A DNA stretch of 64,000 nt from an uncultured Clostridia bacterium (lineage in GTDB: Bacteria > Bacillota > Clostridia > Christensenellales > Borkfalkiaceae), in assembly GCA_944340905.1 (NCBI GenBank), contig CALVLT010000008.1:2173-66172 (forward strand), written 5' to 3'. This document shows positions 1 to 64,000 of this stretch, piece after piece. The translations under genes were made by a program, and so were the position numbers. The stretch's first letter is position 1. Each line of letters opens with the position of its first letter. The notes beneath the pieces were generated by a model, which saw only the letters and a list, made by a program, of their open reading frames with translations, was not told the origin of the DNA and did no database searches.

Positions 1-2
1 AA

Positions 3-2225
3 ACCTACCATTTCTCCATGTGGGTGAAGCGGCTCGGGTTCAAGGGCGTTGCAAAAGTGTTCATCCGCGGTGCGCACGGCAGGCACACGACGATCGGGGA
101 GATCGCCATTCCTGCGGGCGACGAAGGGGACTGGATCAAGGTGAATACCTCCATTGTCGCCGAAAAGGACACGATGGGACGGTTGTGCATCATCTTTGAA
201 GGGAATGGGAAGATCGGCGTGGACTACGTCTCGCTGCTGCCTGCGACCACGTGGGGAGACCCCGATAAATACCGCAACGGCAAACTTTCCCCCCGCCTTG
301 TGCAGGTGCTCAAGGACTGCCATCCCGCGTTCGTGCGTTTCCCCGGCGGATGCGTCGTGGAAGGGGATGTCTCCTTCGACTACCAGTACAAGTGGCGCAA
401 CACCGTCGGCCCTTTGGAGAGCAGAAAGCAAATCCCCAACCTGTGGCGGTACATGCAGTCCTACGGCATCGGTTTCTATGAATACTTCTGCCTGTGCGAG
501 GACATCGGCGCAACGCCGCTGCCCGTTCTGCACTGCGGCGTACTCTGCCAGATCCGCATGGGGGAACAGCGCAAGACGGGCTATCAGCGCATTGTCCCGG
601 GAACGAGCCGGTTCCAGAGCGAAGTCATCGACAATGTGGCCGATCTCATCTATTTCGCAAAGGGTGACGTCTCCTCTAAGGACAGGAACGAATCCTACTG
701 GGCGAAGGTGCGCACGGATATGGGACACCCCGCGCCCTTCGAACTGAACTATATCGGCATCGGCAATGAGAACTGGGGCTACGAGTACTTCGATAACTTT
801 GCCTCCTGCATCCTCGGCGTGCGGCAGTATATGTACGCGGGCCGCATGACCGACCTTCTCAAGAAATTCGACATCACGGTCGTGACTTCTGCAGGTGTGG
901 ATATTCGCCCGCAGGATTCCAACGACAACTGGAAACTCATCAACGAAAAATACCGCGATATGATCGTCGATGAGCACGTCTACAACTCCTACCAGTGGTT
1001 CATCGACAACACCAAGCGGTACGACAGCTATGACCGCAGCGGCGCCAAGGTGTTCATGGGCGAATATGCCATGCACACGATGGCGGACGGCAGGGGGCGC
1101 CTGAACGGGGACAACAACCTGCGTTCCGCCCTTGCCGAGGCAGCATTCCTGACGGGCTGCGAGCGCAACTCCGACGTGGTGAAGATGACCTGCTATGCAC
1201 CGCTGTTTGCCTCCACCTGCAACTACCGCTGGACGCCGGACATGATCTGGTTCAACGCGCGCGACGTCATGCTCACGCCCAACTACTACGTGCAGCAGAT
1301 GTTTGCCTCCAATGTCGGCAAGTACACGCTGACGGACGTTGCCAGGGTCGACGACGACAATGCGGGGGGACTGCTCTTCGGCGGGCACCGCACGGCAAGC
1401 GCCGTCTCCAGTGTCACCGTCAGGGAGATCGGCAGCGGCAAAGTGCTCTACCGGCACAGCTTCAAGGACGGCATGGGGGGGTGGAAGGTCTATCCCAACT
1501 GCCGCGGCGGACACATCGAGAACGGGGAGCTCATTGTCGAGGAGAGCGATGCGTTCAACGGGTTCTACTATGTCGAGCAGTCCTTCGGCAACTGCGAGGT
1601 AGAGATCGCCTTCCGCAGACTGTCGGGCGAACAGAGTTTCATCGCGGGCGTCGGCGTTGCGGATGTGCGCGACGCGGGCACGATGGACAGCGCGGGATTT
1701 TCCATCTGCTGTCAGTACGGGAAGAACCACAAGGGCTACGACGTCTCCTTCGACAAGCGCGTGGACTTCATCCGCACCGTGTGTGAGATGATGGGGAGGG
1801 ATAAGTTCCTCGGCTACAGCCCCGAGGGCAATGTGCTCAGGCTCCGTTACACGCATAAGACCTTTACGGCGGAGATTTTCAAGGACGATACATGGCACGA
1901 AGTGCTGCACAAAAATATCTGGAAGGTGAACGAGCGTGTGTTCCAGTCGGCAACGGTGGGCGAGGACGGAAAGATTTATCTGAAAGTCGTCAACGTCTCG
2001 GGCAGGGACGAGCAGATGGAGGCGGCGCTTGTCGGTTTCGGCAGCAGGACAAAGGCGAAGGTGACGACGCTCTGGCACGAGGACGTGACCGTCATCAACG
2101 AGATCGGCGTGCGCGCCGGAAAGGTGCACAACATCGAGCCTGTCGAGAGTGAAATCGCCATCGAGGGCGGCGTGCTGAAAGCGCCCCTCAGGAACAACAG
2201 CGTATCCGTATTTGTCATTGAATAA
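3..2225 (+). CDS. alpha-L-arabinofuranosidase-like glycoside hydrolase (GH51-type), 5' end cut by the window edge
   Basis: ORF track 18..2225. The frame stays open back to nt 3 (..TYHFS-MWVK), so the true start lies upstream of the window. GH51-like motifs IGIGNENWG and VFMGEYA are present. Confidence 0.7.
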   Translation, partial: TYHFSMWVKRLGFKGVAKVFIRGAHGRHTTIGEIAIPAGDEGDWIKVNTSIVAEKDTMGRLCIIFEGNGKIGVDYVSLLPATTWGDPDKYRNGKLSPRLVQVLKDCHPAFVRFPGGCVVEGDVSFDYQYKWRNTVGPLESRKQIPNLWRYMQSYGIGFYEYFCLCEDIGATPLPVLHCGVLCQIRMGEQRKTGYQRIVPGTSRFQSEVIDNVADLIYFAKGDVSSKDRNESYWAKVRTDMGHPAPFELNYIGIGNENWGYEYFDNFASCILGVRQYMYAGRMTDLLKKFDITVVTSAGVDIRPQDSNDNWKLINEKYRDMIVDEHVYNSYQWFIDNTKRYDSYDRSGAKVFMGEYAMHTMADGRGRLNGDNNLRSALAEAAFLTGCERNSDVVKMTCYAPLFASTCNYRWTPDMIWFNARDVMLTPNYYVQQMFASNVGKYTLTDVARVDDDNAGGLLFGGHRTASAVSSVTVREIGSGKVLYRHSFKDGMGGWKVYPNCRGGHIENGELIVEESDAFNGFYYVEQSFGNCEVEIAFRRLSGEQSFIAGVGVADVRDAGTMDSAGFSICCQYGKNHKGYDVSFDKRVDFIRTVCEMMGRDKFLGYSPEGNVLRLRYTHKTFTAEIFKDDTWHEVLHKNIWKVNERVFQSATVGEDGKIYLKVVNVSGRDEQMEAALVGFGSRTKAKVTTLWHEDVTVINEIGVRAGKVHNIEPVESEIAIEGGVLKAPLRNNSVSVFVIE

Positions 2226-2240
2226 ATTTGATTGTGGCAT

Positions 2241-2269
2241 GGCCCGTCGGCAACGACGGGCCTTTTTTT
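2241..2269 (+). terminator. Rho-independent terminator
   Basis: GGCCCGTCG-gcaa-CGACGGGCC stem-loop followed by T7. Confidence 0.75.
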
Positions 2270-2303
2270 ATGATCACGTTTTTCCGCCGTTCGGGTGGAG
2301 AGT

Positions 2304-2332
2304 TCATATTTTGTGCGGCCGCCTCATATCAT
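2304..2332 (+). promoter_or_regulatory. sigma-E-type sporulation promoter candidate for the spoIIIA operon
   Basis: TCATATT-N14-CATATCAT resembles the B. subtilis sigma-E consensus (..ATATT-N14-CATACAnT, from memory). The -10 element ends 5 nt before the spoIIIAA ATG. Confidence 0.4.
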
Positions 2333-2337
2333 AGAGC

Positions 2338-3177
2338 ATGCTGGAGTTCCTTCCGCCCCGCCTGAGCGCTGCCGTGCGGCATGTCAACCTCAATCTTCTG
2401 TACGAACTGCGCATCCGCGCGGACAAGCCGCTGCGTGCCAACCTGGGCGGAAAGTTCTGCTATCTGAGGGAGAGCGGCGAGACGGAGCGGGCGGCGTCCG
2501 CCCTTCTCCCGACGCAAGAGGAGATCGCCGATACGCTGTTCGCGGCGAGCGGATATTCCGTCTATTCGGTTGCCGAACAGCTGAAAAAAGGCTTTCTGAC
2601 GGGCGCGGCGGGGGAACGCATCGGAATCGCGGGCAGCTACGTCTATGAAGGCGGCAAAGTGCTCTCCGTTCATGCAGTCACCTCTCTTTGCATCCGCGTG
2701 CCGCATGCGATCGAGGGTTGCGCGGAGAAGATTTACGCGCGCTGCCTTGCCGACAAACTGCGCTCCCTGCTGCTGCTTGCGCCGCCCGGACAGGGGAAGA
2801 CGACGCTGCTGCGCGATCTGTCGCGCATCGTTTGTGAACGGCGGCAGCTCAACGTGCTGGTGAGCGATGAACGCGGGGAGCTGTCGGCGGGCGATCTCGG
2901 CGAGACAGCGGACGTCATGTGCTTTGCAGACAAGCTCACGGCTTTTACAGCAGGGATCCGCGCCATGCGTCCCGACCTGATCGTGACGGATGAGCTGCTC
3001 CCCGAGGACTATGCGGCAGTGGAACGGGCGATCGCAAGCGGCATCTGCGTCTTTGCGTCCGCGCACCTCGTGCGCGTGGCGGACGTGCCGAAAAAACTCT
3101 TTGACCGCTATGTCGTTCTCAGTGGACTGGGGAGCATCGGCCACATCTGCGGGGCGGACGGAAATGTTGTGGATTAA
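2338..3177 (+). CDS. spoIIIAA: stage III sporulation protein AA (ATPase)
   Basis: 279 aa with Walker A LLLAPPGQGKTTLLRDL. It is the first gene of an 8-gene block in the canonical spoIIIA order. Confidence 0.9.
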   Translation: MLEFLPPRLSAAVRHVNLNLLYELRIRADKPLRANLGGKFCYLRESGETERAASALLPTQEEIADTLFAASGYSVYSVAEQLKKGFLTGAAGERIGIAGSYVYEGGKVLSVHAVTSLCIRVPHAIEGCAEKIYARCLADKLRSLLLLAPPGQGKTTLLRDLSRIVCERRQLNVLVSDERGELSAGDLGETADVMCFADKLTAFTAGIRAMRPDLIVTDELLPEDYAAVERAIASGICVFASAHLVRVADVPKKLFDRYVVLSGLGSIGHICGADGNVVD

Positions 3178-3634
3178 GATCCTTCTGGCATGCGTGATCA
3201 TGGCGTTCGGCGTCGGCGTCGGCTGGCTTGCGGCGGGAAAATACCGTTGCAGGTATCACTTTTTCGCACAGATGCATGACTTTAACGAGCGCTATCTGAG
3301 CGAACTCGGGTATGCGCGCAAACCTCTCCCCGCCTTTCTGAATGCCTATCCCGCAACGGGAGATTTTCAAAAGACGCTGAAGGAGTTTTGCGAAACGCGC
3401 GCGGTGCAGCTCAAATACAGCTATCTTACACAGGAGGAGAAAAAGGAGTGCGGCGACTACTTTTCCATGCTCGGCCGCGGCGATGCGCAGTCGCAGAGCG
3501 GATACTTCGGTGCGCACAGAGAGCCGCTCGGGGAGAAAAAGGCGGCATGCGAACGGGAGGCCAAGGCAAAGGGCGGGCTGTATCTCAAGCTCGGCCTGCT
3601 CGGCGCCCTTGCGTTCGTCATCCTCATCATCTGA
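3164..3634 (+). CDS. spoIIIAB: stage III sporulation protein AB
   Basis: Internal ATG at 3164 of ORF 2990..3634 gives MLWIKILLAC.. with an N-terminal TM helix. It overlaps the spoIIIAA end, and position and size fit SpoIIIAB. Confidence 0.75.
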   Translation: MLWIKILLACVIMAFGVGVGWLAAGKYRCRYHFFAQMHDFNERYLSELGYARKPLPAFLNAYPATGDFQKTLKEFCETRAVQLKYSYLTQEEKKECGDYFSMLGRGDAQSQSGYFGAHREPLGEKKAACEREAKAKGGLYLKLGLLGALAFVILII

Positions 3635-3832
3635 ATGGATATTTCCGTCATTTTCAGGCTTGCCGCCATCGGCATTATCGTGACCGTCGTCTGTCAGGTG
3701 CTCAAGAAATCTGACCGCGAGGACATCTCTACGGTCGTCTCCATCGTCGGCCTTGTCATTGCGCTCACGATCGCCGTGACGATGATCGGCGATCTGTTTG
3801 ATACGGTGCAGGAGCTGTTCGGCGTACCATGA
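3635..3832 (+). CDS. spoIIIAC: stage III sporulation protein AC
   Basis: 65-aa protein with two TM helices (MDISVIFRLAAIGIIVTVVCQVLKKS..), typical of SpoIIIAC. Confidence 0.85.
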   Translation: MDISVIFRLAAIGIIVTVVCQVLKKSDREDISTVVSIVGLVIALTIAVTMIGDLFDTVQELFGVP

Positions 3833-4230
3833 CGGCACAAATCTTTCAGCTTGTCGGGATCGCGCTGATCACGGCTGTCGCCGCGCTTGTGGTCAAGGGC
3901 ACAAAGCCCGAACTTGCCGTCGCTGTGACGATCGCGGGGAGCGTGATCCTGCTCCTCTTCGTGCTCGAGGCGTTCCGCGGCAGCATTTCGATTTTTACGG
4001 AGATCGCAGAGATGACAGGGCTGGACGCCGTCATCGTCCGCACACTTCTGAAGATGGTGGGCATCGGATATATCGTAGAGTTCACCGCCGGCATCTTGAA
4101 TGATTTCGGGCAAAACTCCCTTGCGGACAAGCTCGTGTTCTGCGGTAAAATTCTGGTGCTCATTCTTGCCGTTCCCATTCTCGAGAGCATCCTGACGCTG
4201 ATAAGCGACCTGTTGGGGCTGATCGCATGA
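3829..4230 (+). CDS. spoIIIAD: stage III sporulation protein AD
   Basis: 133-aa polytopic membrane protein. Its start overlaps the spoIIIAC stop. Confidence 0.85.
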   Translation: MTAQIFQLVGIALITAVAALVVKGTKPELAVAVTIAGSVILLLFVLEAFRGSISIFTEIAEMTGLDAVIVRTLLKMVGIGYIVEFTAGILNDFGQNSLADKLVFCGKILVLILAVPILESILTLISDLLGLIA

Positions 4231-5438
4231 AATTGTTGACGCGAAAAAAGAACAGACCACATCAGTTCGCGCTGCTGCTTGGGCTGCTATTATTGCTGCT
4301 TGCACTCGGCATAGGGGAGAGCGGAGCAAAGGCCTCGGCGTATACGACGGAGGAAGAGGCGGCGCTCGAACAGTTACAGACGCAGGTACAGGAATTGCTC
4401 GACGCGCTCGACACGCAGGAGTTGCAAGAATATCTTGATTCTCTCGCGCAGTTCGGCGGGCAGGACATCAAGGATACGCTTGCATCGGTGATTTCAGGCG
4501 ATTTCACGCTCGATTACGGCTCGCTTTGGCAGAGCGCGCTCTCCCTCTTGTTTGAAGAGGGGAGGACGATGCTCCCCGCCTTCGCCGTCGTTCTGGCAGC
4601 CGCGTTGCTCTGCGGGATTCTGAATTCTGCAAAAAATGGATTTTTGCAGAGTACTATGTCAGACATAATTAACTTTGCAGCCTATATTTCCGTCGGCGCC
4701 GTCGTGCTGGCGGTCCTGACGAGCGTACTGCAGACGGGGTTTTCAGCCATGCAGAGTATGCAGCGGCAAATGGAGATCGTCTATCCCATTTTGCTTACGC
4801 TCATGGCTGCCAGCGGGGGCTCCGTCTCGGCGGGGGTGTTCCGCCCCGCGGTCGCCTTTCTCTCGAGCGCGGTGTGCGAGCTGTTCACGTCCGTCGTACT
4901 GCCCACATCGGTTGTCGTCATTGTGCTTGCGTTCGTCGGCAACCTCTCGCCCGACGTGCGGACGGAAAAGCTCGGCGATCTGTTCAAGAGCATCAACAAG
5001 TGGCTCATCGGGCTGACGCTCGGCCTTCTCACCCTCTTTCTCACGGTGCAGGGGCTGTCGTCCGCACAGTATGATGGTCTTTCGCTGCGCGCCATCAAAT
5101 ACCTCGTCTCGGGATCGGTGCCCATCGTGGGCGGATTTTTATCGGGCGGGGTGGACCTCGTCCTGGCGGGGAGCGCGCTCATCAAAAATGCGCTCGGGTC
5201 CTTTGCCGTGTTTCTGCTCTTCGGCGCGCTGCTGCGCCCCGTGCTGCTGTTTGCGGCATTTCAGCTCTTCCTGCGGCTCTGCGCGGCGGCGACCGAACCT
5301 GCAGGCGGAAAGATCTCCGCATTTTTGTCGCGCCTCGCCGCAGACAGCGGATTTTTTCTTGCGGGGCTGTTGTGCGTGGCGTTCCTGTATTTTCTTACGC
5401 TCGTACTGCTGGTGTGTTCCACGGGGGTGATCTTCTGA
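4227..5438 (+). CDS. spoIIIAE: stage III sporulation protein AE
   Basis: 403-aa polytopic membrane protein with a signal-like N-terminus, in the canonical operon position. Confidence 0.9.
   Translation: MKLLTRKKNRPHQFALLLGLLLLLLALGIGESGAKASAYTTEEEAALEQLQTQVQELLDALDTQELQEYLDSLAQFGGQDIKDTLASVISGDFTLDYGSLWQSALSLLFEEGRTMLPAFAVVLAAALLCGILNSAKNGFLQSTMSDIINFAAYISVGAVVLAVLTSVLQTGFSAMQSMQRQMEIVYPILLTLMAASGGSVSAGVFRPAVAFLSSAVCELFTSVVLPTSVVVIVLAFVGNLSPDVRTEKLGDLFKSINKWLIGLTLGLLTLFLTVQGLSSAQYDGLSLRAIKYLVSGSVPIVGGFLSGGVDLVLAGSALIKNALGSFAVFLLFGALLRPVLLFAAFQLFLRLCAAATEPAGGKISAFLSRLAADSGFFLAGLLCVAFLYFLTLVLLVCSTGVIF
4647..4672 (+). repeat. dispersed AT-rich quasi-palindrome, copy 1 (inside spoIIIAE)
   Basis: CAG AGTACTATGTC A GACATAATTAA. 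Confidence 0.9.
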
Positions 5439-5893
5439 TGAAGGCATATGTTCTGAGCATTGCGGGCGTTGTGCTGCTGACCGCAGTCATCGCCATCATT
5501 TCTCCGGGCGGAAAGATGGGGAAGTTCCTGAAGGGCGCGGCAAAACTCGTCATCCTGCTCGTCATGGTCTCGCCCCTTGCAACGCTGTTTACGGAAGGGG
5601 AACTCACCTTCGAGACAGCGGCGGTGGAGACGGACGACCAATATCTTGCCTACTGTGCCGAGGAACTTGCCGCCGCGGACGAGGCACAGATCTGCGAAAT
5701 GCTGCGCGAAACGTATGGCGTTCAGGCGGAGGCGGAGGTGTCGCGCGCGGCGGCTACAGGATTTCCCCATGAAAAAATCTGCATCAAAATCACCGATTTC
5801 GGAATAAACGGGCAGGACGAGCATATACATATTAGCGAAGAGATCGAAAGAGCACTCGAATCTCACTACGGGTGCGATGCGGAGGTCACATGA
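5438..5893 (+). CDS. spoIIIAF: stage III sporulation protein AF
   Basis: ATG at 5438 overlaps the spoIIIAE TGA (TGATG). MKAYVLSIAGVVLLTAVIAIISPGG.. has N-terminal TM helices. Confidence 0.7.
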   Translation: MKAYVLSIAGVVLLTAVIAIISPGGKMGKFLKGAAKLVILLVMVSPLATLFTEGELTFETAAVETDDQYLAYCAEELAAADEAQICEMLRETYGVQAEAEVSRAAATGFPHEKICIKITDFGINGQDEHIHISEEIERALESHYGCDAEVT

Positions 5894-6249
5894 AGGAAGC
5901 AATTCGCAGACTGTTCTCGAACAGGACGGCGCGCATCCTTCTCGTCGCATTCGCCGCACTCGTCCTGCTCATCGTCTGTTGGTTCGTGTTCGGCACTTCA
6001 GACGAACAGCCGACGGCGGCGCCGACGGAAGAGGAGGCACGGCTCGCCGCCATCCTGTCGGAGGTGGAGGACGCAGGGAACGTCTCCGTACTTATCACGG
6101 AAGAGGAGGGCGCGCCCGTGAGCGCCGTTGTCATGTTTGACGGAACGGACGGCATCCTCGTCCGCCTGCGGCTCACGCAGATCGCGGCGCGGGCGCTCAA
6201 TATCGCCGAAAACAAGGTGCTCGTCTGTCCGTCCGATGCCCGGAAATAA
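5890..6249 (+). CDS. spoIIIAG: stage III sporulation protein AG (short form)
   Basis: ATG 5890 overlaps the spoIIIAF stop (ATGA). It has one TM helix followed by a V/G-rich C-terminal domain. Assignment rests on position in the operon. Confidence 0.65.
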   Translation: MKEAIRRLFSNRTARILLVAFAALVLLIVCWFVFGTSDEQPTAAPTEEEARLAAILSEVEDAGNVSVLITEEEGAPVSAVVMFDGTDGILVRLRLTQIAARALNIAENKVLVCPSDARK

Positions 6250-6271
6250 TTATTTTGAAGGAGATAAAGTC

Positions 6272-6751
6272 ATGTCCAATACGAAGAAGATCGCCCTGAT
6301 GTCCACGCTTGTGCTGCTGCTCGCCGTGACCGCGATCTGCAACTTTGTGCTCGCGGGCACGCAGGCGCAGAACGTCAACGCCGACGTGCAGGCAAACTAT
6401 TTTACGACGTACCGCGCCGATCGCAATTCCACGCGCAGCGAAGAATTCGTACAGCTCGACAGCGTCATTTCCGCCTACGCGACGGATTCCGAGGAGTATG
6501 CTGCCGCCGTGGAACGCAAGCAGGAGCTTGTCGAAATGATGGAGGATGAGCTTGTCATGGAATCCATCATCAAGGCGATGGGATTTTCCGATGCGGCTGT
6601 CGCCATCGGGGATTCGGACAACATCAATATCTTCGTCAATTCGAGCGAACTGACGAGCGAGATGGTTACGAAAATCTTCTATGCACTCGAAGTGGAGCAC
6701 CAGATCCGCGACGGAAATATTATAATTATGCCCGTTTATGCGGAAAGTTGA
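6272..6751 (+). CDS. spoIIIAH: stage III sporulation protein AH
   Basis: GAAGGAG Shine-Dalgarno 7 nt upstream of ATG 6272. It has an N-terminal TM helix and is the last gene of the block. Confidence 0.65.
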   Translation: MSNTKKIALMSTLVLLLAVTAICNFVLAGTQAQNVNADVQANYFTTYRADRNSTRSEEFVQLDSVISAYATDSEEYAAAVERKQELVEMMEDELVMESIIKAMGFSDAAVAIGDSDNINIFVNSSELTSEMVTKIFYALEVEHQIRDGNIIIMPVYAES

Positions 6752-6811
6752 AAAAAACAGTGGTAATTCGCAAAAAGATGTGCTATAATAGTCTCGGTAA
6801 AGGAGACGGTT

Positions 6812-7186
6812 ATGGCAAGCATCAAGTACAATCCCAACGGTCAGAAGGGAAAGATCACCTATAATTCCGACATCGTGAGCGGGATCGTCGTTCTCAGCCT
6901 GCAGGAGACGGAGGGCATCGAGCTGGTTCCCTCCAAGAACAAGGGCATCAAAGTCTGCTTTGAAAAAGAGGGCGTCTTTGTGGATATCTCCGTCATCGCG
7001 CACTACGGCTATAAGGTGCCCGAACTGGCGTTCCGCATCCAGCAGACGATCAAGCAGATGGTGGAGTCCATGACGAAATATAAGATCGCCAAAGTGGACG
7101 TCCACATCACGAGCGTCATCTTCCCCGCGCCTAAGAGCGAACCTGCGGAGCCTGCGGGCGAGGCGGAAGAAGCGGCAAATGCATAA
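6812..7186 (+). CDS. Asp23/Gls24-family alkaline shock protein
   Basis: 124 aa. The pattern ..ITYNSDIVSGIVVLSLQETEGI.. is typical of the Asp23 family. SD AAGGAG lies upstream. Confidence 0.8.
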   Translation: MASIKYNPNGQKGKITYNSDIVSGIVVLSLQETEGIELVPSKNKGIKVCFEKEGVFVDISVIAHYGYKVPELAFRIQQTIKQMVESMTKYKIAKVDVHITSVIFPAPKSEPAEPAGEAEEAANA

Positions 7187-7247
7187 CTGAAAAGGGTCTG
7201 CGTTCCCTCTCGGCAGCGGGAGGGAACGCTTGCATGAGGAAAACGAT

Positions 7248-7640
7248 ATGAGAAGCGATGCGCGCGAAGCGGCATTCAAGATCATTTTTGCCGATTTGTT
7301 CGGCGGCGACGGGGAGCGCAACTTCCGCGCCGCACTCTATCGGCAGGCGCACCTCAGCGAGGAGGAGTGCACATTTGCGGAACGCATCGTCAATGCGTTC
7401 CTTCGTCATAAAGAAGAACTTTCGGCACAGGTGTCGGCAGCGGTCACAAACTATGCGGAGAACCGCATTTACCCCGCCGACCGCGCGGCGCTCCTGCTTG
7501 CACTGGCGGAGATCAGGTATCTGGACGATGTTCCGCCCGTTGTCTCCGTCTCGGAGGCAACGGCGCTCGCGCGCAAATATTCCACGGAGCGCTCGGCAGA
7601 CTTCGTAAACGGCGTACTCGGGGGGATCATCAACCAATGA
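7248..7640 (+). CDS. nusB: transcription antitermination factor NusB
   Basis: MRSDAREAAFKIIF.. is NusB-like. ATG 7248 has a GAGGA SD, whereas the ORF-track start 7230 is a TTG without SD. Confidence 0.85.
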   Translation: MRSDAREAAFKIIFADLFGGDGERNFRAALYRQAHLSEEECTFAERIVNAFLRHKEELSAQVSAAVTNYAENRIYPADRAALLLALAEIRYLDDVPPVVSVSEATALARKYSTERSADFVNGVLGGIINQ

Positions 7641-8482
7641 CGCTGATCGACGGAAAGAAGATCGCGGCGGATATCCGTGCGGAACTGCGCGAAAAGACGC
7701 TGCAATTCCAGAAAAGGTACGGCAGGCAGGTGGGCTTGGCCGTCGTGTTGGTGGGGGAGGACCCCGCCTCGCAGGTGTACGTGCGTAACAAGATCAGGGC
7801 TTGCGAAGAGGCGGGCATCCGCTCTTTTGCGCATTATCTGCCCGCCGATGCGCCGCAGCGCGCCGTGGAGGAATTGGTTTGCTCCCTTGCGGCGGACGAC
7901 GAGGTGCACGGCATCCTCGTGCAGCTTCCTCTCCCGCCCCACCTGGATGCGGAGCGCATCCTTGCATGCATTCCCGCATCCAAAGATGTGGACGGTTTCT
8001 CCGCCCAAAATATCGGACGGCTGGCGCTCGGCGAGGAGGGGACGGTCGCATGCACGCCGCTCGGTGTGATGGAACTTCTGCGCCGCAGCAAGATCGAGAC
8101 GCGCGGCAGGCGTGCCGTGGTGCTCGGAAGGAGCAAGATCGTCGGCAGGCCGATGGCGCTCCTGCTGCTCAACGCCGATGCGACGGTCACGGTCTGCCAT
8201 TCGCACACGCAGGGACTTGCCGCGATCTGCGCACAGGCGGACATCCTTGTCGCGGCAATCGGAAAACCGCGCTTTGTGACGGCTGATATGGTCAAAGGGG
8301 GCGCTGTCGTCATCGATGTGGGCATCAACCGCGTTGACGGCAAACTGGTCGGCGACGTGGATTTCGAGCATGTCGCTCCCAAGACATCCTTCATCACGCC
8401 CGTCCCGGGCGGCGTGGGGCCGATGACCATCGCAATGCTGCTTTGCAACGCGCTCGCCTGCGCTGAGAGGGCAATGCAATGA
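7637..8482 (+). CDS. folD: bifunctional methylenetetrahydrofolate dehydrogenase/cyclohydrolase
   Basis: 281 aa, MTLIDGKKIAADIR..PVPGGVGPMTIAML. The start overlaps the nusB stop (ATGA). Confidence 0.95.
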   Translation: MTLIDGKKIAADIRAELREKTLQFQKRYGRQVGLAVVLVGEDPASQVYVRNKIRACEEAGIRSFAHYLPADAPQRAVEELVCSLAADDEVHGILVQLPLPPHLDAERILACIPASKDVDGFSAQNIGRLALGEEGTVACTPLGVMELLRRSKIETRGRRAVVLGRSKIVGRPMALLLLNADATVTVCHSHTQGLAAICAQADILVAAIGKPRFVTADMVKGGAVVIDVGINRVDGKLVGDVDFEHVAPKTSFITPVPGGVGPMTIAMLLCNALACAERAMQ

Positions 8483-9351
8483 ACTACAGCGAACGCTACG
8501 AAAACTATCGCACGCATTTTGAAGAATACCTGCAAAAAAGGTGCGCGGGTATGGCTTTTCAGCCCGAAATCCTGACGGAGAGCATGCGCTATTCTCTGCT
8601 CTCGGGCGGAAAGCGCGTGCGGCCCGTGCTCTTTTTTTGTGCGCTCGAGGCGTTCGGGAAGGACTACCGCGGGGAGGAGGAGCTGGCGTTCGCGCTCGAG
8701 TGCATCCACACCTATTCCCTCATCCACGACGACCTTCCCGCCATGGACAACGACGATTTCCGTCGCGGAATGCCCTCCAACCACAAGGTGTTCGGGGAGG
8801 GGAATGCCATTCTTGCGGGCGACGCGCTGCTCTCGTATGCGTTCGATATTCTGCTTGCAGAATGCGGGCGGGACGCCGGACATCTGCGCGCGGCTCAGGC
8901 TCTCTCGCGCGCCGCGGGTGCGGAGGGAATGGTCGCGGGACAGTCGCTCGATTTGATGTGTACGGGTGCGGAGGGCGGCGAGAGCGAGCTTGCACAAATC
9001 TACCGCAACAAGACGGGACGACTGATCGCGGCTCCCGTCGTGATGGCGGCGCTGCTCGCGGGAAGATATGCGGCGGAGGCGGAGGAATTCGGGCTTGCGC
9101 TGGGCGATCTGTTCCAGCTCACCGACGACATTCTCGACGCTGTCGGAACGCGCGAGGCGCTCGGCAAATCGGTGGGCAAAGATGCACAGGAGGGCAAGCT
9201 GACCGCCGTCCGCGTATACGGATTGGAGGGCGCGCGCGAACAGGCGGACGCACGCATGCGCAAATGCCTTGCGATCCTGCATACAATGGACGGGGCGGAT
9301 ACGACCTTTCTGGAAGATCTTACAAGGTATGTCCGCCGCAGGGAGAAGTGA
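8479..9351 (+). CDS. ispA: polyprenyl (farnesyl/geranyl) diphosphate synthase
   Basis: Both DDxxD motifs are present (LIHDDLPAMDNDDFRRG and QLTDDILD). The start overlaps the folD stop. Confidence 0.85.
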   Translation: MNYSERYENYRTHFEEYLQKRCAGMAFQPEILTESMRYSLLSGGKRVRPVLFFCALEAFGKDYRGEEELAFALECIHTYSLIHDDLPAMDNDDFRRGMPSNHKVFGEGNAILAGDALLSYAFDILLAECGRDAGHLRAAQALSRAAGAEGMVAGQSLDLMCTGAEGGESELAQIYRNKTGRLIAAPVVMAALLAGRYAAEAEEFGLALGDLFQLTDDILDAVGTREALGKSVGKDAQEGKLTAVRVYGLEGAREQADARMRKCLAILHTMDGADTTFLEDLTRYVRRREK

Positions 9352-9362
9352 GGGGCGCAGGG

Positions 9363-11072
9363 ATGAGAGAAATATCGGACGGGGAGCTGAAAGAGGCTTC
9401 CCTTTGCCAACTAAAGGAGCTTTGCGAGCAGCTGCGCGAAGAAATTTTCCGCACCGTTTCCCGACGGGGCGGGCACCTTGCCTCCAACCTCGGTGTGGTG
9501 GAACTCACGGTGGGTCTGCACAAAGTGTTTGATTTCCCGCGCGACAAGATCGTATTTGACGTCGGGCACCAGTGCTATGCGCACAAGCTGCTCTCGGGGC
9601 GGGCGGAACAATTTTCCACGCTGCGTACCCGCGGCGGCATCTCCGGCTTTCCCAAGCGCAGGGAGAGCGAGTATGACTGCTATGAGACGGGGCATGCTGG
9701 AACGGCCGTCTCCGCGGCGCTCGGCATCGCAAAGGCGCGCGATCTGAAGGGAGAGGGGTTTGAAGTCGTTGCACTCGTCGGGGACGGGTCCTTCAACAAC
9801 GGACTCATTTACGAAGCGCTCAACAGCCTGAAGATTCTGAAAACGCGCGTACTGATCGTTCTGAATGACAACGGCATGTCCATTTCGCCGACGGTGGGCG
9901 GCACGCATGAGATCCTCAACGAAATGAAGGATGGGGCGGCGCCCGCGACCGATATCGCGCTCTTTGAGAGGTACGGACTGCGCTATATGGGCATATACAA
10001 CGGCAACGACTTGCAGGAGCTGCTCCCCGCGCTGGAACAGGCAAAGGATGTGCTGCGCACACAGAGCGTGCTTTTGCACGTGACGACGCGCAAGGGGCAG
10101 GGTTATGCCTTCTGCGAGCAGGAGCCGGAGCGCACGCACGGCGTATCGCCGAACGGAACGGGAACGGAGTATTCCGCGGCGCTCGGCGAAGAGCTGAAGG
10201 AGATGGCCAAGGCTGATCGGCGCATCGTTGCCGTGAGCGCCGCCATGACTGATTCGCTGGGCCTTCGTCCCTTCTTTGAGGCGTTTCCCGAGCGCGCCTT
10301 TGACGTGGGCATCTGTGAAGAACACGCCTGCGTCCTGTGTGCCGCGCTTGCGGAAGAGGGGATGCGACCCTATTACGCCATCTATTCCACCTTTTTGCAG
10401 CGCGCCTTTGACGAGGTGATCCACGATGTCTGCGGGCAGAATCTGCCCGTGACGTTCTGCATCGACCGTGCGGGGGTGACGGGTGCGGACGGCGAAACGC
10501 ACCAGGGGGTATTCGACCTCTCCTATCTCACGCCCATTCCCAATCTGACGATCGCCGTTCCGAAGAACATTGCGGAACTGCGCGCCATGCTGCGCATGAG
10601 CGCGGATTTCGGCGGTCCGCTCGCCATCCGCTATCCGCGCGAGGGGACGGAAGGAGCATGCAGCGGCATTGAAATCGGGAGATTTGAAATTTTACATAGT
10701 ACTACGTCTGACATAATTATCTACGCCTGCGGGGAGCGCTGCCTTTCGTTGGCGGAGCGCATCCGTACCGCCGCGCAGCAAAAGGGCGCCGATTTCACGC
10801 TCGTCAATGCGCGGTTTGTGAAGCCCGTGGATACGAAGATGATCCTTTCCCGTCCGGAAACGCACGTGATCACACTGGAGGACAACGTGCTGACGGGCGG
10901 TCTCGGCGATGCGATCGCGCGCGTTCTGCGCGGCAGCGGGAAGTGCCTGCGCGCATTCGGCTATCGTGATACCTTCCTGCCGCACGGCTCCGCGGCGGAG
11001 CTTGCGGGAGAATTCGGGCTGAACTTTGACGAGATCCTGTCCTATATCTTAGACTGCCATGCGTGCGGATAG
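9363..11072 (+). CDS. dxs: 1-deoxy-D-xylulose-5-phosphate synthase
   Basis: In-frame ATG 9363 of ORF 8541..11072. GGHLASNLGVVELTVGLH and GHQCYAHKLLSGR are Dxs signatures. The upstream part of the ORF is read-through across ispA. Confidence 0.95.
   Translation: MREISDGELKEASLCQLKELCEQLREEIFRTVSRRGGHLASNLGVVELTVGLHKVFDFPRDKIVFDVGHQCYAHKLLSGRAEQFSTLRTRGGISGFPKRRESEYDCYETGHAGTAVSAALGIAKARDLKGEGFEVVALVGDGSFNNGLIYEALNSLKILKTRVLIVLNDNGMSISPTVGGTHEILNEMKDGAAPATDIALFERYGLRYMGIYNGNDLQELLPALEQAKDVLRTQSVLLHVTTRKGQGYAFCEQEPERTHGVSPNGTGTEYSAALGEELKEMAKADRRIVAVSAAMTDSLGLRPFFEAFPERAFDVGICEEHACVLCAALAEEGMRPYYAIYSTFLQRAFDEVIHDVCGQNLPVTFCIDRAGVTGADGETHQGVFDLSYLTPIPNLTIAVPKNIAELRAMLRMSADFGGPLAIRYPREGTEGACSGIEIGRFEILHSTTSDIIIYACGERCLSLAERIRTAAQQKGADFTLVNARFVKPVDTKMILSRPETHVITLEDNVLTGGLGDAIARVLRGSGKCLRAFGYRDTFLPHGSAAELAGEFGLNFDEILSYILDCHACG
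10695..10720 (+). repeat. dispersed AT-rich quasi-palindrome, copy 2 (inside dxs)
   Basis: CAT AGTACTACGTC T GACATAATTAT. Confidence 0.9.
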
Positions 11073-11838
11073 TTTTTTTGCGGAAAAATTCGGTTCCCGC
11101 ACGCGCGCCAAGGATGCGCTCAAAAGCGGGCTTGTCTTGCGCGGCGGCAAGGCTCTTTCGCCATCCGACGAGGTGCATGAAGGGGATGAATTTCTCTTTC
11201 TGGACGAGGGCGGGCAGCATGTTTCGCGCGGCGGACAAAAGTTGGAGCGCGGTCTGGATGCATTCGGGCAGGACGTGCGCGGCGAAGTCTTTGCCGATCT
11301 GGGCGCGAGCACGGGCGGCTTTACCGAGGTACTGCTCTCGCGCGGGGCGGCGCACGTCTTTGCGGTGGACGTCGGGCATGCGCAGCTTGCACCCGCGCTG
11401 GCGGGAGATGCGCGCGTCACCGTCATGGACGGGAGGAACGCACGGTATCTGACGCGCGCCGATTTCGGGGTCACTCTCGACGGCGTCGTGTCCGATCTGA
11501 GCTTTATTTCCCTGAAACTCATCCTGCCCGTGATCTCCGCGCTGCTCGATGGCGGAAAGCGGGCATTCGTCCTCTTCAAACCGCAGTTTGAATGCGGCGG
11601 AACGGGACTCGGAAAGGGCGGCATTCTGCCCGTCCGCTACCACGGTGCCCTGCTCAAAGGGTTTTACCGCGACTGTATGGAAAACTCTCTTGCGCCCCGC
11701 GCGATCGTCAACGCGCCCCTGGTCGCGCGCAAGAACGTGGAATACGTCGTCTTTTTACAAAAAGAGGGCGTGCCCGTCGCGGAGGACACCTTTTTGAAGG
11801 CAGCGCAAACTTTTTACGAGAGCGGGAAAAATTTTTGA
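11059..11838 (+). CDS. tlyA: TlyA-family rRNA 2'-O-methyltransferase
   Basis: N-terminal S4-like domain plus an FtsJ-type SAM fold (FADLGASTGGFTEVLL). Confidence 0.85.
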   Translation: MRADSFFAEKFGSRTRAKDALKSGLVLRGGKALSPSDEVHEGDEFLFLDEGGQHVSRGGQKLERGLDAFGQDVRGEVFADLGASTGGFTEVLLSRGAAHVFAVDVGHAQLAPALAGDARVTVMDGRNARYLTRADFGVTLDGVVSDLSFISLKLILPVISALLDGGKRAFVLFKPQFECGGTGLGKGGILPVRYHGALLKGFYRDCMENSLAPRAIVNAPLVARKNVEYVVFLQKEGVPVAEDTFLKAAQTFYESGKNF

Positions 11839-11845
11839 AAAACAC

Positions 11846-11874
11846 TTGCATATATTCATTAAATATTGTATAAT
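11846..11874 (+). promoter_or_regulatory. sigma-A-type promoter abutting the nadK start
   Basis: TTGCAT-N17-TATAAT. The -10 box ends 6 nt before ATG 11881, and there is no SD in the gap. Confidence 0.5.
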
Positions 11875-11880
11875 ATCTGT

Positions 11881-12669
11881 ATGAAAGTCGGCATTTTTTA
11901 CAACAGCGATCAGGCGGACGCATGTGTGGCGGAAGAGCTTGCCTCGCGCATCCGCAAGGCGGGCCACGGGGCCGCCGTTTTTTCTGTTCTCGATGAGATC
12001 CGCGTCGTGGACAGGTTGATCGCGCTGGGCGGCGACGGCACCATGCTCCGCGCGGCAAAGCGGGCGTCCGCCGCCGGCATTCCCATCGTCGGTGTCAATT
12101 TCGGCAAACTCGGCTTTCTGACGGAGTTTGAACGGGAAGAATATGCGCAGGCAGTCTCCCTCGTTCTGGACGAGCACTGCGCGCGCATCGAGCGCTCCAT
12201 GCTGGAAGTGCAGCTCAACGGCAGAACGTTTGACTGTCTCAACGAACTGGCGCTGCTCCATCCCGTCGCGCCCGGCAAGGAGAACAAGGTCGTGACCATT
12301 TCCGTCACGATCGACGGCAGCCATGCGGGCGAATTTGTTGCGGACGGGCTGATCGTCGCAACGCCGACCGGTTCCACCGCCTATTCGCTCTCGGCGGGCG
12401 GGAGCATCATGACGCCCGACTGCGCCACCTTCCAGCTCACGCCCGTTTGCGCCTTTTCCATGCGCAGCCGTCCCATCGCCTATTCGGACAAGAGCGAATT
12501 GGGCTTTTCCCTGCCGCAGGGCGCGCTGGTGCTGTACGGCGACGGGATCTACCTGGGGGAGGCGGGTGCGTCCGACCGGCTCATCGTCCGCAAGTCGGAA
12601 CGGTCCGCTACCTTTCTGACGCGCGGCTTGAGTGAATATTTCCGCCGTCTGACCCAAAAGATCAACTGA
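11881..12669 (+). CDS. nadK: NAD kinase
   Basis: GGDGTMLRAA motif and TPTGSTAYSLSAGG. Confidence 0.9.
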   Translation: MKVGIFYNSDQADACVAEELASRIRKAGHGAAVFSVLDEIRVVDRLIALGGDGTMLRAAKRASAAGIPIVGVNFGKLGFLTEFEREEYAQAVSLVLDEHCARIERSMLEVQLNGRTFDCLNELALLHPVAPGKENKVVTISVTIDGSHAGEFVADGLIVATPTGSTAYSLSAGGSIMTPDCATFQLTPVCAFSMRSRPIAYSDKSELGFSLPQGALVLYGDGIYLGEAGASDRLIVRKSERSATFLTRGLSEYFRRLTQKIN

Positions 12670-12682
12670 GAAGGAGAATACA

Positions 12683-13138
12683 ATGTCCAGAAATCTTCGG
12701 CATGAGGCCATCCTTGCGCTCGTTGCGGCAAAGGAGATCGAGACGCAGGACGAGCTTTGCGCGGAACTTGCCGCACGCGGGTTCACGGTCACGCAGGCGA
12801 CCGTCTCGCGCGACGTCAAGGACCTGCGCCTCTTCAAGGTGCGCGGCAAGGAAAAACGTTTCCGCTATGCCAGCGTGCATGAAAACGAGGGCGGCCTGCC
12901 CGACAAGATGCGCGCGCTCTTTTCGACATGCGCGGTGAGCATCCGCGCGGTGGGCAATCTCGTCGTTGTCAAGACGCTCCCGGGCAGCGGCGCCAATGCT
13001 GGCGTCGTCATCGACGAACTCGCCTATCGCGAAGTTGCGGGTTCCATTGCAGGCGACGACACCGTTCTGCTCATCTGCGAGACGGCGGAGGACGGCAGGG
13101 CGATCGCGGACAGGCTGTGTGCCCTCGTAAAGAACTGA
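12683..13138 (+). CDS. argR: arginine repressor
   Basis: 151 aa with a winged-helix N-terminus (TQDELCAELAARGFTVTQATVSRDVKDL) and a C-terminal oligomerisation domain (GTIAGDDT-like SIAGDDT). Confidence 0.9.
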   Translation: MSRNLRHEAILALVAAKEIETQDELCAELAARGFTVTQATVSRDVKDLRLFKVRGKEKRFRYASVHENEGGLPDKMRALFSTCAVSIRAVGNLVVVKTLPGSGANAGVVIDELAYREVAGSIAGDDTVLLICETAEDGRAIADRLCALVKN

Positions 13139-13139
13139 T

Positions 13140-14837
13140 ATGCTGCAACGACTCGTCATCGAAAACGTTGCGCTTATCGAACGCGCGGAACTGGAATTTT
13201 CCGAGGGGCTGAACGTCCTTTCGGGGGAGACGGGCGCGGGAAAATCGGTGATTTTAGACGCGATCGACTTCGTTCTGGGCGCCAAGGCGGACAGGAGCAT
13301 GATCCGCTCGGGAGAGTCCTTCTGCGCCGTCCGCGCCCAATTTCAAAGCGATGATGCGCGCGTGGCGCAGCTCCTTTCCGAATTCGATATTGAGGCGGAC
13401 GAGACGCTCGTGCTCTCCCGCAAATTTACCTCGGACGGCAAGAATTCGATGCGGATCAACGGCTGTGTCGTGACGGCGTCGATGGTGCGCCGCCTGACTT
13501 CGCTGCTCGTGGACGTGCACGGCCAGAGCGAGCACTTTTTTCTGCTCAAAGAGAGCAACCAGCTGCGCCTTTTGGACGACGTGGCAGGCGACGCGGTCGC
13601 CGTACACAAAAAAACGCTTGCGGGACAGCTTTCCGAGCGCCGACGCATCCTTTCCGAGCAAGAGAGACTCGGGGGAGACGAGGGGGAGCGTGCGCGCAGG
13701 CTGGATATTCTGAAATTTCAGATCGACGAGATCACGCGCGCGGAGCTGAAGGAGGGCGAGGAGGAAGATCTCGCCGCCTTCCGCGAGCGCTACCGCAATG
13801 CCGAGAAGATCCTCGATGCGCTCGGGGCGGTCAGGCAGTACCTTGCGGAGGACGGCGGCAGTGCGGACACGCTGCGCGGCGCGGGCAGAAGCCTTGCCCC
13901 GATCGCACGGCTGGACGCGCGCTATTCGGCGCTTGCCGACAGGCTGGAGAACGCCGCCGCGGAGGCGGAGGACATCGCCGATACGGCGCAGAGCCTTCTC
14001 GAGGAACTGGACATCGACGAACGGGAGGCGCAGCGCGTCGAGGCGCGCTTTGACGAACTGCGGTCTCTTCGCAAAAAATACGGCGGTTCGGTTGCCGACG
14101 TGCTTGCCTATCTGGCGCGCGCGCAGGAGGAATACGACCTGCTCTCGGACAGCGCCGTGCGCTTTGAACAGCTCGGGGCGGAGCTGGAACAGCTCGACGA
14201 CGCGATCTACGCGACCTGCCGCGCGCTCACCGATGCGCGCAAGGCGGCCGCCAAGGGATTTACGGAGCGCGTCGTGAAGGAACTCAAAACGCTCAACATC
14301 TCCTCGCCGCGCTTTGAGGTGGCGTTCGGAGAGTATGACCGCACCGACGTTCCGCACGCGACCGCGGAGGGGCTGGGGAGCGTGACGTTCCTGTTTTCCG
14401 CCAACGCGGGCGAACCCCTCAAGGAACTGGGCAAGATCATCAGCGGGGGCGAAATGAGCCGTTTCATGCTCTCCGTCAAGACGCAGCTCTCTGCGGTGAA
14501 CGCGATCGGAACGTATATTTTTGACGAGATCGACGCGGGGATCGGCGGAAAGACGGCGCGCGTCGTCGGGGAGAAGTTCTGCAAGATCGCAAAGAACGTG
14601 CAGATCATTGCCGTTTCCCACCTGGCGCAGATCGCAGCCTTTGCCGACCGCGAATTTTATATCGAAAAGCGGGAGGAGGGCGGCAGAACGTTCACCGTCA
14701 TCCGCGATGTGGAAGGCGATGCGCGCATCCTCGAGATCGCGCGGCTGATCGGCGGCGATACCCAGAGCGATACTGCGCTGCAACACGCGCGGGAGCTGCT
14801 GCGCAACGCGCAGATTTACAAAAAGTCCCTGTCATAA
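13140..14837 (+). CDS. recN: DNA repair protein RecN
   Basis: 565 aa with N-terminal Walker A (GETGAGKS), long coiled-coil regions and a C-terminal SMC-type signature. Confidence 0.95.
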   Translation: MLQRLVIENVALIERAELEFSEGLNVLSGETGAGKSVILDAIDFVLGAKADRSMIRSGESFCAVRAQFQSDDARVAQLLSEFDIEADETLVLSRKFTSDGKNSMRINGCVVTASMVRRLTSLLVDVHGQSEHFFLLKESNQLRLLDDVAGDAVAVHKKTLAGQLSERRRILSEQERLGGDEGERARRLDILKFQIDEITRAELKEGEEEDLAAFRERYRNAEKILDALGAVRQYLAEDGGSADTLRGAGRSLAPIARLDARYSALADRLENAAAEAEDIADTAQSLLEELDIDEREAQRVEARFDELRSLRKKYGGSVADVLAYLARAQEEYDLLSDSAVRFEQLGAELEQLDDAIYATCRALTDARKAAAKGFTERVVKELKTLNISSPRFEVAFGEYDRTDVPHATAEGLGSVTFLFSANAGEPLKELGKIISGGEMSRFMLSVKTQLSAVNAIGTYIFDEIDAGIGGKTARVVGEKFCKIAKNVQIIAVSHLAQIAAFADREFYIEKREEGGRTFTVIRDVEGDARILEIARLIGGDTQSDTALQHARELLRNAQIYKKSLS

Positions 14838-14851
14838 TGTCTCGTAAAACC

Positions 14852-14881
14852 GCATAGAAGGCGCTTAGCTTACGCAAATTA
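14852..14881 (+). promoter_or_regulatory. forespore (sigma-F/G-type) promoter candidate for spoIVB
   Basis: GCATA-N18-CAAATTA compared with the sigma-G consensus GCATR-N17/18-CATnnTA (from memory). One mismatch in the -10 element. Confidence 0.3.
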
Positions 14882-14908
14882 ACCTCTGTATATGACACGG
14901 AGGTGGCA

Positions 14909-15919
14909 ATGCGTAAGCTGAAATTTTTTCTTGCCGGCATGCTTCTTGCGATCTGTGCCGCAGTCGGGAGCGGGATCAGGCTGCCCGCCTCGGCACAGGG
15001 GACGCAGTATTATCTCGGCGGCATGACGGCAGGATTCTCCCTGTCCGCAAACGGTGTGGAAGTCGTCGCGTTCAAGGAAGTGGCGTCGGAAGCGGGCGGG
15101 GGGTGTCCGGCGGCGCAGGCGGGCATGAAGACGGGGGACCTGATCGTTGCGGTGGACGGCATCCATACGCGCACGATCGGCGACCTGAGCGCTGCGCTCG
15201 CCCGCAGCGACGGAAACACGGCGCGGTTTCTGATCAAGCGCGGCGGAGAGACCGTGCAGATGGACATCCTTCCGCTTAAGGACGCAAAGGACGGAAAATA
15301 CAAGATCGGTATCCTCATCCGCGATACGCTCTCGGGGATCGGCACGGTGACGTATATCGAAAAGGAGAGCGGGAGGTTCGGCTCCCTCGGGCACGCCGTA
15401 TGCGACGAGAGCAAGGCCTCCCTCGCCCTTGCCGATGCATCGGTCTACCGCTGCAGCATCGTCGGCGTCACGCGCGGGGAGCGCGGCAGGGCGGGGGAAC
15501 TGAAGGGGCTTTTGCTCAACGATTCGCCCATCGCCGGCGCCGACAAGGTGTGCGAGACGGGGCTTTACGGCACCTTTTGCGATGAATACGACCTCTCCGA
15601 CGTTCCGACGGTGGAGGCGGCGCCCCTTTCGCAGGCGACGATCGGCAAGGCGGTCATCTACTCCACGGTGGACGGAATTACCCCGCGCGAATACGAGATC
15701 GCCATCGCTAAAGTGGATGCGGGCAACAAAAACAACAAAAATTTCGTGATCAAGGTGACGGACGAGGCGCTGCTGCGGGAGACGGGCGGCATCGTGCAGG
15801 GCATGAGCGGCAGTCCGATCGTGCAGAACGGCAAACTCATCGGCGCCGTAACGCATGTCTTTCTCAACGATCCGACGCGCGGATACGGCATCGGGATCGA
15901 AAAGATGCTCGGAAACTGA
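14909..15919 (+). CDS. spoIVB: SpoIVB signalling serine peptidase (S55) with PDZ domain
   Basis: PDZ region (AGMKTGDLIVAVDG) and the catalytic GMSGSPIV motif. GGAGGTG SD upstream of ATG 14909. Confidence 0.9.
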   Translation: MRKLKFFLAGMLLAICAAVGSGIRLPASAQGTQYYLGGMTAGFSLSANGVEVVAFKEVASEAGGGCPAAQAGMKTGDLIVAVDGIHTRTIGDLSAALARSDGNTARFLIKRGGETVQMDILPLKDAKDGKYKIGILIRDTLSGIGTVTYIEKESGRFGSLGHAVCDESKASLALADASVYRCSIVGVTRGERGRAGELKGLLLNDSPIAGADKVCETGLYGTFCDEYDLSDVPTVEAAPLSQATIGKAVIYSTVDGITPREYEIAIAKVDAGNKNNKNFVIKVTDEALLRETGGIVQGMSGSPIVQNGKLIGAVTHVFLNDPTRGYGIGIEKMLGN

Positions 15920-15938
15920 GATTTGGCATAGTTTGCAT

Positions 15939-15978
15939 AAGAGGATGCATATCTTACGGTGTGCATCCTCTTGTTTTC
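15939..15978 (+). terminator. stem-loop terminator after spoIVB
   Basis: AAGAGGATGCA-N12-TGCATCCTCTT (11-bp stem) followed by GTTTTCG. The loop contains the GTG start proposed for the next ORF. Confidence 0.5.
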
Positions 15979-16554
15979 GCGCGGGAGGCGCTTTCGCGCG
16001 CGTGGGGGCGCAAGCGCACGCTGATCGCGTTTGCAGCGCTCTTTCTTATTTGTACGATCGTCGGGATCACGGTGGGCGGCGCGGCGTCCGCCTGCCATCT
16101 GCAGCTTTGTGCGCGCTACCTGCGCGATGTTTGCTATACGCAAAAGAGCGTCTTTGTCGTGTTTTTGGGGCGCGCGGCGGGCTGCTGTCTCATGGCGGCG
16201 TTCGTGCTGTTTGCGGGGATCCATGTCGCAGGGCTGGTTTTTCCGCCGTTGCTCCTCGCCTTCCGCGCCTATACCTTCGGCGGCTGCATCGCCGTCTTTT
16301 TCTCCGTCTACAAGTTTGCAGGCGCGCTCATCGTTTTTACGCTGTATCTGCCCGTCCATCTGCTTGTCGATGCCGCCTTATTGTGGGCGACGGCGCTCTC
16401 ATACGCCCGCGCGCCCTCCTTTTGTTTTTGCCGCAGCGACTTTTTTGCGCTCCTGCGCGATCTCGCGCTGCTCGCCGCCGTGCTCGTTCTCATCTGCCTT
16501 GCGGAACTTTTGCTGCTCGTCGTCATCGTCCATCCCATCGGAAATCTGATGTGA
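15961..16554 (+). CDS. polytopic membrane protein, possibly SpoIIM-like
   Basis: 197 aa with about five hydrophobic helices. The GTG start has no SD and sits inside the spoIVB terminator, so the start is uncertain. It occupies the position where spo0A lies in B. subtilis. Confidence 0.4.
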   Translation: MHPLVFAREALSRAWGRKRTLIAFAALFLICTIVGITVGGAASACHLQLCARYLRDVCYTQKSVFVVFLGRAAGCCLMAAFVLFAGIHVAGLVFPPLLLAFRAYTFGGCIAVFFSVYKFAGALIVFTLYLPVHLLVDAALLWATALSYARAPSFCFCRSDFFALLRDLALLAAVLVLICLAELLLLVVIVHPIGNLM

Positions 16555-16591
16555 CACAAATATTTTTTAGAAAACGGCACAAACTGCGGAT

Positions 16592-17752
16592 ATGAAAAAG
16601 GGGTTGATATGTGCCGCACTTGTGCTCGCGCTCGGTGCGGCGGCGACCGGCACTGCAAAGGTGACGGTCCGTGCGGAAGAAGTTGTAACCGATTGCAAGG
16701 CGGCGTATCTGATGGACGTGGGGAGCGGCGTGCAGATGTATGCCAAAAACGAGACGCAGCGGCTGCCCATTGCCAGCATGTGCAAGATCATGACGCTGCT
16801 GCTGGCGCTGGAGGCAACGGACAGCGGAGAGCTCTCCTATGAGGAGGAGATCACGATCTCGGAGCGCGCGGCGGGAATGGGCGGTTCGCAGGTATTTCTC
16901 GGCGCGGGGCTATCCTACCGTGCGGAAGAACTGCTCAAAAGCATTGCGGTCTGTTCCGCCAACGACTCCTGCGTTGCGATCGCCGAGCGGCTGGCGGGGA
17001 GCGAAGGGGCGTTCTGCGAGCGTATGAACGCACGCGCCAAAGAGCTGGGGGCGGAAAATACGCTCTTTGCGAATTGTACGGGGCTGCCCAAGGAGACGCA
17101 GTATTCCTGTGCGCACGACGTCGCGCTCATGCTGCGCGAGCTGATCGGGCATGAAAAGTACCATGCCTATTCGCGCATCTGGCTGGAAGATTTTGAGCAT
17201 CCGGACGGAAGAACGACGCAGATGACCAACACGAACAAGCTGATCCGCCAGTATGACGGCTGTGACGGCGGTAAGACTGGATTTACCAACGAGGCGGGAT
17301 TCTGCCTTGCGGCGTCCGCCAGGCGGGGAGATATGCGCGTCATCTCCGTCGTCATCGGCGCAGGCGATTCCAAGGCACGTTTCGCCGCGACAACTTCGCT
17401 CTTTGACTACGCCTTCGACAATTTTGAAAGTGTAACATATCTGAAGGCGGGGGAGGCGCTCAGCGAACAGGTGCAGGTGCAGGGCAGCGAGGTGGAACAG
17501 CTCACACTCCTGCCCGAGAAATCGCTCGCCGTGCTCAGGCGGCGCGGCGTGGAGGAAAACTATACGCTGCGCTGCGAATACGAACAACAGATGAAGGCGC
17601 CCATCCAGGAGGGGGAGACGATCGGGCAGGCGATCCTTCTGCGCGACGGTGTGGAGATCGCGCGTACCGATCTGTTGGCGGGTACGGCGGCGCCGCGCTA
17701 TTCCTGGTGGCAGGCATACCGCGAGGGGGCACGTCACTGGAATATGGCTTAA
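16592..17752 (+). CDS. D-alanyl-D-alanine carboxypeptidase (PBP5/DacB/DacF type)
   Basis: Signal peptide plus the SxxK (SMCK), SxN (SAND) and KTG (KTGFT) motifs. Confidence 0.85.
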   Translation: MKKGLICAALVLALGAAATGTAKVTVRAEEVVTDCKAAYLMDVGSGVQMYAKNETQRLPIASMCKIMTLLLALEATDSGELSYEEEITISERAAGMGGSQVFLGAGLSYRAEELLKSIAVCSANDSCVAIAERLAGSEGAFCERMNARAKELGAENTLFANCTGLPKETQYSCAHDVALMLRELIGHEKYHAYSRIWLEDFEHPDGRTTQMTNTNKLIRQYDGCDGGKTGFTNEAGFCLAASARRGDMRVISVVIGAGDSKARFAATTSLFDYAFDNFESVTYLKAGEALSEQVQVQGSEVEQLTLLPEKSLAVLRRRGVEENYTLRCEYEQQMKAPIQEGETIGQAILLRDGVEIARTDLLAGTAAPRYSWWQAYREGARHWNMA

Positions 17753-17766
17753 AAATTGACATTTAG

Positions 17767-17792
17767 CATAGTAATATGTATGACATAGTATT
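17767..17792. repeat. dispersed AT-rich quasi-palindrome, copy 6 (intergenic between the carboxypeptidase gene and lysA; degenerate, near-symmetric)
   Basis: CAT AGTAATATGTA T GACATAGTATT(GT). Confidence 0.75.
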
Positions 17793-17823
17793 GTCTTTTT
17801 GGGCATGCTGTGTCATTTTTTTA

Positions 17824-17853
17824 TTGACCGCATCGCACAAAATATGGTATAAT
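17824..17853 (+). promoter_or_regulatory. sigma-A-type extended -10 promoter abutting the lysA start
   Basis: TTGACC-N18-TGgTATAAT. The -10 box ends 6 nt before ATG 17860. Confidence 0.5.
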
Positions 17854-17859
17854 AGGCGT

Positions 17860-19188
17860 ATGATTCACACAAGAGATACTCTGAAGATCAACGAAAAGGG
17901 ACACCTGGAGATCGGCGGTGCGGACTGCGTCGAGCTTGCCGCGCAATTTTCCACGCCGCTCTACGTCTTTGACGAGGCATATATCCGCCGCATGATGCGC
18001 GTGTATCAGGATACAATACAGGCGGAGTACGACGGCCACGGACTTGTGCTGTATGCGTCCAAGGCGTTTTCCTGCGAGGCGATCTACGCCATCGCAAAGC
18101 AGGAGGGCATCGGCGTGGACGTCGTATCGGGTGGAGAACTCTACACGGCGCTGCGTGCGGGATTCCCTGCGCAGAAGATGACCATGCACGGCAACAACAA
18201 ACTCCCGCATGAGATCGCGGAAGCGCTCGACGCAAAAGTCGGCATGATCGTGGTCGATTCCTTTTCGGAGGCCGACCTCATCGAGGAGGAGGCGGCAAAG
18301 CGCGGACGGGTACAGGACGTGCTCATCCGCATCAATCCGGGCGTGGAGGCGCACACGCACGCCTATGTGCAGACGGCAACGCCCGATTCCAAGTTCGGGT
18401 TCTCGGTGGCAAACGGCGCGGCGGAGGAAATGACCGCCCACGTGCTCGCCAAGCCCCACTTAAAGCTGCACGGGTATCACTGCCATATCGGTTCGCAAAT
18501 TTTTGAAAAGCAGTCCTTTGTGCTCGCGGTTCAAAAGAATCTTGCCTTTATGGCCGAGATGAAGAAAAAGCTCGGGTTCGAGGCGGATGCGCTGAACATG
18601 GGGGGCGGGTTCGGCATCTGGTATGCCGAGGGCGATGCGATGATCGATGTCGACGGCTATGCCGGCTATCTGCGCGCGCTGCTCACCACCATCAAAGACG
18701 GGTGCAGGGAGCTGGGTCTGCGCCGCCCGTTCGTCTATCTGGAGCCCGGCCGCTCCATCGTCGGCGAGGCGGGCATCACGCTCTACACCGTGGGGGCGAT
18801 CAAGGAGATTCCGGGCATCCGCAAATATGTCGCGGTGGACGGGGGAATGTTCGATAATCCCCGCTATGCGCTCTATCAGAGCAAATACACCGCCGTGCTC
18901 GCCAACCGCGCGGCGGAGGAACCCTGTGAACTTGTGTCCATTGCGGGCAAGTGCTGCGAGAGCGGCGACCTGATCGGGGTGGATTTCAACCTGCCGAAGG
19001 CGCGCACGGGCGACCTGATTGCCGTCCTTTCGACGGGCGCCTACAACTATTCGATGGCGTCCAATTACAACCGCAACTTCATTCCCGCAGCCGTGCTCGT
19101 CAAAGACGGCAAGGCGGATTATATCGTGAAACGTCAGACCTACGAAGACCTGGTGCGCAACGACGTCATCCCCGATCGGCTGAAATAA
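17860..19188 (+). CDS. lysA: diaminopimelate decarboxylase
   Basis: Internal ATG of ORF 17776..19188 gives MIHTRDTLKINEKGHLEIGG.. PLP-fold motifs are present (YASKAF, GGGFGI, CESGD). The upstream 28 codons are hydrophobic and overlap the promoter. Confidence 0.9.
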   Translation: MIHTRDTLKINEKGHLEIGGADCVELAAQFSTPLYVFDEAYIRRMMRVYQDTIQAEYDGHGLVLYASKAFSCEAIYAIAKQEGIGVDVVSGGELYTALRAGFPAQKMTMHGNNKLPHEIAEALDAKVGMIVVDSFSEADLIEEEAAKRGRVQDVLIRINPGVEAHTHAYVQTATPDSKFGFSVANGAAEEMTAHVLAKPHLKLHGYHCHIGSQIFEKQSFVLAVQKNLAFMAEMKKKLGFEADALNMGGGFGIWYAEGDAMIDVDGYAGYLRALLTTIKDGCRELGLRRPFVYLEPGRSIVGEAGITLYTVGAIKEIPGIRKYVAVDGGMFDNPRYALYQSKYTAVLANRAAEEPCELVSIAGKCCESGDLIGVDFNLPKARTGDLIAVLSTGAYNYSMASNYNRNFIPAAVLVKDGKADYIVKRQTYEDLVRNDVIPDRLK

Positions 19189-19202
19189 GACGTGCCAAAA
19201 CC

Positions 19203-19231
19203 TTGCTATTTTTTCGCATATCCGCTATAAT
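19203..19231 (+). promoter_or_regulatory. sigma-A-type promoter close to the M50 protease start
   Basis: TTGCTA-N17-TATAAT. The -10 box ends 9 nt before ATG 19241, with no SD. Confidence 0.45.
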
Positions 19232-19240
19232 ATAGAGAAC

Positions 19241-19927
19241 ATGGCAAATTATCTCGTCGAACTTCTTGCGAGTTTTTGTGCGGTCATCATTGTGCTGACG
19301 CTGCATGAATTCGCGCATGCATATGTGGCATACAAATGCGGCGACCCGACCCCCAAGTGGAACGGCAGGCTCTCGCTCAATCCGCTGCGCCATTACGATC
19401 TGGTGGGGCTGCTGTGCTTTACGTTTGTCGGATTCGGCTGGGCGAAACCCGTTGCCATCAACCCCGAAAATTTCCGCAAGTACCGCCTCGGGCTGGGGCT
19501 GACGGCGTGCGCAGGCATTGTCATGAACTATCTGACGGCGCTGATCATCTATCCGCTCTATCTCGTTGTTCTCTGTTATATGCCGTCCGCGCCCTTTGTC
19601 ACGCTGCTGCTGGAGTATTTCTTTTACTACGTCTTTGCCTACAGCCTCAGCTTTTTCGTGTTCAACCTGCTGCCGCTCTATCCGCTGGACGGGTTCCGCA
19701 TCCTCGATGCCGTCAACAAGAGGCGGGGGCGGGTGTTCCGTTTTCTGCGCAACAACGGGCAGTACATCCTGTTTGCGCTCATCCTCGAGAGTTTTGTCTG
19801 TCAGCTCTGTGTGCGGTTCGGCATCTGGCAGATGGACTGGTTCAACATCCTCGGCTGGTTCATGCAGTTTGCAACGGGCATTCTCGGCTGGCCCATCACC
19901 GCGCTTTGGGGGCTCATACCATGGTAG
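19241..19927 (+). CDS. site-2 protease family (M50) zinc metalloprotease
   Basis: HEFAHAY (HExxH) in the first TM region, NLLPLYPLDG motif, polytopic. Confidence 0.75.
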   Translation: MANYLVELLASFCAVIIVLTLHEFAHAYVAYKCGDPTPKWNGRLSLNPLRHYDLVGLLCFTFVGFGWAKPVAINPENFRKYRLGLGLTACAGIVMNYLTALIIYPLYLVVLCYMPSAPFVTLLLEYFFYYVFAYSLSFFVFNLLPLYPLDGFRILDAVNKRRGRVFRFLRNNGQYILFALILESFVCQLCVRFGIWQMDWFNILGWFMQFATGILGWPITALWGLIPW

Positions 19928-20739
19928 ATCAGGAAAAAATCCGCTCCATAAGCGAGAAATTCGAGTCCAATGTCGATTACACGACGGTGCTGGACAACTT
20001 TGAAGGCCCGCTCGATCTGCTGCTCTTTCTCATCAACAAGGAGGAGATCGAGATCAAGGATGTATTTGTCTCACAGGTCACGGAACAGTTTCTCGACTAC
20101 ATGAAGGGACTGCCATACCTTGACGTCGATAAAGTGAGCGATTATCTCAACATTGCGGCGACGATCATCAAGATCAAGGCGCAAGCACTTGTGCCCAATC
20201 TGGAAGAGGATCCCGCGCTGGATGCCGAGATCGAAGAGGACAAGGCGCAGCTCATCCGTGCGCTCGAGGAATACAAGCTCATCAAGGAAGAGACGAAAAA
20301 GCTCAAGGAACTGGAGACCATCGGCTACTACTTCAAGGAACCGGACAAGGACGTCGGCGAAACGCGCACCGTGTTCACCTTGGACAATCTCACGTTGGAC
20401 GGGCTGATCAGCGCCTTTTCGCAGCTGCTCTTAAAGCGGGAGGATGAGTTGAAGGAGGAGGAAGTGCGCGAGATCCCGCGCGATTCCTTCACCGTCGAAC
20501 AAAAGATACAGTTCGTTCTGGAGAGCCTTGAAGAACAGAAGGAAGTGCGCTTTGAAGAGCTGTTCACGAGGGACTTCACAAAATCGGAGATCGTGACGAC
20601 CTTTCAGGCGATCCTCGAGCTTTTGAAATATCAGTTCCTGCACGTCAGGCAGGACAGCACGTTCGGCGAGATCACGATCTCGCTCAACCCCGACAGGGAC
20701 GAGGAGGCAGGACTTGGAACCATTGACGAATACGATTGA
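19921..20739 (+). CDS. scpA: segregation and condensation protein A
   Basis: In-frame ATG 19921 of ORF 19336..20739. NFEGPLDLLLFLINKEEIEIKDV is the ScpA signature. Confidence 0.9.
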   Translation: MVDQEKIRSISEKFESNVDYTTVLDNFEGPLDLLLFLINKEEIEIKDVFVSQVTEQFLDYMKGLPYLDVDKVSDYLNIAATIIKIKAQALVPNLEEDPALDAEIEEDKAQLIRALEEYKLIKEETKKLKELETIGYYFKEPDKDVGETRTVFTLDNLTLDGLISAFSQLLLKREDELKEEEVREIPRDSFTVEQKIQFVLESLEEQKEVRFEELFTRDFTKSEIVTTFQAILELLKYQFLHVRQDSTFGEITISLNPDRDEEAGLGTIDEYD

Positions 20740-21415
20740 GGCGATCCTGTTTGCCTCCGGAAAGGGGGTCGCGATTGCGGACATTGCGGAAAAACTCAAC
20801 GTCACGGAGACGGAAGTCAAAAAATCGCTCAAGGAGCTGCGCGAGCACTACGGCGAGGACGGCGGCATCGTCCTTCTGGAATTCAACAAAAAGGCGCAGC
20901 TCGGCTCCAATCCCAAGTACAAGGAGGGGGTCGCGGCGGTGCTCAATCCCATCCGCGAAAAGGAACTCACGCGCACCATTCTCGAGACGGCGGCGATCAT
21001 CGCCTACAAACAGCCCATCACGCGCACGGAGATCGAACTCCTGCGCGGACTGAACAGCGACTATGCCGTCAATGCGCTGCTGGAACTCAAACTCATCTAC
21101 CCGTGCGGGAGAAAGGACGCCGTCGGCCGCCCCGTTCTGTTTGCAACGACGGACGAGTTCCTCAAACGCTTCAAGCTCCATTCGCTGGAGGACCTGCCCG
21201 ACTATGAGACCCTGATGGCGGCGATCACCCGCCCCGACGACGACCGCGATACATATCTCTATGCCCGCGAGGAACTTCCCGAGGAGGAGAACGCCAAACC
21301 TGCACCGTCCAAGGGCGCTCCTGCGCCGCAGGAGGCGCCTGCCGAAGAGGGGGGCTACGAAATCCCCGACTTCCTGAAGGGACTGGACGACGCCGACATC
21401 GTCAAGATCGACTGA
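20714..21415 (+). CDS. scpB: segregation and condensation protein B
   Basis: TTG start with a GAGGAGG SD. IEAILFASGKGV.. and GRPVLFATTDEFL are ScpB-like, followed by an acidic/proline-rich tail. Confidence 0.9.
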   Translation: MEPLTNTIEAILFASGKGVAIADIAEKLNVTETEVKKSLKELREHYGEDGGIVLLEFNKKAQLGSNPKYKEGVAAVLNPIREKELTRTILETAAIIAYKQPITRTEIELLRGLNSDYAVNALLELKLIYPCGRKDAVGRPVLFATTDEFLKRFKLHSLEDLPDYETLMAAITRPDDDRDTYLYAREELPEEENAKPAPSKGAPAPQEAPAEEGGYEIPDFLKGLDDADIVKID

Positions 21416-21420
21416 AATTT

Positions 21421-21447
21421 CATACTTTTCGGAAATTCGCCCATAAT
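21421..21447 (+). promoter_or_regulatory. sporulation-type (sigma-E/K-like) promoter candidate abutting the ytfI-like start
   Basis: CATACTT-N14-CATAAT. The -10 box ends 6 nt before ATG 21454. Confidence 0.3.
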
Positions 21448-21453
21448 ACGGTC

Positions 21454-22047
21454 ATGGGCGAATTTTTTGTATATTCGTTCTTCTTCGGAGCGCTGCTGCT
21501 GGTATTTCCCGTCTTCGTCAATGCGGACGTCTACCTCGACGCACGGGAGAACCGCGGCTGGTTCTCCCTTTCGCTCTATCACCGGCTGCGCCTGTTCGGC
21601 GGATATGCCGAACTGCGGGCAGAGGGGTTCGTCTTTCACCTGACGCGGAAAAAGGCGATCGTCCTGCCCTACGCCGAGCTGTCGAACGCGCGGAAAAAAT
21701 TTGAAGTGACGAAAGGGTTTCAGCTCTCCCGCTTTCATCAGGTGCTCGAAGTGGGCGGCGCGCAGGACACGCGCAGCATTCTGTTTGCCGCGGCGCTCTC
21801 TGCGGCGGGCGGAACGGCGTATTCGCTGCTGCGGGAACAGAATGCGGCGCTCTCCTTCCGCAGCAGGGCGATCTTTCACAATGAGCCGTGCCTGAAGGGG
21901 AGCGTGCGGGTGACGGCGGTCATGAACGGCCTTGTGCTGACGGCTGCGCTCACAAAAAAGGGAATGGAGGGATTTTTGAAATGGATGAAAAAAAGAAGAT
22001 CGACAGTATCCTTGAAAAGACTGCGGAAAAACTTACGGGCCTCGTAG
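21454..22047 (+). CDS. YtfI-like (DUF2953) sporulation-associated protein
   Basis: 197 aa with an N-terminal TM helix. It lies immediately upstream of and overlapping gerW/ytfJ, as in the B. subtilis ytfI-ytfJ pair. Confidence 0.5.
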   Translation: MGEFFVYSFFFGALLLVFPVFVNADVYLDARENRGWFSLSLYHRLRLFGGYAELRAEGFVFHLTRKKAIVLPYAELSNARKKFEVTKGFQLSRFHQVLEVGGAQDTRSILFAAALSAAGGTAYSLLREQNAALSFRSRAIFHNEPCLKGSVRVTAVMNGLVLTAALTKKGMEGFLKWMKKRRSTVSLKRLRKNLRAS

Positions 22048-22358
22048 ACGTCAACACCGTCATCGGCAAACCCGTTCTGACGGCGAGCGGGGCACAGGTC
22101 ATCCCGCTCACCAAGGTGACGATGGGGTACCTCTCGGGCGGGGGAGAGTACGGCGACGTCAAGAAAATCGACGACGGGGAATGCCTGCCGTTTGCGGGCG
22201 GCGCGGGAACGGTCATCAATGTCAAGCCGGCGGGCTTTCTTATCGACGACGGCAAGCACTGCCGCATCGTGCGCATCACGGACGATGCCCTGGACGGGCT
22301 GATCGAGAAGGCGGGCGATCTGCTCGGCAAGCTCGTGGGAAAGGGGGAAGATGCGTAA
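21981..22358 (+). CDS. gerW: GerW/YtfJ-family sporulation protein
   Basis: Internal ATG 21981 with a GGAGGG SD. ..VIGKPVLTASGAQVIPLTKVTMGYLSGGGEYG.. is typical of YtfJ/GerW. Confidence 0.75.
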   Translation: MDEKKKIDSILEKTAEKLTGLVDVNTVIGKPVLTASGAQVIPLTKVTMGYLSGGGEYGDVKKIDDGECLPFAGGAGTVINVKPAGFLIDDGKHCRIVRITDDALDGLIEKAGDLLGKLVGKGEDA

Positions 22359-23361
22359 AAAACGGCTGCCCGTCCTGCTTTTGACGGCGATCCTGCCCGT
22401 CCTGCTCCTTCTCGGCGGCATCGCCATGCCCGCGGCTGCCCAGCCGTATGCGCGGGCGGAATGCGTGTTGGAGGTCTCCTCGCGGCGCATTCTGCATGAA
22501 AAAAATGCGCAGACGCCGCTCCCCAACGCGAGCACGACGAAGATCCTGACCGCCATCCTCGTCATCGAAGACTGCGACCTGCAGGAGGTGATCGAGGTTC
22601 CGCAAGAGGCCGCGGGGACGGAGGGTTCCAGCATCTACCTGAAGGCGGGTGAGCGCTATACGGTGGAAGAGTTGCTCTACGGCATGATGCTGCGTTCGGG
22701 CAACGACGCCGCCGTGACGCTTGCCCTGCACCACAGCGGGAGCATTGCGGCGTTCGCGCAGGCGATGAACGAGAAAGCCGCCATGCTCGGGGCGACGGAC
22801 AGCCACTTCATAAACCCACACGGACTTCCGGACAAGCGGCACAGGACGACCGCGCGCGACCTTGCCCTGATCGCGGCGTATGCGATGGAGAACGAGACGT
22901 TCAGGACGATCGTCTCCACGCAGTACTACGCCCCGCGCGCATGGCACAACAAGAACAAGATGCTTTCGGAATACGAGGGCGCGAACGGCGTCAAGACGGG
23001 GTTTACGGCAGATGCGGGGCGCTGCCTGGTGACGAGCGCGCAGCGCGGCGGCATGACGCTGGTCAGCGTCGTGCTCAATGCACCGCAAATGTACGAGCGC
23101 ACGACGCAGCTGCTCGACGAGGCATTTCTTGCCTATCACATGACGCCGCTCACGGACTTTGCGCTGCTGCCCGCAGGCGTCGGGGTGCGCGAGGCATTTT
23201 GTTACCCCCTGAAGAAGGAAGAATTCGCACAGGTACGCACGGAACTGCACATGGAAGAACCGCTCCCCGAAAAAAGGGGCGCGGTCGCCGGATGTGTTGA
23301 AATATTTCTTGCAAATAACTTGATTTTTTCACAGAATTTGTATATCATGGAAGAAGAATAA
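22351..23361 (+). CDS. D-alanyl-D-alanine carboxypeptidase (second PBP5-type paralogue)
   Basis: Signal peptide plus STTK, SGND and KTGFT motifs. Confidence 0.85.
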   Translation: MRKKRLPVLLLTAILPVLLLLGGIAMPAAAQPYARAECVLEVSSRRILHEKNAQTPLPNASTTKILTAILVIEDCDLQEVIEVPQEAAGTEGSSIYLKAGERYTVEELLYGMMLRSGNDAAVTLALHHSGSIAAFAQAMNEKAAMLGATDSHFINPHGLPDKRHRTTARDLALIAAYAMENETFRTIVSTQYYAPRAWHNKNKMLSEYEGANGVKTGFTADAGRCLVTSAQRGGMTLVSVVLNAPQMYERTTQLLDEAFLAYHMTPLTDFALLPAGVGVREAFCYPLKKEEFAQVRTELHMEEPLPEKRGAVAGCVEIFLANNLIFSQNLYIMEEE

Positions 23362-23378
23362 CCAATCGGAAGGCTTTC

Positions 23379-24083
23379 ATGCGTATCAACAAATTTCTTG
23401 CAGAACAGGGGATCGCCTCCCGCCGTTCCAGCGACGAACTTGTCGCCGCGGGCAGGGTGACGATCAACGGAAAGGTGGCGAAGGCGGGGGACGACGTTGC
23501 GGACGACGACGTCGTCATGTTCGACGGAAAAACGCTTTCCCACAAGGTCAAATACGAGTACTATCTTCTCAACAAGCCGAAGGGCTATCTGTGTACGGTT
23601 TCCGACGACAAGGGCAGAAAGACGGTCATGGACCTGCTGCCGGCGGGCGCGGGGAGAGTGTTCCCCGTCGGGCGGCTGGATTACGACACCGAGGGAATGC
23701 TCCTGCTGACCAACGACGGCGATCTTGCCTATCGCCTCACCGCGCCGCAGAGCGAGATCGCCAAGACCTATCTCGTGCGCGTCGAGGGAACGATGACGGA
23801 TATCCAGCTCAACCGTCTGCGCGCGGGCGTGGAGATCGACCGCGGGGTCGTCACGCGCAAGTGCAGGGTGACGGTCACGGAGACCAACAAAAAGTTTACC
23901 AAGCTGCGCGTCGTGCTGACGGAGGGGAAAAACCGCGAGATCCGCAAGATGTTCGAGGCGGTCGGCAAGCAGGTCGTCTTTCTGAAACGGCTGAAGATCG
24001 GGGAGCTGACCCTGACGGGCCTTGACCGCGGCGCCGTGCGCAAACTGACGCCCGAGGAAATATACTATCTGAAAAACCTGTAA
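23379..24083 (+). CDS. rluB: RsuA/RluB-family pseudouridine synthase
   Basis: N-terminal S4 domain (MRINKFLAEQGIASRR) and the catalytic GRLDYDTEG motif. Confidence 0.85.
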   Translation: MRINKFLAEQGIASRRSSDELVAAGRVTINGKVAKAGDDVADDDVVMFDGKTLSHKVKYEYYLLNKPKGYLCTVSDDKGRKTVMDLLPAGAGRVFPVGRLDYDTEGMLLLTNDGDLAYRLTAPQSEIAKTYLVRVEGTMTDIQLNRLRAGVEIDRGVVTRKCRVTVTETNKKFTKLRVVLTEGKNREIRKMFEAVGKQVVFLKRLKIGELTLTGLDRGAVRKLTPEEIYYLKNL

Positions 24084-24116
24084 CAGACATTACGGAGCAG
24101 ATACATTGCAAAAAAT

Positions 24117-24146
24117 AAGAGAGAAGGGAAAAACTTCTCTCTTTTT
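24117..24146. terminator. bidirectional terminator at the convergence point
   Basis: AAGAGAGAAG-ggaaaaa-CTTCTCTCTT flanked by an A-run and a T-run. It lies between the rluB stop (+) and the stop of the 24165..24479 (-) gene. Confidence 0.7.
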
Positions 24147-24164
24147 GATTGCCGTTGTGATCGG

Positions 24165-24479
24165 TCACTCTGCGTCCGCATCCAACGTTTCCAGCAGAAA
24201 ACTGACCGGACGAAACCCGTCGTTGCAGGAGATCATCGCCGACCGCTTGTTCTTCATCCAACCGTCATAGAGGTCCTCGCCACCGTGAGAGAGCGCCATG
24301 ACAAAGGGGGATATGCTTTCCCATGCGCTTTCGCAGAAATCCTGCGGCCGTTTCCAGCCGTTTGCAATAAAGATTTGTCCTTCCCGCATGTCACAGGCAT
24401 GCAGGATCGGATTTTCATACCGTTCGATCAGGTCGGTATAGCATGCCCGTCTCATGACGGTGATCCTGACTTTTTTCAT
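24165..24479 (-). CDS. small conserved protein resembling the TIGR04076 family
   Basis: 104 aa. The pattern MKKVRITV..C..EGQIF....P..FC..AW..I...V.AL.HGG......W......ISCNDG.RPV.F matches my recollection of TIGR04076 proteins. Confidence 0.5.
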   Translation of the reverse strand: MKKVRITVMRRACYTDLIERYENPILHACDMREGQIFIANGWKRPQDFCESAWESISPFVMALSHGGEDLYDGWMKNKRSAMISCNDGFRPVSFLLETLDADAE

Positions 24480-24558
24480 GAGCCCTCCGCGAAATGATCG
24501 GCCCGCAACATCGGAACAAAAGTCCCCGCCGGAACTGCGGTTCTGCGGGGAACTTCAT

Positions 24559-25158
24559 TCAACGGAAGGAGCGCAAAAGTCCTATGACCTTGCCGAGGAT
24601 GCGCACATCGTCGAGCACATAATCGGAGAGCGCGCTGTTTTCTGGGTGCAGAACGATCTTCCCGTTCCTGCGGTAAAATCGCTTGACGGTGGCGCCCTCC
24701 TCGATGCCGTCATCGAACATCGCCACGACGATATCGTCATTGTCGGCGGTCTCCTGCTTTCTGACGACGATCTTGTCGCCGTCAAAGATGCCCGCCTCGA
24801 TCATGCTGTCACCCTTGACGGTGAGCAGAAAGAGATCATCGCCCGAAAATTCCGCCGTGGGGAGGGTGTAGTAGCCCTCATAATTTTCCGTGGCAAGGAT
24901 GGGGGTACCTGCCGTGACGGTACCCACGAGGGGCACGCGCACTGTGCCCGTATTGGCAAGCGCAACGGCACGCTTTTTCCCCGCCGTCTTCTGCAACAGA
25001 CCCATCTCTTTGAGGCGGTTGACATAATCATACGCCGTTGCGGTCGATTTGATATGCAGTTCGGCGCAGATATCGCGCACGGTGGGCGGAAAGCCGTTTT
25101 CGTCGGTATATCGGTCAATAAAGGCAAGCACGACGTCCAGTTTGCGTTTGTCCAACAT
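24559..25158 (-). CDS. lexA: LexA SOS repressor
   Basis: N-terminal winged HTH (PPTVRDICAEL..) and a C-terminal S24 peptidase domain with GDSM (Ser) and VVRK (Lys). Confidence 0.95.
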   Translation of the reverse strand: MLDKRKLDVVLAFIDRYTDENGFPPTVRDICAELHIKSTATAYDYVNRLKEMGLLQKTAGKKRAVALANTGTVRVPLVGTVTAGTPILATENYEGYYTLPTAEFSGDDLFLLTVKGDSMIEAGIFDGDKIVVRKQETADNDDIVVAMFDDGIEEGATVKRFYRRNGKIVLHPENSALSDYVLDDVRILGKVIGLLRSFR

Positions 25159-25181
25159 GTCTCATCTCTCCTTATACGGAC

Positions 25182-25210
25182 ATTATAGCATACTTTCCGC
25201 CAGATTGCAA
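25182..25210 (-). promoter_or_regulatory. lexA promoter
   Basis: On the - strand: TTGCAA-N17-TGcTATAAT, followed by an AAGGAG SD and ATG 25158. Confidence 0.55.
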
Positions 25211-25220
25211 ACATTTGTTC
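25209..25220. promoter_or_regulatory. LexA (Cheo-type) SOS box
   Basis: - strand aGAACAAATGTTTGc compared with the Gram-positive consensus CGAAC-N4-GTTCG. It overlaps the -35 of the lexA promoter. Confidence 0.6.
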
Positions 25221-25251
25221 TAAATAATTTGCAAAATTTTTCCGCAAACGC

Positions 25252-25280
25252 TTGCTTTTTTGCGGCAGAAGGGCTATACT
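25252..25280 (+). promoter_or_regulatory. promoter of the lexA-divergent small ORF
   Basis: TTGCTT-N17-TATACT. The -10 box ends 7 nt before ATG 25288. Confidence 0.4.
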
Positions 25281-25287
25281 TTACGGC

Positions 25288-25494
25288 ATGGAAAGAAAGA
25301 TGTGTATTCTGGACGAAGAAAAGGAGTGCGACGGCTGCCTGGAGTGCGAAGTATGCGACCTGGACCCGAATAAAATCTGTGACAACTGCGGAAAGTGCCT
25401 GGAGATCAGGGAATACGCCGCAATCCGCATTGATAAATTGTATACCGATCCGGCAGAGTACGAACGGGAGGAACAAAAAAAGGGGACGCGCTGA
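25288..25494 (+). CDS. small cysteine-rich protein (8 Cys), unknown function, divergent from lexA
   Basis: 68 aa from ATG 25288 (MERKMCILDEEKECDGCLECEVCDLDPNKICDNCGKC..). Cys spacing is C-x7-C-x2-C-x2-C-x2-C-x8-C-x2-C-x2-C. It has its own promoter and terminator. Confidence 0.5.
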   Translation: MERKMCILDEEKECDGCLECEVCDLDPNKICDNCGKCLEIREYAAIRIDKLYTDPAEYEREEQKKGTR

Positions 25495-25508
25495 GCGTTC
25501 CCTTTTTT
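25482..25508. terminator. terminator after the Cys-rich ORF
   Basis: GGGGACGC-gctga-GCGTTCCC followed by T6, with an A-run upstream so it may act bidirectionally. Confidence 0.65.
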
Positions 25509-26030
25509 GCGGTGCATATGAATTTCTGAGCCGGTTTTTGCGTAAGCGGCAACAATGGGGGCGAGCTGTTTTTTCTCGCATCCGGATGTATTGACGCAGA
25601 GATAATAGCTTTTCTTTTTGCTCCACTTGAATGAAGGAAACCTCCTTCCGCAGCCGACGCAGACGGAAGGCAGTTTTTCTGCGGGCAGAACTTTCAGTCG
25701 CGCAAGTCGCGCTGGATCTGCACGAAGTCCCAATCATTCTTTTTGAGCAGTTCGCGCAGGCAGTCGGGCGTGCCGTGGAAAGAGAAGTCGAAAACTTTCG
25801 CGCGGGTATTTCTTCAGTGCCTGTCCGAGGATGGTCTCCGACATCCCGCCGTGATAGATATAGGCGGTGTCGTAGTAGTTCACGCCGTTTTCCATGCAGA
25901 AATCGATCATCTCCTGCGCTTTTGCAATATCCACGGGCTTGCCGAATCCCGGCTCCGTCTGCGGCAGGCGCATTGCGCCCATGCCGAGCTTTGAAAGTTT
26001 CAGCCCCTTTTGAAAGAGATAATATTTCAT
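25500..26030 (-). pseudogene. decayed aldo/keto reductase (COG1453-type, with Fe-S tail) remnant
   Basis: The N-terminal ~80 aa are intact (MKYYLFQKGLKLSKLGMGAMRLP..YYDTAYIYHGG.SE..LG.ALKKYPRESF). A frameshift then gives ..DFVQIQ.. in another frame followed by a stop. A CVGCGR.. Fe-S-like fragment lies in a third frame. About 530 bp remain, versus an expected ~1.1 kb. Confidence 0.6.
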
Positions 26031-26095
26031 TTGTTCCCGCGCCCATATTTTTCTTAATCATAGCAAAACAGAATCGGAATTTTTCTGAGCGTTTG

Positions 26096-27307
26096 CTATT
26101 CCTGTTTCAGAAAACCACGGAATTTGGCGGCGTGCTCGATGGGAATGACCGCCTCGACCAGCGTGCCGTCGTCGGTATAGCGTACACTGCGTTCGGTGAT
26201 GAGCGGGCGCAGCGCGGCGTACTGCGCCGCCTGTGCATACGGAACGAACAGTTCGCCCGTTACAAATTTGTCCGCCATCGCCTCGTAAATCTTCTTCCTG
26301 AGCAAGGGCAGTCCCGTGCCGTATTTCGCGCTGATGCAAATAGCATCCTTCGGCTCATGCGCCTCCTGCGGCATGCGGTCGCACTTGTTCATGACGATCA
26401 GATAGGGGGAGGAAAAGCCCAGCCCGCGCAGCGTCTGCAGCGTCGTTTCGAGCTGCATGGCGTAGTCGCCGCCCGCATCGCATACGATGAGCGCCAGGTC
26501 GCAGTGCAGCGCGCTCTCCAGCGTCGATTTGAATGCATCGATGAGATGGTGGGGTAGATCGCGCAGAAATCCGACGGTGTCTGTCAGCAAAAAATCCATG
26601 CCCTCGATCTCTACTTTGCGGGAGGTGGGGTCGAGTGTGGCAAACAGGGCATCGCGGACGAGCACGTCTGCGCCCGTGAGCGCATTCAAAAGGGTGGATT
26701 TTCCCGTGTTCGTATAGCCGACGAGCGCGATCGTGCGCGCGCCGTCCTTTTTTCTGCGCTCGGTCAGCATGCCGCGCCGCCGCTCGGTCGCGCGCAGTTT
26801 TTCCTCGAGCGTGCGGATGCGGGCGCGGATGTGCCGCCTGTCCGTCTCCAACTGGGTTTCGCCCGGCCCGCGCGTTCCGATGCCGCCCCCGAGACGGGAG
26901 AGCGCCCCGCCCTTGCCCTTCAGCCGCGGATAGAGATAGCGCAGCTGCGCAAGTTCCACCTGCAATTTGCCCTCGCTGCTCTCGGCGCGCAGCGCAAAGA
27001 TGTCGAGGATGAGCGTCGTGCGGTCGATGACCTTTGTACCGAGCGCCTCCGAAAGGTTTGCCGTCTGCGCGGGGGACAGTTCTCCGTTGAACAGAACGGT
27101 CTGATCGGCGTCCCGAAGCAATTCCCGCAGCTCGGCGACCTTGCCTTCGCCCAAGTACGTCGCGGGGTCGACCGTGCGGATTCTGACATACATGGTGCCC
27201 GTACAGAGGGCGCCCGCACTCTCGATGAGCGCGACGGCCTCCGCATGCAGTTCGTCGGCAGAGCGATCGTGCACGGGCTGCACGAGAAAGACGTTCTCCT
27301 CGATCAT
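26096..27307 (-). CDS. hflX: GTPase HflX
   Basis: 403 aa with an HflX N-domain and G-domain motifs GYTNTGKSTLLNALTG, DTVGF and NKCD. Confidence 0.95.
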   Translation of the reverse strand: MIEENVFLVQPVHDRSADELHAEAVALIESAGALCTGTMYVRIRTVDPATYLGEGKVAELRELLRDADQTVLFNGELSPAQTANLSEALGTKVIDRTTLILDIFALRAESSEGKLQVELAQLRYLYPRLKGKGGALSRLGGGIGTRGPGETQLETDRRHIRARIRTLEEKLRATERRRGMLTERRKKDGARTIALVGYTNTGKSTLLNALTGADVLVRDALFATLDPTSRKVEIEGMDFLLTDTVGFLRDLPHHLIDAFKSTLESALHCDLALIVCDAGGDYAMQLETTLQTLRGLGFSSPYLIVMNKCDRMPQEAHEPKDAICISAKYGTGLPLLRKKIYEAMADKFVTGELFVPYAQAAQYAALRPLITERSVRYTDDGTLVEAVIPIEHAAKFRGFLKQE

Positions 27308-28371
27308 GAAGGGTCCTCCGGAGGGCGGTGCAGCCTGACCGCCTCCGCCACCGAGCGGCGATGATCCTCCGTGATGGCGGCATAGTGCTTGCGCGTCGTG
27401 TTCACGTCGCGGTGTCCGAGTACGTCCGCCACGATATAGATGTCGCCCGTCTCGCGGTAGAGCGCCGTGCCATAGGTGGAACGCAGCTTGTGCGGCGTGA
27501 TTTTTTTGAGAGGGGAGACGATTTTCGCATATTTCTTGACGAGATTTTCCACGGCGCGCACGGAGATGCGGCGGTATTGCAACGAGAGAAAGAGGGCATG
27601 TTCCTCGGGCGGGACGCGCGGATCGTTCTCCTTCTGCGCGAGATAGGCGCCGAGCGCATCGCCGACTTCCTCCGAAAAGTACAAAATGGCCTTGTTCCCG
27701 CCCTTGCGCGTCACGACAAAGGAATTGTTGGAGAAGTCGATGCTCTCATTGTTCAGGCCGACCAGTTCGGAAATACGGATGCCCGTACCCAAAAAAAGCG
27801 TGAGGATTGCGCTGTCGCGCACCTTCGTCCGGTCGTGATAGCCGCTGGCATGGGGAGACAGCCCGTCGCCGTACTCGGCGGTATCGAGCAGGGAAGAGAC
27901 CTCGTCGCTCTCCAGACGGATGATCTCCTTTTCGTGCAGCTTGGGCGTCGGAACTTTGGTCGTCTGATTGGACTCGATAAGGCCCTTGTTGAAGAAGTAT
28001 TTGAACATGGAGCGCACGGTCGAAAGCTTGCGCGCCTTGGCGCGCTCGTCGCAGGAGAGGCGCTTTCCGCCGTACCGATAGTTAGAGAGATAGCTCAGAA
28101 ATATCTCGACGTCGGTATCGGTGATTTGCTCCATGTCATCCAGCGTCAGCGCCGTCACTTCTTTCCCGCGGAATTTTTTCTGCACGAGAAAATCAAAGAA
28201 GATGCGCAGATCGTAGACATAATTCAGCCGCGTGAGAACGCTCGTTCGCGTCTCAATGCCGCGCAGAAAGTCCTCACAGAAGGGGGGCAGCGTTTCTAGC
28301 AGCTCATTGATCCTGTCAAGATTCTTCAGATTGCGTTCCTGATAATAATCGCCGTGTTGATTCTTCGCCAT
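27304..28371 (-). CDS. tyrosine site-specific recombinase, Xer family (XerS-like architecture)
   Basis: Internal ATG 28371 of ORF 27304..28503. Catalytic region has ..GIRISEL.., HKLRSTYGT and GHRDVNTTRKHY. The VTRKGGN motif and an N-terminus pairing LPPFCEDFL with ..YDLRIFFDFL recall XerS. The stop overlaps the hflX start. Confidence 0.8.
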   Translation of the reverse strand: MAKNQHGDYYQERNLKNLDRINELLETLPPFCEDFLRGIETRTSVLTRLNYVYDLRIFFDFLVQKKFRGKEVTALTLDDMEQITDTDVEIFLSYLSNYRYGGKRLSCDERAKARKLSTVRSMFKYFFNKGLIESNQTTKVPTPKLHEKEIIRLESDEVSSLLDTAEYGDGLSPHASGYHDRTKVRDSAILTLFLGTGIRISELVGLNNESIDFSNNSFVVTRKGGNKAILYFSEEVGDALGAYLAQKENDPRVPPEEHALFLSLQYRRISVRAVENLVKKYAKIVSPLKKITPHKLRSTYGTALYRETGDIYIVADVLGHRDVNTTRKHYAAITEDHRRSVAEAVRLHRPPEDPS

Positions 28372-28377
28372 GCCATC

Positions 28378-28406
28378 ATTATACCATAAAAAGGGAAATC
28401 CGTCAA
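28378..28406 (-). promoter_or_regulatory. extended -10 promoter abutting the recombinase start
   Basis: - strand TTGACG-N17-TGgTATAAT. The -10 box ends 6 nt before ATG 28371, with no SD. Confidence 0.5.
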
Positions 28407-28433
28407 TTTTACGAAGAGTTGAGCCAAAATTTT

Positions 28434-28460
28434 TTAAAAAAACCCGCCGAAAAGGGCGGG
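28434..28460 (-). terminator. Rho-independent terminator (- strand)
   Basis: CCCGCC-cttttc-GGCGGG followed by T9 on the - strand. Confidence 0.7.
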
Positions 28461-28514
28461 AAATGATCGGATACAGGCGCAGGCCAGCCGTAAAAATTCG
28501 CACAGGGGAAAGAA

Positions 28515-28554
28515 CATAACTATTCGCAAAATGCAGCTTTTACGAATAGTTATG
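28515..28554. repeat. perfect 12-bp inverted repeat
   Basis: CATAACTATTCG-N16-CGAATAGTTATG. Confidence 0.9.
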
Positions 28555-28564
28555 GAAATTTTTA

Positions 28565-28585
28565 CTGAAAAAAACTTTTTTTCAG
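28565..28585. other. 21-bp perfect A/T palindrome; candidate dif-like recombination site
   Basis: CTGAAAAAAA-C-TTTTTTTCAG, 194 bp upstream of the XerS-like gene. The arms C(T)GAAAA / TTTTC(A)G resemble the difSL arms as I recall them. Confidence 0.3.
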
Positions 28586-28688
28586 AATATGTTCCGCAAA
28601 TGTATTTTTTGTATAACGCTCGGAAACATTTTCAGCCCTGATTTTATAAAACTGCTCGAAAACGACAGCCGCAACCGCTTTTTTTATT

Positions 28689-28729
28689 GCACATGCATTT
28701 TTTCAGCGCTTTTTTACAAATGCATGTGC
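28689..28729. repeat. perfect 12-bp inverted repeat
   Basis: GCACATGCATTT-N17-AAATGCATGTGC. No adjacent T-run on either strand. Confidence 0.9.
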
Positions 28730-28762
28730 GGCAAGGTTGTTACTAACGTAAGAACGCATCAC

Positions 28763-28788
28763 ACAAGTACTATGTCAGACATACTATT
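28763..28788. repeat. dispersed AT-rich quasi-palindrome, copy 3 (just 3' of the GH13 stop codon)
   Basis: ACA AGTACTATGTC A GACATACTATT(GT), nested in the larger inverted repeat CACAAGTAC..GTACTTTTGTG. Confidence 0.9.
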
Positions 28789-30607
28789 GTACTTTTGTGA
28801 AAATACCGTAGGATTTCGGGCCGCATTCGATGCGGTCGTGAAAGATGGTCTGTGTGAGATACTCTTCAAACGTTCCGTCAACGCGGATGGAATATTCGCT
28901 GTGGGAATTGTTTACCCATACGTATACCGTCTGGGCTGCGCCCTTGCGAGCATACACGAGGCAGCCTGCATCGGCATAGACCTCGTCATATTCGCCGTCG
29001 CGGAATACGGGAAATTGTCTGCGCAGCGCGCCCAGTTTCTGATAGAACGCAAGCAGTTCTTCGTCCGTATGCAGCCAATCGAAACAGCGGCGGCAGAACG
29101 GGTCCTGATAGCCCTCCATGGCGTTTTCGTCGCCATAATAGATGCAGGGAATGCCCGGGAGCGTGAACTGCAGGACGGCCGCCATCATGACGCGCTGCTT
29201 TGCCGCGGCCTTTTCGCGCTCGGAAAGGAACGTGACCGCCATTTCATCCTTATTGGAACAATTTTTTCCGCCGAACACCGTAAGGATGCGCGGCGTATCG
29301 TGCGTGCCGAGAATATTCATGAGGCAGTCGAGCGTCTCTTTCGGGTAATTGTCCATGAGCATGAACAGCGTTTCCCGCAGCTGTGACGTCTTGCCGGACT
29401 GAACATAGCTGATGATGGCGTCCTTGAGCGGATAGTTCATGACGCTGTCCAGCTCGCCGCCCTGCAGATATTTTCTGCGCACGCTGTAGGCGATCTTGTT
29501 GGAGGCATCCTCCCAGACTTCGCCGATGATGACGGCGTCCTGTGCGCTGTCTTTGACCGTCCGGCGCAGCTTTTCCAGGAAGAAGTCGGGCAGTTCGTCG
29601 GCAACGTCCAGCCGATAGCCGCCGATGCCGTGCTGCAGCCAGTGGCGGAGCACGCCGTTTTCCCCGAAGATAAATTCCTGATAGGACGCGCTCGTCTCAT
29701 TGACGGCGGGCAGGGTATCGATCCCCCACCAACAGTCATACGAATCGGGAAATTCGCTGAAATGGTACCAATCGGCATACGGGGAGTCGGGTGACTGATA
29801 GGCGCCGATGCTGTCGTAGTGCCCGTATTTGTTGAAATAACGGCTGTCCGATCCCGTGTGATTGAGCACGGCGTCCAGAACGATCCGCATCCCCCTCTTT
29901 TTCGCCTCCCGCACAAGGCGGTCGAGGTCGTCCTGCGTTCCGAGCAGCGGATCGACCTTGAGATAGTCGCCCGTATCGTAACGGTGGTTGGAATACGCCT
30001 CGAAGATGGGATTGAGGTACAGGACGGTTACGCCGAGCGATTGCAGATAATCGAGTTTTTCCGTGATGCCGTTCAGGTTTCCGCCGAAGAAATCGTTGTT
30101 CAGCACCCTGCCGTATTCATTCGGACGGTAGGACGGCAGCCCGCCCCAGTCCCCGCGCAGGGCCTTGCCTGCCGGTGCAGGACATTCGCCAGCACGGTTG
30201 AACCGGTCGGGAAAAATCTGATACATGACGCCGCCCTTCATCCAATCGGGCGTATGGTAGTGCTCATCAAAGACGGTGATCTGCCAGCTTACCAGGTTTG
30301 CCTGCGTCATGAACGTGCCGTTTCGCAGGCTGCCGCACCCGAAATATTCGTCTCCGATGCGGAAATAGTAGAAATACAGTCCGACCTGATGAAACTTCAG
30401 TGTGACGGAAAAGCCGCGATCGGTACGATTCATCGACAGAGGCGTGCGCTCTTTCCCGTCCTGCCAGAAGACAAAGCGCGCGTCGAGGTGATGCGGCATT
30501 TCGCCCGCCTCATCCCAAAACAGGCGAAAGGTCGCCAAAGCGCCGCGCGGGAATGCACCCGTGCAGCTCTTGCAGGCTTTGTCCAAGGGGTTGAAATAGA
30601 AATGCAT
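28784..30607 (-). CDS. GH13 alpha-glucan hydrolase (neopullulanase/maltogenic-amylase-like)
   Basis: 607 aa with GH13 conserved regions DAVLNHTG, GYRLDVADE, IGEVWED and LGTHDTPR. It is the last gene of the glycogen cluster. Confidence 0.85.
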   Translation of the reverse strand: MHFYFNPLDKACKSCTGAFPRGALATFRLFWDEAGEMPHHLDARFVFWQDGKERTPLSMNRTDRGFSVTLKFHQVGLYFYYFRIGDEYFGCGSLRNGTFMTQANLVSWQITVFDEHYHTPDWMKGGVMYQIFPDRFNRAGECPAPAGKALRGDWGGLPSYRPNEYGRVLNNDFFGGNLNGITEKLDYLQSLGVTVLYLNPIFEAYSNHRYDTGDYLKVDPLLGTQDDLDRLVREAKKRGMRIVLDAVLNHTGSDSRYFNKYGHYDSIGAYQSPDSPYADWYHFSEFPDSYDCWWGIDTLPAVNETSASYQEFIFGENGVLRHWLQHGIGGYRLDVADELPDFFLEKLRRTVKDSAQDAVIIGEVWEDASNKIAYSVRRKYLQGGELDSVMNYPLKDAIISYVQSGKTSQLRETLFMLMDNYPKETLDCLMNILGTHDTPRILTVFGGKNCSNKDEMAVTFLSEREKAAAKQRVMMAAVLQFTLPGIPCIYYGDENAMEGYQDPFCRRCFDWLHTDEELLAFYQKLGALRRQFPVFRDGEYDEVYADAGCLVYARKGAAQTVYVWVNNSHSEYSIRVDGTFEEYLTQTIFHDRIECGPKSYGIFTKVQ

Positions 30608-30612
30608 AGCGC

Positions 30613-33039
30613 TTATTTATTGAGTTGCTTCAGATTCCAGATGTTCTTGGCGTAGTCACGGATGCTCCTGTCCGCGGAGAAATACCCGGACGCCGCGATG
30701 TTCATGAGGGATTTTCTGTTCCACGACAGCTTATCGCTGCGGTAGAGCGCATTGACCTTGCTTTGCGTCTTACGGTAGGATTCATAGTCCGCCAGGCACA
30801 TGTAGGGATCGGCGACGGGTGCATTGCGCAGCAGATAGTTGGCGATTTCCGCAAAGGAAGTCCCGTTGAACCCGACGATGAGCGATTCGATGATCTTGCG
30901 CATTTCGGGGTCATGGTTGTAATAAGCGCTCGAATTGTAGCCGGATGCCCAAATCTCATCCACTTCGTCCGCCTTCAGCCCGAAAATAAAGATATTGTCC
31001 TCGCCGACCCGCTGCGCCATCTCCACGTTCGCGCCGTCCAGCGTGCCGATCGTGAGCGCACCGTTGATCATGAACTTCATGTTCCCCGTGCCCGACGCCT
31101 CCTTTCCGGCAAGGGATATCTGCTCGGAGATCTCGCTCGCAGGCATGAGCGATTCGGACATGGTGACGTTGTAATTTTCCATGTATACAACGTTGAGCTT
31201 TTCGTTGATCCTGGGGTGTTTTTTGATGTCCTCGGAGAGAAAACAGATGAGCTTGATGATCATCTTTGCCATCTCGTAGCCGGCGGCAGCCTTTGCGCCG
31301 AAGATATATGTCTTAGGCTGAACGTCGAGGTCGGGATTTTCCTTGAGGGCGTTGTACTCCGCAATGATATGCAGGGCGTTGAGCAATTGGCGCTTGTACT
31401 CATGCATGCGCTTGACCTGCACGTCGAAGAGCGTATCGGGATCGATATCCACACCCTGATGTTTTTTGGCAAGTTCCGCAAACTGGCGCTTTTTGATCGC
31501 CTTGATCTCGCCGAGGCGCTTCAGGACGCTCTCGTCATCGGCAAAGCTGCGCAGCCCTTCCAGCCGCGCGGCGTCCTTGTCGTACCCGTCGCCGATGCAG
31601 TCGGTGATGAGCTCGCACAATTCGGGGTTGGACTGGTTGAGCCAGCGCCTGTGCGCGATCCCGTTCGTGACGTTACAGAACTTCTCGGGCGTATAGTCGT
31701 AAAAGTCGCGGAAAATGCTCTCTTTGATGATATTGCTGTGCAGTTCGGAGACGCCGTTGACGCTGTGCGAGCCCATGACGCACAGATTCGCCATGCGCAC
31801 GGCGTTGTTCGCGAGGATCGCCATACGGGAAATCTTGTTCCAGTCCCCGGGATAGCGCGCCCAGAGGTCCTCGCAGAACCGTCGGTTGATCTCCTTGAGG
31901 ATCGCATAGATGCGCGGAACCCTTCTTGCGATCAGGTCCTCCGACCACGTTTCCAGCGCCTCGGCGAGCACGGTGTGATTGGTGTAGGCGCAGGTGGAAG
32001 TCGTAATGTTCCAGGCAACCTCCCAGCTGAAGTAGTTTTCGTCCACGAGGATGCGCATCAGCTCGGGGATGGCGAGCGCGGGATGGGTATCGTTGATATG
32101 GATCGCAGCCATCTGCGGCAACAACGACAGCGAGCCGTAGCGGCGCTTGTGGTCGGAGACGATGCACTGCAGCGAGGCGGACACGAGAAAGTACTGCTGC
32201 TGCAGGCGCAGGGATTTGCCCTCGTAGTGATTGTCCGAGGGATAGAGCACCTTGGAAATGAGCTGCGCCTCGGTATCCTCGCGCATGACCTCCGCATAGT
32301 TGCCCTGTGAAAAGAGCTGCATATCGAATTTCTGCACGGCGCGCGCCCGCCACAGGCGCAGTGTGCTGACGGAGTCGGAGTCCTTGCCCGACACCATCAT
32401 ATCATATGCGACTGCCTCCACTTCCCGCGCATTGCGGTAGATGGTCTCCATGCCGTGATCCGTCCACTTCTCCTCAAACGTGCCGTCAAAGCGCACGATA
32501 AAGCGCTTGTCGGCGCGCTGGATGAGCCAGGACTCCCCTCCCGGCAGCCAGACGTCTGGCAGCTCGATCTGCCAGCCGTCCACGATCTTCTGCTTGAAAA
32601 GGCCGTACTGATAGCAGATGGAAAACCCCATTGCAGGATAGTTCTGCGTGGCGAGACCATCCAGAAAACATGCCGCAAGGCGGCCGAGGCCGCCGTTCCC
32701 GAGGCCTGCGTCCGGCTCCTCTTCATACAGCTCTTCCAACGAGACATTGAACCCCTTGAGCGCGCCCGAAAGCGCATCGTAAATGCCGAGGTTGTAGACG
32801 CTGTTCTTGAGCGAACGCCCCATCAGAAATTCCATGCAAAGGTAATAGACGCGCTTTGCCTTCGCGTTCTTGGTGCGCAGATGGAATTTCTGGTGCTTTT
32901 CCGCCATGATGTCCCTGACGCTCATGACGACTGCCCGGTAGATCTGATCGCGCGTCGCCTCCTGAGGAATGACGCCGAAGTAGCGCGACAGCTTTCCCGT
33001 GATGAGGCGCTGTGCCTCCTGTGCGGTCAATTTGTTCAT
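30613..33039 (-). CDS. glgP: glycogen/maltodextrin phosphorylase
   Basis: ATG 33039 (MNKLTAQEAQR..) with a GGGAGAG SD. GT35 signatures are present, including the EASGTGNMKF PLP-lysine motif. Confidence 0.95.
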   Translation of the reverse strand: MNKLTAQEAQRLITGKLSRYFGVIPQEATRDQIYRAVVMSVRDIMAEKHQKFHLRTKNAKAKRVYYLCMEFLMGRSLKNSVYNLGIYDALSGALKGFNVSLEELYEEEPDAGLGNGGLGRLAACFLDGLATQNYPAMGFSICYQYGLFKQKIVDGWQIELPDVWLPGGESWLIQRADKRFIVRFDGTFEEKWTDHGMETIYRNAREVEAVAYDMMVSGKDSDSVSTLRLWRARAVQKFDMQLFSQGNYAEVMREDTEAQLISKVLYPSDNHYEGKSLRLQQQYFLVSASLQCIVSDHKRRYGSLSLLPQMAAIHINDTHPALAIPELMRILVDENYFSWEVAWNITTSTCAYTNHTVLAEALETWSEDLIARRVPRIYAILKEINRRFCEDLWARYPGDWNKISRMAILANNAVRMANLCVMGSHSVNGVSELHSNIIKESIFRDFYDYTPEKFCNVTNGIAHRRWLNQSNPELCELITDCIGDGYDKDAARLEGLRSFADDESVLKRLGEIKAIKKRQFAELAKKHQGVDIDPDTLFDVQVKRMHEYKRQLLNALHIIAEYNALKENPDLDVQPKTYIFGAKAAAGYEMAKMIIKLICFLSEDIKKHPRINEKLNVVYMENYNVTMSESLMPASEISEQISLAGKEASGTGNMKFMINGALTIGTLDGANVEMAQRVGEDNIFIFGLKADEVDEIWASGYNSSAYYNHDPEMRKIIESLIVGFNGTSFAEIANYLLRNAPVADPYMCLADYESYRKTQSKVNALYRSDKLSWNRKSLMNIAASGYFSADRSIRDYAKNIWNLKQLNK

Positions 33040-33171
33040 TTGGATTATCTCTCCCGAAAAAAAGTATCGCAATGTGAGTGCGCCCTGCAGGCGCAAGAAC
33101 AGAAAAACAGAGGGGCAAGAAGCCAAGCAATCTCTGCCCCTCCTCTCTTCCCGTTCTGAAAGTCCGGCCGC

Positions 33172-34764
33172 TTACTTGAGCATGCCGAGATAGAGTCCCA
33201 TGTAAAACTTTGCAGAAGTCGCCCAGGAGAAATCCGTCTCCATCGCCTTCTTCTGCAGGGCCTTCCATGCCTCCTTGTCGCGGTAGACGCCCAGCGCCTC
33301 GTTGATGACGTAAAGCATATCATAGGCGTTGTAGTCGTGGAAGGTAAAGCCGTTCCCGCCCGCGCCATACGGACGGATGCTGTCGCGCAGTCCCCCCGTC
33401 TCGCGGACGATGGCGACCGTGCCGTAGCGGGAGGCGATCATCTGCGAAAGCCCGCACGGCTCGCTCTTGGAGGGCATGAGGAACATATCCGCGCCCGAAT
33501 AGATCTTGCGCGAAAGGTCGGAATTGAAGGAGATGATGGATACGACCTTCCCCTGATACCTGCGCGCGAGGTCACTGAAATAGTTTTCGTAGGTGGAATC
33601 GCCCGTTCCGAGCAACACGAACTGCACATCCTGGCGCAGCACCTGTTCGATGACTTCGCGTACGAGGTCAAGACCTTTATGCGCGACAAGACGGGTGATC
33701 ATCGCGATGACGGGCGTATCCGGCTTGACGGGCAGATTGAGCATGCGCTGCAGCTCCTCCTTGCACACCGCCTTGTTGGAGATATCCTGCGCATCGTAGT
33801 TCGCGAACAGCGCTTTGTCCGTCTTGGGGTTGTAGTAATCCACATCGATGCCGTTGAGGATGCCGCAGAGCTTGAACTCGTTCCTGCGGATGATGGGGTC
33901 AAGCCCGTGCGCGTAGTAAGGGTCCTTGATCTCGCCCGCATAGGTCGGGCTGACGGTGGAAAACCGTTCGCTGCATTCTATCGCCCCCTTCATGAGGTTG
34001 ATGCAGCGGTCATACTCGACCAGATAGCGGTAGCGGTTGGAGATGCCGAACAGATCCTCCAGAATATCGAGGGAATACTTTCCCTGGTATTCAATGTTGT
34101 GAATGGTGAACACCGAACGGATGAACTGATATTCGGGGCGGAAACAGTAGATCGTCTTGAGATAGAGCGCCGCCAGCGCCGCCTGCCAGTCATGACAGTG
34201 CAGGATATCGGGATAAAAATTGAGGAAGGACAAGATCTCCATGACACCGCGGCAGAAGAAAGCGAACCGTTCGCCGTCGTCGTAATAGCCGTAGCAGCCC
34301 GGGCGCTTGAAATAATATTCGTTGTCCACGAAATAGAACTTGACGTTGTCCTTTTCGTATTCAAAGATGCCGCAGTACTGGTTGCGCCAGGAGAGCGGGA
34401 CGAAGATATTCCCGATGAACTTGAAATCCTTCCTGTATTCCTTGCGGATATCCTGATAGAGCGGAATAATGACGCGCACGTCATAGTTGCTGTCCGCCGC
34501 AATCGCCTTGGAGAGCGAGCCGATGACCTCCGCCAGGCCGCCCGTCGCAATGAAGGGCGCCGCCTCCGATGCCACGAACATGATCTTCTTTTTCGGTTCC
34601 ACATGCACCTCGGGTGCGGGCGCGGGCGCAGGCGCCGTCTCGGGTGTCTCGACCACCTCTACGGGCGGGACGTTGACGAGAGCAGCCGCCTCTGCCGCAT
34701 TGGGGGCGGGTGCCTTCTTCTTCGCCGTGCTGTTTTTCCTTGCCGTACTCTTGGTTGCTGCCAT
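33172..34764 (-). CDS. glgA: glycogen synthase with ~60-aa Ala/Pro/Lys-rich N-terminal extension
   Basis: ATG 34764 with an AAGGAGG SD. The GT5 core starts at KKIMFVASEAAPFIATGGLAEV. Confidence 0.9.
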   Translation of the reverse strand: MAATKSTARKNSTAKKKAPAPNAAEAAALVNVPPVEVVETPETAPAPAPAPEVHVEPKKKIMFVASEAAPFIATGGLAEVIGSLSKAIAADSNYDVRVIIPLYQDIRKEYRKDFKFIGNIFVPLSWRNQYCGIFEYEKDNVKFYFVDNEYYFKRPGCYGYYDDGERFAFFCRGVMEILSFLNFYPDILHCHDWQAALAALYLKTIYCFRPEYQFIRSVFTIHNIEYQGKYSLDILEDLFGISNRYRYLVEYDRCINLMKGAIECSERFSTVSPTYAGEIKDPYYAHGLDPIIRRNEFKLCGILNGIDVDYYNPKTDKALFANYDAQDISNKAVCKEELQRMLNLPVKPDTPVIAMITRLVAHKGLDLVREVIEQVLRQDVQFVLLGTGDSTYENYFSDLARRYQGKVVSIISFNSDLSRKIYSGADMFLMPSKSEPCGLSQMIASRYGTVAIVRETGGLRDSIRPYGAGGNGFTFHDYNAYDMLYVINEALGVYRDKEAWKALQKKAMETDFSWATSAKFYMGLYLGMLK

Positions 34765-34819
34765 AGATAACCTCCTTATCATTCCCCTTATTTCAAGATT
34801 TTAGTGCCTTGCCGCGCAA

Positions 34820-35938
34820 TTACAGCATTCTGCCCTTTGCAATGAAGTAAGGCAGTTCTTCACACCCTGCAAGATGACGCCTGTCGCGGACAACGACGTT
34901 CTTGTCCGTAATGACGCAGTCAAGCTGTACGCCCGAGCCGATCACGGTGTCCTGCATGATGATGGAATTTCTGACGACGCTCCCCTTTCCGATCTTGACG
35001 CCGCGGAAGAGGATGCAGTTCTCCACCGTTCCCTCGATCTCACATCCGTCCGAAATAAGCGAATTCTTCACCTGCGCGCCGTCCGCATACTTGCTGGGCG
35101 CGGAGTCGCGCACCTTCGTGTAGATATCCCGCGCGCCGAACAAGGCGTCGCGCACGTCCTTTTGCAGCAGCTCCATGCTGTGCTGATAGTACTTTTGCAG
35201 GGAATCGACGCCCGCGTAGTACCCCTCGAAGTTATAGCCGTAGATTTTGAGCGTATCGACGTTTTTGCTGAGAATATCCTTGCCGAAACTGGACAGCCCG
35301 CGCGTGACCGCATCCTGAATGATATTGATGAGGAACTCGCGATTGAGCACCATGATATTGATGTAGACGTTGTTTTTGGACTTTGCCTTGAGACGGGGAT
35401 TGATCTTCATGCCCGTGATTCGGCCGTCCTCGCCCGGCGTCAGCGTCATATAGTAGCCCGAATCGACGGGACCTTCTTCGACGTGATAAACCATCGTGAT
35501 GTCTGCGCCCTTCTCCTCGTGATAGGCGAGAATGGCGGCGTAGTCGATGCGCGCGATGCCGTCGCAGTCGGAAATGACGACATAGTCCTCATTCCTGTGG
35601 TTGAGGAATCCCGTGATGCCCTTCAGCGCCTCCAGGCGGTTGGTGTAGGGCGCGTCCGTCTCGTCCGAATAGGGAGGCAGCAGAATGATGCCGCCGTCCT
35701 TGCGGGCGAGGTCCCAGTCCTTCCCGCTGCCGAGGTGGTCGAGCAGGGACTGGTAATTGTACTTGGTGACCACCCCCACCGTCGTGATCCCCGCGTTCAC
35801 CATGTTGGAGAGCGTGAAATCGATGAGGCGGTACCGCCCGCCGAATGGAATGGACGCCATTGTCCTGTGACGGGACAGCTCCGGGATGTTTTCATCGTGT
35901 ACGTTGGAAAAAATAACTCCCACTGCAGAATTCGCCAT
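34820..35938 (-). CDS. glgD: glucose-1-phosphate adenylyltransferase regulatory subunit GlgD
   Basis: ATG 35938 (MANSAVGVIFSN..SIPFGGRYRLIDFTLSNMVNAGI). It is a GlgC paralogue lacking the GGxGxRL motif and sits in the position after glgC. Confidence 0.85.
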   Translation of the reverse strand: MANSAVGVIFSNVHDENIPELSRHRTMASIPFGGRYRLIDFTLSNMVNAGITTVGVVTKYNYQSLLDHLGSGKDWDLARKDGGIILLPPYSDETDAPYTNRLEALKGITGFLNHRNEDYVVISDCDGIARIDYAAILAYHEEKGADITMVYHVEEGPVDSGYYMTLTPGEDGRITGMKINPRLKAKSKNNVYINIMVLNREFLINIIQDAVTRGLSSFGKDILSKNVDTLKIYGYNFEGYYAGVDSLQKYYQHSMELLQKDVRDALFGARDIYTKVRDSAPSKYADGAQVKNSLISDGCEIEGTVENCILFRGVKIGKGSVVRNSIIMQDTVIGSGVQLDCVITDKNVVVRDRRHLAGCEELPYFIAKGRML

Positions 35939-35942
35939 TTGT

Positions 35943-37139
35943 TTACTCCCCCTTATAGTCCTTGTCAAGGATCTGGCCGCCGGCGACCTGTGCGCCCGCG
36001 CCGATCGTGATATTCCTGCCCAGCACCGCGATGCCGGCGCTCTTTTCCCGCTCCTCGCCGACAACGGCGCCGCTCTCGATGACGGTGTTCTCGTCCACGA
36101 TGGAATAGAGTACTTTGGCGCCCCTGCGCACGACTGCCCCCGCCATGAGGATACTGTCTACGACTTCCGCCCCCTCTTCCACCACGACGTTGCTCGAGAG
36201 AACGGAGTTGATGACCGTTCCGCCGATCTCACAGCCCAGAGAGATGAGCGAGTTTCCGATGACCGCCTTTTCCCCGATATATTCGGGCGGCGCAAGCGGA
36301 TTGCGCGAATGGATCTTCCAGTCGGGATCGTTCACATCGAAGGCAGGCTCTTCGCCCAGAAGGTCCATGTTCGCCTCCCAAAGCGAGGAGATGGTGCCGA
36401 CGTCCTTCCAGTAACCGCTGAACCGGTAGGAGAACATCTTTTCTCCCGCATTCAGCATGGCGGGGAGCACGTCCTTGCCGAAGTCCTTGCTTGAGCTGGG
36501 ATTTTCGTCGTCCTCGGTCAGGTACTTGAAGAGCTTGCTTGCCGTAAAGATGTAGATGCCCATCGAGGCGAGGTTGCTCTTGGGCTGTTTGGGCTTTTCC
36601 TCGAACTGATAGATCGAGCCGTCCTCGTTGGTGTTGAGGATGCCGAAACGGGACGCTTCCTTCATAGGGACCTCGATGGCGGCGATGGTGCAGTCCGCCC
36701 CCGTCGCCTTGTGCGCCTTGAGCATGGCAGCATAGTCCATCTTGTAGATATGGTCGCCCGAAAGAATGAGGACGTAGTCGGGATTGTACTTCTGCATGAA
36801 CGCCATATTCTGATAGATGGCGTTTGCCGTGCCCTCGAACCAGGACGATTTCTTCTTCGCCTGATAAGGCGAGAGAATATGGACGCCGCCGAAGGAGCGG
36901 TCAAGGTCCCACGGCTGTCCGTTTCCGATATATTCATTCAGTTCGAGCGGCTCGTACTGCGTGAGCACGCCCACCGTATCGATGCCCGAATTGATGCAGT
37001 TCGAGAGCGGGAAATCGATGATGCGGTACTTCCCTCCGAACGCAACCGCCGGCTTTGCAATGTTGTTCGTGAGCGCGTAGAGGCGGCTGCCTTGTCCGCC
37101 CGCGAGCAGCATTGCGACACATTCTTTCTTTCTTTGCAT
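35943..37139 (-). CDS. glgC: glucose-1-phosphate adenylyltransferase
   Basis: [34 protein letters not shown] and a left-handed beta-helix C-terminus. Confidence 0.95.
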
Positions 37140-37169
37140 AAAGAACCCCCTGATATCATTTCGTTTTGT

Positions 37170-39185
37170 CTATTTCATCGGCGTTTTTGCCGCAGAACCC
37201 TTTGCCGCCGCGCCCGTCCGCTTTGCCGCGGGCCGCGCTGCTCTTTCTTCTTCCGCCTCGCGCACCAGGTACAGACAGGTCAGCTTGGGCATATCGATGC
37301 CGATGGAGAACTGTTTGCCATGGCTGGGCTTTTTGACGGAGGAGAGCACCCGCTTTCCGAGCTTTCCCTCCCCGCCGTATCTCTTGTCGTCCGTGTTGAA
37401 CAGCAACCTGTATTTCGCACGCTGCGGCACGCCGAGGCGGTAGCCCGGCATATCCACACCCGAGAAACACACGACGGCGATGACTTCGTTCCCCGTCCTG
37501 TCCCTGCGGGCGAATGCCACGATATTCTTGTCAGCATCGTCGGGCGCGAGCCATTCAAAGCCGTCCCAGGAATCCTCAACCTCGTAGAACGCGGGCGTCG
37601 TGCGGTAGAGATCGTTGAGCTCCCTGACCATCAGCGAGAGCTTTCCGTGCAGCTCGTAGCTGTCGCGCAGGAAGAATTCCAGCCCCTCGTGGTAGTCCCA
37701 TTCCTTGAACTGTCCGAACTCATAGCCCATGAAGTTGAGCTTTTTCCCCGGGTGCGCCATCATGTAGCCAAGGAAGGAGCGCACGCCCGCAAACTTTTCC
37801 TCATACGTTCCCGGCATCTTGTTGATGAGCGAACACTTCCCGTGCACCACCTCGTCATGCGAAATGGGAAGGACATAGTTCTCTGAAAAGGCATACATCA
37901 TGGAGAAGGTCAGCTTGCTGTGGTTATAGCTCCTGAAATAGGGATTGAGGCAGATATACGAGAGCATATCGTTCATCCAGCCCATATTCCACTTGAAATT
38001 GAACCCCAGCCCGCCGACGGAACCGGGCTTGGTGACAAGCCCCCACGCCGTCGATTCCTCCGCGATCATGAGCGCATACGGATAGCGCAGGAACACCGCC
38101 TCATTGAGCCTTCTGAGGAAGGCGATGGCCTCCAGGTTCTTGTTTTCGCCGTAGATATTGGGCACCCACTCCCCGGGGCGCTTGTCGTAATCGAGATAGA
38201 GCATGGAGGCGACGGCATCCACGCGCAGTCCGTCCACATGGAATTTATCGAAGAAGAAACAGGCGTCCGAAATGAGGAAGGAGAGCACCTCGTTGCGGCC
38301 GTAATCAAAGCGGCGGGTGCCCCAGCTCTTGTGCTCCATCCTGTCCCACTGGCTGCTCTCATACAGCGGCTGCCCGTCAAATTCGTACAGGCCGTGCGCA
38401 TCCTTGGGGAAGTGCGCGGGCACCCAGTCGAGGATGACGCCGATGCCCGCCCTATGGAATTCATCGACAAGGTACATAAAGTCCTTGGGCGTGCCCATGC
38501 GGGAGGTGACGGCAAAGTAGCCCGTCACCTGGTAGCCCCACGAACCCTCAAAGGGGAATTCGGTCACGGGCATGAATTCCACGTGCGTATAACCCATCTC
38601 CTTGACGTAAGGCACAAGCTCGCGCGCAAGGTCGAGATAGGAATAGAAGTTCCCGTCCGCATGCCGTTTCCATGAGAGCAGGTTGACTTCATAGATATTC
38701 ATGGGAGAGGCAAAAATATTCCGTTTGCCGGTCTCTTCAAAATATGACTTGTCCTTCCACTCGTAGCCCTCGAGGTCGTAGAGCTTGGAGGCGGTCGCGG
38801 GCGGCGTCTCGGTGTGGAATCCCACGGGGTCCGCCTTCATCAGCTGCCTGCCGTCGGCGGCCGTGATGCAGTACTTATAGGTGTCGTACTCTTTCAGCCC
38901 GGGGATAAAGCGTTCAAAGCTCTCTCCGTCTACCATGCGCTCCATCACGTGGCTGTCCGCATTCCAATTGTTGAAGTCGCCCACGACGCTGACGCTGCGC
39001 GCGTGCGGCGCCCAGACGCGGAATACGTAGCCCTCCTGCCCGTCGCGCACCTCTTTGTGCGCGCCGAACAGCTCATAGATACGGTCGTTCTTGCCGTGGT
39101 GGTAGAGATAGAGCGGGAAATCGTTCATGCTGCCCTCCCTCTCCTGTGTACGCTGTTCCTGACTGAGCATCTTGTTCTCTTCCAA
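37170..39185 (-). CDS. glgB: 1,4-alpha-glucan branching enzyme
   Basis: GH13_9 signatures (DWVPAHF, GLRVDAVASM, AEESTAW). The start is uncertain: TTG 39185 has a GGAG SD, with alternatives ATG 39170 and 39128. Basic Ala/Lys-rich C-terminal tail. Confidence 0.9.
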   Translation of the reverse strand: MEENKMLSQEQRTQEREGSMNDFPLYLYHHGKNDRIYELFGAHKEVRDGQEGYVFRVWAPHARSVSVVGDFNNWNADSHVMERMVDGESFERFIPGLKEYDTYKYCITAADGRQLMKADPVGFHTETPPATASKLYDLEGYEWKDKSYFEETGKRNIFASPMNIYEVNLLSWKRHADGNFYSYLDLARELVPYVKEMGYTHVEFMPVTEFPFEGSWGYQVTGYFAVTSRMGTPKDFMYLVDEFHRAGIGVILDWVPAHFPKDAHGLYEFDGQPLYESSQWDRMEHKSWGTRRFDYGRNEVLSFLISDACFFFDKFHVDGLRVDAVASMLYLDYDKRPGEWVPNIYGENKNLEAIAFLRRLNEAVFLRYPYALMIAEESTAWGLVTKPGSVGGLGFNFKWNMGWMNDMLSYICLNPYFRSYNHSKLTFSMMYAFSENYVLPISHDEVVHGKCSLINKMPGTYEEKFAGVRSFLGYMMAHPGKKLNFMGYEFGQFKEWDYHEGLEFFLRDSYELHGKLSLMVRELNDLYRTTPAFYEVEDSWDGFEWLAPDDADKNIVAFARRDRTGNEVIAVVCFSGVDMPGYRLGVPQRAKYRLLFNTDDKRYGGEGKLGKRVLSSVKKPSHGKQFSIGIDMPKLTCLYLVREAEEERAARPAAKRTGAAAKGSAAKTPMK

Positions 39186-39242
39186 AATGTATCGCTCCCC
39201 CTGCTTTTTGTGCGGACGGAAGGACCGCCCTGTATCGCTCCT

Positions 39243-39271
39243 ATTATACTATATTTTGCGCTCGGTTTCAA
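39243..39271 (-). promoter_or_regulatory. glycogen operon promoter
   Basis: - strand TTGAAA-N17-TATAAT, about 55 nt upstream of the glgB start. Confidence 0.5.
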
Positions 39272-39344
39272 TACCCAAAATGCATTTTTTAGCGTTTTTT
39301 TGCAAAAAATTTGTGGCAGAACCCCCGCTTGCTCCCAAAAAAAT

Positions 39345-39365
39345 CCCTTCGGGCGGCCCGAAGGG
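39345..39365 (-). terminator. ilvC terminator
   Basis: CCCTTCGGG-ccg-CCCGAAGGG followed by T7 on the - strand. Confidence 0.75.
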
Positions 39366-39373
39366 AAATCTGG

Positions 39374-40423
39374 TTATTTTGTTTCGCTGTATTTGTCCTC
39401 TTTGTTCCACGAATACAGTTCGCGCAGCTCCTCGCCCACCTTCTCGAGCATATGCGCAGCCTCCCGTTCGCGGCAGGCGTTGAAGTGCGCCCGTCCGCCG
39501 CTCCTGTTCTCGGAGATCCATTTGGAGGCAAACGTGCCGTCCTGGATCTCGGCGAGCACGCGGCGCATCTCCTGCTTGGTCTCGTCGGTGATGAGGCGCT
39601 TGCCCGTCTCATAGTCTCCGAATTCCGCCGTATCGGAAATGGAATAGCGCATCTTTTTGAATCCGCCGTTGTAGATGAGATCGACGATGAGTTTCATCTC
39701 ATGGATGCACTCGAAATAGGCGTTGCGGGGATCATAGCCCGCCTCCACAAGCACCTCGAAGCCCGCCTTCATGAGCGCCGTCACGCCGCCGCACAGCACT
39801 GCCTGCTCACCGAAGAGGTCGGTCTCCGTCTCGCACTTGAAGGTGGTCTCCAGCACGCCCGCGCGCGCCCCGCCGATGCCGAGGGCATAGGCAAGCGCGA
39901 TGTCCATCGTGTCCCCCGAGGGATCCTGATAGACGGCGACGAGGTCGGGAACGCCGTGCCCTTCCACATACTCGCTGCGCACCGTGTGGCCGGGACCTTT
40001 GGGCGCGATCATGAACACGTTGACGTCTGCGGGCGGCACGATCTGCTTGAAGTGGATGTTGAACCCGTGCGCGAACGCAAGATATTTTCCCTCGGTCAGG
40101 ACGGGCGCGACGCTCTCCTTGTAGATGTCCGCCATCTTCTCGTCGGGCGTGAGCATCATGATGATGTCCGCCTTTTGCGCCGCCTCGCGGACGGGATACA
40201 CTTCAAAGCCCGCCTCCTTGGCAATGGGCCACGTCCTTCCGCCCTCGTTGAGGCCGATGATGACGCGCACGCCGCTGTCCTTGAGGTTGAGCGCATGGGC
40301 ATGTCCCTGGCTGCCGAATCCGATGACGGCGACCGTCTTGCCCTTGAGACGCTTCAGATCGCAGTCCGCCTCGTGAAAAATGCGTGCCTGCTGGGTTTCG
40401 GGATCGTAGATCTTATGTGCCAT
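39374..40423 (-). CDS. ilvC: ketol-acid reductoisomerase
   Basis: ATG 40423 (MAHKIYDPE..) with a [25 protein letters not shown] Rossmann motif. Confidence 0.95.
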
Positions 40424-40453
40424 GATAGTCCTCCGTGTTCTCTCTTTGACATT

Positions 40454-40483
40454 ATTATACCCCTCAGCCCGCGCTTGCGTCAA
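40454..40483 (-). promoter_or_regulatory. ilvC promoter
   Basis: - strand TTGACG-N18-TATAAT, giving a ~30-nt leader with SD. Confidence 0.5.
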
Positions 40484-40542
40484 GCAATCGGCGGTCATTT
40501 TTATGCAAAATCCCCGATTGCAGTTTTCAATTTCTCCGATTG

Positions 40543-40571
40543 TTGCATTTTTCCTGCATATATGCTATAAT
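40543..40571 (+). promoter_or_regulatory. promoter of the DUF815 ATPase gene
   Basis: TTGCAT-N17-TGcTATAAT. A GGAG SD lies 7 nt before ATG 40597. Confidence 0.5.
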
Positions 40572-40596
40572 CTTCAAAAATCCCACGGAGCAAACC

Positions 40597-41739
40597 ATGA
40601 ACGATTTGCATTCCCTGACCGTCCTTGCGGGCATCCTCTCCGACCCGCTCATCGCGGCGTTTGCCGACATGCGCGCGGGCGCCGATCAAACGGCTTTCCT
40701 GCGCCTGTGCTATGCGCGCGGGGCGGAAGAACGGTTTGCGCGCTACGTTGCCGACGCCGTCCTTGCCGACGAAAACGCCTTTTCGCGCGCCTGCGCAAGG
40801 GGTGAGGCGCCCTCCGGACTTGTCCGCGCCGCCTTTCTTGCCGATCTAAACACGATCGCCGCCAACCTTGCGGACGGCGACGGCTACCGCGCGGGAGAGA
40901 CGCCCGAATTGCTGCGCGGCTGGAACGGGGAGAGCGTCGCACGGCTGGAAAAGTATTACGCCGCGAACGGCTGCGGCATCTGGCTGTCCCATACGGCGTT
41001 CCGCTATACGCAGGGCGCGTTCCGCCCCATCCTCACCCCCTCCCGCGTGACGCTTGCCGACCTCAAGGGCTACGAGGCGGAAAAGGCGGCGGTGCGCGAC
41101 AACTTTGAAAATTTTGTGCGCGGCCTGCCCTATTCGGATATGCTGCTCTACGGCGACAGGGGCACGGGAAAGTCCTCCACCGTCCATGCGATGGTCAACC
41201 TGTTTGCCGCGCAAAAACTGCGCCTCGTGGAGATCGAAAAGGAAAATATCCTCTCCCTTCCCGAACTGCGCGCCGCGCTCGCGCCCGAACCCATGAAGTT
41301 CGTCGTGTTCATCGACGATTTCTCCCTGCGCGAGGACGACGACCGCGTCTCCACGCTCAAGGCCGCCCTGCAGGGCAGCATGGAGGGCCACGCGGGCAAT
41401 GTAATGATCGTTGCCACGAGCAACCGCCGCCACATCGTGGACGAGAGCTTTGAAACGCGCAGGAACAGCGTGCATGCGGGCGACAGCGAGGAGGAACTCC
41501 TGTCTCTTTCCGACCGCTTCGGCATCACCGTCCTGTTTGCCTCGACGGATAAACGCGCCTACCTCGGCATCGTGCATGCGCTCGCCGCCGACCTCGGCAT
41601 TCACACGCCCGCGCAAGAGCTGGACGCACTTGCCGAGCAGTGGGCGCTGCTGCGGGGCGGACGTTCCCCCCGCCGCGCAAGGCAGTTCGCGGACTATGTA
41701 TACGCCTGTGAGCGCAAGGGAAAGCCCGTCGAACTGTGA
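40597..41739 (+). CDS. AAA-type ATP-binding protein (DUF815-like)
   Basis: ATG 40597 (MNDLHSLTVL..). Walker A LLYGDRGTGKSSTV and Walker B VVFIDDF. Confidence 0.7.
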   Translation: MNDLHSLTVLAGILSDPLIAAFADMRAGADQTAFLRLCYARGAEERFARYVADAVLADENAFSRACARGEAPSGLVRAAFLADLNTIAANLADGDGYRAGETPELLRGWNGESVARLEKYYAANGCGIWLSHTAFRYTQGAFRPILTPSRVTLADLKGYEAEKAAVRDNFENFVRGLPYSDMLLYGDRGTGKSSTVHAMVNLFAAQKLRLVEIEKENILSLPELRAALAPEPMKFVVFIDDFSLREDDDRVSTLKAALQGSMEGHAGNVMIVATSNRRHIVDESFETRRNSVHAGDSEEELLSLSDRFGITVLFASTDKRAYLGIVHALAADLGIHTPAQELDALAEQWALLRGGRSPRRARQFADYVYACERKGKPVEL

Positions 41740-43062
41740 TCAGTCGAGCAGACCGCGCACGATATCGTCGATATCCCCCGCGCCGAGCACGAGAATGAGG
41801 TCATCGCTGCTTACCTCCTGCATGAGACGCCGCCTGAGATCGGGCGGCGTCTGCACGTACTGCGCCTCGGGAATGCGGCTGACGAGCGCGGGAGCGCTCC
41901 CCTCGAAGAAGAAACGCTCGCGCGCGGCATAGGTGCGGTAGATGATGGGATTTTCCGCACGCTTGAGCACGCGGACAAAGTCCGCCATGAAGTCGCGCGT
42001 GCGCGTATAGGTGTGCGGCTGAAATACGACGCGCACCGTGCCGCGGCAAAGCCCCTCCGCCGTGGAGAGCGCGGCGGCGATCTCGGCGGGATGATGGGCG
42101 TAATCGCTTATGACGGGAATGCCGCCCAACGTTCCCGCGCGCTCAAAGCGGCGGCGTACACCGTGAAAGCCCTCCAGCCCCTGCGCGATCTCGCGCGGGG
42201 AAAGCCCCGCAAGGCGGGCGGCGGAATAGGCGGCAAGGGCGTTGAGCACCTGCACCCGCCCCAATACCCCGAGCCGGATGCGCGCGACGGGGATGCTCTT
42301 TTCGGTGAGCGTAAAGGCATAGCGCTCCCCGTCCGACTGGAGGCGAGTGGCGCGGATGTCGCCCGCATACAGCCCGAAGGAGAGGGCGTGCGGAATGCGG
42401 ACGGCGTGCTCGTCGTCCGCATTGACGACGGCAGACTTTGCACTCGCCGCAAATTGCCTGTATGCCTCGATGAGTTCCTGTGCGCTCCTGTAGCAGTCGG
42501 TGTGGTCGAGGTCGGTGTTGAGCACGACGGCGACCTCGCTGTGCAGGGAGAGAAAGCTGCGGCGGAATTCGCATGCCTCCGTCAGAAAATATTCCCTGCC
42601 CGTCGTGCGGTAATTTCCGAAGTCGAGGTCCTCTCCGCCGATGTGGCAGGTGGCGGCGCACCCCGCATGGAAAAAGACATGGGCGAGCATGGAGGTCGCC
42701 GAGGTCTTTCCGTGGCAGCCCGCCACCGAGAGGACGTGCGGATACTCCTGCGCAATGCGCCCGAGCAGCTGCGCCCGCGTGAGCACCGTTTTCCCGTCGC
42801 CGCGCGCCCGCTCGAGCAGGGCGGAATGCACGTCGACCGCCTCCGTATAAACGACGGTCCGTTCGCTGACCTCGTCCATTGCACCGACCGTGACGGGAAT
42901 CCCCCGTTCGCGCAGCCTGTGCACGAAGGCGCTCTCCCTTGCATCGCAGCCGCGCACCGCGACCCCTCGGTCGGCGAGCAGACAGGCGAGCGCGCTCATG
43001 CTGACGCCGCCGATCCCCACAAAATAGACGCCCCCGCCGCACGTTTCGGAAAAGAAAGACAT
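41740..43062 (-). CDS. murC: UDP-N-acetylmuramate--L-alanine ligase
   Basis: ATG 43062 (MSFFSETCGGGVYFVGIGGVSMSAL..). Mur ligase motifs GCHGKTSATSM and DYAHHP. Confidence 0.9.
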   Translation of the reverse strand: MSFFSETCGGGVYFVGIGGVSMSALACLLADRGVAVRGCDARESAFVHRLRERGIPVTVGAMDEVSERTVVYTEAVDVHSALLERARGDGKTVLTRAQLLGRIAQEYPHVLSVAGCHGKTSATSMLAHVFFHAGCAATCHIGGEDLDFGNYRTTGREYFLTEACEFRRSFLSLHSEVAVVLNTDLDHTDCYRSAQELIEAYRQFAASAKSAVVNADDEHAVRIPHALSFGLYAGDIRATRLQSDGERYAFTLTEKSIPVARIRLGVLGRVQVLNALAAYSAARLAGLSPREIAQGLEGFHGVRRRFERAGTLGGIPVISDYAHHPAEIAAALSTAEGLCRGTVRVVFQPHTYTRTRDFMADFVRVLKRAENPIIYRTYAARERFFFEGSAPALVSRIPEAQYVQTPPDLRRRLMQEVSSDDLILVLGAGDIDDIVRGLLD

Positions 43063-43146
43063 ACCGCATCGTATGCCGGAACGAGAACAAAAGGTGCGAT
43101 ATTCCCCCTTTATACAAAAAAAATTGATAAATTTTGGAAAAACCCC

Positions 43147-43175
43147 TTGCAAAGTGAGCAAATCCGTGTTAATAT
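43147..43175 (+). promoter_or_regulatory. spoVG promoter candidate
   Basis: TTGCAA-N17-TAATAT, about 40 nt upstream of ATG 43216, which has an AGGGGGA SD. Confidence 0.4.
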
Positions 43176-43215
43176 AGTGAATGTAAGGGGGGAACTCCTA
43201 CAGGGGGAAATTCAT

Positions 43216-43506
43216 ATGAAGATCAATGATGTACGTGTTCGGGAAGTCCGCAACCTTGCGGGCAAGCTCAAGGCCGTGGTGTCCGTGACCATTGACGACT
43301 GTTTTGTGGTGCACGACATCAAAATTTTCGAGCGGGACGACGGGTATGCGATCGCCATGCCCAGCCGCAAGACGGCGGACGGGAAGTACAAGGACGTTGC
43401 GCATCCGCTCAATTCCGAAACGCGGGAGATGCTGCAGGAGATCATTCTTGCGGCGTACCGCCGCTTTTTAGAGGAAAGCGACGCGCCGCAGAGCGCGGAG
43501 GCCTGA
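43216..43506 (+). CDS. spoVG: SpoVG family protein
   Basis: 96 aa, MKINDVRVREV...LKAVVSVTIDDCFVVHDIKIFE...YAIAMPSRK. It is the in-frame 3' part of spurious ORF 42013..43506. Confidence 0.9.
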   Translation: MKINDVRVREVRNLAGKLKAVVSVTIDDCFVVHDIKIFERDDGYAIAMPSRKTADGKYKDVAHPLNSETREMLQEIILAAYRRFLEESDAPQSAEA

Positions 43507-43660
43507 CAACAGGCGATCGCCGCTTTTTCAGGCGGCGAACGAACATGTCTTGCCGATCATCCATGCAGACATTCTGCATGCGCTTGAACCAAGAAATCGC
43601 CGTTTCGGGGGACGATTTCGTGCGCCGCTGCGCATGGCAGCGCAAGGTTTTCATTTCCAT

Positions 43661-43694
43661 AAAAAAAGCACGTCCAGTGCGGACGTGTTTTTTT
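43661..43694. terminator. bidirectional terminator (cold-shock gene / spoVG side)
   Basis: A7-G-CACGTCC-agtgc-GGACGTG-T7. Confidence 0.7.
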
Positions 43695-43708
43695 GTTGTT
43701 CGAGTTTC

Positions 43709-43921
43709 TTAAGAAACGGGTACGACGTTGACTGCACGCAGCTTGCCGCTGTCCTTGGGGTCGGGTTCGGTCTCAAACGTGACCTTCTGCCCTTCCTTCA
43801 ACGTGCGGAATCCCTCCGTCTGAATGGCGGAGAAATGCACAAACACATCGTCACCGCCCTCATCGTTGGCAATAAAGCCGTATCCCTTTCCGTCGTTGAA
43901 CCATTTTACAGTTCCGTTCAT
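43709..43921 (-). CDS. cold-shock protein (CspA family)
   Basis: 70 aa, [25 protein letters not shown] (RNP1/RNP2 motifs), with a GGAGGT SD. Confidence 0.95.
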
Positions 43922-43999
43922 ATAGTTACCTCCTGTCGGCGCGCAGTGTAAACGTACGCACCGATGCGTCACGAGTCATGCTTATCCACGCCAAGACCC

Positions 44000-44028
44000 A
44001 TTATACTCTCATGCGCGGTGATTGTCAA
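44000..44028 (-). promoter_or_regulatory. cold-shock gene promoter with ~75-nt leader
   Basis: - strand TTGACA-N17-TATAAT. Confidence 0.55.
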
Positions 44029-44061
44029 GACCCAATTTTGAAAAATTTGGTTATTTTTTGA

Positions 44062-45870
44062 TTATTTTTTTAAGTAGCTCTCGAGGAGCAACGTGTTGGT
44101 CGCCACAAATTCGGAAAGTTCTTCCGGTTTGAGCGGCCGGTAGTTCATGAGCGCCAGGTAGTAAACCTGCATGGCGCCGCGCGTGCGGTCCTCTTCGGGC
44201 GCCTCCTTGAGCGCCGCGACCGCCCCGTTGGACGTGTTCACGACGAGCGTCACGTCGGCGGGCGATTCCCCCATGCCGTAGAACGAGTGCATCTCGCTCA
44301 ACCTGCGCGCAAATTCGGAGACGTTCACGATCGCGGGGACGTTCGCATCCTTGAGCTTTTCCGTCTTGACGCTCACATGCTTGCCCTCGAGCGCCTTTTC
44401 AAAGATGCCCTTCAGATCGGCATCCTCCTCGCTCTCCTCCTTGAGGGCACCCGCAACGTCCGCGTCGATGCGCAGAAAGCGCACGCGCGTCGGGTTTTTA
44501 TACTCGAGATAGCTCAGAAAGTGCGGGTCGATATAGGTATCGCAGTAGATGGCGTCCAGTCCCGCATCGCGGAACATCTGAATGTACTGCGCCTGCTTGT
44601 TTTCGTCGGAGACGTAGTACACCGCCTGCGGCTCCTTCCCGTTCTTGGCGTCCTCTTCGCTGACTTCCTCCCCGTAGAAGGAGCTGACGGGACGGTACTG
44701 CCCCGCAAGGTCCTTGTAGATGATGATGCCCTCCACCTTCTTGTAGAAATCCTCGTCCTTCAGACAGCCGAATTTGACGAAGGTGGCAAGGTCGGGCCAG
44801 CAGGTCTCATAGCGTTCCCTATTGTTTTTGTACAGCTCGAGCAGCTTGTCCGCGACCTTCTTGGTGATGTGCTTTGCGATTTTTTGTACCTGCTTATCGT
44901 TCTGCAGGAAGGAACGCGACACGTTGAGCGGAATATCGGGACAGTCAATGACCCCGTTCAGCAGCATGAGAAATTCGGGGATGACCTCCTTGATATTGTC
45001 GGCAATGTACACCTGATTGCAGTACAGCTTGACCTTGCCGCGCTCCAGCTCCACCTGCTTTCTGACCTTGGGGAAGTAGAGAATGCCCTTCAGCCGGAAG
45101 GGATACTCCATGTTCAGATGGATCCAGAAGAGCGGTTCGTTGAAGTCGGAGAAGGTCTCGCGGTAGAACGTCTTATACTCCTCCTCCGTACACTCCTTGG
45201 GCTGCTTGAGATAGAGCGGACGGGTGGTGTTGACGGGTTTGTCGTCCTTTCCTGTCGGGTTGAGATAGATTTCATATGGCATGAAGGAGCAGTACTTGCG
45301 CAGCAGCTCGCGCACCTTGTCTGCCTTCAGGAACTCCTTCTCCTCCTTGGCAATGTGCATGACGATCTTTGTGCCGCGCGTCTCCTTGTCGCAGTCCCCG
45401 ATCGTATAGGTGGAATTGCCGTCGGACGCCCAATGCACGCCCGCTGCGTCCTCACGGTAGGACTTCGTAAAGATTTCAATGTTGTCCGACACCATATAGG
45501 CGGAATAAAACCCCAGCCCGAAGTGGCCGATGATGCCGTCTCCGCCCGCCTTTTCATACTTGTCCACAAAGTCGGCAGCTCCCGAAAAGGCGATCTGCGT
45601 GATATATTTTTCCACTTCCTCTTCCGTCATGCCGATGCCGTTGTCCTCCACGGTCAACGTACCCGCCTTGGGATCCGTCGTGACGGTGACGCGGTAGTGC
45701 TCTTCGGGGGCGGTCTCCCCCAGATCGGCAAGTTTTTTATGCTTGGTGATCGCGTCCTGTGCGTTTGCGACGATCTCACGCACGAAGATATCCTTGTCCG
45801 AATACAGCCACTTTTTGATGATGGGCATCATATTTTCGCTGGCAATGCGGATATTACCCTGTTTTTCCAT
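44062..45870 (-). CDS. htpG: molecular chaperone HtpG (Hsp90)
   Basis: 602 aa. The N-terminal GHKL ATPase region has ..YSDKDIFVREIVANAQDA.. and GHFGLGFYSAYMV. Confidence 0.95.
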   Translation of the reverse strand: MEKQGNIRIASENMMPIIKKWLYSDKDIFVREIVANAQDAITKHKKLADLGETAPEEHYRVTVTTDPKAGTLTVEDNGIGMTEEEVEKYITQIAFSGAADFVDKYEKAGGDGIIGHFGLGFYSAYMVSDNIEIFTKSYREDAAGVHWASDGNSTYTIGDCDKETRGTKIVMHIAKEEKEFLKADKVRELLRKYCSFMPYEIYLNPTGKDDKPVNTTRPLYLKQPKECTEEEYKTFYRETFSDFNEPLFWIHLNMEYPFRLKGILYFPKVRKQVELERGKVKLYCNQVYIADNIKEVIPEFLMLLNGVIDCPDIPLNVSRSFLQNDKQVQKIAKHITKKVADKLLELYKNNRERYETCWPDLATFVKFGCLKDEDFYKKVEGIIIYKDLAGQYRPVSSFYGEEVSEEDAKNGKEPQAVYYVSDENKQAQYIQMFRDAGLDAIYCDTYIDPHFLSYLEYKNPTRVRFLRIDADVAGALKEESEEDADLKGIFEKALEGKHVSVKTEKLKDANVPAIVNVSEFARRLSEMHSFYGMGESPADVTLVVNTSNGAVAALKEAPEEDRTRGAMQVYYLALMNYRPLKPEELSEFVATNTLLLESYLKK

Positions 45871-45913
45871 GTTCTGTTCGCTCCTTCACGGTTTATCAAA
45901 AGATATATAAACG

Positions 45914-45941
45914 AAAAAACCCGCATTTAAGCGGGTTTTTT
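45914..45941. terminator. bidirectional terminator downstream of ispH-rpsA
   Basis: A6-CCCGC-atttaa-GCGGG-T6. Confidence 0.75.
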
Positions 45942-45952
45942 CACAAATCAGA

Positions 45953-48238
45953 TTATTTGTTGTCGTCGTTTCCGAGCAGATCGGCAATGGACGCGCCGCC
46001 GAAACCGCCCTCGCTCCACTCTCTGTACTCCGCCTCGTCGGCATAGTCGCTCGCCGTGCGGCGGTTGCTCTTGCCTCTGTTGCGGGGACGGCGCTCGCCT
46101 TCCTCGTCACGGTCCCTGTCGCGGCCGCCTCTTCCTTCGTCCCAGGGACGGGGCTGCAGCGCCTTGATGGAGAGGGTGATCTTGTGTGCCTCGGGGTCGA
46201 ACGCAAGCACCTTGGCATCGATCTCCTGCCCGATCGTCAGTGCGGAAGTGGGATTCTCCAGCCACTCGTGGGTGATCTGCGAGACGTGCACCAGCCCGTC
46301 GATGCCCTTTTCCAGTTCGACGAAGGCGCCGAACGGAACGATGCGGACCACCTTGCCGTGCACGATGTCGCCCTCGGCATACCGCTCCGCTGCCGTATCC
46401 CAGGGACGGGGCTGCAGCTGCTTATAGCCGATGGAGACCTTTTTATTGTCGCGGTCCACCTTGAGGACCTTGAACTGATAGCGCTTGCCGATCTCAAGAA
46501 CGTCCGTCACTTCCTTGACGCCCGTCCAGGAGAGATCGGAGATGTGAGCGAGACAGTCAAATCCGTTGACGGAGACGAAGGCGCCGAAGGAGGTGACTCT
46601 TTCCACCTTGCCTTCCACGATATCGCCCACCTGGATGGAATCGAAGAACGCGGCCTCGCGCTCCGCCTTCGCCGCCTCTCTGGCAGCCTTTTCCGCCTCG
46701 AGGATGACGCGCTGGGAGGCAATGATCTCCTTTCTGCGCTCACGGCGGATCTCGAGCATCTTCAGGCGCAGCTTTTTGCCGACCATCTTGTCAAGTTCTC
46801 TGACAAACCCCGAGCGTATTTCGCGTGCGGGAACAAATACGGAATATGTGCCGAGTTCGGCGGTCAGTCCGCCCTTGTTGAACCCCGTGCAGACGACGGA
46901 GAATTCCTTGCCCTCTTCGATGTCCTTGAGCAGAGCCTCCTCTTCCTTGACCTTGCGAACCTGCTTTTCGGACAGCTTGACGGGAGCTTTTGCATCGACG
47001 ACCATGACGTCGATATACTCCCCGATCTTTGCCGCATACGCCTCGCGGCTGTATTCATCGCAGTCAAGCTCGGACTTGTCGATGAGGATATCCGCCTTGC
47101 CGGAACCGGACACATAGATGCCCTCGTCCGTGACAGAGACGATCTTCACCGTCAGGAGCTGACCTCTCTTATAATGTGAGCTCTTGTCCATTTCCGCAAT
47201 GACTGCGTCCATGGCGGACTTTTCTTCAGCGGGAGCTTCTTGCGGCTGCTCGGGAGCGGGCTCCGCTTCGGGCGCGACGGGCGCAGCCTCCTGTGCGGGA
47301 GCCTCCTGCGGCTCCTGAACGGGTGCGTCCGGCGTAGCTGCCGGTTCCTCTGCGACGGGCGCAGCTGCCGTCTCTTCGGGGACTTGCGTCTCCACCTGTA
47401 CTTCCGCGTTGTTTTCTGCCATCTTTCTGAGAACCTCCGAGGTCTGCCAGTCGGGAGTGCTTGCTCCCGCTACTATGCCGACCCTTTTACAAAATTTAAC
47501 TTTTTCATAGTCGAAATCGTCCGCATTTTTCAGGCGGTACACCCGCCCGCAGTACTGCGCCGCGATTTCCGCAAGCTTGTTGGTATTGCTGCTGTTCAGC
47601 CCCCCGATCACGAGCACCGCATCCGATTCCCGCGCAAGGCGTGCCGCAGCTCTTTGCCTGCTTACAGTAGTATAGCAAATTGTCTTAAAAATCTCAACTG
47701 TTTTTGGACGTACTTTTTGAATATTTTCTGCGATTTTCAAAAATCTTTGCTCGGAAAACGTGGTCTGCGAGAGAAAAACGACCTCTTTCCTCCGCAAAAC
47801 CGAGAAATCCTCCTGTTCCGACGCGAAAACATACACTTCGGAATTTGCCCAGCCGACCAGCCCGATCACTTCGGGATGCTGCGCGTGTCCCGCGATCGCA
47901 ACCGTCTTGCCTGCGGCGGACGCCTCCTCCACGATGCGCTGGGCATGGCGCACGAAAGCGCAGGTGCAGTCGATGACACGGATGCCCCGCCGCGCGCAGC
48001 TCTCGTACACCGCCTTTCCGACGCCGTGCGAACGGATGAGCAGCGTGGCGCCGTCGGGAACTTCCTCCAGCCGTTCGACGGTCGGGATGCCCCTTGCGCG
48101 CACGCGCTGCGTCACATCCTCGTTGTGAATGAGTTCCCCGAGCACATACGTATTCTGCGCGGGAACGGACATCGCCGTCTCCACCGCACGGCGCACGCCC
48201 GTGCAGAACCCGCAGTTTGCCGCAACGACGACCCTCAT
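45953..48238 (-). CDS. ispH: fused 4-hydroxy-3-methylbut-2-enyl diphosphate reductase (IspH) / ribosomal protein S1
   Basis: 761 aa. The N-terminal IspH part (MRVVVAANCGFCTGV.., TICYTT) is joined by a Pro/Ala/Glu linker to four S1 repeats. This fusion is common in Clostridia. Confidence 0.9.
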   Translation of the reverse strand: MRVVVAANCGFCTGVRRAVETAMSVPAQNTYVLGELIHNEDVTQRVRARGIPTVERLEEVPDGATLLIRSHGVGKAVYESCARRGIRVIDCTCAFVRHAQRIVEEASAAGKTVAIAGHAQHPEVIGLVGWANSEVYVFASEQEDFSVLRRKEVVFLSQTTFSEQRFLKIAENIQKVRPKTVEIFKTICYTTVSRQRAAARLARESDAVLVIGGLNSSNTNKLAEIAAQYCGRVYRLKNADDFDYEKVKFCKRVGIVAGASTPDWQTSEVLRKMAENNAEVQVETQVPEETAAAPVAEEPAATPDAPVQEPQEAPAQEAAPVAPEAEPAPEQPQEAPAEEKSAMDAVIAEMDKSSHYKRGQLLTVKIVSVTDEGIYVSGSGKADILIDKSELDCDEYSREAYAAKIGEYIDVMVVDAKAPVKLSEKQVRKVKEEEALLKDIEEGKEFSVVCTGFNKGGLTAELGTYSVFVPAREIRSGFVRELDKMVGKKLRLKMLEIRRERRKEIIASQRVILEAEKAAREAAKAEREAAFFDSIQVGDIVEGKVERVTSFGAFVSVNGFDCLAHISDLSWTGVKEVTDVLEIGKRYQFKVLKVDRDNKKVSIGYKQLQPRPWDTAAERYAEGDIVHGKVVRIVPFGAFVELEKGIDGLVHVSQITHEWLENPTSALTIGQEIDAKVLAFDPEAHKITLSIKALQPRPWDEGRGGRDRDRDEEGERRPRNRGKSNRRTASDYADEAEYREWSEGGFGGASIADLLGNDDNK

Positions 48239-49029
48239 TTCTTCCTCTTGTTCTTCTTCGCCGCCCGCTCTTCGCGGAATGCGGCGCGCATGTCATACAG
48301 CATTCCGGCAAGTTTTTCATCCGCCTGCGCATACTCCTCGGAGGTCAGCTTTTTGCCGTAGTACTCGCTCAGCTCCACGGGACTGCCTACGACGACGTGC
48401 GTCATGTGAAAGAGCTTCGGACGGTTGCAGATAACGATGGGTATGACGGGCGTCCTCGTCTTGACGGCAAGCATCGCCGCCCCGCCGTGGAAAGGAAGAA
48501 ACTCCTCGTCGGACACCTTGTTGCGGGTCCCCTCGGGAAAGAGGGAGAGTTTTTCCCCGTTCTTCAAGACCTTCATGGAGTCCATGATGGTGCGCACGTC
48601 CGAACCGTCGCGCATCGCGCCGATCACCCCCAGCCTGCGCGCGACATAGCCGAGCACGGGGGCACGCAAAATGGATTCCTTTGCCATAAAGTGGATTCCC
48701 TCCCACGTGGTATGCGCAGGATAGAATACGTCCCACAGGCAGTAGTGGTTGCTTACATAGATACACGCGCCCTTTCCGACCTTTTTGCAGCCGTGCAGGC
48801 GGAAGGGAAACAGCAGCCAATGGATGGGATAGAATATGACGCGCAGCACGTTCATCAAATGCATGACGTGCCGCCCCTTTTTATCGGCGGGAAAGAGCAG
48901 GCGGCGCTGCTTTTCATGTCTCAGCGCCCTCTTTTTCTGCTTTTCCTGTGCCCGTTGCTGCTGTTTCAGACGTTTTTTTGTCTCTGCATCCTGCCTCTTG
49001 TCGGCAGGCGCTCCCTGTTCTTCATCCAT
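48235..49029 (-). CDS. plsC: 1-acyl-sn-glycerol-3-phosphate acyltransferase with Lys/Gln-rich N-terminal extension
   Basis: NHYCLWD (HX4D) and FPEGTR motifs. The start overlaps the cmk stop (TGATG). Confidence 0.8.
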   Translation of the reverse strand: MDEEQGAPADKRQDAETKKRLKQQQRAQEKQKKRALRHEKQRRLLFPADKKGRHVMHLMNVLRVIFYPIHWLLFPFRLHGCKKVGKGACIYVSNHYCLWDVFYPAHTTWEGIHFMAKESILRAPVLGYVARRLGVIGAMRDGSDVRTIMDSMKVLKNGEKLSLFPEGTRNKVSDEEFLPFHGGAAMLAVKTRTPVIPIVICNRPKLFHMTHVVVGSPVELSEYYGKKLTSEEYAQADEKLAGMLYDMRAAFREERAAKKNKRKK

Positions 49030-50036
49030 CAGATCTTCTCCTGCATTTTACGTTTGAGCGTTTCCAGCACCTGATCGACCGTCATGTCCGAGGTGTCGAC
49101 GAGGATCGCATCCTCCGCCTGTCTGAGCGGAGCAAATTCGCGGGTGGAGTCCTGGCGGTCGCGGGCGGCGATTTCCGCCTTGAGCGCCTCGAAATCCACC
49201 TGCTCCCCCCTTGCCGTCAGCTCGTCGTAGCGACGGCGCGCACGCACGTCGGGCGAGGCGGTCAGAAAGAATTTAAAATCGGCATCGGGCAGCACAAAGG
49301 TCCCGATGTCCCTGCCGTCCAGAACGCAGGACATCTTGCCCGCGATCTCGCGCTGCTTTTCCACCATCTTTTTACGGACGCACGCATGGCGGGAGATCGT
49401 GGACGCCGCCATCGACACCTCGGGAGTGCGCAGCAGGGCGGAGACATCCTCCCCGCCGAGCATCGTGTGCTGAACGCCGTCCCGATAGACGACGGAGAGC
49501 TGCAGCTCGCGCATGAGATCGCACACCTGCCCCGCATCCTCCACATCGACGCCGGCGCGGTTTGCGGCGAGCGCACAGGCACGGTACATGGCGCCTGTAT
49601 CCAAGTAGAGAATTTGGTAATCATTGGCGAGCAATTTTGCGATCGTCGATTTGCCGCTGCCCGCAGGACCGTCGATGGCGATGTTGAATTTCTGTGCCAG
49701 ATCCTTGCGCAGAATGCGCGCGCCGCGCAGATAGACGTGGTGCGGCGAGATGTTCTTTTCCACAAAGAGCATGACGCGGATGCACAGGGCAAGTCCTCCT
49801 TCGATCTCCGGCTCCTGCGCGGAAAAGAGCGAACAGCTTGCAAACCCGGCCTCGCGCGCCGCCTTGGCGGGATAGAAGGAATGAATGTCCGAGGTGCTGG
49901 AAAACACGATGCTGAGCACCTCGTCGCGCTTGAGGGAATTTCTGCTTTCGATCTGCGCAAGCAATTCTGCCACGGCGCTGCGAATCTCGTCTGCACTGTC
50001 GTTTGCTATGGTGGTCGCTCCACGAATAACTGTCAT
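49029..50036 (-). CDS. cmk: fusion of AroH-type chorismate mutase and cytidylate kinase
   Basis: ATG 50036 with a GGAG SD. The first ~115 aa follow the B. subtilis AroH pattern (IRGATT.., FPAKA.RE, CIRVM). They are followed without a stop by Cmk (IAIDGPAGSGKST, YLDTGAMYR). Confidence 0.8.
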   Translation of the reverse strand: MTVIRGATTIANDSADEIRSAVAELLAQIESRNSLKRDEVLSIVFSSTSDIHSFYPAKAAREAGFASCSLFSAQEPEIEGGLALCIRVMLFVEKNISPHHVYLRGARILRKDLAQKFNIAIDGPAGSGKSTIAKLLANDYQILYLDTGAMYRACALAANRAGVDVEDAGQVCDLMRELQLSVVYRDGVQHTMLGGEDVSALLRTPEVSMAASTISRHACVRKKMVEKQREIAGKMSCVLDGRDIGTFVLPDADFKFFLTASPDVRARRRYDELTARGEQVDFEALKAEIAARDRQDSTREFAPLRQAEDAILVDTSDMTVDQVLETLKRKMQEKI

Positions 50037-50075
50037 ATGTATCGCTCCGATCCTTTGTAATGTATTGACACCAAC

Positions 50076-50104
50076 ATCATATTGGATTTGTCCGAAAAAG
50101 TCAA
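50076..50104 (-). promoter_or_regulatory. aroH-cmk promoter
   Basis: - strand TTGACT-N17-TATGAT, giving a ~35-nt leader. Confidence 0.45.
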
Positions 50105-50123
50105 ATGTCAGGGGCAATTTTCT

Positions 50124-50149
50124 TATATTATGTCTGACATAATACTATG
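50124..50149 (-). repeat. dispersed AT-rich quasi-palindrome, copy 4 (intergenic, ~20 nt upstream of the aroH-cmk -35)
   Basis: - strand CAT AGTATTATGTC A GACATAATATA. The central 19 nt form a perfect palindrome. Confidence 0.9.
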
Positions 50150-50161
50150 ATAAAATTCGAT

Positions 50162-51379
50162 TTATGCGTTTTTGCCGGCAATGTATCCCGTACAAAAGGC
50201 GATCTGCAGATTAAATCCCCCCGTGAAGGCATCGCAGTCGAGCACCTCTCCGCAAAACAGCAGCCCACGCACGCGCTTGCTGCGCATGGTGGCAGGGTCC
50301 ACTTCCTGCAGCGACACCCCTCCCGAGGTGATGACCGCCTCGCCAAAGCCACGCAGCGCCTTGGGTGTGAGCGGGAACGCCCTCAAAGCGCTTAAGAGGG
50401 CGCGGCGCTCCTCCCGCGTGACGGAATTCGCCTGCTTGAAGGCAGAAACGCCCGCTGCTTGCAGCACAATCTGCACGGCGCCTGCGGGCAGCAGGCCGCG
50501 CATGACGTTCTTCATCGTCTCATTTTTACGTTCGCTCAGATCGCGCAGCAGACGCTGTTCCAGCATCCCGTCGTCCAGCGCCGGTTTGAAGTCGAGCGAG
50601 AGCGTGATTTCAGAGAGCGGGTCGCGATTGATCAGCGCAGAGAGCGTGAGCACGAGCGGACCGCTGATGCCGTAGTGGGTGAACAGCAGTTCCCCCATCT
50701 CCGAAAAGAATTTCTTTCCCCCGCGCTTAGCCGTGAGAACGACGTTCTTCAGCGAGACGCCCTGTGCCACGCCGATATCCTCCCGCAGCTCGAGACCCAC
50801 GAGCGAGGGCGTACGCGGCGTACAGGTATGCCCGAGGCTCATGGCGAACTTGTAGCCGTCCCCCGTCGAGCCCGTCGAAGGATAGGAACAGCCGCCCGTG
50901 GCGATGATGACGGACGAACAGGGATAGGCGGCCCTGCTTGTATGTACCATGCAGACCGCGCCGTCGCGCTGCCCAATCCCCGTGACCTCCTCGCCCAGTC
51001 TGATCTCCGCGCCCGCATCGCGGCAGGCATGCTCGAGTGCCTTTGTCACGTCGCTCGCATGATCGGAGGCGGGAAACACGCGGTTCCCGCGCTCTACCTT
51101 GAGCATGAGGCCGTGCGTTTCAAAAAATTCCATCGTCCGGGAGGGCGGGAAGGCGTAGGCGGCGCGCGTCAAAAATTTCCCGCCATGTACGACATTGGCG
51201 AGAAATTGTTCGGCAGAGCAGTCGTTCGTCACATTGCATCTGCCCTTTCCCGTGATATAGATTTTTTTTCCGAGCTTTTCGTTCTTTTCCAGCAGAAGGA
51301 CGTCCTTGCCCTCCGCCGCGGCGGTGTAAGCCGCCATCAGTCCGGAGGCGCCGCCCCCGATGACGATAACCTGTTTCAT
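50162..51379 (-). CDS. NAD(P)/FAD-dependent oxidoreductase (HI0933/YhiN-like flavoprotein)
   Basis: VIVIGGGASGLMAA dinucleotide motif, 405 aa, with a family-typical C-terminus (GGFNLQ). Confidence 0.8.
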   Translation of the reverse strand: MKQVIVIGGGASGLMAAYTAAAEGKDVLLLEKNEKLGKKIYITGKGRCNVTNDCSAEQFLANVVHGGKFLTRAAYAFPPSRTMEFFETHGLMLKVERGNRVFPASDHASDVTKALEHACRDAGAEIRLGEEVTGIGQRDGAVCMVHTSRAAYPCSSVIIATGGCSYPSTGSTGDGYKFAMSLGHTCTPRTPSLVGLELREDIGVAQGVSLKNVVLTAKRGGKKFFSEMGELLFTHYGISGPLVLTLSALINRDPLSEITLSLDFKPALDDGMLEQRLLRDLSERKNETMKNVMRGLLPAGAVQIVLQAAGVSAFKQANSVTREERRALLSALRAFPLTPKALRGFGEAVITSGGVSLQEVDPATMRSKRVRGLLFCGEVLDCDAFTGGFNLQIAFCTGYIAGKNA

Positions 51380-52422
51380 TTGCTGTTTCCGCGCCGCTCC
51401 TCGTGCGGCACACTTCCCTTTTTTTTCACACCCTTGCTGACCACGGCGCCGTCCGCATCGATGATCTGCACCTGAAATTCATCTTTTTGGGCCTTGCGCT
51501 CGATGCGGGTCTCCCGATGGAACATGCGGTCGAACCACGCCAGGATCGCATCCGATTTCTTATACAGCAGGATAAAGAGCAGGACCACGAGGATCCCGAA
51601 TATCGCCCAGATCAGCAGTCCCCACCACGTCGTAAACGGGATCACGGCGATCGCGTAACTCGTCGTAAAGATCGCCAGCACGCGGGAGATGAGGATGACC
51701 GCCAGAAAAAACCATACGGACATGGAGGAAAGCCCTGCGATAAAACAGAGCACGTCGTCCGGGAACACCGGCAGCAGGAACATGGCGGACAAGAAAAGTT
51801 TGTCTTTTCCCTTGATCTTGCTGAGCCATTTGTCCAGCGTCTCCTGCCCGACGATCCATGCGACTACGCGGTACCCCGCATACCGCCCTATGAGAAACGC
51901 GACGAGGGAACCGATCATGATCCCGAGCAGGCTGTATAAACTTCCCACCAGTGGTCCGAACAGGGCGGAGCCTGCCACCACCGTCACCGTGCTCGGAATG
52001 GGCAGAAGAACGACCTGCGCAAACTGCAAAAGCACAAAGAGCACGGACATCCAGCTACCGGAGCGCTCCAGATACTCCTCAAACCGCTTTGCATCGCGCA
52101 GAACCTCGATAAATCCCGTTTCAAAAAGCGCATAGGCGATGGCAGCGGCAAAGATGAGCAGAATGTATGCGATGATGCAAAACCGATAGACGATCTGTTT
52201 TTTCAAAAAGTATGTGATATAATCCACGGAGAGCAGCACGGCATTGATGACCGTTCCCCCCGTCAGGACGAGGAAATAGAGCGTCTCGCTCCATGTCGCG
52301 CGGAACGTTCCGATCGCAAGCACGAACAGCGTCTGAAAGACCGCGGCGGTCAGCGCGAGACAGATGATATGCGCAATATCCCCTCTTCGTGACCGCGTTT
52401 TTTTCGTCATACCCTTTTTCAT
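51376..52422 (-). CDS. TVP38/TMEM64 (DedA-related) membrane protein with extra N-terminal helices
   Basis: ATG 52422 (the ORF-track start 52434 is a TTG). VLLPIPSTVTVVAGSALFG core, polytopic. Confidence 0.65.
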   Translation of the reverse strand: MKKGMTKKTRSRRGDIAHIICLALTAAVFQTLFVLAIGTFRATWSETLYFLVLTGGTVINAVLLSVDYITYFLKKQIVYRFCIIAYILLIFAAAIAYALFETGFIEVLRDAKRFEEYLERSGSWMSVLFVLLQFAQVVLLPIPSTVTVVAGSALFGPLVGSLYSLLGIMIGSLVAFLIGRYAGYRVVAWIVGQETLDKWLSKIKGKDKLFLSAMFLLPVFPDDVLCFIAGLSSMSVWFFLAVILISRVLAIFTTSYAIAVIPFTTWWGLLIWAIFGILVVLLFILLYKKSDAILAWFDRMFHRETRIERKAQKDEFQVQIIDADGAVVSKGVKKKGSVPHEERRGNSK

Positions 52423-52460
52423 GTTACAGCTCAATCTATTATATCCTGTCAGCCAAAAAA

Positions 52461-52901
52461 TTAGTCACTCCCGCGCAAAATGGCGGCGCGGGCAAGTTCA
52501 TCGCAGCGGTTGTTCAGCGCGTTGTCCGCATGCCCCTTGACCTTGTGAAAAGTCACGCGGTGCACCCTGGTCAGGGCAAGCAGCTCCTGCCACAAATCCG
52601 CGTTCAGGACAGGCTTTTTATCCGCTTTGCGCCAGTTTCCCCTCTCCCAGCCGCGCACCCACCCCTGGGTGAAGGCGTTCACCGTATAGGCGGAATCGCT
52701 GTAAATATCTACGATGCACGGCTGTTTGAGCGCGCGCAGCCCCTCGATGACCGCAGTCAGTTCCATGCGGTTGTTGGTCGTTTCGCGCTCGCCGCCCGAA
52801 AGCTCCTTGCGGTGTTCTCCGTACAGGAGAACCGCGCCCCACCCGCCCGGGCCGGGGTTTCCCGAACACGCGCCGTCCGTATACAGCGTGACCTGTTTCA
52901 T
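52461..52901 (-). CDS. rnhA: ribonuclease HI
   Basis: 146 aa with [23 protein letters not shown] and KVKGHAD. Confidence 0.9.
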
Positions 52902-53695
52902 CTGGACAGTTCCCGTGCGCGCCTTACCGCGGCGTCGACCGCATGCAGAACGCTGCGTTCAAAGCCGTCTTTTTCAAAACTCTCCAGCGCGGCGACCGTC
53001 GTACCGCCCTTGGAGGAGACCGCGGCAATCAGCTCGTCGAGCGACTTTCCCGACGTGCGCGCCATCTTCAGCCCCCCTTCCATGGTCTGAAGGGCAAGTG
53101 TCTGTGCCTGCTGCGCGCTCAGTCCCTGCTCCTCGCCCGCGGCAATGAGCGCTCGCAGGAACAGGTAGATGTAGGCAGGCCCGCTGCCCGAGAGCGCAGT
53201 CACGGCATCGAGAAGGGATTCCTCCGTCTCAATGACCTCTCCTACGCTGAGGAACAGCCCGAGAACAAATCCGCGCGCCTCCTCGCTGAGCTCGGACGCA
53301 TCGACGGCGGTCATTCCCGCGCCGACGCTGCACGGAAGATTGGGCATGACGCGGGCAATGTGCTCCGCGCCCGTCAGGCTGCGGATCGCGGCCTTGGTCT
53401 TTCCCGCCATGATGCTGATGACGGTGGGATAGGTCTCCCCGCGAAGTACCTGTGCAACGGCGGGGAAGTTCTGCGGCTTGACGGCAAGGAGCAGATATTC
53501 ACAGCCGCGCACGGCGTCGCGGTTGTCCTCCGAAACCGCTGCCCCGCAGGACGTGAAATATGCGCGGCTCTCCTGCGCGGGATCGCAGACGAGAACGTCC
53601 TGCGCGTTCAGAACACCCTTCGCGATCGCACCCGACAAAATGGCGCGCGCCATAAAACCGCCGCCGATCACCCCCAAGAGCCATTTCTTTTTCAT
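52898..53695 (-). CDS. proC: pyrroline-5-carboxylate reductase
   Basis: 265 aa with GVIGGGFMA Rossmann motif and a C-terminal GGTT.A motif. Confidence 0.9.
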
Positions 53696-53735
53696 AGGAA
53701 AAACTCCTTTTTTTGCGTTTTTATCGGGAAATTTC

Positions 53736-53764
53736 TTGACGAAAGAGGAAGAATGGAGTATAAT
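53736..53764 (+). promoter_or_regulatory. tRNA-Trp promoter
   Basis: TTGACG-N17-TATAAT, 13 nt upstream of the tRNA 5' end. Confidence 0.55.
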
Positions 53765-53777
53765 ATTCCTTGCACAC

Positions 53778-53852
53778 AGGGGAGTGGCTCAACGGTAGAG
53801 TAGCGGTCTCCAAAACCGTAGGTTGCGTGTTCGAATCGCGTCTCCCCTGCCA
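53778..53852 (+). tRNA. trnW: tRNA-Trp (anticodon CCA), CCA-3' encoded
   Basis: The cloverleaf is readable. The acceptor stem AGGGGAG/CTCCCCT has 7 perfect pairs, the anticodon loop is CTCCAAA, the T-loop is TTCGAAT, and the discriminator G is followed by CCA. Confidence 0.9.
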
Positions 53853-54146
53853 AACCGTCTGCATACAGCAGGCGGTTTTTTTCTGCGATTCTCACACGCA
53901 GGCGGCGTTTGCCGCCGGTTGCGTGTGACGCGATCGGCGCTTTCGCGCAACGATCGCTATTCCGTCGCTGCGCTCCTTACGTTCGCGTCTTCCCTGCCAA
54001 ACCGTCTGCATACAGCAGGCGGTTTTTTTCTGCGATTCTCACACGCAGGCGGCGTTTGCCGCCGGTTGCGTGTGACGCGATCGGCGCTTTCGCGCAACGA
54101 TCGCTATTCCGTCGCTGCGCTCCTTACGTTCGCGTCTCCCCTGCCA
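53838..54146 (+). repeat. 147-bp tandem direct repeat (2.1 copies) starting inside the tRNA-Trp 3' end
   Basis: Copy 1 (53838..53984) and copy 2 (53985..54131) differ at one base. A third 15-nt partial copy lies at 54132..54146. Each unit starts with the tRNA 3' segment GCGTCT(C/T)CCCTGCCA. Confidence 0.95.
53854..53882 (+). terminator. tRNA-Trp terminator (duplicated at 54001..54029)
   Basis: ACCGTCTGC-ataca-GCAGGCGGT followed by T7. Confidence 0.7.
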
Positions 54147-54157
54147 CAGGTTCCCGC

Positions 54158-54205
54158 CCACAATATATTGTTGGCTGGAACTTCTTTTAGCACAATATAT
54201 TGGCA
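54158..54205. promoter_or_regulatory. pair of NrdR-box-like palindromes, 32 bp apart
   Basis: ccaCAATATATTGttg (54158..54173) and gcaCAATATATTGgca (54190..54205), compared with the NrdR consensus acaCwAtATaTwGtgt. The spacing is the same as for the nrdD boxes at 63131..63178. Confidence 0.45.
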
Positions 54206-54418
54206 AGCGCCCCTAAATAACCCTAAAAGTGGCCCTAAAAATTTTGAAAATGCCACTTTTACCGTGCCTTTCAACCTCTTTCCCGTGCCTGTATTATTGT
54301 AGCGTAAACGAACGATAAAGTCAATTCAATGAAAACTGTTTCGGAAATATTTCCCTGCCGTGCGGAAAACGCCGATGCTTTTTGAGGCAGACATGGCGGC
54401 TGCTGCGTCTTTCAGCGT

Positions 54419-54447
54419 TTGACAAAACGACAAAAATACGGTATAAT
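54419..54447 (+). promoter_or_regulatory. DUF1848 gene promoter
   Basis: TTGACA-N17-TATAAT. A GGAAAGGA SD precedes ATG 54480. Confidence 0.55.
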
Positions 54448-54479
54448 CGATGGAAGATACGCAACACGGAAAGGACAGC

Positions 54480-55421
54480 ATGGTCATCAGCACGGGCATC
54501 AGAACAGACATCGTCAACCACTATTCCGATTGGCTCTTTGAGCGGTTCCGCGAAGGGTTTGTCTATACGCGCAATCCCCTCTTTCCGGGCCGTGTGACAC
54601 GCTACCTCCTTCAGCCGGATAAAGTGGACGCCGTTGTGTTCTGCTCCAAAAACTATGCGCCCGCCCTCGGCAGGCTGCATCAGATCACGGACCGCTACCA
54701 TACCTTTTTCCACTATACAATCACGGCGTTCGGAAGGGACATCGAACCCAACATTCCCGACTTTGACGAGCGCATTGCGACCCTTGCAGAACTTAGCAAA
54801 CTGGTGGGGCGGGAGCGCATTCTGTGGCGGTTCGAGCCTGTCTTTTTCACCGAAAGCTATCCGATGGAGCGCATTCTCGATACCTTTGACCGCCTTGCCG
54901 AACGCATTGCGCCCCACGTGTGCGGCTGCATTCTCGGCTTTGTCGAGGCATTCTTCACCCTGCGTACGCGGCTGCCCGAGATCCAGCCCCTCGACAATGC
55001 GCAAAAGCGGGAATTCGCACGGCGCATCGCACCGATCGCGGAAAAGTATTCCCTGCCCATGCAGTCGTGCGGCTCCTATGCCTCCTATGAGGAATTCGGG
55101 ATCGCGCAGAAAGGATGTTATACGCTCGATAAGATCGGGCGTGCGAACGACTGCACCTTTCGCAGCGTCAGGCACACGGGCAATCACCGCGGCTGCCTTT
55201 GCATCACGAGCCGCGACATCGGCTGGTATGACAGCTGTCCCAACCTCTGCCGCTACTGCAATGCCAACCATTCGGTGGCGGAAGTGCGCGAAAACATGCG
55301 GCGGCACGACCCCCATTCTCCCCTTCTGATCGGCGGACTGAATGATACCGACGAACTGACAGACGGCGTACAGACGAGCTATCTGCGCGACGAGCGGCAG
55401 ATATCCCTCTTTGATCTATAA
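54480..55421 (+). CDS. DUF1848-family protein with C-terminal CX3CX2C motif
   Basis: ATG 54480 (MVISTGIRTDIVNHYSDWLFERF..). The ORF-track ATG 54450 lies only 2 nt after the -10 box. C-terminal CPNLCRYC motif. Confidence 0.7.
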   Translation: MVISTGIRTDIVNHYSDWLFERFREGFVYTRNPLFPGRVTRYLLQPDKVDAVVFCSKNYAPALGRLHQITDRYHTFFHYTITAFGRDIEPNIPDFDERIATLAELSKLVGRERILWRFEPVFFTESYPMERILDTFDRLAERIAPHVCGCILGFVEAFFTLRTRLPEIQPLDNAQKREFARRIAPIAEKYSLPMQSCGSYASYEEFGIAQKGCYTLDKIGRANDCTFRSVRHTGNHRGCLCITSRDIGWYDSCPNLCRYCNANHSVAEVRENMRRHDPHSPLLIGGLNDTDELTDGVQTSYLRDERQISLFDL

Positions 55422-55423
55422 AC

Positions 55424-55453
55424 AAACGGGACACACAGGGCGGTGTCCCGTTT
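55424..55453. terminator. bidirectional terminator between convergent genes
   Basis: AAACGGGACAC-acagggcg-GTGTCCCGTTT (11-bp stem). Confidence 0.75.
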
Positions 55454-55454
55454 G

Positions 55455-56327
55455 CTATTTTGTAAACATTGCGAGGAAGAAACCTTCGTACAGTCCGTCC
55501 GGACAGATGCAAGCCGTTCCGGCGGGCGAGGGCAGCAGCGGAATGTCTTCGGGCAGCGTGAGCGGAACGGGCGTCGCCCCCAGCCGCTGCGCATATGCGG
55601 CGGCCTCCTCGTTCTCCTGCGCAAGAACGGAACAGGTGGAATAGAGCAGCGTTCCCCCTTTTTTCAGGAGGCGGAATGCCTTTTCGAGCAGTTTTCTCTG
55701 CAGACGGACACACCGCGCAAGGTATTCCTCCGTAAAACGGACGCACTCCCCCGCGCCGATGGTGCCCGTTGCCGTACAGGGCGCGTCGAGCAGGATCTTG
55801 TCAAATTTCAATGCATCGTCGAGGGTGAGCGCATCCCGCCGCAGCGCGCTGACCCGCGTCGCCCCCTGTTTTTCCAGGTTATAGCGCAGGCGTTCATAGC
55901 GGATATTGTCGCGCTCACAGGCGGTGATGAGAGCCCGTCCTCCCGAAAGCGCATACAGCTGCGTCGTCTTGCCGCCCGGCGCCGCCGTCATGTCAAGGAT
56001 ATTCTCGCCCGCCTGCGGCCGCAAAAGCAGGGGCGGCAGCATGGAGGAAAGGCTCTGCAGGTAGATTTCCCCGTTCGCATACGCCTGCGTTGCCTCCACC
56101 TCGCGTTCGCGCACGTTCTCCACGATGAGCGCATCGTCATACCATGCCACGGTATGAACGCCGATTCCGTGGGCGGCAAACTCCTCCCGCACGCGCGAAA
56201 CGGTCGTCTTTCCCGTATTCACGCGCAGAGTAACGGGGCGCAGCTTGCCATACCCCTCTTCGATGGATGCAAAAAGCTCCCCGTACGTCTGCTGCAGCCG
56301 TGCGGAGAGCGGCAAAGGAAGATTCAT
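55455..56327 (-). CDS. RsmB/RsmF-like RNA m5C methyltransferase (NOL1/NOP2/Sun family)
   Basis: ATG 56327 overlaps the flavodoxin stop (ATGA). DMTAAPGGKT, LLDAPCTATGT and LLYSTCS motifs. Confidence 0.8.
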   Translation of the reverse strand: MNLPLPLSARLQQTYGELFASIEEGYGKLRPVTLRVNTGKTTVSRVREEFAAHGIGVHTVAWYDDALIVENVREREVEATQAYANGEIYLQSLSSMLPPLLLRPQAGENILDMTAAPGGKTTQLYALSGGRALITACERDNIRYERLRYNLEKQGATRVSALRRDALTLDDALKFDKILLDAPCTATGTIGAGECVRFTEEYLARCVRLQRKLLEKAFRLLKKGGTLLYSTCSVLAQENEEAAAYAQRLGATPVPLTLPEDIPLLPSPAGTACICPDGLYEGFFLAMFTK

Positions 56328-56797
56328 TGTATCTGTGCGACCCAAGCCTTGACGTCTGCCGACGGCGTGAGCTGCGTTCCTCCCTCGAATTTGACGGCAA
56401 AGATCGGCTCGACCTGCGCCCCGCGCAGCGCCTTTCTGAAATCGCTGGGCGTGTGGCCGAGGTCGCTGTCGTATGTGGCGAACGGATATACCTTTTTGCC
56501 CTTCCACTTCACGCAGGACATGAACTTCTTGACGGCGGGCGCATAGCTGCTCCACCAGACAGGTGTTCCGAGCAGAATGGTATCGTACTTGTTTGCATCG
56601 AAGGCGAGCGCCTCGAGCTGCGGCATGTAGCCGCTCCTGACTTCCTTCTGCCCGAGACTGAGCAGAACGTCGTAGTCATCGGGATAGGATTTGACGGTGC
56701 GGATCTCCATGAGGTCCGCCCGCAGAGAGCGCGCGATGCGCCTTGCCACGGCGCGCGTGTTTCCGCTCAACGAATAGAATACGACCAGTTTTTTCAT
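56324..56797 (-). CDS. flavodoxin
   Basis: 157 aa, MKKLVVFYSLSGNTR.., with the typical FMN-binding N-terminus. Confidence 0.8.
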   Translation of the reverse strand: MKKLVVFYSLSGNTRAVARRIARSLRADLMEIRTVKSYPDDYDVLLSLGQKEVRSGYMPQLEALAFDANKYDTILLGTPVWWSSYAPAVKKFMSCVKWKGKKVYPFATYDSDLGHTPSDFRKALRGAQVEPIFAVKFEGGTQLTPSADVKAWVAQIQ

Positions 56798-56824
56798 CTT
56801 TCGCCTCCTGTCCCTGACAATATT

Positions 56825-56853
56825 ATTATATCATAAATTTCAAAATTTGTAAA
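56825..56853 (-). promoter_or_regulatory. flavodoxin operon promoter
   Basis: - strand TTTACA-N17-TATAAT. AGGAGG SD. Confidence 0.45.
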
Positions 56854-56861
56854 GAGTGAAT

Positions 56862-56894
56862 AAAAAAATGCCGCAAATTCGACGGCATTTTTTT
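56862..56894. terminator. bidirectional terminator
   Basis: A7-TGCCG-caaattcga-CGGCA-T7. Confidence 0.65.
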
Positions 56895-56901
56895 GCTGAA
56901 T

Positions 56902-57843
56902 TCAATAGAATGTGGCAAGTTCCTGCTCGGGCGGCGCGTCGTAGGCGATCTCCGACGCCGTGAGCACCGGCCCCTTCTGCCCGTAGACCGAATGGTACAT
57001 GATGTCGATGCGGGCGGTGACGATCACCCAATCGCGCGTCTTGAAGGGAAGATCGGACTTGTGGCGGCATACCAGACCGCTGTAGGCGATGTCCGCCTCG
57101 CAGCACGTCATGATGTGGCGACCGACGACGATGGTCCCCTGTTTCATGCTCTTGTCCACTGCGACAAGCCCCTTGAACCGCACCGTCTTTCCGCGGTATT
57201 TCTCCGTCTCCTCCACGAGATCGCGGTAGAAAAAAGCATAGTCCCTGTCCGCGATCTCAATGATTGGCGCATCGATATCATAGGGCAGCGGGTCCTCGAT
57301 CTCGTCATATTCCGCCTTTCCGCCGAGATATTCGTAGACGATGCCCGGGCGACGGGACATGGCGCGGATGATCTTGTGGTATTCCTCCTTGGAAAATTCG
57401 CCGCGGAACCGGTTGAAAACCACCATGTCGGCATACTGCACCTTGTCGTAGACGAGCTGGCGCATGTTCTGATTGTAGGAGAGGAAGGTCGTCGCGTCAA
57501 AGAAGGTCATCACCTGCGCGATCGCCCAGCCGTCCGGCATGGCGTCGAAAAACTTCTGCAGTTCGCACATGCCGTTGTATTCGACCACGACGCGCTCCGA
57601 GGAATACTTGCTCACAAGGGCGGAGAGCGCCTGCTGCGTCATCTGCTCGGGTGCGAGAAATTCCAGCGCATAGGAGGGATTGGCAAAGCGGGAGTGGTCG
57701 TACTCCTCTTCGCCCTCCTCCATGACAAGCACGAGCGTGCGCTCGCCCGAATCGAAACGCTCATCCTCGAGCGTCTCCTGAATGAACTTGGTCTTGCCCG
57801 AATCGAGAAATCCGAGAAAGAGATAGACGGGTATTTCCAGCAT
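56902..57843 (-). CDS. degenerate COG0523-like N-domain fused to a DUF1980-like C-domain (..MTCCEADIA..)
   Basis: 313 aa with P-loop-like GFLDSGKT. The C-terminus (GLVAVDKS..VVGRHIMTCCEADIAYSG) resembles the CC-x-x-D signature of DUF1980/YcgQ-type proteins, from memory. Confidence 0.55.
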   Translation of the reverse strand: MLEIPVYLFLGFLDSGKTKFIQETLEDERFDSGERTLVLVMEEGEEEYDHSRFANPSYALEFLAPEQMTQQALSALVSKYSSERVVVEYNGMCELQKFFDAMPDGWAIAQVMTFFDATTFLSYNQNMRQLVYDKVQYADMVVFNRFRGEFSKEEYHKIIRAMSRRPGIVYEYLGGKAEYDEIEDPLPYDIDAPIIEIADRDYAFFYRDLVEETEKYRGKTVRFKGLVAVDKSMKQGTIVVGRHIMTCCEADIAYSGLVCRHKSDLPFKTRDWVIVTARIDIMYHSVYGQKGPVLTASEIAYDAPPEQELATFY

Positions 57844-57846
57844 GAT

Positions 57847-58935
57847 TTACCCCAGGAACAGCGCTTTGAGTTTGTCCTCGTCGAGCTGACAGCCGATGAC
57901 GCACAGCCTGCCCGTCACGCAAGGCACGCCCGTGCGCACGTCCGGCTCGCCGGGAACGTAGTCAAAGTACAGCCATTCGCTGCCGCCGTTGACGATCCCC
58001 TTTGCCCGCAGGACCTGTCCGTACTCGCCCGACTCCAGCGCGGCAAGGTGCTGCAAGAGCGCATCCTTTGTGAACGTCTTGCTCGTCTCGACGCCCCAGC
58101 TCGTGAACACTTCGTCCGCATGGTGGTGACCCTCATGCCCGTGCTCATGGTGACAGTGTTCATGGCTGTGTTCGTGATCGTGGTCGTGATGGCAGTGCTC
58201 GTGCTCATCCGTATGATCATCATGATCGTGATGGTCGTGGCAGCAGTGCTCTTCGTCAACATCGTGATCGCCGCCATGGCAGCAGCCGTCATGGTGATGG
58301 TGCTCGTGCGCCGTCTCCTGCGCAAGCTTTTCAAGCTCTGCCGCCAGAGTGTCCTTCTTCTCGATCGCGGCAAGCAGGTCCTTGCCGGAGAGCTGCTGCC
58401 AGTCGGTCGTGACGATGGTGACGTCCGTGTGCTCCCGTAAGAGAGCGACCGCCTCCGCGACCTTCTGCGCGTCCCCCGTGTGCGAGAGCACGATGCAGCC
58501 CGCATGCTCCACCTGATCGAGGAAAAATTCCCCGAAATTTTTCAGATAGCGCTTGCACTTATTGGCATCCACGACGGTGCAGAAGGCGTTGAGCTGCGCC
58601 CCCTCCACGCCGGCGCCCTGAACGGCGCGGATGACGTCGGAAAGCTTGCCCACCCCCGAAGGCTCGATGACAATGCGGTCGGGCGCATATTTTGCGGCGA
58701 CTTCGCGGAGCGCCTTGGCAAAATCCCCGACGAGCGTGCAGCAGATGCAGCCTGAATTCATCTCGGTGATCTCGATGCCGGCGTCCTGCAAAAAGCCGCC
58801 GTCCACGCCGATCTCGCCGAATTCATTCTCGATGAGCACGACCTGCTCGCCCTTGTACACTTCCTGAATGAGCTTTTTGATGAGCGTCGTCTTACCCGCG
58901 CCCAGAAATCCGGAAAAAATATCGATCTTGATCAT
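57847..58935 (-). CDS. COG0523 (CobW/YjiA-type) metallochaperone GTPase with His/Asp/Cys-rich insert
   Basis: GFLGAGKTTL P-loop, the CICCTL (CxCC) metal motif, and a ~64-aa His-rich tract (nt 58117..58308). Confidence 0.85.
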   Translation of the reverse strand: MIKIDIFSGFLGAGKTTLIKKLIQEVYKGEQVVLIENEFGEIGVDGGFLQDAGIEITEMNSGCICCTLVGDFAKALREVAAKYAPDRIVIEPSGVGKLSDVIRAVQGAGVEGAQLNAFCTVVDANKCKRYLKNFGEFFLDQVEHAGCIVLSHTGDAQKVAEAVALLREHTDVTIVTTDWQQLSGKDLLAAIEKKDTLAAELEKLAQETAHEHHHHDGCCHGGDHDVDEEHCCHDHHDHDDHTDEHEHCHHDHDHEHSHEHCHHEHGHEGHHHADEVFTSWGVETSKTFTKDALLQHLAALESGEYGQVLRAKGIVNGGSEWLYFDYVPGEPDVRTGVPCVTGRLCVIGCQLDEDKLKALFLG

Positions 58936-58994
58936 ACCTTATTACCTCACCCGATATTCATACCACGCGCGGGCAGGTTTCAAACGTATTTTTC

Positions 58995-60221
58995 TCAGAA
59001 CGCCCAGTTGCCGCCTTGGAAGATCGCGACCTTTTCCCCGCTCCTGGTGACGCCCGTAATACTCAAATCCTTGCTGCCGATCATGAAATCGACGTGGATC
59101 ATGCTGTCGTTGATGCCGTGTTCCTTGAGCTGCTCGTTGGTCATGTCCTCATAGCCGCGCACGCAGTTGCCGAACCCCCTGCCGAGCGCAAGGTGACAGC
59201 TTGCATTTTCGTCAAAGAGCGTGTTGTAGAAGAGGATCCCGAGGTTGTTGATGGGAGAATCGTAGGCAATGAGCGCGCACTCGCCGAGCATCGCCGCGCC
59301 CTCGTCCATCGAGACCATCTTCTCGAGCAGTTCCTGGTTCTTTTCCGCCTTCACTTCGACCACCTTGCCGTGCGCAAAGCGGACGGAGAAATTCTCGACG
59401 AGCTGACCCTGGTAGGAGAGCGGCTTGGTGGCATACACGATGCCGTCCACATCCCCCGCGCGCGGCGAAGTGAAGATCTCCTCGGAAGGAATGTTCGGAT
59501 TGTAATATCTGCCCTTCAGATCGCTTTCGCCGCCCCCCATGAAGAGCGCATCAGGCAGCAGTCCCACGCGCAGGTCGGTGCCGTTGGACGAATGATATTC
59601 AAGCGCGACAAGCCCGAGGCGGTTGAGGTGATCGCAGCGCTTGGCAAGCTCGTCATTGTGGCGCGCCCATGCGCGCACGGGGTCCGGCCCGTCCGCACGC
59701 GACGCCTTGAGAATGGCGTCCCACAGCGCATCGACGGCGCGGTTCACCTGCATGTGCGGGAACACCTTTTTCGCCCACGCCTTGCCGGGAACGGCAGCGA
59801 TGCACCACGGGTATTGATTCTCCATTTGATCGCGGTAGGGCTTGATGATCTTCATGCGACCGATGGTGACGGTGCGCATCTTCTCCTGATCGACGCCGGC
59901 AAGCCCGTCCGGATCCTCGGAGATGATATGCAGCATGGAGGGCAGTTCCTTGGTGTACAGCTCCCAGCGCGCCTGCTCCCATGCGGGAACGGCGGAGAGC
60001 ACTTCCGGCTTTTCATACTTGTACTTCAGCTTGGTGAGCGGCTGGTGCGACCACTCCACCGTGACCTTTCCCGCGCCCGCGCGGTACAATTCTTCCACCA
60101 CCCATTCCACGAATTCCGGCTGGTCGAGGCCCGCATTGACGATCACCCACTGTCCGCGCCTGACATTGATCCCCGTCTTGGCAAGCAGTTTTGCATAGCG
60201 TTTGAGTTGCAGCTTATTCAT
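58995..60221 (-). CDS. M29-family aminopeptidase (AmpS/PepS-like)
   Basis: ATG 60221 (MNKLQLKRYAKLLAKTGINV..) with a GGAGGA SD, 408 aa. Confidence 0.85.
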   Translation of the reverse strand: MNKLQLKRYAKLLAKTGINVRRGQWVIVNAGLDQPEFVEWVVEELYRAGAGKVTVEWSHQPLTKLKYKYEKPEVLSAVPAWEQARWELYTKELPSMLHIISEDPDGLAGVDQEKMRTVTIGRMKIIKPYRDQMENQYPWCIAAVPGKAWAKKVFPHMQVNRAVDALWDAILKASRADGPDPVRAWARHNDELAKRCDHLNRLGLVALEYHSSNGTDLRVGLLPDALFMGGGESDLKGRYYNPNIPSEEIFTSPRAGDVDGIVYATKPLSYQGQLVENFSVRFAHGKVVEVKAEKNQELLEKMVSMDEGAAMLGECALIAYDSPINNLGILFYNTLFDENASCHLALGRGFGNCVRGYEDMTNEQLKEHGINDSMIHVDFMIGSKDLSITGVTRSGEKVAIFQGGNWAF

Positions 60222-60251
60222 AATATCCTCCGTATACGGCTTTTTTGCACC

Positions 60252-60280
60252 ATTATAACGCATCCGCGCAAAATAGTCAA
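60252..60280 (-). promoter_or_regulatory. aminopeptidase promoter
   Basis: - strand TTGACT-N17-TATAAT. Confidence 0.5.
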
Positions 60281-60325
60281 TCCCTGCAGACACAATAAAA
60301 AATGCGGGAACCTGCCCGCATCTTC

Positions 60326-60351
60326 TATATTATGTCAGATATAGTACTACG
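60326..60351 (-). repeat. dispersed AT-rich quasi-palindrome, copy 5 (last codons and stop of nrdG)
   Basis: - strand CGT AGTACTATATC T GACATAATATA. Confidence 0.9.
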
Positions 60352-60851
60352 TTCCCGCTCGATAATGTGCGTTTCACATCGATGACACGTTGATTGGAGG
60401 AGCCGCGGAACACCAAACGGATATCCTTGAGTTCCTCCACAAAGCGGCCGTCCACGAGCACGTCCAGAAGCGAGATCAGCTCGCGCGTCACTTCACAGTT
60501 CGCCTGCTCCTCTTCCAGCGCCCCATCGAGGAGGGTGTAGCCCGTATAGCACCAGATGCTCTTTTGCGGAAAGCTCCTGCGCACTTCGCGCACGAAAGGC
60601 AGCAGCGCGCGCTGGTTCTCCGGTTCCATGGGGTCCCCGCCAAGCAGCGTCAGCCCCGCAATGTAATCGGGCGCGAGCGCCTCGAGCAGTTCCTCCTGCG
60701 TTTCCTCGGTAAACGGTTTGCCGTAAGCAAAATCCCAGGTCACTTTGTTGAAACAGTTCTTGCAGTGCCTCCGGCAGCCGGAAACGAAGAGAGAGACGCG
60801 CACCCCCTCTCCGTTCGCAATATCCGTCTTTTTGATCTCGGCGTAATTCAT
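60330..60851 (-). CDS. nrdG: anaerobic ribonucleotide reductase activating protein
   Basis: Radical-SAM CRRHCKNC (CX3CX2C) motif and FRGSSNQRVIDV. The start overlaps the nrdD stop (TAATG). Confidence 0.9.
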   Translation of the reverse strand: MNYAEIKKTDIANGEGVRVSLFVSGCRRHCKNCFNKVTWDFAYGKPFTEETQEELLEALAPDYIAGLTLLGGDPMEPENQRALLPFVREVRRSFPQKSIWCYTGYTLLDGALEEEQANCEVTRELISLLDVLVDGRFVEELKDIRLVFRGSSNQRVIDVKRTLSSGNVVLYLT

Positions 60852-63025
60852 TACAGATGCAGGACTCTGTCCTTGATCTCCTGCGTTCTGCCCTGGTTCC
60901 AGAACTGCGTTCCGATATAGCCGCAGGTACGGCGGGCAACGTTCATCTTGCTCTGGTCGCGGTTATGGCAGTGCGGGCACTCCCAAACGAGCTTTCCGTC
61001 CGCATCCTCCACGATCTGGATCTCCCCGTCATAGCCGCACACCTGGCAGTAGTCGCTCTTGGTGTTCAGCTCCGCATACATGATATTGTCGTAGATATAC
61101 TGCATGACGGCAAGCACGGCGGGAATGTTGTTCTGCATGTTGGGCACTTCCACATAGGAGATGGCGCCGCCCGGCGAGAGCTGCTGGAATTCGCTCTCAA
61201 ACTTGAGCTTGGTGAACGCGTCGATCTGTTCACTGACGTGCACGTGATAGCTGTTCGTGATATAGTTCTTGTCCGTCACGCCGGGAATGACGCCGAAACG
61301 CTTTTGCAGGCACTTGGCGAACTTGTACGTTGTACTCTCGAGCGGCGTGCCGTACAGCGAGAAATCGATGTTCTCCTTTTCCTTCCACTCCTTGCACTTG
61401 TCGTTCATGTGCTGCATGACGGCGAGCGCGAAGGGCTTTGCCTCCTCATCGGTGTGGCTCTTGCCCGTCATATACTTGACGCACTCATACAGTCCCGCAT
61501 AGCCGAGCGAGATGGTGGAATATCCGCCGTAGAGGAGCTTGTCGATGGTCTCCCCCTTCTTCAGGCGCGCCAGCGCGCCGTACTGCCAGAGGATGGGCGC
61601 GGCGTCCGAGAGCGTGCCCTTCAGGCGGTTGTGGCGGTACATGAGCGCGCGGTAGCACAGCTCGAGGCGCTCGTCGAAGATCTTCCAGAACCGCTCCTCA
61701 TCGCCGCCCGACGAGAGCGCGACGTCCACGAGGTTGATGGTGACGACCCCCTGGTTGAACCTGCCGTAATACTTGGGCTTTCCGTTCTCGTCCACATAGG
61801 GCGTCAGGAAACTGCGGCAGCCCATGCAGGTGTAGCAGTGCCCTTCGCCGTTCTTGTCCACTTTGTATTTGAGCATCATCTTTTCGGAGATGTAGTCGGG
61901 CACCATGCGCTTTGCGGTGCACTTTGCCGCGAGCTGCGTTAAATACCAATACTTGCTGCCCTCGCGGACGTTGTCCTCCTCCAGAACGTAGATGAGCTTG
62001 GGGAATGCGGGTGTCACCCACACGCCCGATTCGTTCTTCACGCCGCGGATGCGCTGGTTGAGCGTCTCCTCGATGATGAGCGCAAGGTCGGAGCGCTCCT
62101 GCTCGCTGCGCGCCTCGCCCAGGTACATGAACACCGTGACGAAGGGCGCCTGCCCGTTGGTCGTGAGCAGCGTGACGACCTGATACTGAATGGTCTGAAT
62201 GCCCTTTGCGATCTCCGCTTTCAGGCGCTTTTCCGCGATCTTGGCGATGCGCTTTTCATCCGTGATGCCCAGGTCCTTGAGCTCGTCCGCAACGTCGGCA
62301 CGGATCTTCCGGCGGCTGACGTCCACAAAGGGCGCAAGGTGCGTGAGCGAAATGCTCTGCCCGCCGTACTGGTTGGAGGCGACCTGCGCGATGATCTGCG
62401 TGGCAATGTTGCACGCCGTCGAGAAGGAATGCGGCTTTTCGATGAACGTCCCCGAAATGACGGTTCCGTTCTGCAGCATATCCTCGAGATTGACGAGGTC
62501 GCAGTTGTGCATGTGCTGTGCGAAATAGTCGGCGTCGTGGAAGTGGATAAGCCCTTCGTCGTGCGCCTCGACGATCTCGCGGGACAGAAGGATGCGGCGC
62601 GTCAGGTCCTTGGAGACCTCGCCTGCCATGTAATCGCGCTGCACGGAGTTGACAGTCGGATTCTTGTTGGAATTCTCCTGCTTGACTTCCTCGTTGTTGC
62701 ACTCAATGAGCGTGAGGATCTGCGCGTCCGTCGTGTTCGCCTTACGCACGAGCGCACGGGAATAGCGGTACGTGATGTACTTGCGCGCCACGGCAAACGC
62801 CTTTTGATCCATGATCTGGTTTTCCACAAAATCCTGGATCTCCTCGACGTTGACCGCACGGTTCAGATCGCCCGCAAGCGCCGTCACCTTCTTGCAGATC
62901 AGCCCGATCTGTTCTTCAGTCAGGCGGTTGTCCTCGCTCACTTCGTTGTTTGCCTTGCGGATGGCGTTTTCGATTTTGGAAACGTCGAATGCAACTTCCG
63001 CACCATTGCGCTTGATGATCTTCAT
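60851..63025 (-). CDS. nrdD: anaerobic ribonucleoside-triphosphate reductase
   Basis: ATG 63025 (MKIIKRNGAEVAFD.. = ATP-cone). C-terminal Zn site CQVCGY..CPHCHN and glycyl-radical motif RRTCGYIG. Confidence 0.95.
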   Translation of the reverse strand: MKIIKRNGAEVAFDVSKIENAIRKANNEVSEDNRLTEEQIGLICKKVTALAGDLNRAVNVEEIQDFVENQIMDQKAFAVARKYITYRYSRALVRKANTTDAQILTLIECNNEEVKQENSNKNPTVNSVQRDYMAGEVSKDLTRRILLSREIVEAHDEGLIHFHDADYFAQHMHNCDLVNLEDMLQNGTVISGTFIEKPHSFSTACNIATQIIAQVASNQYGGQSISLTHLAPFVDVSRRKIRADVADELKDLGITDEKRIAKIAEKRLKAEIAKGIQTIQYQVVTLLTTNGQAPFVTVFMYLGEARSEQERSDLALIIEETLNQRIRGVKNESGVWVTPAFPKLIYVLEEDNVREGSKYWYLTQLAAKCTAKRMVPDYISEKMMLKYKVDKNGEGHCYTCMGCRSFLTPYVDENGKPKYYGRFNQGVVTINLVDVALSSGGDEERFWKIFDERLELCYRALMYRHNRLKGTLSDAAPILWQYGALARLKKGETIDKLLYGGYSTISLGYAGLYECVKYMTGKSHTDEEAKPFALAVMQHMNDKCKEWKEKENIDFSLYGTPLESTTYKFAKCLQKRFGVIPGVTDKNYITNSYHVHVSEQIDAFTKLKFESEFQQLSPGGAISYVEVPNMQNNIPAVLAVMQYIYDNIMYAELNTKSDYCQVCGYDGEIQIVEDADGKLVWECPHCHNRDQSKMNVARRTCGYIGTQFWNQGRTQEIKDRVLHL

Positions 63026-63094
63026 GGCTCTCTCCCTCTTGTCCTTTCCCTGAAAGGGCGTAAAAAGCGTTCCCCTTGCGGAGGGAACGCTTCT

Positions 63095-63123
63095 ATCATA
63101 CAACAACTTGTGGAATTTGTCAA
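63095..63123 (-). promoter_or_regulatory. nrdDG promoter
   Basis: - strand TTGACA-N17-TATGAT. Confidence 0.5.
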
Positions 63124-63130
63124 GGGTTTT

Positions 63131-63178
63131 CCACTATATTTTGATAAAATATTTTTTGCCGACCACTATATGTTGTGG
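63131..63178. promoter_or_regulatory. tandem NrdR boxes upstream of nrdDG
   Basis: - strand CCACAACATATAGTGG (63163..63178) and TATCAAAATATAGTGG (63131..63146), compared with the consensus acaCwAtATaTwGtgt. They are 32 bp apart and the proximal box ends 7 nt before the -35 element. Confidence 0.6.
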
Positions 63179-63251
63179 TCGAGGCGGATTTTGTCGTTTT
63201 TTGCCCGTGAAACAGAGGACGCAGAAATTTTCACGCGGGAGGGCGGGAATA

Positions 63252-63917
63252 TTACAGGAGGACGGTCCCGTTGATGACGAGCGAAAAGCGGCAGCCGAGG
63301 AACTGGGCGGCCTTTCTGGAGAGCTGCATGCGCCCGAAATAAATTTCAAAATAGTCCATGACGGAACAGATCGCCGTGTCGATCTCGATGTGCAGCGCGA
63401 TGACACTGCCCCCCTCTTCCACGCGCACATACGAGCGCTCGGCGGCAAGATTCACGCGGTCGTGAATGTTCGCTTGAAAGACGTCGCTCACGGCGTTCCT
63501 GACGCGGCTCTTGTGTACGTCCGCCTTGTCGGCGATGATGAGCGCGGAGGAGATGTCCGAAACGGGCTGCCCGTACTGTTCGTCATGATTGCCGATCGCC
63601 ATCATGATCTCCGCGGCATCGGGCGCGCTCATGCCGAGGCGGGTGAGAATCTTGTAGGAGAGGATGGCTCCGGACTGGGCATGATCCTTGCGGTTGATGC
63701 AGTTGCCGATGTCGTGCAGATAGCCCGCGATCTCCGCAAGGCGGATGCGGTCCTCCTCCTTGCCAAGTGCGCGCAGGATCTCCCCCGACCACTTGCTCAC
63801 AATGCCGGCATGGCGGCGGGAATGTTCGGTAAAGCCGAGCGCCTCGATCTGCTTTTCCGACATTTCCATGATCGCTTCGACTTCGCTGTCGCGCCGGATG
63901 GTGGCAAGATCGAGCAT
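63252..63917 (-). CDS. HD-domain phosphohydrolase-like protein
   Basis: 221 aa with H..HD (GYLHDIGN) and a later NHD motif. Confidence 0.7.
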   Translation of the reverse strand: MLDLATIRRDSEVEAIMEMSEKQIEALGFTEHSRRHAGIVSKWSGEILRALGKEEDRIRLAEIAGYLHDIGNCINRKDHAQSGAILSYKILTRLGMSAPDAAEIMMAIGNHDEQYGQPVSDISSALIIADKADVHKSRVRNAVSDVFQANIHDRVNLAAERSYVRVEEGGSVIALHIEIDTAICSVMDYFEIYFGRMQLSRKAAQFLGCRFSLVINGTVLL

Positions 63918-63918
63918 G

Positions 63919-64000
63919 TCAGAACTCCGTTACGCTGAGGCTCGCGTAAATTTCTTCGTACTTTGCCTTGGTGAAGGAGATGGTGTCAAACGTCGTCACC
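63919..64000 (-). CDS. 3' end of an unidentified gene continuing beyond the window
   Basis: The open frame ..VTTFDTISFTKAKYEEIYASLSVTEF* ends 1 nt before the HD gene ATG. It is too short to assign. Confidence 0.35.
   Translation of the reverse strand, partial: VTTFDTISFTKAKYEEIYASLSVTEF

Follow-up and report, generated by a model that had tools for sequence, protein, structure and literature searches.

The 64-kb stretch of DNA analysed here, referred to as the window, contains six copies of the sequence TATGTCWGACATA, each with no more than one mismatch, whose cores lie at positions 4655-4667, 10703-10715, 17775-17787, 28771-28783, 50129-50141 and 60331-60343. The preliminary description of this DNA had reported six such copies, three of them with perfect cores; all six are present, three being perfect and three having one mismatch. 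Its view that this number exceeds chance is also borne out, as 0.21 copies are expected from dinucleotide shuffling and none of 100 shuffled sequences reached six. The copies are placed regardless of gene boundaries, as had been noticed: two lie inside coding sequences (spoIIIAE and dxs), one coincides with the nrdG stop codon, and three (copies 3, 4 and 5) are intergenic.

Copy 1 (4642..4670, + strand), composed of TTTTGCAGAGTAC, TATGTCAGACATA and ATT, lies within spoIIIAE, where it encodes ..LQSTMSDII.. inside an uninterrupted Pfam SpoIIIAE match (2-320/321), and is invariant in the alignment of orthologs from seven species. Copy 2 (10690..10718, + strand), composed of TTTTACATAGTAC, TACGTCTGACATA and ATT, is located in the 3' part of dxs, within the Pfam Transketolase_C domain, and its ortholog is likewise kept in seven aligned species. 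The presence of the motif in orthologous dxs and spoIIIAE genes of relatives, put forward earlier as a check, was thus found in seven species for each gene. In orthologous genes these two copies stand at the same place and do not vary even at synonymous codon positions, while column identity over the whole alignments averages 74-78%. Copy 3 (17762..17790, + strand) separates a D-Ala-D-Ala carboxypeptidase gene from lysA, its centre ~80 nt upstream of the predicted transcription start, with the promoter TTGACC-18-TATAAT at 17824-17853. Copy 4 (28766..28788, unstranded), AGTAC TATGTCAGACATA CTATT, is the most symmetric of the six and lies directly 3' of an alpha-amylase gene; its position is occupied by a double site in three relatives (L072, L083 and L108). 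Copy 5 (50126..50154, - strand) is located between a HI0933-like flavoprotein gene and aroH-cmk, upstream of a predicted promoter at 50076-50104, and has orthologous copies in L013 and L091. Copy 6 (60328..60356, - strand) takes in the TAA stop of nrdG; an intrinsic terminator (60297-60319) and the promoter of an M29 peptidase gene (60252-60280) come after it.

At 221 bp from copy 4 there is a dif-like palindrome (28519..28550, unstranded), ACTATTCGCAAAA-TGCAGC-TTTTACGAATAGT, of 13-6-13 layout, with 0 occurrences expected by chance; its arms were found only in xer-syntenic loci. It adjoins a gene for a XerS-like single tyrosine recombinase (27304..28371, - strand), whose orthologue in sister lineages is directly followed by a PadR-family gene. 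The sign of the GC skew changes at ~31-33 kb, and the region is assigned to the terminus from the skew and the dif-like palindrome, not from a closed genome. The Xer protein itself is an unlikely binder of the motif, since the motif arms differ from those of the dif-like site.

The motif is a palindromic DNA site of protein type and is under selection. In full, the element is bipartite, consisting of a strong palindrome, AGTAY-TATGTC-W-GACATA-RTA (equivalent to TACT-N11-AGTA), usually accompanied on one side only by an auxiliary TTTTGCAT, which precedes AGTAC in four of the six window copies; A/T tracts within it are phased. The asymmetry of the flanks described earlier is real, with AGTAM on one side and RTA/ATT on the other, and extends further into TTTTGCAT; the element is polar. 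None of the parS, NBS, matS, ram, LexA and NrdR consensus sequences is matched, in agreement with the preliminary description, and a LexA box was rejected.

Relatives were scanned by exact pattern, with one genome per species. They carry the motif at more than 119 loci among the matches listed, nearly all in MAGs of uncultured gut Clostridia and belonging to one clade, with a density of ~1 per 10-50 kb; in the closest sister lineage examined, a related palindrome is present in a single copy only. Among the matches listed, 122 of 156 copies (78%) are intergenic, and the number of sites per intergenic kb is 1.04 for co-directional, 0.83 for convergent and 0.27 for divergent regions, so that divergent promoter regions hold 3-4-fold fewer copies than convergent ones, between whose genes 21 of the listed copies lie. 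Many intergenic copies are situated upstream of canonical promoters at variable offsets of 55-120 nt, five-copy arrays precede dgt-dnaG, and the Shine-Dalgarno sequences of thrS, folA and pyrE each have a copy directly beside them. The genes beside the copies (spoIIIA, dxs, thrS, glmS, miaA, folA, xer and nrdG) share no functional theme.

Among the matches listed, copies within coding sequences are sense in 33 cases and antisense in one, though an antisense frame is open; in co-directional intergenic regions 58 copies are co-oriented with the genes and 19 are not; and the sign of the GC skew matches copy orientation in 86 of 98 copies. In the frame of the window, all 25 copies left of the dif-like site are '+' and all eight beyond 30 kb are '-', with a cluster of mixed orientation 170-490 bp to the right of the dif-like site (28.72-29.04 kb). 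The copies at ~25.5 kb, in the interval that would tell replication-linked from transcription-linked polarity, are at the same time 3' of a small gene of like orientation and fit either kind. Of the 119 listed loci 23 fall within the 64-kb syntenic block, and by one measure enrichment near dif among these matches is no more than 2.5-fold. Given the conserved copies in coding sequences, the excess of convergent over divergent regions, the polarity flip at the dif-like site and the enrichment in the syntenic block, the distribution resembles that of architectural sites more than a classical regulon.

Among 75 site-adjacent genes, PadR is the sole recurring DNA-binding family, with six matches. 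The products of these genes are 570-712 aa long, with a PadR domain at the N terminus, then a charged coiled coil, and a transmembrane domain at the C terminus; the gene is known from the genomes of relatives, and none is present in the 64-kb window. In eight species a site lies 11-24 nt (mostly ~12) upstream of the TTGACA-17-TATAAT promoter of the PadR gene, and a ninth species has a degenerate copy there. The DNA-binding domain of the candidate is of the PadR-s2 type; its AlphaFold model matches cdPadR1 (5dym) with a target-normalised TM-score of 0.82 and 37% identity. Judged from sequence, the motif most likely serves a PadR-type winged-helix protein as docking site, an assignment made because of gene adjacency and operator resemblance, and the best candidate for the binder is the membrane-anchored protein with the PadR domain, coiled coil and transmembrane part, which has a conserved copy at its own gene. 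The 9 bp at the centre, TGTCWGACA, are unlike the AT-rich core of the cdPadR1 operator, which counts against PadR.

To account for the observed motif, its conservation, polarity, location classes and PadR gene linkage, we tentatively infer a binder, a binding mode and a function, at rather less than an even chance: the copies may be polar chromosomal binding sites of a PadR-s2 protein, a protein of RTP-like fold. A single dimer would read the inverted repeat ACTATG...CATAGT (TACT-N11-AGTA), and the overlapping second half-palindrome with its T-tract (TTTTGCATAGTAC), present on one side only, would serve as an auxiliary contact of lower strength and render the complex polar. The copies appear to be sited where they would do little harm (in the single open reading frame inside genes, at gene ends and between transcription units) and so oriented that both transcription and replication would meet the auxiliary side first, the two orientation groups converging on the dif-like site. 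From this placement, orientation and convergence they may be read as chromosome-level sites rather than as operators of the classical kind; around the terminus they would organise either a directional barrier or a tether to the membrane. The earlier interpretation was right in part: an architectural-like, selected palindrome stands, and the PadR operator match, the copies upstream of promoters and the polarity had been missed. The single-copy palindrome of the closest sister lineage and the modest enrichment near dif count against this preferred reading; so does the 78% intergenic share which, with the many copies just upstream of promoters and the dgt-dnaG arrays, fits a regulator.

A regulatory role is indeed possible on account of these intergenic, promoter-upstream copies, and the main rival, itself unlikely but to be taken seriously, is a classical operator of a global PadR-family transcription regulator, bound as a dimer or as higher oligomers on arrays. 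It would act near promoters or as a roadblock inside operons, and the polarity would only mirror co-orientation with the regulated genes. PadR family members are transcription factors, the motif is similar to the cdPadR1 operator and has a copy in an autoregulatory position, and the copies 55-120 nt upstream of the canonical promoters of lysA, aroH-cmk, the pepM29 gene and the PadR gene, as well as those at dgt-dnaG and at the three Shine-Dalgarno sequences, are where an operator might be sought. However, the promoter offset is not fixed, divergent promoter regions are poorer in copies than convergent ones, which offer nothing to regulate, copies in mid-CDS are conserved, the neighbouring genes lack a common theme, and orientation flips at the dif-like site. 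That almost all copies are transcribed and sense (33:1 in coding sequences, in 3' UTRs ahead of terminators, few in divergent regions), with the thrS leader copy placed between a terminator and the Shine-Dalgarno sequence, could instead point to a sense-strand RNA element recognised by a protein or RNase in mRNAs, UTRs and operon junctions. We regard this as improbable: the six window copies have no common fold (z-scores -2.5 to +1.9), no covariation is seen where the hairpin would be extended, C standing opposite A in 81 of 156 listed copies, and the PadR-gene copy lies upstream of that gene's predicted promoter; no Rfam match was found, and the exact dyad symmetry on either side of an unconstrained central W is typical of a dimer bound to duplex DNA.

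Still less probable is that the motif is itself a promoter, read by a housekeeping or alternative sigma factor and, in spoIIIAE, dxs and miaA, lying inside the gene. Precedents for such internal promoters exist in B. subtilis (spoIIIA operon) and E. coli (miaA), the motif contains the hexamers TTTGCA and CATAAT, and copies are co-oriented with downstream genes; yet the spacing is 15 bp, these genomes have separate canonical TTGACA-17-TATAAT promoters, the implied start in thrS, folA and pyrE would fall inside or after the Shine-Dalgarno sequence, and 21 listed copies lie between convergent genes. A -10-like hexamer was not enriched at a fixed distance from the copies. The smallest chance of all is given to a selfish or uptake-related repeat (MITE, REP-like element or DNA uptake sequence), suggested by a multi-copy AT-rich palindrome whose phased A/T tracts recall the flanks of the Haemophilus USS. 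Against it, copies keep their orthologous positions in species with flanking proteins of 55-80% identity, the host domains are free of insertions and gaps and target-site duplications are absent, in line with the earlier exclusion of a MITE or IS, and viral contigs have 10 matches, about the estimated chance number. The density of ~1 per 10-50 kb and the strong strand bias also speak against the uptake sequence that had been offered as an alternative. A sigma-A promoter, an RNA structure, a MITE and a phage element were rejected.

Several known systems resemble the proposed polar sites of a PadR-s2 protein. The inverted repeat TACT(N11-12)AGTA, EMSA-tested as the binding sequence of cdPadR1 (CDR20291_0991), a PadR-s2 protein of Clostridioides difficile, is common to its operator and the motif, and box 3/4, AGAGTACTATGTATTATTATAGTAAAT, shares AGTACTATGT and ATAGTA with the motif (PMC5050560). 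cdPadR1 and the candidate each have a site at the promoter of their own gene, and about half of the predicted genomic matches to the cdPadR1 motif lie in ORFs or between convergent genes (PMC5050560). In contrast, the centre here is the invariant, GC-containing TGTCWGACA, an extra TTTTGCAT is present on one side, the motif is conserved clade-wide with its CDS copies, and the candidate, unlike the soluble, 109-aa cdPadR1, carries a long coiled coil and a transmembrane domain.

PadR-s2 proteins and RTP have a common topology, dimer organisation and probable DNA-binding mode (PMC3506622), and RTP sites are polar and bipartite, with a strong and a weak part, rtp being autoregulated (PMC10331603). 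As in RTP/Ter of Bacillus subtilis, there are two opposed orientation groups around the terminus and a site at the candidate binder's own gene; the permissive orientation in B. subtilis is that in which the auxiliary side is met first, as in normal travel here. The likeness to a fork trap would be one of analogy: the candidate is membrane-anchored and is not placed in the RTP family by Pfam or by sequence, the motif has no more than CTATGT in common with the Ter consensus KMACTAANWNNWCTATGTACYAAATNTTC (PMC3317982), and extrapolation from density would give tens of copies spread over the genome against about nine Ter sites in B. subtilis. The tethers RacA/ram (B. subtilis), RocS (S. pneumoniae) and RicO/ricS (S. 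aureus) combine an N-terminal winged helix, a coiled coil and a membrane anchor, as the candidate binder does, and use a handful to tens of specific sites, coding and non-coding, that cluster in one chromosomal region (bioRxiv 10.64898/2026.03.06.710092). They differ in their DNA-binding domains, which are of MerR or other type, and in relying on an amphipathic helix or DivIVA instead of a polytopic transmembrane domain; the region that they mark is that of the origin, and polar sites are not reported for them. Copies of the motif also lie far from the dif block, and sequence and protein family differ from those of MatP/matS and XerD/XDS. The matS site is a 13-bp palindrome of 6-1-6 layout. 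In E. coli (MatP/matS) and B. subtilis (XerD/XDS) multiple sites around dif organise the terminus or unload SMC (PMC11894783); similarly, the sites described here are enriched beside the dif-like site and the Xer gene, and the candidate gene is xer-linked in sister lineages.

A search of the window with the core palindrome TATGTCWGACATA (TATGTC-W-GACATA), allowing up to two mismatches, recovers six copies, three perfect and three with one mismatch, and these are exactly the six listed in the preliminary description. Numbered by position, copies 1 (4642..4670), 2 (10690..10718) and 3 (17762..17790) are in the + orientation, copy 4 (28766..28788) is the most symmetric, and copies 5 (50126..50154) and 6 (60328..60356) are in the - orientation. 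The claim that such a set is not expected by chance holds: at the window's G+C content of about 58%, dinucleotide shuffles give an expectation of 0.21 copies, and none of 100 shuffles gave six. The same genome is also present in ENA as a 122-kb metagenome scaffold. The gene contexts noted before are borne out by Pfam: copy 1 lies within SpoIIIAE, where the family-model match is unbroken, copy 2 within the Transketolase_C domain of Dxs, copy 6 supplies the TAA stop of the nrdG ORF, and copies 3, 4 and 5 are intergenic. In the sense orientation a single open frame leads through the motif, L-H-S-T-M-S-D-I-I, and it is used by all co-oriented copies within coding sequences. The extended consensus, (phased A/T tracts)-TTTTGCAT-AGTAC-TATGTC-W-GACATA-RTA, comprises two overlapping palindromes, CATAGTACTATG and the core, with A/T-rich positions at 10-11 bp intervals on both sides of the latter. 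The TTTTGCAT part is one-sided in most copies and thereby defines their orientation; some copies are fully symmetric 39-mers, TTTTGCATAGTAY TATGTCWGACATA RTACTATGCAAAA. The consensus AGTAC TATGTCWGACAT AGTA can also be written TACT-N11-AGTA, the centres of ACTATG and CATAGT being 11 bp apart.

At least 119 loci match the pattern AGTAYTATGTCWGACATA, ascertained on AGTAY plus the perfect core, in the GTDB collection scanned with one genome per species. The matches listed derive nearly all from uncultured Clostridia MAGs from the gut of rabbits, chickens, ruminants and humans. Candidatus Gallimonas, Candidatus Neoclostridium, Pumilibacteraceae and one Christensenella-like MAG are among them; only two or three among those listed are chance-like. 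The motif occupies orthologous positions in spoIIIAE, dxs and the 3' part of miaA (seven species each), in the interval between leader and Shine-Dalgarno sequence of thrS (five species), and upstream of dgt-dnaG, glmS, a U32 peptidase gene, thyA-folA and pyrE. In DNA alignments of the spoIIIAE and dxs orthologues, a comparison proposed earlier, the motif block of about 30 nt is invariant, third codon positions included, and synonymous changes are frequent in its flanks, the mean column identity overall being 74-78%. The block is thus under selection at the DNA level, and in spoIIIAE, dxs and miaA such selection overrides synonymous drift. Invariance at orthologous positions excludes a recent mobile insertion, and the earlier view that the element is not a MITE or IS stands; a REP element is rejected likewise. 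Alignments and Pfam matches run without gaps across the copies. Multiple copies also occur. Five-copy arrays of mixed orientation, with spacings of 25, 21, 39 and 23 bp, precede a dGTPase-like HD gene followed by dnaG in two loci from other genomes (L018, 7397-7517; L086, 5606-5726), and a third locus, L032, has two copies in the same place. In another locus, L101, two mutually inverted double-copy modules of about 57 nt each (687-743 and 2413-2469) bracket about 1.7 kb encoding small membrane proteins; the pair might represent a regulatory cassette that is invertible or has been duplicated.

The location of copies was assessed with a home-made, self-trained codon-usage gene caller on the 156 copies among the loci listed whose core has no more than one mismatch. 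Coding sequences contain 34 of the 156, 33 in the sense and one in the antisense orientation, though an antisense frame is open. Among the same loci, 58 copies in co-directional intergenic regions are co-oriented with the genes and 19 opposed, and convergent regions hold 21 copies, divergent ones only seven, with four or five of the seven at a single orthologous locus. Normalised to intergenic length, the densities are 1.04 copies per kb in co-directional, 0.83 in convergent and 0.27 in divergent regions. In the comparison with GC skew that had been suggested, 98 copies have a clear asymmetry, and the orientation of 86 of them agrees with the sign of the local skew, a figure confounded by gene direction. 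Recognisable TTGACA-17-TATAAT promoters lie downstream of copies at variable offsets, with site centres at -55 to -120, among them those of lysA, aroH-cmk and the M29-peptidase gene in the window. Within 17824-17862 the predicted lysA promoter ends 6 nt ahead of the called ATG, implying either a leaderless mRNA or a true start further downstream.

Copy 4 adjoins a gene for a single XerS-like recombinase (27304-28371), for which XerS gives the best score, below the curated cutoff. About 150 bp upstream of this gene lies a dif-like 13-6-13 palindrome, ACTATTCGCAAAA-TGCAGC-TTTTACGAATAGT (28519-28550), with zero occurrences expected by chance and arms found only in xer-syntenic loci; the window gave no match to the dif consensus of B. 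subtilis or E. coli. In streptococci the dif site is adjacent to xerS, and the present layout is reminiscent of that arrangement. A half arm, TTCGTAAAATTGAC (28402-28415), abuts the -35 element of the xer promoter and therefore suggests autoregulation of the XerS-like gene. The genes switch strand at 24.1 kb and the sign of the GC skew reverses at about 31-33 kb; the replication terminus is thus probably contained in the window. Also encoded here are scpA and scpB (19.9-21.4 kb), and the dif-like region is followed immediately on its right by the complete set of glycogen operon genes, glgP, glgA, glgD, glgC and glgB (30613-39185, minus strand). When all copies from syntenic loci are placed in the frame of the window, every one left of the dif-like site is + (4.6, 10.7, 16.1, 17.7, 22.9 and 25.5 kb), paired or nearby copies at 28.72-29.04 kb are of mixed orientation, and all those at 30.6-60.3 kb are -. 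The bipartite polar sites may thus form two opposed groups with the switch at the dif-like site, a pattern again confounded by gene direction; the copies at about 25.5 kb are the only ones in the interval that discriminates transcription-linked from replication-linked polarity, and these have a small co-oriented gene on their 5' side. The 64-kb syntenic block holds 23 of the 119 loci among the matches listed, and among these loci extra copies occur once per 22 kb inside the block versus once per 54 kb elsewhere, the window itself having 1 per 11 kb. In sister lineages an orthologous xerS-like gene (53-58% identity) is directly followed by a PadR-family gene.

PadR is also the sole recurrent DNA-binding family, with six hits, among the 75 genes starting within 350 nt of a copy; the window itself contains no gene for a PadR-coiled-coil-transmembrane protein. 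The proteins encoded next to the sites, of 570-712 aa, have a PadR domain (PF03551) at the N-terminus and a multi-pass membrane domain at the C-terminus, with a long coiled coil rich in Glu, Arg and Ala in between. The TTGACA-17-TATAAT promoter of the PadR gene is preceded, at 11-24 nt and mostly about 12, by a perfect copy in eight species (L004, L034, L052, L069, L071, L080, L085 and L105) and by a degenerate one in a ninth (L021). This is the geometry expected of an autoregulated PadR operator, and the PadR upstream region of L123 has a TACT-N11-AGTA variant. The half-sites of TACT-N11-AGTA form an inverted repeat about one helical turn apart, as in PadR operators; those of PadR and LmrR are of the form ATGT-N8-ACAT. 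An AlphaFold model of the PadR domain, built with 38 homologues, has a mean pLDDT of 76 (81-95 in the winged helix-turn-helix core) and superimposes on cdPadR1, a soluble PadR-s2 protein of C. difficile (5dym), with a target-normalised TM-score of 0.82 and 37% identity. In EMSA experiments cdPadR1 bound inverted repeats of the form TACT(N11-12)AGTA, and AGAGTACTATGTATTATTATAGTAAAT is one of its boxes (PMC5050560). The motif AGTACTATGTCWGACATAGTA is identical to this box in the 10-nt left flank, the right flank and the N11 spacing, and differs only in the central bases. The cdPadR1 operator is the closest known match to the motif, and for this reason we infer a PadR-type dimer as its predicted binder.

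Sister lineages show variations on this theme. In L123 (3001-5040) and L127 (216-1964) the PadR domain and a 421-aa linker-plus-transmembrane protein are separate adjacent ORFs, unlike in the clade of the window, where the two parts are fused; this reflects either gene fission or fusion, or frameshifts that arose during assembly of the repetitive stretch encoding the coiled coil. In one human-gut species, represented by L124 (2940-2972) and 32 metagenome contigs (L139-L170), a palindrome AGTATTATGAAA-N9-TTTCATAATACT spans the -35 element of the PadR gene directly downstream of the xerS-like gene. It shares the half-site AGTATTATG with the motif, at a spacing 10 bp wider, and was rejected as a multi-copy variant of it, being single-copy at the xer-PadR junction.

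Several other identities were considered and rejected. The motif is not itself a dif/Xer site, as the dif-like palindrome is separate, 221 bp from copy 4, with different arms; TTTTGC..ATAGT of the motif can be likened to the dif arm TTTTGCGAATAGT only if a 2-bp gap is allowed, and the resemblance was treated as coincidence. Nor is it a LexA operator, as had been stated, since lexA of the window (24559-25158, minus strand) has its own canonical-type AAAC-N4-GTTC box in its upstream region, at 25208-25221, without a copy of the motif; a conserved Cys-rich ORF of 68 aa (25288-25494) is oriented divergently to lexA. Sigma-A promoters have a -35/-10 spacing of 16-18 bp and a transcription start upstream of the Shine-Dalgarno sequence. 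In the motif only 15 bp separate TTTGCA from CATAAT, canonical promoters occur nearby as distinct elements, and at the thrS, folA and pyrE copies the core is directly adjacent to the Shine-Dalgarno sequence, all of which argues against a sigma-A or sporulation-sigma promoter. A terminator is near only about 10% of copies, and just one copy lies upstream of a tRNA gene, so that neither an association with intrinsic terminators nor a tRNA/sRNA promoter fits. No Rfam hit was obtained at any copy, and predicted folds are inconsistent, with none shared and without covariation, C opposite A being the commonest combination at the hairpin-extending position; a structured RNA was therefore dismissed. 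The thrS leaders of L014, L017, L027, L096 and L102 show by eye a T-box sequence, AATTAAGGTGGAACCGCG, and a terminator, with no T-box reported at the Rfam gathering threshold; the motif stands between the terminator T-run and the Shine-Dalgarno sequence. A mobile element with tandem recombinases was discarded, the integrase neighbour being hflX and the pair conserved chromosomal synteny, and a phage origin likewise, as the ten hits in viral contigs are close to the estimated chance number. DNA uptake sequences show little strand bias and a frequency of roughly one per kb. The likeness to them raised in the preliminary description was abandoned given the strong strand bias of the motif and its density, about 1 per 10 kb for the window and about 1 per 22-54 kb for the remaining loci listed. 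The statement in that description that the known sites of chromosome-organising proteins do not match was upheld by eye against the consensus sequences of parS/ParB, NBS/Noc, ram/RacA, matS/MatP and SBS/SlmA (TGTTNCACGTGAAACA, ATTTCCCGGGAAAT, TGACGCCGGCGTCA, GTGACRNYGTCAC and GTGAGTACTCAC), all of which the core TATGTCWGACATA is unlike. A literature search with the literal motif sequence gave nothing relevant.

A PadR-type binder is compatible with more than one role. The copies may constitute a classical global PadR regulon, with the promoters downstream of copies and the site at the PadR gene itself on its side, and the copies inside coding sequences and the orientation switch at the dif-like site on the other; we consider this somewhat unlikely. 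Under this ordinary reading, the data would define an operator, an autoregulatory site and a partial target set for an uncharacterised membrane-anchored PadR-family protein. The RTP-like logic of the sites and the tether-like architecture of the protein lead us to favour, tentatively and as a possibility, polar, chromosome-level binding sites that would serve, around the terminus, as a directional barrier, a membrane tether or both. The narrower proposal that the sites and a PadR-s2 protein of RTP fold make up a replication-polar system, a fork trap or directional barrier, in Clostridia devoid of RTP and Tus seems to us improbable. In such a fork trap the sites would be permissive for travel from origin to terminus on both replichores, converging on the XerS-type dif site, and membrane tethering might occur via the coiled coil and transmembrane domain. 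It would be a third Ter-like system, independently evolved or anciently related, and would link PadR-s2 and RTP folds functionally.

To our knowledge, only the relatives of E. coli (Tus/Ter, MatP/matS) and of B. subtilis (RTP/Ter, XerD/XDS) have replication fork traps and terminus organisers that are described in detail, and other Firmicutes are usually assumed to be without them. With a clade-wide, highly specific, polar site family that converges on a dif-like site, and with a candidate binder of predicted RTP-type fold, the question becomes directly testable in gut Clostridia. No RTP-family Pfam hit was found on any scanned protein, and the best 50 Foldseek matches to the candidate are all PadR-s2, without an RTP entry; the fold similarity of PadR-s2 to RTP is taken from the literature (PMC3506622). 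The B. subtilis Ter consensus has only CTATGT in common with the motif and does not match it. Each RTP site pairs a strong with a weak dimer site, and this bipartite structure makes it polar; forks reaching the weak side first pass, and rtp is autoregulated by a site (PMC10331603). The motif likewise combines a strong part, the palindrome, with an auxiliary one, the one-sided half-palindrome, its apparently opposed groups flank the dif-like site with the auxiliary side facing the normal direction of travel, and a copy stands at the gene of the candidate PadR protein itself. In that protein the order of winged helix, coiled coil and membrane anchor parallels that of the chromosome tethers RacA, RocS and RicO.
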